From Welwitschia mirabilis (Eukaryota): 38,525 nt of DNA. The notes beneath the pieces are model-generated. The model was given only the letters and a program-made list of their open reading frames with translations, made no database searches and was not told the origin of the DNA. Shown piece by piece: positions 1 through 38,525 of this stretch (positions are counted from its first letter, which is position 1; the number at the start of each line of letters is the position of its first letter). The DNA is taken from NCBI GenBank assembly GCA_051453625.1, contig JBOZIK010000001.1, positions 42,395,355 to 42,433,879 on the forward strand, given 5' to 3'. Made by a program: the position numbers and the translations under genes.

Positions 1-314
1 ACGAGAATATTAGGTACTATCGAAGATGATTAGGGATCGAGGGGGAGACCTTAATTTATAGACAGAAAGGAAAAATGGACTAACAGAAAAGCAAGCATAA
101 GAGAAACTATAGCTAACATGAAAGGGAAAGTTGCAATTAACAAGCAATAACTATGGAATACAATCTGTAAAAGTGTCAGAGGATAGTGTCGTCCATGTTG
201 ATTGTTCGGATGATATATGAGACGATAGGGATTTATAATGAGTTATCTAGTTTGCTTTTAGTTTAACTATCTGTGATCTTCATGCAAACTATTGTCGACT
301 AATATTAGAGATGT
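1..314 (-). mobile_element. Probable LTR fragment (Ty3/Gypsy-like), truncated by the window edge and a gap
   Basis: Contains CGTCCA...TTCGGATGAT variants of the palindromic motif seen in the Athila-type LTRs of this window, and ATTTATA at ~54-60 (TATAAAT on minus). No coding signal. Confidence 0.3.
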
Positions 315-921
315 NNNNNNNNNNNNNNNNNNNNNNNNNNNNNNNNNNNNNNNNNNNNNNNNNNNNNNNNNNNNNNNNNNNNNNNNNNNNNNNNNNNNNN
401 NNNNNNNNNNNNNNNNNNNNNNNNNNNNNNNNNNNNNNNNNNNNNNNNNNNNNNNNNNNNNNNNNNNNNNNNNNNNNNNNNNNNNNNNNNNNNNNNNNNN
501 NNNNNNNNNNNNNNNNNNNNNNNNNNNNNNNNNNNNNNNNNNNNNNNNNNNNNNNNNNNNNNNNNNNNNNNNNNNNNNNNNNNNNNNNNNNNNNNNNNNN
601 NNNNNNNNNNNNNNNNNNNNNNNNNNNNNNNNNNNNNNNNNNNNNNNNNNNNNNNNNNNNNNNNNNNNNNNNNNNNNNNNNNNNNNNNNNNNNNNNNNNN
701 NNNNNNNNNNNNNNNNNNNNNNNNNNNNNNNNNNNNNNNNNNNNGAAATAGTTACAAATGTTGAATAAGCAGCTATAGAGAAGAGTGAGAGCTTTTTTTT
801 ATTTTTTCATCTTGAAATATATTCCATTATATTATGAGGGGATCTCTTTCTTAATTTTTAAAATCTTGAAAAAGATTTCTGTGTATGTGTGAGTGAGTAT
901 GTGTTTATAAGCAAGCAAGTA

Positions 922-935
922 AGAGAGAGAGAGAG

Positions 936-984
<49 letters not shown>
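922..984. repeat. (GA)n microsatellite
   Basis: About 31 AG/GA units with one C interruption, read directly. Confidence 0.98.
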
Positions 985-988
<4 letters not shown>

Positions 989-1119
989 TAAAAGTAATTT
1001 TCTTTTATGTTACTTTGGTTAGTACCTAAAAATAATAGTATTATAGGTTAATGTTTATTTATTTAACAGAAATACAAGAATAATCACTCTAAAAACCTTA
1101 AAAAGTATAAGATAAATGG

Positions 1120-1550
1120 CACTCTACAAAAAATAATGATGGATAAAAACTATCATGATAATGTTTTTATAATAGTTTTTATCCATTATTATAGATCTCT
1201 CCATCATTAATAATTTATGAAAGTTATTAGCCATCATAAAATCAATCATGTAGCCATCATAAAAGTTGAAAATAATGATGGGTAAAAACCATCCTTAAAA
1301 GTATGTAAAAACATCATGAATTTCAAGATTTATGATGACTAAAAACTATCATAAAATAGGAGTTTTCTAATAGCTAAAAGCCATCATAAAATAGTAGGTT
1401 TGTAATAGCTTCAAACAATAATACAATGGGAGATTTATGATGAATAAAGGCCATCATAAAATAATAGAATATGAGATTTATGTAGTTAAAAAATATTATA
1501 AAATGTAAAATTAGGTAAAAAATGATGATGACCATAATCTATTATAAATG
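1120..1550 (+). mobile_element. Degenerate CACTA (En/Spm) terminus with subterminal repeat array
   Basis: Starts CACTCTACAAAAAA (CACTACAAAAAA plus 2 extra nt). It is followed by many direct and inverted copies of CCATCATAAAA / TTTATGATG (e.g. 1231, 1254, 1381, 1451; inverted at ~1329, ~1435). These are the expected deamination products of CCGTCATA/TATGACGG-type CACTA subterminal repeats. Confidence 0.7.
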
Positions 1551-1722
1551 AAAGCATACTATCATTATCCTAATCTAATAGGTCTTAGATCTATTTTAAA
1601 ACTTTTGCATGGCAAAAATACTTTAAGTAATTATACTTCCCTTATTTCTTAGTAAGTCAAATGACTTCACACTTATCCTTTATAAATCATAAAGAATTTT
1701 TCTTTATCAAATTGCAATAACC

Positions 1723-4200
1723 ATGACTAAAAAGGTTATAGGTTATTCTAGAAATAGAATAAATATGGAAACATTCTAGACATTTTAAATTTAAGATAAC
1801 ATTCAAGTAAATTTATAATGTCCTTCTTACTAAAAAATAAAATAACTATATCTAGCACTTAAAAGTTATAAGATTAATTATTTCATGCCTATTAAAATTT
1901 TTGGAATTAGGAATAAATTTTGATCTTTTTCACTTGTAATTTTACCATCCCTATCTGTGCCAATCTCAATGAATATCTTTACATAATTCTAAATTTTTGA
2001 TTGAGTTATATTTGGTTATGAAAATTGGCTTGGCCTTTCTAGACTTAAGGATGTTAAATCAAATAATAAAGATACAAGAATAATTAGCAAATTATGAGAC
2101 TTATCCATTTAAACTAGCTTAACTTGAGAAGATGCCTACATAGTAGAAGTTAGAATAAGAAATATTAAAGGTGAAATTGTAAAAGCTGTAATGTTACTAA
2201 ATGAAAAGTTTGTAGATAACCTCTACCCCTTGAGATATTTATTCTTATATTGTCAAATGCATAAGAGATACATTAGTAGTTATTATAATGAATTAAATAG
2301 TGGATAATGAAGAATTTATAGATAATCCTTGCCATTGTCAAGAACTCCATAGCATCCACTCAGTTTTCATAATAATTATCAACTTTAGAAGGATGAATTT
2401 TAATCTATTTTCAAAAATAACAACCTCATGGGTTAACTTATCCTGTACATTCCTTATAACCTAAGAAATAGGTTTTTTTTCCACTTAAAAAAAACATGAA
2501 ATTAGTACCAAGACATATATAATTACTACCAAAAAAATAATATTAAAGTGAGAAGCTTTAAAATATGTATACTAATGAAAAGGAAGGAATCATAAAGTAG
2601 TAGAATGCATTGATTTTAAAGAAAACAAAATAATAAGAACCATTAGTTATTGTATATGGCATAAGTCTATAAAATATAACACTTTGTAATAAGCTACATA
2701 ATCTAGATCCTTGAAATTAAAAAGTTCATCTTTTCAAATGCAAATAGTTGTTTTTAGGATAAAAATTCAAAAGGTCCAAATCAAGATTCATAAAAGGATG
2801 CCTGTTGAGAACATATATGCCAATCCAGATGTTTACATAATTTTGATAAATTATGTGACATTTAGATAAGTCCATAATAAGACATACATATAAGAAATAT
2901 GGGTAAGAAAAAGAAGGATATGAGAACTTACACTACAATATGTGAATATTTACAAATCCCATAATTAGTAATTTCACAATGCCAACAAGAAGAATATTTA
3001 TTATATAATTTACCAAAAGAACCTAGGGACCTAAAAATTTTATTTTTAAATGATATTTGCAATTTATCCAAATAATAGCTATAGCTAAAAAGTTAAAATA
3101 TGTTTAGAAAATAATTTAAAAGCTATTTAAATTTACTACAATACAAATGAATAAGACCCTTTTCAAAACAAAAAGTTCATTACACTGGTAAATGATAATT
3201 TAATGATTTTTTTCCCACTAAATGTCACTTCTCTTCTTGAAGAAATAGTAGAGGACTTATTGCATCTAAATGATATTTAAAGAAATTAAGAAAAAGACCA
3301 TTTACAAAACTTAAACGTTTAAATACATTGTGGCATCTTCTTGTGCAACATAAAGGTAAAAGAGAGTAATGCAGTGTCATATTTTATTAAAAAGAAAAGA
3401 TCAATAAAGATGCTAGTTTAGCTAATTAAATAATCTATTCCAAATATTAAAGTATTAATTAACATTTAAAATTTAGAAAGGGTAACCTCGAAGATACTTT
3501 AAATAATACTATTAAAATTAATACTCTTACATGCATTCATTTTTCTTTAGTGAAATAAATAAGAACATGTTTTTTTTCTTGTAAATATAGTCATTGAAAA
3601 GGTGAGCAAAATCATAACTATGAGCATTCACAACACATGATTAAGAAAAGTATAGCTTGATTTACATCTTTTACAAGAGAATAGATTACTATATATACAA
3701 ATATTATATTTTTAAGAGACAATTACTCAATTTGAGGAAAGAATTATTTATTTACCCAATTTGGCCTCCTTGTATATCATTCTTTGTGTGCTATAAATAT
3801 CAGTTTAAGATGAAGCCATCATTGATGATTCTAAAAAATTTGTTAATTAAATAAAAAATATTGGTAGTGATTAACTATTACCACTTGATATACTATCAAT
3901 CATAATTATTACTTAAATAATTATAAATTAAAAAATATTAAAGAAAGTCTAGGAATTGCTAGAAGGAGGTGCAATAATCAAGACTCATATTAGATGCTTT
4001 ACATACATGAATTAGTTTAGGTGGAAGAGATATGAAGTAAAATAAGAGTAAGAAAAACATGGAATGAATATGATAAGATATCAAATATCTAAGGATTTAG
4101 CATGAGATAGAAATAAATAGAAAAATACATCCCACAAAGGCAGCTTTGTAAACATAGGATAAGTTTAGGATGATGATGCTTATTAAGGCTATAATTCATA
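1723..4200 (+). pseudogene. Unidentified, heavily decayed ORF-like region
   Basis: TATAAAT at 1681, ATG at 1723, A-rich plus strand. Protein-like stretches in shifting frames (e.g. EDAYIVEVRIRNIKGEIVKAVMLLNEKFVDNLYPLRYLF; KFITLVNDNLMIFFPLNVTSLLEEIVEDLLHLND). No domain recognised. Confidence 0.25.
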
Positions 4201-4329
4201 TAGGAAATTAGGTATTTTTTTTTTTGCTTTGCTTTATTAGTAAAGGCATCATCTCTAATATTATAGTTTAATATATAAAAATATTTGATTATAAAATACA
4301 TAAATTTTAATTAAAAATGTTTAATTATA

Positions 4330-5461
4330 ACTAATACCAATTTTTTGCACATAATACTTCATAGTCAAACACACTTTATAACATTCAATAACAATTGTAA
4401 CATTAGGATCATAGTAAAAAATGTTCCATTTTTAATGACTTTGTGATCCTTAATAAGCTCAACAAGGTCATAGCTCTTGTTGTTTTTTAAATCCTCTACC
4501 TCCTCCTCTATAGGAACTTTTCAATGATAAGAATCTTCTAATTCACATATCTCTTGATATAAGCTATGATTATCTTCCTTAATAAAACATGCATGAGAAT
4601 TTAAATGATACTTAGAAAAAGGCTTTTTGGCTCTTGTAGGTCTCTGCAATCCTAGATATTTTTCTTTAATCAGTTAAAAGTCATTAAGGATCTAATTTTT
4701 CTACTATTTTTCATGTCAAGGTTCATTCTTTACATCATCATTTTAATTTAACATGCTATATCAGATGTTTCAATCTAGAGTGTTATCACACCACTAATGA
4801 AAATTATAACATTAAGGGCTTACCATAAAATAAATGTTAAAAATTATTTATAAACAAGTTTTAAAGTTTAATTTCTTATAAGTTATATGGATGATGGAAT
4901 TCATTATACATTTACGAGCTTTAATCACATTTTATAAATTCTGATTTTATAGTAATTCTTATTTTATATCAAAATTTTAATCCTTTTTTGTTAATGATAT
5001 TAAAGCTTTGTGATTATTGGTTAATACATCAATGGCCTTAAGAGAATCCTATTCTATGCATTTTTTATCAAATCATAGTCTTGAAAATCATATGGAAATA
5101 ACTATAGTGTTTTATTAGAAAACATTTATACATCTGGAAATACTATGCTGCATATATAGAAGAAAGAATATCAACTAATGAAAAGAAGTCGTTTAGGATA
5201 AGAAATCATTAAAAAAAATTATTCTTTAATTATATAATCTTTAGAGTCCTTTAAAAATGTTTATATTTTTGATGGAAATGAAATTTGATACAAACTTAAC
5301 TTTATCCTTTAGAAATCTTAGAAAGATCTCTAGCCAAGCCTTGAAAAAGAGAAGATGAGATTGTAGAATTTATTTTAGAGAAACTACTAATATAATATTA
5401 GTGCATGATTTTCTAAGGAAAAAAACTCCAAAACTCTTGAATATCTTTAATGAACTACCAT
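4330..5461 (-). pseudogene. Unidentified decayed minus-strand ORF-like region convergent on the previous one
   Basis: The minus strand has a TATA-like site (~5625), a CT-rich leader (5530-5575) and an ATG at ~5461, and is A-rich. It is broken by stops and frameshifts. Confidence 0.3.
4428..4650 (-). pseudogene. Ty1/Copia integrase-RT linker and RT N-terminus fragment
   Basis: The minus strand reads LQRPTRAKKPFSKY...YQEICELEDSYH*KVPIEEEVEDLKNNKSYDLVELIKDHKVIKN. This matches the Copia pattern RRSTR..PP.RY...Y.EA...W..AM.EE..SL..N.TW.LV.LP. Confidence 0.65.
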
Positions 5462-6244
5462 TTTAATCTATGCTCAGAATAATTTAAAGGTATGTTCTTT
5501 TTACAAAGAATGGAGAGTTAGAAATAAAATGAGGAAAGAGAGAAAGAGAGAGAAAAAGAGAGAAAGAGAGAGAATTAAGAAGAATTAAAAAAAATGCTAG
5601 GATTTTACTTATTACAAAAGAATCTATATACTTAGAGTTTCCCTTGGCTCTAGATCAGTTTGACTCTTAAGTGATGTGGAAAGTGATTTATTCCATTTAA
5701 ATTCAAGAAGTCTTGCAACATATTTCAAGTACCAAAAATTTGAAAACTCGTTTACTAAATTTACATTCCTAATATCTGTATTCCTTAGATGAATTTTGTT
5801 AAATTAATCTTTTTTCTGCATCTTTATCTTTTGCAACATCTATTTTGAATATAAGCCATTGTTTTTCTTAGATCTTTCAATCTCTAATTGCATCCTAAAA
5901 ATACCACTAGAATCATAAGTTTCTTTTAATGATTTCGATCCTCATTTGCATGATATGAGTTTTTGATTAAATTGCCTTCACATAATTCCAAAATCTTGAG
6001 CATAATACAANNNNNNNNNNCTCAAACTCTAAGAATGTATTCTATGTTAACTTTTAAAAATTCTATTAAATACAAGTTCTATGTTATCTTATGCATAAAA
6101 AATCTAAGTTTTTTTAAAGCTTAAATTCTAAATCCTTTATACTTTAAATTATTTTATATAAATCAGAAAAAAAGTGCAACATCTAGATGAGTTAATTTTT
6201 TATGGAGATAATATCTAAGGTTTCAATTTAAGAATTATGTTTCA

Positions 6245-6778
6245 TGTTGTTATAGATTGCTTTTGTTTTGCATGCAAACATAACATTATAGTAAAATGTT
6301 TTATTTTTAATCATTTGTTACAACTCTTATCCTTTCATGTCAATTCTTTATGCATTAATAAGCTTTGTAAAACATTAAAATTTAGCGCATTGTGGAATTC
6401 CACAGCATTTTTTTAATGAAATTTTATAGAATTTAAATATTAAAGTATTAATGCTTAAAAAAATAAAAAATAAACCTAGATTTCTTCAACTAGTAAAAAG
6501 ACTTCCCACATGGAGAGGAGCTAAGACTAAGAAAGATACATGATTCTTCATTTTCTTTTTATCTTTTTAAAATTTTTTTAATTTTTTTTAATGTTTGATA
6601 TGTGTGTTCTTCATTTTATGAATAGTTGATTAATATTTTACATTTTTTATTTTATTCAAGTTTAAGACAATAGTTTCAATAAAAGTTTCAAGAATAATTA
6701 TTGTTTTTCTTAAAATTTTGGATTAAATATGAAACTTTGAAATTAAAATAAAAATTGCATATTGCTATGGAAATTTCA
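6245..6778 (+). repeat. Putative 5' LTR of Copia E1
   Basis: Ends ...TTTCA at 6778, 2 nt before the PBS. The start (TGTTG at 6245) is a guess because no partner LTR survives. Confidence 0.45.
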
Positions 6779-6780
6779 TT

Positions 6781-6792
6781 TGGTATTAAAGT
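6781..6792 (+). promoter_or_regulatory. Primer-binding site (tRNA-iMet type) of E1
   Basis: TGGTATTAAAGT versus canonical TGGTATCAGAGC; all differences are C>T or G>A. Confidence 0.7.
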
Positions 6793-7034
6793 GCGTATCC
6801 AGCTCTTAATGTTTTATTTAAAATTCTTGTCTAAGTCTCAACATGCTTTTGTCTTCTAATTCTTATCTAGTTCTTGATCTTGTATTATTCCAGATAAATT
6901 TCAATTTGGCCCTTCCATTTTTTATACTAAAAATATCCTTAACTAATTAACCTTTTTTTACAAATAAATTGTTGTATTTTACCACCTATTAGCTAAATCT
7001 TAATTTATTTCAACTCTCAGGTTGCATTGTAAAC

Positions 7035-10000
7035 ATGGGCAAGGGCAAAGTTCCCCAGTTTGAAAGTGATGCATTTGAGGTTGAGAAAAGGAGAATGAAG
7101 ATATACCTCAAATCCAAGGGAATTTGGAATTATATACAAGTGGATTTTACCTTTGCAAAGTCTTAGGATGATACCAAATACTATGATACATGTAGGAAAA
7201 AAGATTGTAAGGCTATGAAAATTATTCATTTATGCATGCCTGATAATAAGCTCAAAAATTTAGAAAATTCAAATCCACATATAGACCATGAAGAGGGATA
7301 GATGAGTTTACTAAGGCCATGAAAATGTAAGGGCCATTATGTTTCAAAACCTTAGCTTTCAATTGGCAGTGAAAATGTAGATGCATACATTTATAAGGTT
7401 AAAGACATAGTTAAAAAGATGTAAGATTTAGAATATGAATTTAAAAATAATGATGTTGCCCTTAAAATGTTAGGAATTGTTATCAAAACATTTAAGCCCA
7501 TAGCCATCACCCTCCATAATATCTTATACTTAAGAATAACTTCTTTATAAGAATTATCTAGTAGGCTTATCTAATATGAGATCATCCACAAGGAAAAGGA
7601 GGAGGAAAATGTGACTACTTTAAAAACATTTTACCATGATAGCACTAGAGGAGGTTATAAAGAAAGAGAAAAATACAATGAAATAGGAAGAGGTAGAAAC
7701 CAAGGTATAGGTCTATGAAGAAAACCAAAAATAATTCAACATAGTGAAATAAGTAATTTTAATTTTAAGAATGTTCCATTACTTAACAACTGAAAAGAAA
7801 CTAGGGAATGCCACTATTTCCATAAAAGAGGTCATCTTATTAAAAAATATAGAAACAAGAAATGGAGTGATACAAACAAAGCCAACATAGCAAAAAAAAC
7901 TAAATCTTCTAAGTGCCTAGGTTAGAAGAGAAAAGTGGATTCAAACCAAAGAAAGAAGTTAAGGTAAGAGTATTTGTGGCTAAAACATAATTAGAGTTAA
8001 TCTCATCTGTCAGCATATTCATCTATTAATACATTAATAGTGGCTGTTTAAAGCATACTACCTATGAAAAGTACTTGTTTTAAGAAATTTTTGAAGAAGA
8101 TCATGTAGTAAGATTTAAAGAAGGAGCATCATGAGATATTAAGGGTCATGATACCTTTTTTGTTAACAACCACAAAGGTGAAAATTTTATCATTCATGAT
8201 ATTTTCTATATTCCTAGTGCCTATTACAATCTTATTAGTTTAGGATAATTAATTGAAAATGGTTTTAAGGCTAAGTTTGAAGATAAAAATTGCATCTTAT
8301 CTAAAGGAAAACAAATGCTATAAGTGCTTAAAATAGGAAACAACTTGTACCAAATCACATTTGGAAAATCTTTAGTTTTTAGCGAAGCTGATTTTTGAAC
8401 ATGACATAGAAAAATAGGACACATCTTAAACAAACACATAAGGGTAATATTTTAATACAAAATTATTAGGGGATTGTCCAATTTGTAAATTGAATTAACT
8501 AATACATGCAAGAAATGCATTTAAGGCAAGAAAACAAGGGTTTTATTTTTCAAAAGTCTCAGTCAAATAATCTTAGAAATTGTTATTTGTGGATTTAGAT
8601 ATATAGGGATCCTTTAACCCTTTAAGTTTGAGTGGTTGTAAGTATTTTATTACATTTACTAATGATTTTTCAAGATTATGTCATGTCCATTTATTAAAAT
8701 ATAGATATCAAACTTTACAATCGTTAAGTTTTTCAAAGATAGACTAAAATAAAATTAGGTGTTAAGATTAAGTACTTAAGAGTTGATAGAGAAGGTGAGG
8801 ACTTATCTAATGATTTTTAATCTCATTTTCAAAATAATGATATTACTCATCAATTGACAACAATTTATACTCCATAACAACATGGAGTTACAAAAATAAA
8901 GAATCATTCTTTAGCGAGTATATCAAAAACCATGATACTTTAAACAATTATTGATAAGTCCTTTTGGATTGAAGTGCTTAATACTGTAACCTACCTCCAA
9001 AATCACATGGTTATGAGAAATCATGATCATTTCACCTTATATGAATAATGGTATGATATTAAATCTAATTTGTTACATTTACAAATTTTTGGATCTAATT
9101 TCTTTGTCAAGAATACAAAACCTCATTAAGACAAATTGGAATCTAGATCTAGGTCATGCATATTTATTGGATATCCTAGCCAAATTAAAGCATATAGATG
9201 TCATAATCCTAATTCAAAAAATGTTTTGAAATGCATTGATATTAAAATCATACATTTGGAATTATTAAATCCTATTTCTGCTTTTAATAATGATTATAAT
9301 CATATTTCTTATAATAATAAATATAGTGAGTCTAAAGATGATGATGATGATGATGATGATGGTTCACTTAAATAAATTCTAGTTGATGGCACAAAGTCTA
9401 GTGAAAATCAAGTGTCCATTCATGTACACAATCAAGGTGAAAATGAATCTAAAAATCTATGTAAATTATTGGATTAAAATATAACTAATAAATCAAAACA
9501 TAAGAGGATAACTCCTATCATGATCAATCCAACATCATAAATCCTAGTGATGCTCCAATAAGGATAATAAGACAAACAATATTGGTGTAATCATAGAAGA
9601 TAAGGTACGCAATGACATTTTGAAAGATTATTTAGTATTAGATTGTAAATATTTAAATCAAGATCTAGTTCACTTCAAGGAAGATATAAAATACCTAGAT
9701 TAGGTCAAGGTAATGGAGGAAGAAATTCCTAAATTGAAATAAACAATACATGAATTCCTATTCCTAGGCCATAAAAAAAAAATTTCATTAGTATCAAGTG
9801 GATTTATAAAACTAAATATAATTCTAATAATATAGTTAACAAATATAAGGCCTATTTTGTTGCTCTTGATTATGTACAAGAAGTAGGCATAGATTATGAA
9901 TAAACATATGCACTTGATGCATCTCTTGAATTAGTTAGATATTTTCTTGTATACGCTTCAAAATATTTCATGACTGTTTGATAGATGAATGTCAAATATT

Positions 10001-10045
10001 CCTTCTTGAATGGGGTCTTTGAAGAAGAAGTGTATATCTCATAAC
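7035..10045 (+). pseudogene. Copia gag-pol pseudogene (gag, zinc knuckle, protease, integrase, RT N-half)
   Basis: Begins MGKGKVPQFESDAFEVEKRRMKIYLKSKGIWNY. Decayed zinc knuckle ECHYFHKRGH (~7806), protease YINSGCLKH (~8030), HRKIGH (~8405) and integrase KYFITFTNDFSR (~8640). SRSCIFIGYP in ORF 9136. RT KWIYKTK...KYKA...GIDYE*TYA...FLNGVFEEEVYIS. Many stops and frameshifts. Confidence 0.93.
9337..9360 (+). repeat. (GAT)8 microsatellite in the Copia INT-RT linker
   Basis: Read directly; gives the poly-Asp run in ORF 9136..9375. Confidence 0.95.
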
Positions 10046-11543
10046 ATTACAAGCATAAATTTAATGGTTTGACATATTATTTAGATTATGTTTTAGATCT
10101 CATTTCAAAAGTTTTATGATGAACTTAACCATTTTTAAATGTTAAGGATAAAAGAAAGGTATAACTTGAATAAAATCATATGTTCATGTGGATAAAATTA
10201 CTATAGTAAATTACTGTAGTAAATTTATTATAGAAGTTGAAGCTACTATAGTAGTCAAAGTTACTATAGAACAGACACTATAGTAGGTTACTTTAGCATC
10301 ATCCACATGATCATTTAGATGACACTGTAGGACAACAATGCTATAGCATAGTTATTGTAGCAGTTACTATAGTAAAAATTTAGTTTTCAGCTCATCATCC
10401 AAATAATACCAAAAGAATGACAATCATTACAAAAACATAAAAAAGACATAAATTTTAATAATTGGACTCATCACCACCTATGATTATCTGGATGACACTT
10501 AGGATTAGATTCCTCTTTAATAAAATTCAATAAGGATAGCATGATGTAACATAAGAGATAATTATTAGTAGTTAAAGGTGCCATCCACATTATCATCTAG
10601 ACAACATTATATGATGACTAATAGGAAAAGAAGAAACAAAAATATGTCATTGTCATCCACTCCATAATTTGGATGACATTTAGAATGACATCAAGAATAT
10701 TCAAAATTAACAGGTGCCAAGAATTAAGAAGTATTTGCTAGCATCGTTTATTTCATTATCTAAACAACACTAGTTGAACATTAGTTAGTTATTTGTTAAA
10801 AAAATAATCTTTATGTAACAAATGTTGGTTTGGATATACCCTTCCACATCACATTCCTTAGTAACCTCAACCACTAATATAAAACTATAAATAATCTTTT
10901 AGATATCCTATTTATCATCTTAACAAACTTTTAATCTTTTGACAATTAAAGATTAATTAGTAAAAGATCCATCTTGATTTTGAAAAGGGTTTCACTTGGT
11001 ATTGGGCTTGGATTCCTCCATTAAGGTGCTATTACTCATGAAAGGATGTAAGCATACTTTGTTTTTCAAGTGATTAATAAAGCACTTTTTGTTTGATTCT
11101 CTCTTTTCATATTCCTCAGTTTTCATGATACATTTTCTTTAGGATTCAAGTGATATTGATAGGAATATGTTATGATATCTAAGGTCTAATTTAGATGACA
11201 ATAAATCGGCGATTTGGTTAATATTTGCATTTAGGTTGTATTAATTTAATTGCATTACATTTTATTTCATTCAATTATCATCCATTATACTTATTGCAAT
11301 TACATTATTCTTAATTTATTTTTTCATTCATATAAATTAAAAATTAAAAACGTTTTTCTCATCTCTCTCAAATCAATTTTCTAATTCACTTTTTATAAGT
11401 CTTATCTAAAGTATGACATTTTGGGTTGACCCCACAATATAATGGTGTTTTTTGCAAAAGAAATATATATTTAATTTTTAGGTTATAAAGCAAAGATACA
11501 TTAATGAGATTTAGATTCTAAAGAATAAATAACCACCACATCA
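10045..11543 (+). repeat. 5' LTR of element A
   Basis: Collinear with 30852-32333 from CATTACAAG/TGTTATAAG onward. Carries TACT(A/G)TAG(C/T)A and CATC(C/T)AGATG repeat arrays and ends CATCA. Confidence 0.9.
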
Positions 11544-11546
11544 TTT

Positions 11547-11564
11547 TGGCGCCATTACTAGGAA
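11547..11564 (+). promoter_or_regulatory. PBS of element A (tRNA-Asp, Athila type)
   Basis: TGGCGCCATTACTAGGAA versus TGGCGCCGTTGCCGGGGA, 3 nt after the LTR end. Confidence 0.85.
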
Positions 11565-12289
11565 GGGCAATAAGTCTTAAAAGAGGATCCTATTTAATAT
11601 TATTATCCAAAAGAACATAATTATTCAAAAAAGAATTCATTAAAAGAAGTAAGCTTTGGTTAAAGTCAAGTTCTACATCAAAAAGAAAAGGTGAAATTAT
11701 TATTTAAATATATTCTTTCTTTTAATGTTGTATATTACTTTCAAGTTTTAGTTTATAAGCTTTGCTTGATTACTCTTCTTGAATTGTACATAGTCTATTT
11801 TTTAGAATCTTCTTTTTATGTAAATTAGATTTCTAATTAGTCTACTCTTTGAACCTTATAGTGATCTTAGAGACTACCAATTTAGGCCTACTCCTTGCAC
11901 TTAGTATGATCTTGGAGATTTTCATCTAAATCATTTGATCATCTTATTTATTTTTGGTGTACTAATACTTCATTAATAAGAGTGATCTACACCTTGCAAT
12001 TTGTGTGATCTAGGTGATTATATTACTTGAAATTCTAAGTAATTTATTCTTATTCTCTTTTCTAGATTGTTGATAAAAGAACTTCAAAGAAGATATTTGC
12101 TAAAAGAAGGAAAAAAAGCCTCTCCGTGAACTCATTGCTGAAAGGAAAAAATTACTTTTATTGGAAAAAGAACACAATTTCTATATTTCACTCACTTCCT
12201 TTTAATTGATACATAGGCATTCTAGTGAGTTTTATTCTTCTAGTAATTTGTACCTATTTATAGAAGATATTAATAATAGATTTAGCAAA

Positions 12290-12852
12290 ATGAAACATTC
12301 TTCTATGATAGAATATGAAGACAAGATAGATGGTAAAGAAGATTCTTTATCATAATCCCTGTATGAGTGTATGAAACAAAGTCAAGAAGGAGTGCAATAA
12401 AGTAAAATACTAAATAAAATTATAGAAAAATTAGTAGAACTTATTACTTAAGTTTATATTCATCAACATTTTCAATACTACTCCATCACATCTTCTACTT
12501 TTTATCTTGAAAACAAAGAAGAGAACATTGGAATTACTATACAAAGCGATATCAACTCTTGCTTAGATAATGATGATGATATAATAGAGATTTTGGAGGA
12601 ATTTTCCAACCTTATAGAGGATAGGCCAACTGAGAATGAAGAAGTTTCAACTCAACAAATAAATAAAAATGAGGATGAGGATGAAAATGAAATAGAAATT
12701 TGAGAGTACTTCTTCAACCTCAACTCACTTTTGAAAATGATGAAGGAAACTTTAAAGATATTCTAACACATAAGGAAGATAATGAAATTAGCTTTTCTAA
12801 TAAATTTAATAATGAATCAAATTAGTTAGAGCATGATGAGGATGATATTCAA
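12290..12852 (+). pseudogene. Decayed acidic ORF of element A (5' part; continues ~25946-26200 after element B)
   Basis: MKHSSMIEYEDK...ENKEENIGITIQSD...NEDEDENE...EHDEDDIQ. The acidic reading resumes after B (SNNNDANEEENKEVF). ITIQS resembles the Athila gag-PR linker motif VTLRSG. Confidence 0.5.
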
Positions 12853-13921
12853 TGTTATGCTACCAACTTGCATATATTTGATAAGGTATTTTAAGTAGTT
12901 TATAGGATATTAAACAGGTTTATTCTAGAATTCCATAATAATGAAGAGTTGAGATGAAAGATACAAAAACACATAATTTCCATGATATTTCACAGAATTT
13001 GGAGTAATTCCCAATACTTTCTATCTCAAGATAAATTTATTACAAACATTAAGGCTGATGCATTGGATGAACACTTGTAAAATTCTATTATCCACCTCAT
13101 CATCCAAATGATAGTACGAATGACATAATAGATAAAGCCAATGAGGATATTTACTATGACCAATTTGGTAGATAACATGGATTATTTATAAGGTGGCATC
13201 ATTCCCTATATCATCCAGATGATCATCAGGATAATACCTATTATAATGTCCAACTCAACATTCACCTAACTCTTGCCATTTGTTTGTATGTATTTTAGTG
13301 TAGTCATTAGGATTGTACCCACACCTGTCTATCTATCTTGTTATTGTGTGTTGTTTGTTAATAAGTATCAATTCCATCCTTGACTCTATCTTGTCCTCAA
13401 TTGTACTAGAAATTTTTATGGTAGGAGATTGAAGGGCCAAAGATCCATTCTTAGTAGTTGTAGAGAGATGTCCTCATTGGTGTTGGGCTATGCTTCCTCC
13501 ATTGAGGCGTGGTTAATTTGTAACACAGATGTGGTTTGATTAATACAAAGGCTTCTTTTCCAATTCTTATGCTTGTTTGTTCTTATCTCTTATAGTTTAT
13601 GTTGATTATGTTGCTTCTGATTTAGTGACAGTTTCTTAAGTGCTATAGGCTATGAGGGAAACATTTGTTAAGGTTGAGCATTGTTTTTATTCCTAAATTA
13701 TATTTGCATAAATGTGTTACATCATACTTTCTATTGATAAGATACATAATGTTTCTTGCAAAAATCAATTCTTTTTCTCTAGCTTGGGCCTTCAACAGAT
13801 TATGACATTTGAGGTAACTCTCATCTATATTAGTGTATTGTGTTATGCAAGATATCTATTTTATTTGTGAAGGACATGATCTTCTTGAGCTTAATCATTA
13901 TCAAAAATACATATTGCAACA
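12853..13921 (+). repeat. 5' LTR of element B
   Basis: TGTTATGCTACC...GCAACA; aligns end to end with 24842-25940. Confidence 0.95.
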
Positions 13922-13924
13922 TCC

Positions 13925-13942
13925 TACCACCATTGTTGAAAA
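13925..13942 (+). promoter_or_regulatory. Strongly decayed PBS of element B (tRNA-Asp)
   Basis: TACCACCATTGTTGAAAA versus TGGCGCCGTTGCCGGGGA at the expected position; differences are almost all G>A or C>T. Confidence 0.6.
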
Positions 13943-16900
13943 AGGTTGATTAGAGTGTAAGAGTTGTCATTACTTAAGTAAGTATTTGAATATCAGTTCG
14001 AACATTTTCCTATAGCAGTGTTATACTTTTAGCTATAGTAGCATAGTTTTTCTTTTTGTAAGTTTAAATTTTTCTATTTTACAATAAAAGATTTGTCATC
14101 TACATCATCATCCAGACAATGTATAGCAATGAGAGCCTCTATGCCTTAAGTTCTTAGCTCTTAGTTTCTTTTAAAACTTTTTGGTTTTTTCTTATTATCC
14201 CTTCTATTTTTCAGATAACTTAGGGGAATGATAGTATGCTTTCTGAGTTTTTTATGTCTATCATTTTTGCATTTCTATTTTTTATTTGTTTTTGGTTTTT
14301 TATGTTTTTTGTATTTCTGTTATCTAGACTATCATCTAGACAATTACAAGGATGATACTCTATGCATTAAAAAACTAAGCATGTATGGTAAAATATGGTA
14401 AGAAATAAAGATACTAGAGAGAGTGACTATTTATAGAGGAAAATATCTAAGAAGATTTGATTAACCTCAAAACTAATTTAAGTATGCATAGCAAAGTTAT
14501 GCTAAGTTTAAAAATTTTAGAAATTTCTACTTTTATTTCTTTAGAGTTTGATTTTATGAGTAAAAATTTTTCAGAAGACTATGTTGATGATAGTTTTCAA
14601 TTTCTAAACACGTCTAGCTTATTACAAAATTAAAACAAACCACTTTGCCTAATCCACCACTTGTCATTGAAACCTATACAACTACACCTATTAAGCCTAA
14701 TGCCAATTTCATCCTTAAATATCGGATTGCTAATAAAAAATGTGAAATCTAAAACCCGCTTTGATTTACCTCTTGATAATAATGTCAAACTTAGAAATCT
14801 AAATGCTTGTTTCATTTTTAGTGGAGAACTTGATGAAGACCCTTTATAATACATTGTCAATATTGAACGATTAGTGCTTATTTTACAAAATGGTAAGACA
14901 ACAATAAGTAATAGGACTTACATGTCATTTTCCCCATTACTTTAAAAGGTAAGGCTAAATGTTAATTAAGAATGATTCTTTATAAAAGTTTAAAATCATG
15001 GAGTTAAGTTGAAGAAACCTTTATTAAAAGATTCATAAGTGAAACCATCATTAGAGAACATAAGAAAGAAATAACCAACTCCAAACAAATACCTAATAAA
15101 GATTATGCTTCTACCTATGAGAGATTTTTTTTTTTTTTACTTTATATTTGAACCCTGTAAATGCTTTTTCTCAAGAAGAATTAGTAGACTACTTTTATAG
15201 TGAACTCAATAGTTAAATAAAGTAACTAATTGATTCCTTATGTGAAGAAAATTTGTTAAACCTTATCTTAGAAAATGCTTAAAAAGTGTTTGAATAGTTG
15301 GTAGAAGTGACTCAAACTTAGCCTAAATCTTATATAGAGGAAACTAAATTATAGATCACACCATTAAAGATCTTAATAAGGTTAAACAAGAAAAAAAAGT
15401 AATAAGAACTGAAAATGAACCAACAAATATTATTAAGGATTTTATCTCAACTCTAGAAAAATATACTAAAATGATTTTAGATGCAAAGATGATAGCCAAA
15501 AAGAGTGTAGTTGTAGCTCCTACTTATAATTTATATAAAGATAGCTATCATATTACAAAACAATATCCTTTACTTCCAACTTACAAAGAAAGAATCTTTG
15601 AAGAAGTGTGTGCCTTCAATTAAAGGTCCTTAAACTTTGACCAAAACCAAAATCAAAGTTAAATACAAAACCACAATAAATTTTAACCTAGGATGAGTGG
15701 AAAATCTAACTTTAGAAATTTTTCAAACAAATCATCCTAGCTTCCAACCATTTAAAAAGAGATTTAAGAAGCTAAATTTTCAATCAAACAACTTAAATAA
15801 TCAAGTAAGCTCATTCAACTCACAAAATCAAGGTGATACTCTTAGGAATTATATTAATGAATTAAGAAAAATACAAGAAACAATAAATCCCAACATCAAA
15901 AATCTTGTGAGTATTTTATAACAAACCATGTTTGCGACCCAAATATCACAAGGATCACGTATCACTCAACCTTTACCAAATCCAAATAAAGTTAAGAAAG
16001 ATTGTAAGGTGGTGATAAGAAGTGAAAATAGATAATACTTCCCATTCATGAGTAAGAGGACATAGAAATTTTAGAAAATCATTCTTCCTCTTCTTCATTA
16101 AGCGTTAATAAGGAAACTTTTTCACATAGAAAACCTACCATCCCTTAGCTTGATAGATTGGACATATATTATTATTGATTATTATTTAAAATTCTTAATG
16201 CAAAATTTAAGTATTAATTTATTTTTTTGAAAACTTTTATAAGAGAATCCTAAGTACTCTAAGTTGTGAAAAGACTTGATTAGGAGAAAACAAAAATGAA
16301 CCATTCCTAGTAAAGTCATTCTAGCCTAATCCATTAACAACTTAGTTTTAAAAAAATGTTCAAAGTTTAAGGATCTAGAGGCAGAAACTATTAATATCAC
16401 TTTAGAAGGAAAATAGAAGGATTAATAAAGCCTTGATTGATATTGGAGCTAGTGTAAAAATTATTCCCTAATACATTTGTCAAATACTTGAGTTGAAACA
16501 TAGAATAGAGCCTGTAAGGATTATTTTATAATTAGATGATACTTTTAATAAGAAATCATTAGGTGTTATTAATAATTTAATCATTTAGATTGAAGAAAAA
16601 ATTGTGATAGAAGTTGAACATAACTATAGTTATCCTTTACTTCTAGGTAGATCTTTTTGTGTAATAATCCATTGTATCATAGATATGAGAACCGGTTTGA
16701 TAGAGTGTCATTTAGGAAATAAGTAGTTTTTAGGAAGAGTGTTTGATGTGATTGAAAAATATTTTGGAAGTGATTTGAGTGTATAAAAAGAAATAAAGTC
16801 AACTTCATTTTTACAAAACATCCACTTAAAGAGAGATGATCAATTCTTTATGAACTAATTTTGTTTGATGATTAACTAGAAGTAGATAATTTGTATGTTT

Positions 16901-17604
16901 TTGATGAAGATCAACTTGATTTTAACCATTTGAAAATTGATTATTTTGATTTACAAAGTGGATAAACTGAGTCTATCAACTATGTAGAAGTCCAAGATCT
17001 GAGCAGAACTGAGATTTCATATTTTTAAGGTAGTCATCCACTATTGACATCTAGACAATAGTTTGAGATGATAGTAAATTTTCTTAAAAATTTAACAAAA
17101 AATAAAAATATAAATTTAAATCTAAATATGAAATCTTTATCTAATGGACTAAAATATATTTTTTTGAATAATGATCTATACAAAACTTTGATAATTAACA
17201 AAAATCATTTCCCTCAACAAAAACCAAATATAATCTCTCTTTTGCAATCTAAGATAAATGAGTTTACTTAGTTGTATAATGATTTGATATCCATTTATAT
17301 CTCAGTTGTCCAACATAAAATCTACCTTGAGGATAATACAAAACCTATTATGCAACCCCAGCATAGACTTACTCTATCTCTTAAATAAGTTATTAAAGAT
17401 GAAATCATAAAATTAATGGATCCTAGAATCATTTATACTATAGCTGATAGTAAGTGGATTAGTCCTTAAACAATAGTGCCTAATAAAGATGGAAAATGAA
17501 TGATGTACATTGACCTTAGAAAACTAAATGAAGTAATCAAAAAAGATCACTGTCCTTTGCCTTTTCTTAATCAGATACTTGATAGGATTCAGGGACATGA
17601 ATTT

Positions 17605-18707
17605 TATTGTTTTCTTGATGAATATAGTAATTACAATTAGGTTTGTATTATTAGTGAGGACTAAGCCAAAACTACTTTCAGTTCATCTTTTAGTAATTTT
17701 GCTTTTTAACACATGCCTTTTGAACTTTATAATGCTTCTAGTACTTTTTAGCATGCGATGATGGGCATTTTCTCTGATATGCTAGAGGATTCGATTGAAA
17801 TTTTTTTATGGATGACTTTTCTATTTATGCTAAAACCTTTAAATAAATGTTATAATTATTAGAGAAAGTCCTTAACTTTTACATTTCTAATGGCCAACCT
17901 TTGGATAGGAAAAGAGTTTATTTTTAGTTTAAAGTGAAATTATTTTAGGTCATCATATTTTGAAAGAGGAGATTAGAATGGACTTTAAAAAAGTTGGTAT
18001 TATTCAAAACCTAAATCACCTTATAAATGTAAAATCGGTTAGATCTTTTCTTAGTCATTATGGTTTTAATTGTTGATTTATTCATTATTATGTAAATATT
18101 TATAAACCACTTTACTTATTACTATTGAAAGAAGCTAAATTTAAATGGAATGAATCCTATTTTTTCTTGATGAATATAGTAATTACAATCAGGTTTGTAT
18201 CACTAGTGAGGACTAAGCCAAAACTACCTTTACTTTATCTTTTAGTAATTTTTCTTTTTAACACATGCCTTTTGGACTTTGTAATACTTCTACTACTTTT
18301 TAACATGCTATAATGGGTATTTTCTCTGATATGCTAGAGGATTTGATTGAAATTTTTAGGGATGAATTTTCTATTTATGCTAAAACCTTTGAACAAATTT
18401 TAGAATGATTAGAGAAAGTCCTTAACTTTTACATTTTTAGTGGCCTACATTTGAATAGGAAAAAGAGTTTATTTTTAGTTGAAAGTGGAATTATTTTAAG
18501 TTATTATATTTTGAAAGAGGATATTAGAATGAACTCTAAAAAGTTGTTATTATTCAAAACTTGAATCACCTTATAAATGTAAAATAGGTTAGAACTTTTC
18601 TTAGTTATTATGGTTTTTATTATTGATTTATTCATTATTATGCAAATACTTATAAATCCCTTTTCTTGTTACTAGCAAAAGAAGCTAAATTTAAATGGAA
18701 TGAATCT
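17605..18707 (+). repeat. Tandem duplication (~550 bp x2) of the RT core
   Basis: 17605-18157 and 18158-18707 are collinear. ORFs 17579 and 18125 are near-identical off-frame translations. Confidence 0.95.
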
Positions 18708-19167
18708 TATTAGCTTACTTTTGATAGACTTAAACATTTTTATGCTTCTATTGTAACAAGATGTGATTGGAAAAAACGACTTTGAATTGATGTGTGATGC
18801 GAGTAATTTTGCCATGGGTGGGGTACTTTATCAAAAATATGGAAATGATTGTAAAGTTATATCTTACTATAGCAAATCTCTATTTAGAACTCAAATGAAT
18901 TATACTACTACAGAGAGAGAAATGTTAGCCATCATCTTTTACCTTGATACACTTAGACATTATCTTTTAGGCTTTTATATAAATGTTTATATTGATCATG
19001 CTATTATTTTTTACCTTATGACTAAGAAAGATTCTAGTGCTAGATTGATTAGATGGATTATCCTTATATAAGATTTTAATTTGACCATCATTGATAAAGT
19101 AGGGAAGCATAATTGTATTGCTAATCATTTGTCTCATCTTTCTTCTCCTCTTAATGAGTTTGTTATT

Positions 19168-19233
19168 GATGATTATTTTCCAAATAAGAAACTTTTTATT
19201 AATGATGATTATTTTCCAGATAAGAAACTTTTT
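19168..19233 (+). repeat. 36 bp in-frame tandem duplication
   Basis: GATGATTATTTTCCA(A/G)ATAAGAAACTTTTT at 19168 and 19204 (DDYFPNKKLFIN DDYFPDKKLFA). Confidence 0.9.
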
Positions 19234-20844
19234 GCTATATCTTTTAATCATCCTCCTTCTTGGTATATGGATATTGTTAATTACTTTATAACCATGAAAA
19301 CACCACAACATTGGACTTATAATCAATGTAAATATTCTCTCCACAAAATAGATGACTATGAGGGGATAAAGCCACATTTGTATNNNNNNNNNNATGTGAA
19401 AATATATGCTTGATTGAAAAAATCTAAAATTCTTTATCTTTGTTATAATGGTTTTTGTAGACAACATTTTAGTGGATAAAAAATAGCTATGAAAATTCTT
19501 CATTCTAGTTTTTATTGGCCTGCCATTTTTCCAAATTCTTTTGATTTTGCTATAAGGTGTGATCCTTCTTAGTATTATGGTAGTCTTATTCATTCTCAAG
19601 AGATGTTCCTTAGACCTTTTCTTAAGTCTAAACCTTTTGATTATTTGGGTATTTATTTCACAAGCCTTATTTACCCACATTTTCAGGATAAATATTACAT
19701 TTTAGTAGTTATAGGTTATGTTACTAAATGGATGGAAGACATTCCTACTGCTTTTAATGATGACAAAAATATTTGTCATTTTCTTAAAAATCATATTTTT
19801 TTAGATATTTAGTTTTCCTAGAATTATCATCAGTGATCAGAGAACTCATTTTATTAATCAAATTTTCAAAAAACCTCTTTTATTCATTGGAGTAGAACAT
19901 AGAGTAGCTTATGCTTATCATCCTAAGACTAATGGATAGGTTGAAAATGCTAATAAATAAATTAAAAAAAGTTACAAAAAATTGTCTCTGTTAATAAGAA
20001 ACATTAGGCTTCTAAGATTAACGATGTTCTTTGAGCTTATCCTACTACTTAGTGTCTTCTCTTGGTTTTTGACCTTATGAACTTATATATAAAAAAGCTT
20101 GTATTTTACCTGTTGATGTGCGCTATAAATCTTATTATGCTTATTATTAACTTAATGTTGTAGACTTCATGGAAACCTTAAATATACATTATTGATTAAT
20201 CCATAAAGTCCAATCTAAGTTCAAACAGGATAAAAAANNNNNNNNNNNNNNNNNNNNNNNNNNNNNNNNNNNNNNNNNTTATAATACTAGAGTACATTTT
20301 TTAAATGATAAGTTGAATTCAAAATTATTAGGTTCTTATCTTGTGAGAGAGTACATTCTAATGGCTTTATTAAGATTTCCTATTTAGAGACTAAGAGATT
20401 TAGAAATTTAATGAACAAATTTTGAAATTATACAAAGGAATTTTTGATGTAATCATGAACATGGTAGAAGTACTTGTTTTGAAGATTCCTCTTAATGGGA
20501 ATGACTTTCTTCCTATCATTATTTGAGTTCTTTATTAGCTTATTCCTTTGGTGGATGTTATGATGTCACTTGATCATTTTTAAACTTGACTTATGTGTAT
20601 TTTTTAAAAAGTTTNNNNNNNNNNNNNNNNNNNNNNNNNNNNNNNNNNNNNNNNNNNNNNNNNNNNNNNNNNNNNNNNNNNNNNNNNNNNNNNNNNNNNN
20701 NNNNNNNNNNNNNNNNNNNNNNNNNNNNNNNNNNNNNNNNNNNNNNNNNNNNNNNNNNNNNNNNNNNNNNNNNNNNNNNNNNNNNNNNNNNNNNNNNNNN
20801 NNNNNNNNNNNNNNNNNNNNNNNNNNNTGTGGTAATTTTTTCCC

Positions 20845-21326
20845 AAAAAAAAAAAAAAAAAAAAAAAAAGAGAGAGAATGAAAAAGAAAAACAAAAAGAA
20901 AAAAAGAAGAAGAAAAGAAAAATAAATAATGACCATGTTCTATTATATTTGATGCTTAAAGAAATGTCCATGATCAAGATGATGTTCTATCACACTAGGG
21001 TAAGTTTTTTTGAGAGGAACCTTTGGTAGTGTTAGTAGTTTTAGAAGCTCAAATAGAGGGTTAGTTGGCCATGATTCATAAGTTCTTACTTCTTTGACTA
21101 CGGTTGCATCAAAAAAAAAAAGAAAAAAAAAGAAAATAAAAAGAAATAATGACCATATTCTATTATATTTTTTGCTTAAAGAAACCTCCATGATCAAGAT
21201 GATGTTCTATCACACTAGGGTAAATTTTTCTAAGAGGAACCTTTGGTAGTATTAGTAGTTGTCAGAACTCCTATGGAGGGTTAGTTGGCCATGATTTATA
21301 AGTTCTTACTTCTTTGACTATGTTTG
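20845..21326 (+). repeat. Tandem duplication (period ~220 bp), each unit headed by an A-rich tract
   Basis: 20924-21106 aligns with 21144-21326. A-rich runs at 20845-20923 and 21111-21143. Confidence 0.9.
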
Positions 21327-22949
21327 AACTCACCTCATCATGGAAGACTTTGTAATAAACTTTGAGACTATGGGATCAGTGGCATTCTTGGTTTCATCAA
21401 AGATATTACTTATTTTCTAGACTCTTAGTATTCTTACATGGCTATTTTAATTTTGAGGATTCAAGTGTGTTTATAAGATGTGAATGGGTGAGTTCATTTC
21501 TAAGTAGCTTTTGATCTTGTCATTCATTGTTCTGAGCACTTGAGTTTTGGTATCACCATAAATCATTGACTTTTTGAATAGAACTTTATGGAGTTTATAC
21601 ATTTTATCATGCATTTTTACTCAAGTGGCTTTATGATGTCTTTCTTGGGAGTTTGCTATTGGAATTTAGAATAGGTAAGCAATCTTATACTTGTTCCTCG
21701 TGTGCATTTTCGTTTTTCTTTTCTTTGGTATTTCAGTTTGTTATTTTAAATTCATTCTCATAGTTTCCTATTATTACCTAGGACCTTATCATTTAATACT
21801 TTTCTTACTATTCATTCATGTTCATTCATTTTTACTTAGCATTTGAATTAATTAGAACATCTTTTTATCTTTTTATCTCAACATTCTTATGAGACTCCTT
21901 ATCCTTTTGAACGTTTTGTGATTTCTCTTATTTTACTTTTTAGTTTAAGCACATTTACTTAGTTTTTATTATTAAGTTTTAGCTAGTTAGTTTGTTCTCT
22001 TCAACCATAGTTTTCTTTTGTTATAAGTTTTTACATTTTATTTCATTTTTTCTTTCTTGTTTTTCTATTTTCCCTAAGTATTCTAATAAAACATGATACT
22101 TTTTATTTAAGCCTAATTTTTTTAGTTGACATTTTTATTTTTTAAAAAATTTTTCATGTCCTATCATCTACCTAGTCATGTGAATGACACTAGACAGATG
22201 ACTATCTGATTTTTCTCTAAGAGTCATTCTGTGGTCCAAACCCTTTTTATTCATTGTTCTTTACTTTCTAATCATTTCTGTCCATTTTTTATGAGTCAGT
22301 GATCCCTTTGGACCATACTAGTATCTTGGATATTGTTCCAATCAATTTCATGTATAGATTTTAGAGATTTGATCAAATTTGTCAAAATGAGATATGTTTT
22401 TCTCTCCCTCTTAGTTTTCATTTTTTCTTTCTCTTGTTTCTTAGCCTTCCAACACATAGTCTTCATGTATGTTTATTCATTTATTGCACTTTTTGATTTT
22501 AAACTTACAGATTTGCATTTCACTGCGTATTTTGTAAGTTATGATTAATTGTGTATTTTATGAGGAAATTTGAAATTTTCATCTTTCACACTCATTTTCT
22601 TGCAGATCTTAGATTAAAACATAGTGGTACTTTAGACAAAATTGATTACTTTGACATGTTCTATGATTTTACTGATTAGATTTTTCATTTGAGTACTTTG
22701 AATTTTTACCATATATGGGGCCCACTTTAAAAACAGCTTTTGCACTTTTCAAGCATTATGCATTTTTCTTCTCATTTATAAGCAATCCAAGATGTATTGA
22801 AATTTTTAAATGGGTAGGACATATTTTCATTAGTTTTTTAATTTTTATCAATCTTGGGGATCGTTATTACACATTCATGTGACATATTTGACATATTTAC
22901 CATTTCTACATGATATTTTTTTGTGTATTTTCTATTGAGTAGACCTAAT

Positions 22950-24330
22950 ATGCATAGATCTAAGTGCACTAAGGTTGAGGTCAAAGTCATAAAGTAGGAA
23001 GCTAGCACTTTAATGCTACTAGAGGTCTAGCGTGTGGAGTTAGTACATCTACCACCTTGACACAGACGATCTTTGATGACTTAGATAACTAGTATCTATA
23101 TTGAGAGATACTTTGGAGATTTCATGAGCTAGATAAAGCCTAAAGTAGATTAGAGAATCATAAATCCCTAGCTTAGATGGATTACAGATGTACGTGATTC
23201 ATACTATGTCATAGAGATAAGTGAGTTTTACAACACCATGCATATAGAGTGTTGGCTAGATTCTTGTAGTCAGCTGGTTGATATGATTATTGCTTACATT
23301 CAAAACCACAAGATTAAAATCCTCCCATTCCACATTGTAGTAGTTAAAGATATGAGTGAGCTTGAAAGTATTCATAGTCATTTAGTCTAAGGGACTGAGG
23401 AACGTTATGCATATGGCACTGCACTAGATATACCAATAGATTTGATAATAGATAAGCAGGGAGTTCTTGTCACATAGCAGANNNNNNNNNNNNNNNNNNN
23501 NNNNNNNNNNNNNNNNNNNNNNNNNNNNNNNNNNNNNNNNNNNNNNNNNNNNNNNNNNNNNNNNNNNNNNNNNNNNNNNNNCCTTACATATAGATTTTTT
23601 ATAGAGCACTAATTCATAACATCAGCTTATTATTTTATGATAGTTATATCATAATCACACATCTTCAGATTCTAGTAGCTTTTAGATGAGGAGAGAAGAT
23701 GGACCTAGTGACATTTATTTGGAGGAGACTTAGGTCCATTGTTAAGGTATGATAAGTACAAACTCTAGGTTACCCATGCCTCCTCTTAACTCTTTTCATA
23801 GGATTTTCGATATCATAGCCCATGGGTAAGTAGCATTTATTTCATATCTATGCTTTACCTAACTATTTATAGGACATGGACATATAGGCACCAGAAGAGG
23901 TAGAATGACCTCAAGTATAGAGACTTATGGTTGGAACTATAGTTAAGCAGATACAGGCCCTCCTAGTAGAGACCATTGAGACCATCAGAGGATTTTAAAT
24001 CATGATATCCTGACCTTAGACTAGGGGATCTAGGCTCTCAATCAGAGGATGTAGATATTAGAGCAGAGGATCCTGACTATTGAGAGGAGAGTTTAGAACT
24101 CTAAGGACCAGATTGTTAATGTGCACCGATGCATTATCTCTATTCAATAGAGTATGAAAATAAATATTTTAGAGGTTGTACATGTCTAGGATGATGAAAT
24201 TATTCATTCCATTTATACATCTTTAGATCTCCATTTCTTTCCTGATCCTAAGCATCCTCCCTCATCGAACCCCTATACTTGGGCCAACTGCCCAGATAGA
24301 ATTCATCATGCAATGGTAAGGGGAGTGATT
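22950..24330 (+). pseudogene. Remnant of the Athila extra 3' ORF (env-like/ORF2)
   Basis: Lies between INT and the 3' LTR. IEISEFYNTM (23211) resembles the VREFYAN motif. ALNQRM*ILEQRILTIERRV (~24034) looks like a coiled coil. Confidence 0.6.
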
Positions 24331-24828
24331 TTGTGATATTTTTTATCTCCTCCTCTATGTATTTTTGTATTAAAAATCATTATTTTTATAGACATCATTT
24401 TTGAGTTCGCCATGGTATATCTTATTATCTATTTTTCATGATTATCTTCATTTGTCACATGTTATGATGAGGATTGATTTTATTTGCATGATCTTTTATT
24501 CATTACAGTATAATTTAGTGAGGTAATTTTAATTATAAACTAATTATTTAACTAAAATGTTTTTGTCATGGGATTTTATTTTTTGAGACCCTTTTTTCGA
24601 GCCTCTCATCCCCTAATTGTCTAGATGATGATTCAAATAATGGTATGACTAGTCTTTAAATTAGATAAAATGTTCAGTTTTTTAATTTCTTATGATTCTA
24701 TTTATAGCTCTAAAATTCTTGAAATTTTTTTGAGATAATTTCTTTTATACCTTAGCTATTTTTATTATTAAATAAGTTGGCTCACAATCATGATTTACCA
24801 CCTAGTTTAGCCAGGTACTGATAATACT

Positions 24829-24841
24829 AAGTGGAGGGCTA
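24829..24841 (+). promoter_or_regulatory. Polypurine tract of element B
   Basis: AAGTGGAGGGCTA immediately before the 3' LTR. Confidence 0.7.
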
Positions 24842-25940
24842 TATTGCACTACTAACTTAGATATATTTAATAGGGCATTTTGAGTAGTTTTATAGGATAT
24901 TAGACATGTTTATGCTAGAATTTCATGATAATGGAGAGATGAGATGAAACATATAAAAACACACAATCTCCATAACATTTTACAACATTTGGAATAGTTT
25001 CCAATACTTCCTATCTTAAGATAAATTCCTTGTAGATATTGAGGCTAATGCATTAGATGAACACTTGTAAAAGCCTATCGTCCACCTCGTCATCCCAATG
25101 ATAGTATAAATGATACAATAGATGAAACCAACAAGGATTCTTACTGTGATGAATTTGGCAAATGATATGGATTATTTATGAGGTGGTATCATCTCTATAT
25201 CATCCAGATGATCTTCAAATGACATTTGTTATAACATCCCACTGAACATTAACCTAATCCCTATTATTTATTTGTATGTCTTTTAGCATAGCTATTAGTG
25301 TTGTGCACATTCCTATCTATCTATCTTGTTGTTATATGTTTGTTATTAATAAGTATTAAAATTTTGACTTGACTTTATCTTGTCTTTGTTTGTATCAGAA
25401 ATTCTCATGATTGGAGATTAAAGCACTAGATATTCATTCTTGGTAGTTATAGAGAGATGTCTTCCTTGGTGTTGGGCTATGATTCCTCCATTGAGGTGTG
25501 GTTGCTTTGTAACATAGATGTGGTTCAATGAAAACAAAGAATTCTTTTCCAATTCCTATAATTATTTGCTCTTATCCCTCATAGTTTATTTTGCTTCTAA
25601 TTTAGTGACAGTTTCTTTAGTAATATAGGTTAGAAGAAAAACATTTATCCAGGTTGAGAATTATTAGATTAGGTGCATTATTCCTTTTTATTCCTAGATT
25701 AAGTTTTCATAAGTATATTGCATTGTACTTTACTGTATTACAATTTATTTTGTTCATAAGATACATAGTGTTTCTTGTAGAAATTAATCCTCTTTCTCTA
25801 GCCTAGGCCTTTAATGAATTACGACATTTGGGTCAACTTCTATTTATATTAGTATGGTGTGTTGTGTAAGATATCTATTTTATTTGTGAATTATAGGATC
25901 TTCTTGAGCTTAATTGTTTACATAAATATGCACCACAACA
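24842..25940 (+). repeat. 3' LTR of element B
   Basis: TATTGCACTACT...CAACA followed by the TSD TTCAA. Confidence 0.95.
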
Positions 25941-26788
25941 TTCAACAAAAGTAATAACAATGATGCCAATGAAGAGGAGAATAAAGAAGTATTCATGGAG
26001 GACCACCAAAGTTTAATGAATAATAAAATTAGCATGACCATTGAACTAACCCCAATTGAAGAGCCTACTCCTACAAAAAATGATCTTCTAATTCTTCCTC
26101 TTACACTTCTATGTAAAACTTAAAACACCATTTCCTCTTTAAGTCAACATTGCCTTGTGATGATTTTACTTGAAAAAAACATGACTTGGGATTACTTTAA
26201 ATTCTATTTTAGAGAAAACCTTATCTTCTTAGGTTTAGGCCATGCATTGAATTGAGTCTTAAAGAAGTTTTTAGTTATGTTAACCATGAATTAATCAATT
26301 CTCAAAAATAATTCTATGATATTTATAAGATCCATTTATTGTTATTGGGTAATATCAATATTGTTTTTAATGAAAATTATGCTTATTCCTTTTTGCACTA
26401 ATTTGATAAGAGAGTATTTTTCAAAGAATTGTATTAATTTTTCATCTCTTACATATCTTCTAAAATTTATGCTATCATGATCATATCATGTTTGATTTCA
26501 TATTACTAATTGATACTTATTAAGGATGAATTTGTACCTTCATATTTAGTTAATTTGTTTTAAAATGATTTGATCCTTATTTCACTGAAAAGATAAATTT
26601 TGATGGCTATGCTAAAATAACCTAACTTTTGAAATAAGAATCAACATAAAGTAATGGAATCATGTCTTATTGAAGCAATTGATTTTGTAAAATTATGTCG
26701 ATTACTTACCTTTTATGAATTATGTTCAAATGGTTTCTCTTCTCTGATATGTAGTATTTTAATTTTATTTTATTTCTTCATCATTTAG

Positions 26789-27027
26789 TGTTGAAGAGTA
26801 TATTCATTTATTTAATAAATAGCAAAGTGGATATGCCCATGTACTTTGTGTTTATTATAATTATTAACTTTTTTTTAAATTTATATCCATCTTTCATAGA
26901 TCTAACATTCTATTCTTAGTTGTACTATAATATTTATGTTTGAGAATTTAATAAAATTAATCAAAGCTTAAATTTATTATTAAATCAATCACATCTCCTC
27001 ATCTATCACTATGCATTTGCATCAATA
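26789..27027 (+). repeat. 5' LTR (or surviving part) of element C
   Basis: TGTTGAAGAG...TCAATA, collinear with 29228-29467. Confidence 0.85.
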
Positions 27028-27029
27028 AT

Positions 27030-27041
27030 TAGTATCAGAGT
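27030..27041 (+). promoter_or_regulatory. PBS of element C (tRNA-iMet)
   Basis: TAGTATCAGAGT versus TGGTATCAGAGC, 2 nt after the LTR. Confidence 0.85.
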
Positions 27042-28147
27042 GAATCTTAAGAGGAATTTGAAAGATGAAGAATCAGACAAAACTCAGCTATGTAACTATT
27101 AGATGCTTGAACACAACTAAAGACATCATCCTAAGAGCTGAGAGTATGTCTAGAATAATTCGACATTGAACAAAGAATTTTGTAAATAAGAGAAGTATCA
27201 CACCTATTCCTCTATGCAACTAAAACAGTAGTGTTTTCCACTAAAATACTAATAGCATTACCATCTGAATCATTTCCAATCTCCACCATGCTCATCATCT
27301 ACATTTAATACCCTACTATTTTGATTGCTCTTGCCCTCTATCTCTATGTCCACTAAGTCTTCCATAAAAATAAAAATAGCAGGTCCAATAACATGGTCAC
27401 TACAAATAGCCACATAAAAAAGGGGTATGATAATTTAGAGAAGAACTTTCTATAAAAGGTAAAAGACCTTTTGATCTATTATTCCTTANNNNNNNNNNTA
27501 CGAGATATATTTCAAGAGCCCTCTGCCTTTACACAAAACATACTATCTTATACTAAACAACTACTTGATATGTAACAAGATCTCTTATCTCTATTGCATG
27601 ATTCATAGATCTATTCTTTATTAAAGAGGCTACATCTATGTTATTGGTAAAAGATAGTTCAAAATTATCTTTAGTAGTTAGTTAATACATAACATTTTAA
27701 TGCCAAAAAGATGAAGGATGCATAGAAGTGGCACCAAAAAAAGGTCAAGTTAGCAGTTAAAGAAGGTAGAGAAAATATGTTCTAGAGCATCAACAAAATT
27801 ATGCATCTTGTATGAAATTCAACATGTAGTAGAATATTATGGATTATTATTAAGCTCAACTCAGAGCTACCCAATAATCAAGCCCATTAACATTTAAAAT
27901 CCTTAAAAAATTAAAAAAAACCTTTGTCATTCCCATTTTTTCTTAATTTTTTTAACCTTTGTTTCTAAAACTTATTGTATTATAACAAATTTTATATTTT
28001 ATTCCCTTGTATAAGAAAAATAATAAAACCATTTATTTTTAGAGTGATGAGGAAGAAGAGAAAGGGCATACATTACCCATAACATATAATCTAAGGCTTT
28101 ATAATTTTTAAAAAAAGGAGGGTTAAAATTGATAGGGATAAATTGAA

Positions 28148-28880
28148 ATGGGCAAAAATATAATAAAATTTAATTAAAAAAAACTTTCATGTTTAGTAGA
28201 TTAAAATGAAATTATTTCTAATTAATAAAGGTCTATAAAAGGTATTTAGTGGTAAATATCTTAAGCCATCAGATACCAGGAAGATTAATGATTGGGAATA
28301 TATAGATCAAGAAGCATTATTATTAATTAGTCTGAGTCTTGAAGATGATTATCTTAGTTACATTAATTTAAGTAAAACATTAAAAGAGATATGGGATGAA
28401 ATAAATAAGCTATTTAAATAAAGTGAAGATGAAGCTAAGTAAGATCTAAAACATCAACTTTATAGCTTAAAATTTGTAGAATCTAGAGACATCGATTAAT
28501 ACATCAATTTTTTAAAGTTATTTTTGACATAACTCAAAATAGTGAATTTAAAGATTGAAGATGATGATGCAAAAGCCATATTACTAAGTAGTTTATGCTT
28601 TGAAGAAGATTTCATATTCTTTAAAAAACACAATTTCAACTCTCCTTGGTGAAGCAAGGAAAATGGAGAAATATGAACAAAACAATGCTTTGGTCTCAAA
28701 TTAATAAAGATTTAGAAAACAACCAAGTAAAGAAAGAACTTATAGGTATTATAAGAAAAGGAAACATACAATAGTAAATTCCTTTGATCAAGCACATGCT
28801 CTTGTTAATGGAAAGATAAAATCAACAACTACGATTATAGAAGAAAATGATGACATAAAGGATGAAAATTCATCTGAGTA
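28148..28880 (+). pseudogene. Copia-type gag (UBN2/Retrotran_gag_2-like) pseudogene
   Basis: IKMKLFLINKGL*KVFSG...DWEYIDQEALLLISLSLEDDYLSYI...TLKEIWDEINKLF...LKIEDDDAKAILLSSL. Confidence 0.85.
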
Positions 28881-29227
28881 AGAAGAAGTTAAAGTAGGAG
28901 GATTATAAACCAAAGTTCATGTATTTTAATAGATCATAGTTAGTATTTTGGCATGCCATCATAAGTGTTAGTATTTTTTGATATGATATTGCCAACATTT
29001 TAATGGCTATTAATAGTTTTTGTTCTAATATTTTTAGTGGATATCAATAATCTTTATTCCAATATTTCAATGCTATTATGCATCATCATGAATCTTACTA
29101 ATTTAGTATCATATTTAAGCTAGCATGTTAGCTTAGTACTTGCTTACTATGATTCAAGTTTTATGCCTAGGCTTTTGTAAGCTCTAGTCTTAACATGCAG
29201 TGAGTGAAGGGACCTAGGAGAGCTAAG

Positions 29228-29467
29228 GTTTGAAGAGTATGTTCAGTTATTTAATAAATAGCATAGTGAGTATGCCCATGTGCTTTATGTTTATTATAAC
29301 TATTAACTATTTTTTTAAATTCAGATCCATCCTTCATGGATCAAATCTTCTATTATCAATTATACTATATTATATAATTTTGAGAAATTAAGAAAAATGA
29401 TCAATGCTTGAATTTCTTGTTAGATCAATCGCTACTCCCAATCTATCACTGCATATCTGCATGAACA
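29228..29467 (+). repeat. 3' LTR of element C (may extend left to ~28903)
   Basis: Aligns with 26789-27027 and ends GAACA. A better PPT-like tract (AAAGTAGGAGGA) lies at ~28891-28902. Confidence 0.8.
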
Positions 29468-30450
29468 GGTATGTCTAAGCATTTTATGCTTTTGTAATTT
29501 ATGAATGATGAATTGTATTTTAACCAATTTAGAAGTATTCAAAAACCTATGAACTTTTATTCCAAGATATAAAATGTGCTTAATTGAATTGATCATGTTA
29601 TATGCTTATCTCTTTATTAATTTTATTATGATGCTATAAATTATTAATTTCTTGATGTATGTACAAGTTACTTTCCATAAAAGAAAAGAAAATGAGAAGG
29701 GAAAAAAAGAAATAAAAGAATATTCAAAATATGATAATCATATAAATATGAAATATAAAAGCACTTTTGATGATCATGCCTAATCTATCTTGAGGATTAC
29801 TGCACTAGGGACAAAGTTGCCTAATGACTTTATCCTACCTAATAGGTCCTATTACTTGCTATAAAATCAAGGTTAGTAGTTTTAATAAAATCACTATCTA
29901 ATGGAAGGTATTCAAGGTAGAAGAAGTTACACCTCAAATCGTACTATAATCATCACAACATCTGTAGTATTGTTATTTTGTATCTATCTTTCTCTATTGA
30001 TGATTGGTAATCATGGCTATAATAGTTTAATTAGTATGTTATCATGTTTATCTTATTTAAGTAGAAATATGATGTTTTGCTAATTTTAAATCATGTTTTT
30101 TATTTGAAAAGAAGACACCTTTGGTAAGTGATCAACTTTAATTAGGATACATGCTATTGCAAAGTGTTAGTTTTTATTCCTTAAGTCAAAAATTTCAAAG
30201 TTATTTATGTATATTATATTACTTTAGAGGGCCATAACATTATGATGACTTTATTTCCTATAATTATTCATTAAATAACCTTTACCTTACTATATCATCA
30301 TTGATTACTTTTTTTCACTCCTAAACATTTTTGTATAATTACCCTTTACACATTTCATCCTATGTCTTACATTTAGTAGGAGGTTATGTTTTCATGTAAA
30401 AGTTCTCTAAATTTAAGACAAATATTTTTTTCTTAAGGGAATGAAATCCT

Positions 30451-30804
30451 TAAGGATTAGAGTCATTCATGAATAAATTTATGATAAAAATATGTTTTTA
30501 TAAAAACTTATAATTTTTTTTTTAAAATTTAATAAGTATTCATATGGCTTATGAGATGGACTCAATGCTTATGTGACATCATTTTGAAAAACTTTTGTCT
30601 CCTTACTAATTTGGCTTGTCATCATGATAAGGATTAGAGTCATTCATGAATAAATTTATGATAAAAATACCTTTTTATGAAAATTTAAAAATTGTTTTTC
30701 TAAATTCAATGAATATTCAAATGGCTTATGAGATGAACTCAATGCTTCTGTAACATAATTTTAAAATATTTTTATATCCATGCTAATTTGGCTTGTCTTT
30801 ATGA
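30451..30804 (+). repeat. 177 bp tandem duplication in the 3' UTR of element A
   Basis: Units start TAAGGATTAGAGTCATTCATGAATAAATTTATG at 30451 and 30628. Confidence 0.92.
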
Positions 30805-30820
30805 TCATTTGCTTGCTTTA

Positions 30821-30851
30821 TTAGGGACTAATAAATGCTACATGAGGGCTA
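30821..30851 (+). promoter_or_regulatory. PPT region of element A
   Basis: TTAGGGACTAATAAATGCTACATGAGGGCTA directly before the 3' LTR; same GAGGGCTA ending as in B. Confidence 0.65.
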
Positions 30852-32333
30852 TGTTATAAGGCCAAATTGGCTAATTTGACATATCATTTAGAATGTATTT
30901 TAGATCTTATTTCACAGGCTTTATGATTAATTTGACCACTTTTGGATGTTAAGGATGAAAGACATGAAACTAAGAATAATTTAGATAAACTCAAATGTGC
31001 ATCTAAATGAAGTTATTATGATAAATCCCTATAGAAAATTTACTACAGCAGTAAAAGTTATTGTGGTAAAGGCACTATAAGAAGTTATGTAGCATTATTT
31101 ACATGGTCATCTAGATGATACTATAGGATGCTTACACTATAGCATAGTTACTATAGTAATCATTATACAAAATTGTTAGGGTCATCCACCCTTGTCATTC
31201 TAACAGCACTAGAAGGATGATAGTCATTACAAAAATATCAGAAAGATATAACTTTTAATAATTGGATCTGTCATCCACCTATGATCATCTAAATGATACT
31301 CAGGATGACATTTCTTTTTAATAAAATTTAACAAGGATTACATGGTATGAGATGGAATATAATTCTTGATAGTTATAGGTGTGATCCACCATATTATCTA
31401 GATGACATCAAAGGATGATTAGTAGGAAAATAAGAAATAGAAAGATGACATTTTCATCCACTACATCGTCTAGATGACATCTAAGATGACATCAAGAATA
31501 TTTAAAATTAACAAGTGTTAAGAATTAAGGGATAGCTTTTAGCATCATCCATCTCATTTTCTAGATAATACCAGGTGGATAATAATTAGTTATTTGTTAA
31601 AAAATTAATCTTCCTATAATAATATTTTGTTTAAATATGCCCTTCCATATCACACCCCTTAGAAATCTTAATTGCTAACTTAAAACTATAAATATCCTTT
31701 TAGAAATCTTATTTCTTATATTTGATGCACTTTCAATCTTGTGAAAATTGAAAGTTAATTGGTGAAATATTAATTTGATTTTGAGAATTGTTTCACTTTG
31801 TTTTGGGCTGAGATTTATCCATTTAGGTGTTGTTACTCATGAAACGACATAAGCATACTTTATTTTTTAAGTGATGAATAAATCATGTTTCATTTAATTT
31901 TCTCTATTTGTATTACTTATTTTTCATGATATATTTTCTTCAAGATTCATGTTACATTGATAGGAATATGTTATGATTTCTAAGGGACAATCTAGATAAT
32001 AATACATTAGTAGTTTAATTAATCAAATTACATTAAGATTAGATTCATTTAATATAGTTATTTTACATTATATTTCATTATATCATTTTCCTCATTGCAT
32101 TATTATTTCATTCTTTTTGATGATTTAAAAACATAATCAATTCTATCCTTCTCTTTTTAATTCTTTCTTTCTCATTAGAATAAGATATTTCAATTCACTT
32201 TTCTCAAAGTTTACAAATATAAATCAAATCTCATCACTATACTAGAAGTGTTGTATTGCTTAAATTATGCTTTATAATATTATAATACTAACTTTCATGT
32301 CATTTATCAACATTATACTTTGAAACCATATCA
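30852..32333 (+). repeat. 3' LTR of element A
   Basis: TGTTATAAG...TATCA. Collinear with 10045-11543, but the last ~130-250 bp align poorly. Confidence 0.88.
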
Positions 32334-32336
32334 TTT

Positions 32337-32351
32337 TGGCACCACTACTGC
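32337..32351 (+). promoter_or_regulatory. Ectopic second PBS downstream of the 3' LTR of A
   Basis: ATCA-TTT-TGGCACCACTACTGC mirrors ATCA-TTT-TGGCGCCATTACTAG at 11540-11561. Confidence 0.75.
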
Positions 32352-32354
32352 CAA

Positions 32355-32768
32355 AAATATAAGCCCATCTTGTTACTTTTGGTTATGTGTATAAAGTAGG
32401 CATAGATTATGAAGAAACATATGCACGTGTTTCATGCCTTGAATTAGTTATATATTTTCTTACATATGCTTCCAAATATTACATGGTTGTTTAATAGACG
32501 AATGTTAAATATGCCTTCTTGAATGGAACTTTTAAAAAAGAGATGTACATCTTACAACCCAAATGTTTTGTAAAATATGATATTAAAAGTCATGTTTACT
32601 TATTGAAAGAGAATTTGTATGGTTTTAAACAAGTCCCAAGGGCATATTTTTCAAGGTTAAATTCCTTTACAAAATCATGGTTATAATAAATGTCATTTTA
32701 AAAATACCTTGTATAAGAAATTCATCAAAGACCATTGAATTTTTATCTTAATTTATGTTAATGATATG
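32355..32768 (+). pseudogene. Continuation of the Copia E1 RT (first ~204 bp duplicate 9841-10045)
   Basis: KYK...GIDYEETYA...AFLNGTFKKEMYILQPKCF...VYLLKENLYGFKQVPRA...LIYVNDM. Confidence 0.92.
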
Positions 32769-33993
32769 TGTTGCTGTGCATAATTTTGCAATCTTTTACA
32801 TCTTAATCACAAATAGATTTCTTGAAAAATATGATACACTGGTATAAATGGGAGTGATCCAAATGTCATAGACGCATTGAAGTCATGTGAGAAGAAGGAG
32901 AATTAATTTTCAAGAAAATATTATATCCAAAACTTAAGAATAATGCAAGAAAATAAATATGCAATGCAATGCAAATGTGACTTAATCTAGATGAACATCC
33001 ATCCTATTATTATATTGACTCATCATGAAGATTGATCTTGTATAACCTAAATTAGTGAAGGATAGTGTTACTAACCAAAAACAACTTAGGTTATCAAGTA
33101 AGTCAAATAAAGTGTAATGAAAAATGCTTCTAAACTACTATTGTCAACCTTAATAGAGATTACCCTTAAGATCTATATCATTAATAAGACTATTACCAAA
33201 TTAAGAATAACATAAACCATAAGGGATATTAAATTATTAACGAAGAAAAGAAACAAAATTTGTATTATGAATCAAATAATCATTTGGATTACAAAACATC
33301 TACACCTTAATGGAGGATGTACATTTCAACACCTAGGAAACATCTTTCTGTAACTATACAATATGGATCTTCCATCCTTCAATCTCCTATCATGATAATT
33401 TCTAGTATATTGAAGATGATATAAGGATCAAAGAAGGATTTATTTATATAATAAAGAAGTCATAACCATCACTTAAGGTGTGCTAAAGAATGTTCTTAAT
33501 TTAGAGAAAGTAATAGATGAAATAGATGAAAGTTGACTAGTCCTTTTAGTTGTCATCCTAACTATCATGGGGAGAATAATTGGAACAATCATACATGAGT
33601 CATTATTTTTCATCCTTCATGTTGTGGGAATGACATTGGGTATGCCATCTTTAGAAAAGAGGGCTTCATTGGTTCCAGTTGTAGTTTACATTAGCATTCC
33701 CATTAGCTTGTACAGTGTTATCATCTTCTCTATCATGGAAATGATAGTGGAAATGACAGTTTTCCTTATCTTTTCAACTTAAGAGTAGTTATCCTATAGT
33801 ATTGTTAATCTTTCTTCAAAGCATTGAGCATCATAGTATGCCTAAAATGCCTTTAAACATGCCAAGAATTACATGTTTTTATGATCATCCATCAACTGTC
33901 CATAATTCTTAGAATTACATCTAAACCTGTATAGATGTTTTACAACATAGCTTATAACACTTCATCAACTACATACAATTTGGTGATGCATCA
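32769..33993 (-). mobile_element. Solo LTR D, Athila-type, related to the LTRs of B
   Basis: The reverse complement starts TGATGCATCACCAAATTG and ends GCAACA. It matches B LTR blocks (GATAGGAGATTGAAGG, CCTCCATTAAGGTG, TATGACATTTG). No PBS or PPT in the flanks; the flanks ATATG and TTAAC differ. Confidence 0.85.
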
Positions 33994-34080
33994 TTAACAT
34001 TATAAAAGGAATATTTATGGGATTCCTCAGCTATAATGAAATGTTTTTTTATGAATTAATGGAATTATGTTATGCATAGT

Positions 34081-34385
34081 ATAATTATACGATGATGTAG
34101 GTTTAGCACGTTTTTCAATAATTATAATTTATTTTACTATGTTATCATGCATTCTAGGTATGTATTCTTAAATGTATTTTATTATATGTTCATGCATATG
34201 AATTAAATATCTAAAATAGTTATTTATTACATTATANNNNNNNNNNCTAGTAATATAATGATGCAAGTTTTAGCATAATATCCAAAGATCAGAGCTTCTT
34301 TTAGTATTCTTAATGCTTTCAAGTATGTATGCCTAAATATAATTTCTTACATGTTCATGCATATGAGTACAATATAATATTAGTG
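34081..34385. repeat. Degenerate ~165 bp tandem repeat
   Basis: GTATGTAT.C.TAAAT...ATGTTCATGCATATGA occurs at ~34158-34201 and ~34323-34366. Confidence 0.6.
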
Positions 34386-34591
34386 GTTTTTCTATGATGT
34401 TCATTGAAGGAATTAGACATTTAATAAGCTATTTTAATTATTTAACTTTTATTGTGCTAAGTTTATTAAGACTAATGATTTAATCAATGGTGTACCAGCT
34501 AGTTCCTTTTAGAATTTTATATTTATATATTATTAGAGTTAATATATTATGTTATAAAAGAAGTAGCTATGAGGTATCCTACTGAAATGGC

Positions 34592-34644
34592 ATGTGTGTA
34601 TGTGTACGCGCATGTGTATGTATGTGTATGTATGTATGTATGTG
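34592..34644. repeat. (TG)/(TATG)n simple repeat
   Basis: Read directly. Confidence 0.9.
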
Positions 34645-34940
34645 AATTGCATTTTCACATGTGTTTACTGTAATGTTTATTCTAGTATGATACTTTCCTT
34701 CCATTAGCTCATATCAAGAGGTTAAGGAGATATGAGGGGTTTTTTAAGCTTGGTGAATAAAGGTTACTAATGGATATTTTAGCCAAGTGAATAGGGGATT
34801 AACTATATACATTTGGATACCTATATATGATATATATTGATATACATATGTATTATCATCATTCATGCATTAGAATTCTTTGTTAGAAATGGATGTTCTA
34901 ATCTTGAGAGTTCTTAATTAGTTGCCTCATATACTTTTAG

Positions 34941-34966
34941 ATATATCTATATCTATATCTATATTT

Positions 34967-35018
<52 letters not shown>
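34941..35018. repeat. Compound (ATATCT)n-(AT)n microsatellite
   Basis: Read directly. Confidence 0.95.
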
Positions 35019-35020
<2 letters not shown>

Positions 35021-35288
35021 TTTAGTATTGTTTTGATTTAGTTTATCTTATTTCAAACATTAAGTTGTTACATTATTCTTACATTATTTCATGCATATGT
35101 TTGCCCACATACCCACTAATATATACTACCTTGATTTATTACATACTCATGCATATTAGTAGAGATGGAAATGAGATCTAAGATAAAANNNNNNNNNNNN
35201 NNNNNNNNNNNNNNNNNNNNNNNNNNNNNNNNNNNNNNNNNNNNNNNNNNNNNNNNNNNNNNNNNNNNNNNNNNNNNNNNNNNNNNNN

Positions 35289-37247
35289 TAGAGGAGGGGG
35301 GTGAACAGGTTCTTTTAAAAATTTATTTTCAAAAATTAAAAATAAATCTATTGAAGCACAGCTTATGTATAAAAATAACTAATTCAAGAATGTGCATAAA
35401 ATAATGGAAAAGCTGAAAGTAAGGAATCAAAAATAAAATGCATAAACTACTAATTTTGATGCATGCTGGATTTATAGTGGTTTAGGAACTCCCCTACTCC
35501 ACTCTCAATGATTATCTTCTCCTCATCTAGATCTTAGATCTCTATTACTTTACAAGTATTTTAGGTTTACTTGTAACCTTTACAAATGGACTTTTATAGG
35601 CTAAGTCTCAAACTTTAGAATAGTTTTTTTAAGGCTAAGTCTCAACTTATAGCATAGAATTTTTAAGGCTAAGTCTTAATCTCTAAAAACAATGAAAGAA
35701 ATGTAGTGATGCCTTAATTACATAAATATCATAGGTTCTGAAGCAGTATAATGAATGGAGCTCTTCTCTAGTAGATCATAACAATGAAGTAGTTAGATCT
35801 GACTTTAAATGAAGTGCTTGTGCCAAGGATGAATCTCCTTAAATCAGATGTGAAGAAGTCAAGATACACCAATGAGAAATCATAGCTTAATTTTTAAGAT
35901 CCAAAATAATTTATCCAAATAATAATAGTGTCCAAAAAGATCTATCGGTCTTCTATTTCCTAGCTATTTATAATGGAAGGCTATTAAGTTTAGCAAATTT
36001 GAATTGTGCCTTCAATGGCTATAAACAACTAGAAAATGGCTAGTTAATGGCTAGAAAATGGATACATAATGTTTAGAAATTTTTCTTTCCATGTCCTCTA
36101 GTCAACCCCATAAGAATCTGGTCAACCCCATGTGGTGTCGTGAATTACATAGGTTACCCAAGAGAAGACTTTGGTTGCACTAGGTTTTTATGTCTCTAAG
36201 TCTAGTCGACCCCATTTAGATCTGGTCAATAAATCCTGGATCTGGTCGACCCCTTGTCTCTTGTTCTAGAACTACTATCTATCAGGTCCTCCCCATAAAA
36301 ATCTCGTCAATCCCTCTAGTTGTAGTTTAGTTTCTCTTAACATCTTCAAATGNNNNNNNNNNNNNNNNNNNNNNNNNNNNNNNNNNNNNNNNNNNNNNNN
36401 NNNNNNNNNNNNNNNNNNNNNNNNNNNNNNNNNNNNNNNNNNNNNNNNNNNNNNNNNNNNNNNNNNNNNNNNNNNNNNNNNNNNNNNNNNNNNNNNNNNN
36501 NNNNNNNNNNNNNNNNNNNNNNNNNNNNNNNNNNNNNNNNNNNNNNNNNNNNNNNNNNNNNNNNNNNNNNNNNNNNNNNNNNNNNNNNNNNNNNNNNNNN
36601 NNNNNNNNNNNNNNNNNNNNNNNNNNNNNNNNNNNNNNNNNNNNNNNNNNNNNNNNNNNNNNNNNNNNNNNNNNNNNNNNNNNNNNNNNNNNNNNNNNNN
36701 NNNNNNNNNNNNNNNNNNNNNNNNNNNNNNNNNNNNNNNNNNNNNNNNNNNNNNNNNNNNNNNNNNNNNNNNNNNNNNNNNNNNNNNNNNNNNNNNNNNN
36801 NNNNNNNNNNNNNNNNNNNNNNNNNNNNNNNNNNNNNNNNNNNNNNNNNNNNNNNNNNNNNNNNNNNNNNNNNNNNNNNNNNNNNNNNNNNNNNNNNNNN
36901 NNNNNNNNNNNNNNNNNNNNNNNNNNNNNNNNNNNNNNNNNNNNNNNNNNNNNNNNNNNNNNNNNNNNNNNNNNNNNNNNNNNNNNNNNNNNNNNNNNNN
37001 NNNNNNNNNNNNNNNNNNNNNNNNNNNNNNNNNNNNNNNNNNNNNNNNNNNNNNNNNNNNNNNNNNNNNNNNNNNNNNNNNNNNNNNNNNNNNNNNNNNN
37101 NNNNNNNNNNNNNNNNNNNNNNNNNNNNNNNNNNNNNNNNNNNNNNNNNNNNNNNNNNNNNNNNNNNNNNNNNNNNNNNNNNNNNNNNACTTTATTGCAC
37201 AAAAGATACAACATTTGTTGACATCAATTGGCAAATATAATCCAATA
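35289..37247 (-). repeat. Sirevirus 3' LTR (gapped; true end lies in the gap at 35189-35288)
   Basis: The minus strand starts TATTGG after a GGGGAAGAT PPT. TATAAATAG at 35964-35972. TCT(A/G)GTC(A/G)ACCCC repeats at 36097-36315. TAGAGGAGGGGGGTGAACAG (the minus-strand TTCACCCCCC..TCTA motif) at 35289. Three AGGCTAAGTCT repeats at 35598-35677. Confidence 0.85.
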
Positions 37248-37248
37248 A

Positions 37249-37553
37249 TCTTCCCCTTTGACATTGATGGCAAACAAATAAGTGATTTTAAAATTAAACA
37301 CTTTTAAGCTCTTTTACCAAAGAATTTGAGACATTTTAACATAATAAAGGCTCCCTCTTTCTCAAATACATATAAACAATTTTAGGAAAAGGAAAACATA
37401 TTAAAACAAACCATTTTCTCCCCTTTAACAAAACACTACATATGTTTGAAAAAAATGCTTCGAAAACACTACATTTTCTCCCCCTTTTACATCAATGGTA
37501 AATAAATATAAACCTTAGATATGTATCTAGAAATATCAAATTCTCTTCCCCTA
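37249..37553 (-). promoter_or_regulatory. Multiple-PPT signature
   Basis: CTTCCCCTTT (37250), CTCCCTCTTT (~37352), TTCTCCCCTTT (37416), TTCTCCCCCTTTT (37476), CTCTTCCCCT (~37543). Confidence 0.85.
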
Positions 37554-38117
37554 ACACTATGTCATATGTAAAAGTAATAATTATTATATTGAAACAAGTT
37601 AAGATAATTGAATAAACAAAATTTTATGATTTTAAATGTTACAAATTTTACTGTATACAATTTGAAAAAAACATAATAATAATGCAAATATGGTCAAGAA
37701 TACTTATTGAATTAAATTATACAAATAGAAATTTTAAGTTCTCCAAAATGAGCACATATAATTTCATACTACCAAATATTAAATGACATATGCCAAATGA
37801 TGCAAAATGCTACAAAAATTATTGCTAGAATATATAACTGATTTGCATTATAAGTAAAACAATTATGCCAATGAGATGATAATATTGAAATGTGTAATGT
37901 CCATAAGAAAAAATGATAAGATAGAATAAAACATCAGAATATTTAAGAATCATAAATAAGAATCCACAGAAAATATTAATAGCTCAAATTAGATATGACC
38001 AAATAACTAACGATCTTTTGTTCTACTACTGTAACTGCTACAAAAATTTTTAAGAGACTGAGCAACCGAGTATAAAACTAGTTGACTGAATATCAAGTTC
38101 AGTTAGCCACCCTACAC

Positions 38118-38525
38118 TTAACTATAGGACAATAAGAGAACCCCCAGTTCATGTCTAAGACAAATAAAAGTATCAAAATTTAGGGGTTTAGTAAAAATAT
38201 CTGCTAATGGTTGATATGTAGAAATAAAATTCATAGATATATGATCTTTTTCAACTTGATCATGAAGAAAATAATGTCTAAGTTCAATATGCTCCATTTT
38301 TGAATGCTGAACTGGAACTTGTTCAAAAGTAATATCAAAATTATTTAACATTTCTTTCATCCATAAAAGTAAGTACACCAGCTTCCTATAGTAATATATT
38401 CAACTTTTGCAATGGAGAGAGAGAAATGAAGTTTTGTTTCTTACTTACCCATCCAACTAGACATGAACCTAGAATAAAGCAATTTTCACTTGTTTGTTTT
38501 CTATCATCTTTACTTCTAGCCTAAT
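38118..38525 (-). pseudogene. Copia (Sirevirus) RNase H, decayed
   Basis: DDRKQTSENCFILGSCLVGWVSKKQNFISLSIAKVEYI...PVQHSKMEHIELRHYFLHDQVEK...QPLADIFTKPL. Confidence 0.95.

Follow-up and report, generated by a model that had tools for sequence, protein, structure and literature searches.

Structure of the locus

The stretch of DNA analysed here, referred to as the window, comprises 38,525 nt of Welwitschia mirabilis (GCA_051453625.1, JBOZIK010000001.1, positions 42,395,355-42,433,879, forward strand) and is a dense nest of retroelements, decayed throughout by cytosine deamination and containing several tandem duplications of 177-560 bp. Within it lies a 22.3-kb LTR element, designated A (10046-32333), which interrupts the reverse transcriptase (RT) gene of a resident copia element and into which two further elements, N and C2, were inserted later. 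At least three copia-type pieces are present in the window. The features on which the analysis rests are the following, with positions counted from the first letter of the window.

7095-10045, + strand: Copia-L, a decayed Ty1/copia gag-pol recognized by Pfam on stop-to-X translations and broken in the RT at 10045
~7095-7269, + strand: gag of Copia-L (Pfam)
8030-8267, + strand: protease barrel of Copia-L (Pfam)
9058-9249, + strand: integrase C-terminal SH3 of Copia-L (Pfam)
9763-10041, + strand: RVT_2 of Copia-L (Pfam, profile positions 8-99)
9841-10045, + strand: left copy of the 205-bp RT segment (self-BLASTN, MAFFT)
10046-11543, + strand: left (5') LTR of A, its first two bases decayed (CA or A, against TG in the right LTR)
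11544-11564, + strand: TTT spacer and 18-nt primer-binding site (PBS) of A, TGGCGCCATTACTAGGAA (alignment, motif search)
11565-12852, + strand: internal DNA of A, part 1, with no Pfam match, ending in TTCAA, the left target duplication of N
12853-25940, + strand: N, a nested Ty3/gypsy element with TTCAA on both sides, a perfect 5-bp target duplication
12853-13921 and 24842-25940, + strand: LTRs of N (self-alignment)
13925, + strand: PBS-like motif of N, TACCACCATTGTTGAAAA
~16.4-20.3 kb, + strand: PR, RT, RNase H and IN domains of N
25941-26791, + strand: internal DNA of A, part 2, beginning with the right TTCAA of N
26792-29467, + strand: C2, a nested 2.7-kb gag-only copia-type element with 236-bp LTRs and flanks AGTGT and GGTAT
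27030, + strand: PBS-like motif of C2, TAGTATCAGAGT
28206-28595, + strand: gag domain of C2
29468-30851, + strand: internal DNA of A, part 3, with a 177-bp tandem pair (30451-30805) and a PPT-like motif, GAGGGCTA, at its end (30844-30851)
30852-32333, + strand: right (3') LTR of A (self-BLASTN, alignment)
32334-32354, + strand: TTT and copy of the PBS, of which 14 nt (32337-32350) are certain, covered by a contig of public run X1
32355-32558, + strand: right copy of the 205-bp RT segment (self-BLASTN, MAFFT)
32559-32768, + strand: Copia-R past the insertion point, with protein homology up to 32668

The target is a Ty1/copia element, with gag_2, protease barrel, integrase and RVT_2 in copia order, and amino acids 267-910 of the copia polyprotein P0001 map by tblastn onto 7919-10038. 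To the right of A, profile positions 35-139 of RVT_2 match 32360-32675, and the P0001 alignments overlap in the same manner, residues 809-910 falling on 9733-10038 and residues 843-949 on 32348-32668. The Pfam and P0001 overlaps thus indicate that the copia RT truly restarts about 68 codons upstream of the break. Together with self-BLASTN, they bear out the preliminary description of this DNA, in which the element interrupts the Copia RT at 10045 and the RT resumes some 205 bp upstream; the right copia piece itself extends only to ~32768, as a reverse-oriented N-like LTR starts at 32769 and cuts it off. Within the window, we found no pair of copia LTRs and no target duplication of copia by which Copia-L and Copia-R could be united in one element, nor a further RT copy of the same family.

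The left border of A is defined to within 1 nt: copia homology stops at 10044/10045 and LTR homology begins at 10045/10046, the terminal TG having decayed to CA or A. The left LTR therefore adjoins the copia sequence at most 1 nt from its terminus and without extra bases from the PPT side. With the terminus decayed, integrase processing is not legible there. The two LTRs of A align by self-BLASTN over 10068-11271 and 30875-32079, and the terminal ~30 nt, the TTT and the PBS likewise align; the U5 part of the pair aligns poorly (53% over 245 columns). The PPT that the preliminary description placed before the right LTR is represented only by the short motif GAGGGCTA, although this motif also precedes the 3' LTR of N.

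The RVT_1, RNase H and integrase region belongs to the nested N and not to A, whose own 3.5 kb has no Pfam match on the + strand and, by that measure, no coding capacity of its own; ATHILA ORF-1 likewise had no match in the + frames between 6001 and 26001 (E<=0.01). The PBS of A and that of N may correspond to tRNA-Asp if transitions are allowed. Complementarity of 18 nt to tRNA-Asp, with the PBS a few bp past the LTR, is given as typical of the Athila/Calypso lineage in PMC1142308. The Athila-type label of the preliminary description is putative, A being at best a non-autonomous relative. A reverse-strand PBS-like motif beside N (25955-25968) was set aside, as it has no matching reverse LTR and may plausibly be due to chance.

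The right end of A and the duplicated target segment

A second PBS, described beforehand as following the 3' LTR, is indeed there: past the right LTR the sequence reads TTT and TGGCACCACTACTG(CCAA), the same PBS as after the left LTR, and then passes at once into copia sequence. Over 17 nt of TTT and PBS the right and left copies share 14 identical positions and differ by three transitions. PBS positions 15-16 are CC in the right copy and GG in the left, and the four bases at 32351-32354 (CCAA) may represent PBS positions 15-18 or else filler or target, so that the extension comprises 14-18 nt of PBS. Exact matches to the motif TGGCRCCRYTRYYR on the + strand of the 38.5 kb are confined to 11547 and 32337, against a chance expectation of 0.19 matches with one mismatch allowed. 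No homology to the internal DNA of A was found after the right PBS, nor does the window contain a third A LTR or a second internal region there. Plus-strand synthesis can copy 18 nt of the tRNA primer, and since the extension ends within this copyable length, an unprocessed cDNA end explains it far better than does a deletion with a random breakpoint; in the ~3.5 kb of internal DNA such a breakpoint would seldom coincide with the end of the PBS.

In place of a canonical short target duplication, A is flanked by a 205-bp direct repeat in register with the RT; the edges of its LTRs carry no matching 5-mer that could represent a 5-bp duplication. Self-BLASTN gives 81.0% identity between 9841-10045 and 32355-32558 over 205 columns (E 6e-49), and MAFFT, with 204 aligned columns, reproduced the counts made earlier by hand (~81% identity, 28 transitions, 10 transversions and 1 gap column). 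Both RT copies have N for the catalytic D before VK, as had been reported, and the stop codon said to be shared proved to be two adjacent shared stops; in the 68-codon overlap there are four stops in the left copy and three in the right, two of them at these same codons. Each copy has lost about 1/4 of its C/G since the split, as estimated from the pair statistics, and ~4 parallel hits are expected in 205 bp, in keeping with the earlier caution that the shared stop could have arisen twice by deamination. At so high a level of deamination the shared stops are uninformative, and we dropped the shared defects as proof that the two segments are sister copies.

Relative age of the duplication

If the 205-bp repeat had arisen when A was inserted, the repeat and the LTRs of A should be equally old, and a comparison of the two divergences had been proposed for this reason. 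Equal age was not confirmed. The uncorrected divergence p is 0.186 +/- 0.027 for the 205-bp pair and 0.241 +/- 0.012 for the A LTRs over 1184 well-aligned columns (0.285 over the full LTR), and transversions stand at 0.049 and 0.080, respectively. The binomial P for the lower divergence of the 205-bp pair is 0.038, within a range of P of about 0.01-0.06; when the LTR alignment is cut into windows of 204 columns, only about 1% of them reach the similarity of the pair. The pair is thus somewhat less diverged than the A LTRs, at borderline significance, and its K2P distance of 0.221 lies nearer to those of the younger nested N (0.252) and C2 (0.212), which counts against the interpretation that we favour. 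The same result is even more difficult to square with two copia copies that were inserted independently, because Copia-L at least predates A.

Interpretation and alternatives

The joining of a retroviral DNA with one bad end, accompanied by a long target duplication, is known for HIV, MLV and RSV. Our best reading, to which we assign a probability of roughly 0.45, is that the locus is a germ-line-fixed plant fossil of such an event: the primer was left unremoved, the plus strand copied it, integrase used the U3 end only, and host repair completed the insertion with a 205-bp duplication. Element A would have entered the resident copia as a linear cDNA whose right end was abnormal. The tRNA primer may have stayed on the minus strand too long, whereupon plus-strand synthesis would have passed U5, copying the spacer together with at most 18 nt of the primer, so that the right terminus would have become LTR-TTT-PBS, a poor substrate for integrase. 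The left (U3) end was probably joined by integrase at copia position 10045, and the right end would have been joined by host repair to the opposite target strand 205 bp upstream; fill-in would then have yielded a 205-bp target duplication and not the usual 5 bp. That a poor right end handed over to host repair accounts for the long duplication we hold as tentatively as the reading as a whole. Afterwards N and C2 would have entered A, another LTR element the right copia piece, and cytosine deamination would have eroded the whole. The structural side of the one-ended integration put forward in the preliminary description has held up, with a right end that fits an unprocessed cDNA, a left end that is flush to within 1 nt, and a 205-bp duplication where a 5-bp repeat would be expected; the same-age comparison stands, at the border of significance, against it.

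An unlikely alternative is a succession of several steps, in which a three-LTR tandem, or recombination with a second A, was followed by deletion or ectopic exchange with a different copia copy of the same family, the fusion falling just past the PBS of the middle LTR and, by chance, 205 bp upstream of the first break. According to PMC11899658, plants commonly contain LTR retrotransposons in tandem arrays, and the density of the nest, its tandem duplications of 177-560 bp and its three or more copia-type pieces would all lend themselves to such a history, as would the poor alignment of U5 and the mismatch between the age of the 205-bp pair and that of the A LTRs. However, a deletion within a tandem removes flanking DNA and cannot duplicate it, and no A-internal sequence survives past the right PBS. 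The left breakpoint would have to lie within ~4 nt of the end of the 18-nt PBS, and the right one in a copia element of the same family and orientation within ~200 bp of the homologous position, amounting to at least three rare events. Furthermore, Copia-L is older than A, so that a uniform clock predicts a divergence of the two copia copies at least as great as that of the A LTRs, whereas the observed value is lower. The two alternatives originally offered, a three-LTR tandem with a later deletion and ectopic Copia recombination, yield the duplication only with several extra coincident events.

We regard as improbable that the unprocessed cDNA was captured wholly by host repair, with no part played by integrase. 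The copia RT would then have had a staggered break or a stalled fork at which, for instance, a single-stranded PBS tail was annealed or end-joined. Its precedent is that Tf1 and HIV-1 lacking integrase insert through the PBS tail, according to the available text of PMC11042837; the left LTR of A may miss its first base, and the retained PBS means that the right end, at least, escaped processing. In the same text, however, integrase-independent insertions are mostly without target duplications and are often truncated or directed into existing elements. The left end of A is full length to within 1 nt and free of PPT-side bases, and no homology resembling a PBS was found in the copia sequence upstream of 9841.

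It is very improbable that an assembly or scaffolding artefact has joined a left and a right part of separate origin in the genome, which would make the duplication unreal. The assembly is a draft of short-read style; the window ends in gaps and has 10 N-runs, five of them inside A, and a single contig clearly bridges the right junction among those listed. Both A/copia junctions nevertheless sit in gap-free contigs (6021-19383 and 27499-34236), and the repeats, at 72-81% identity, are too diverged for an assembler to collapse or mis-join. The TTCAA flanks of N are identical and located in different contigs, and the C2 LTR pair straddles the last gap in A, so that the structures of N and C2 support the scaffold across the five N-gaps inside the element. 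The stretch was found in the data of three studies, and a 426-nt contig of X1 covers 32252-32666 at single-copy depth, bridging the LTR-PBS-copia junction. That contig may share its source sample with the assembly. The X7 contig begins only at 32338, and among the longest pieces, which are those listed, of X2 and X12, the latter sampled at ~1 in 100, none bridges 32333-32360, which is uninformative either way. We conclude that the assembly is coherent.

Four further processes were worked through on paper and rejected: to account for the PBS together with the 205-bp repeat, a later tandem duplication, gene conversion between LTRs spilling into the flank, break repair copying the 5' LTR and replication template switching would each need an empty-site template or a second full A.

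Comparison with known systems and implications

The closest counterparts of the proposed one-ended integration are retroviral. In the accessible text of Sakurai et al. (2009, PMC2797772), HIV-1 and MLV proviruses carry GT and 2-15 nt of the PBS at the 3' junction beside a normal 5' junction; like A, they show a 3' LTR followed by the nucleotides that integrase removes and by part of the PBS, with a non-canonical target repeat. Those events took place in cell culture, in repair-deficient human cells, and had repeats of 0-3 bp, whereas A is a germ-line-fixed plant LTR retrotransposon in which the spacer has 3 nt, the PBS copy 14-18 nt and the duplication 205 bp. Where integrase acts at one end and the host at the other, duplications of hundreds to thousands of bp are described as the commonest outcome in the part of Varadarajan et al. 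(2016, PMC5041404) on which we draw. Such RSV and HIV-1 integrations share with A one normal and one aberrant end and a long duplication replacing the 5-bp repeat; they arose where the viral ends or integrase had been mutated or integrase was inhibited, and in many of them the aberrant end had been cut short, whereas that of A is over-long, a copy of the primer.

In Tf1, the PBS tail is kept in about half of the cDNA (Li et al. 2022, PMC11042837, in its available text), which, as in A, ends in a 3' copy of the PBS beside the 3' LTR, and this happens in wild-type elements in nature. As described there, Tf1 events target PBS homology or resident elements, form tandems and lack long duplications; in contrast, the copia target of A has no PBS homology. 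Three-LTR plant tandems (PMC11899658, accessible part) also contain an LTR that is flanked by the PPT side to the left and by a PBS to the right. They have a second internal region, a third LTR and a canonical short duplication, unlike A, whose PBS gives way directly to copia sequence and whose flank carries the 205-bp duplication.

The open-access literature searched (supplements excluded) yielded no plant report of a PPT-LTR-PBS-flank signature. We take the locus to be a new instance, found in nature, of a process already known, in the form of a single ancient and decayed case, and one decayed case alone is an anecdote. In retroviruses, aberrant integration with one end left unprocessed has been examined in the presence of drugs, mutations or repair defects, where it results in extensive duplication, deletion and rearrangement of the host DNA. 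A natural plant case would show this pathway at work in wild-type elements over evolutionary time. If the reading is true, plant LTR retrotransposons share the 'one bad end' pathway of retroviruses, and the signature of PPT, LTR, spacer, PBS (<=18 nt) and flank could serve to count such events across plant genomes, along with the segmental duplications or deletions that they cause.

Structure of the split copia element and of element A

Profile and protein searches agree that the reverse transcriptase (RT) of a decayed Ty1/copia element is split by A, a 22.3-kb LTR element (10046-32333). To the left of A, with stops read as X, come a gag, a protease barrel and an integrase SH3 domain of Ty1/copia type, followed by RVT_2 positions 8-99 as far as 10041; to its right, RVT_2 positions 35-139 begin at 32360. 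A full-length copia polyprotein retrieved with the left pol (P0001) maps at aa 267-910 to 7919-10038 and at aa 843-949 to 32348-32668. The RT is thus interrupted at 10045 and resumes 68 codons upstream, in agreement with the restart some 205 bp upstream described from the sequence earlier. Self-BLASTN aligns 9841-10045 with 32355-32558 (81.0% over 205 columns, E 6e-49), and MAFFT returned 204 aligned columns with 28 transitions, 10 transversions and 1 gap, the very figures of the earlier hand count. Both parts of the claim that a ~205 bp target duplication replaces the usual 5 bp one are borne out: a 5-bp repeat is absent at the ends of A, and 205 bp of the target are present twice instead.

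Principal features
10045/10046-11543: left LTR of A (exact edges)
30852-32333: right LTR of A (exact edges)
12853-25940: N, nested in A; LTRs 12853-13921 and 24842-25940; PBS-like site at 13925
26792-29467: C2, nested in A; 2.7-kb gag-only copia-type element; 236-bp LTRs; PBS-like TAGTATCAGAGT

The A LTRs align over 10068-11271 and 30875-32079 in self-BLASTN; across U5 the match is poor and interrupted by indels (53% identity in 245 aligned columns), and the last ~30 nt align again. The left LTR abuts the target to within 1 nt and is followed by TTT and TGGCGCCATTACTAGGAA. A-internal DNA ends before the right LTR in GAGGGCTA, a motif that also precedes the 3' LTR of N, which identifies the right LTR of A as a 3' LTR; yet, as the preliminary description had it, a TTT and a primer-binding site (PBS) stretch come after it, in the order TTT, TGGCACCACTACTG, CCAA and then copia from 32355. 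We tentatively take the PBS of A to match tRNA-Asp. An 18-nt tRNA-Asp PBS a few bp past the LTR is described for the Athila/Calypso lineage in PMC1142308. The pattern TGGCRCCRYTRYYR matches exactly at the two post-LTR sites of A only, and allowing one mismatch adds a single match, on the minus strand at 25955 (0.19 hits expected by chance). This PBS-like TGGCATCATTGTTA (25955-25968, minus strand) lies 10 nt past the right target duplication of N; no reverse LTR was found adjoining it, and chance is a plausible source. The 3.5 kb belonging to A itself gave no Pfam match on the plus strand, and A is non-autonomous or gutted; the Athila type to which the preliminary description assigned it is a putative label.

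N carries a Ty3/gypsy RVT_1, RNase H and integrase region on the plus strand, lies between two identical copies of its 5-bp target duplication (TTCAA), and has LTRs ~79% identical; its RT contains an internal tandem duplication of ~550 bp (17597-18161 / 18150-18711, 90% identity). C2 carries a gag_2 domain (E 4e-19), lies between the flanks AGTGT and GGTAT, and probably derives from copia as a non-autonomous element.

On the right, homology of the copia target is traceable as far as 32668. A reverse-oriented N-like LTR extends from 32769 to about 33957 (~68% identity to that of N), and public-run word depth over it climbs to hundreds or thousands (at least 95% likeness), indicating that the right copia piece was cut by a younger, abundant element. 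Reverse-oriented LTR sequence related to that of N is also noted at 33799-34236, and the depth places this LTR in a young, abundant family. Neither the remainder of the target copia nor a pair of copia LTRs can be seen in the window. A further copia-type pol is represented by its C-terminal RNase H part (38139-38508, minus strand; P0001 aa 1122-1260), which continues beyond the window end.

Assembly and junction support

The window (38,525 nt, GC ~26%) is old, heavily deaminated repeat DNA. CpG observed/expected is 0.06-0.2 across most of it and 0.37-0.38 in 2 of 20 2-kb bins, and transitions prevail in every repeat pair, which points to long-term methylation-driven deamination. Tandem duplications with 120-220-bp units (73-89% identity) occur at 20887-21326, 30451-30805 and 34092-34375, and duplication in tandem would seem a common local event here. 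The assembly is of draft grade, with 10 scaffold gaps in the window, 5 of them within the finding.

Scaffold gaps (N-runs)
Inside the finding: 19384-93, 20238-78, 20615-827, 23482-581, 27489-98
Elsewhere in the window: 315-744, 6011-20, 34237-46, 35189-288, 36353-37188

Because the flanks of N lie in different contigs and the C2 LTRs lie across the last gap, the nest supports the scaffold over all five gaps. The interval 31800-32900 is present in public runs of three studies. Of its sampled words, 0.86-0.88 are found in runs that carry the labels of two organisms (coded A and B), so the locus is common to two closely related taxa or labels. Four public runs were mapped onto 27499-34236, one of them (X12) sampled at about 1 in 100. 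A 426-nt contig of run X1, at a depth of 4.6, matches 32252-32666 apart from 2 differences and thus joins LTR, PBS and copia in one piece; the assembly may itself come from the X1 sample. A contig of run X7 spans 32338-32666, and among the pieces listed run X2 begins at 32395.

Relative age of the duplication

Divergence of repeat pairs (p, uncorrected divergence; tv, transversions)
A LTRs: p 0.241 +/- 0.012 (well-aligned 1184 columns; 0.285 over full LTR), tv 0.080, K2P 0.300
N LTRs: p 0.206, tv 0.050, K2P 0.252
C2 LTRs: p 0.183, K2P 0.212
205-bp pair: p 0.186 +/- 0.027, tv 0.049, K2P 0.221

Divergences follow the nesting order A > N > C2, and by this measure the 205-bp pair seems to postdate A. 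Given 0.241, the probability of 38 or fewer differences in 204 columns is 0.038. Within the A LTR alignment, only about 1% of windows of 204 columns match as closely as the pair and none has so few transversions, against 26% and 53%, respectively, in the N LTR alignment. The preliminary description had tied the duplication to the insertion of A; the two divergences do differ (0.186 vs 0.241), which speaks against a common origin, but at borderline significance. Faulty alignment of the LTRs around indels, a higher decay rate of LTRs or conversion between the repeats at an early stage could explain the gap. Since the left copia piece is older than A, two independent copia copies should, on a uniform clock, differ at least as much as the LTRs of A, and the low divergence observed hurts an origin from two copies at least as much.

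Origin of the junction

Most telling is the endpoint of the extension past the right LTR: it lies 14-18 nt into the PBS, with copia directly after. Such a stub would correspond to the tRNA part copied by plus-strand synthesis while the primer was still attached, and LTR, spacer and stub together would form the right terminus to be expected of a linear cDNA whose primer was not removed. Within the 3.5 kb of internal DNA, a deletion breakpoint would hit this point by chance about 0.5% of the time. HIV-1 and MLV proviruses are described whose 5' junctions are normal and whose 3' junctions retain an unprocessed dinucleotide and 2-15 nt of PBS (PMC2797772). Where integrase joins one end and the host the other, duplications of hundreds or thousands of bp of host DNA are given as the commonest outcome (PMC5041404), and Tf1 is reported to keep a PBS tail on about half of its cDNA and to be able to insert without integrase (PMC11042837). 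The extension endpoint, the flush left LTR, the 205-bp duplication and these precedents favor a single aberrant insertion, and we tentatively put at about 45% the probability that A and the duplication arose in one such event, the primer-copy end being joined by host repair.

Three-LTR tandems are described as common in plants (PMC11899658), yet a tandem with a later deletion is an unlikely source: it is unable to duplicate the flank, and would require a second copia of the same family to be hit close to the homologous site, as well as a break just where the PBS ends. An aberrant insertion fully independent of integrase, a route open to Tf1, appears somewhat less probable still. Misassembly of the A region is very improbable, draft status notwithstanding, as the repeats are only 72-81% identical, the junctions lie inside gap-free contigs and the nest is internally consistent.

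Insertion with an aberrant end is already known from retroviruses and yeast elements; in the main texts of the open-access papers searched we found no plant case in which a 3' LTR-PBS junction goes with a long duplication of the target. Read as a single aberrant insertion, A would be one decayed example, a new natural case of a known process, of more use as a pattern for searches than as proof.
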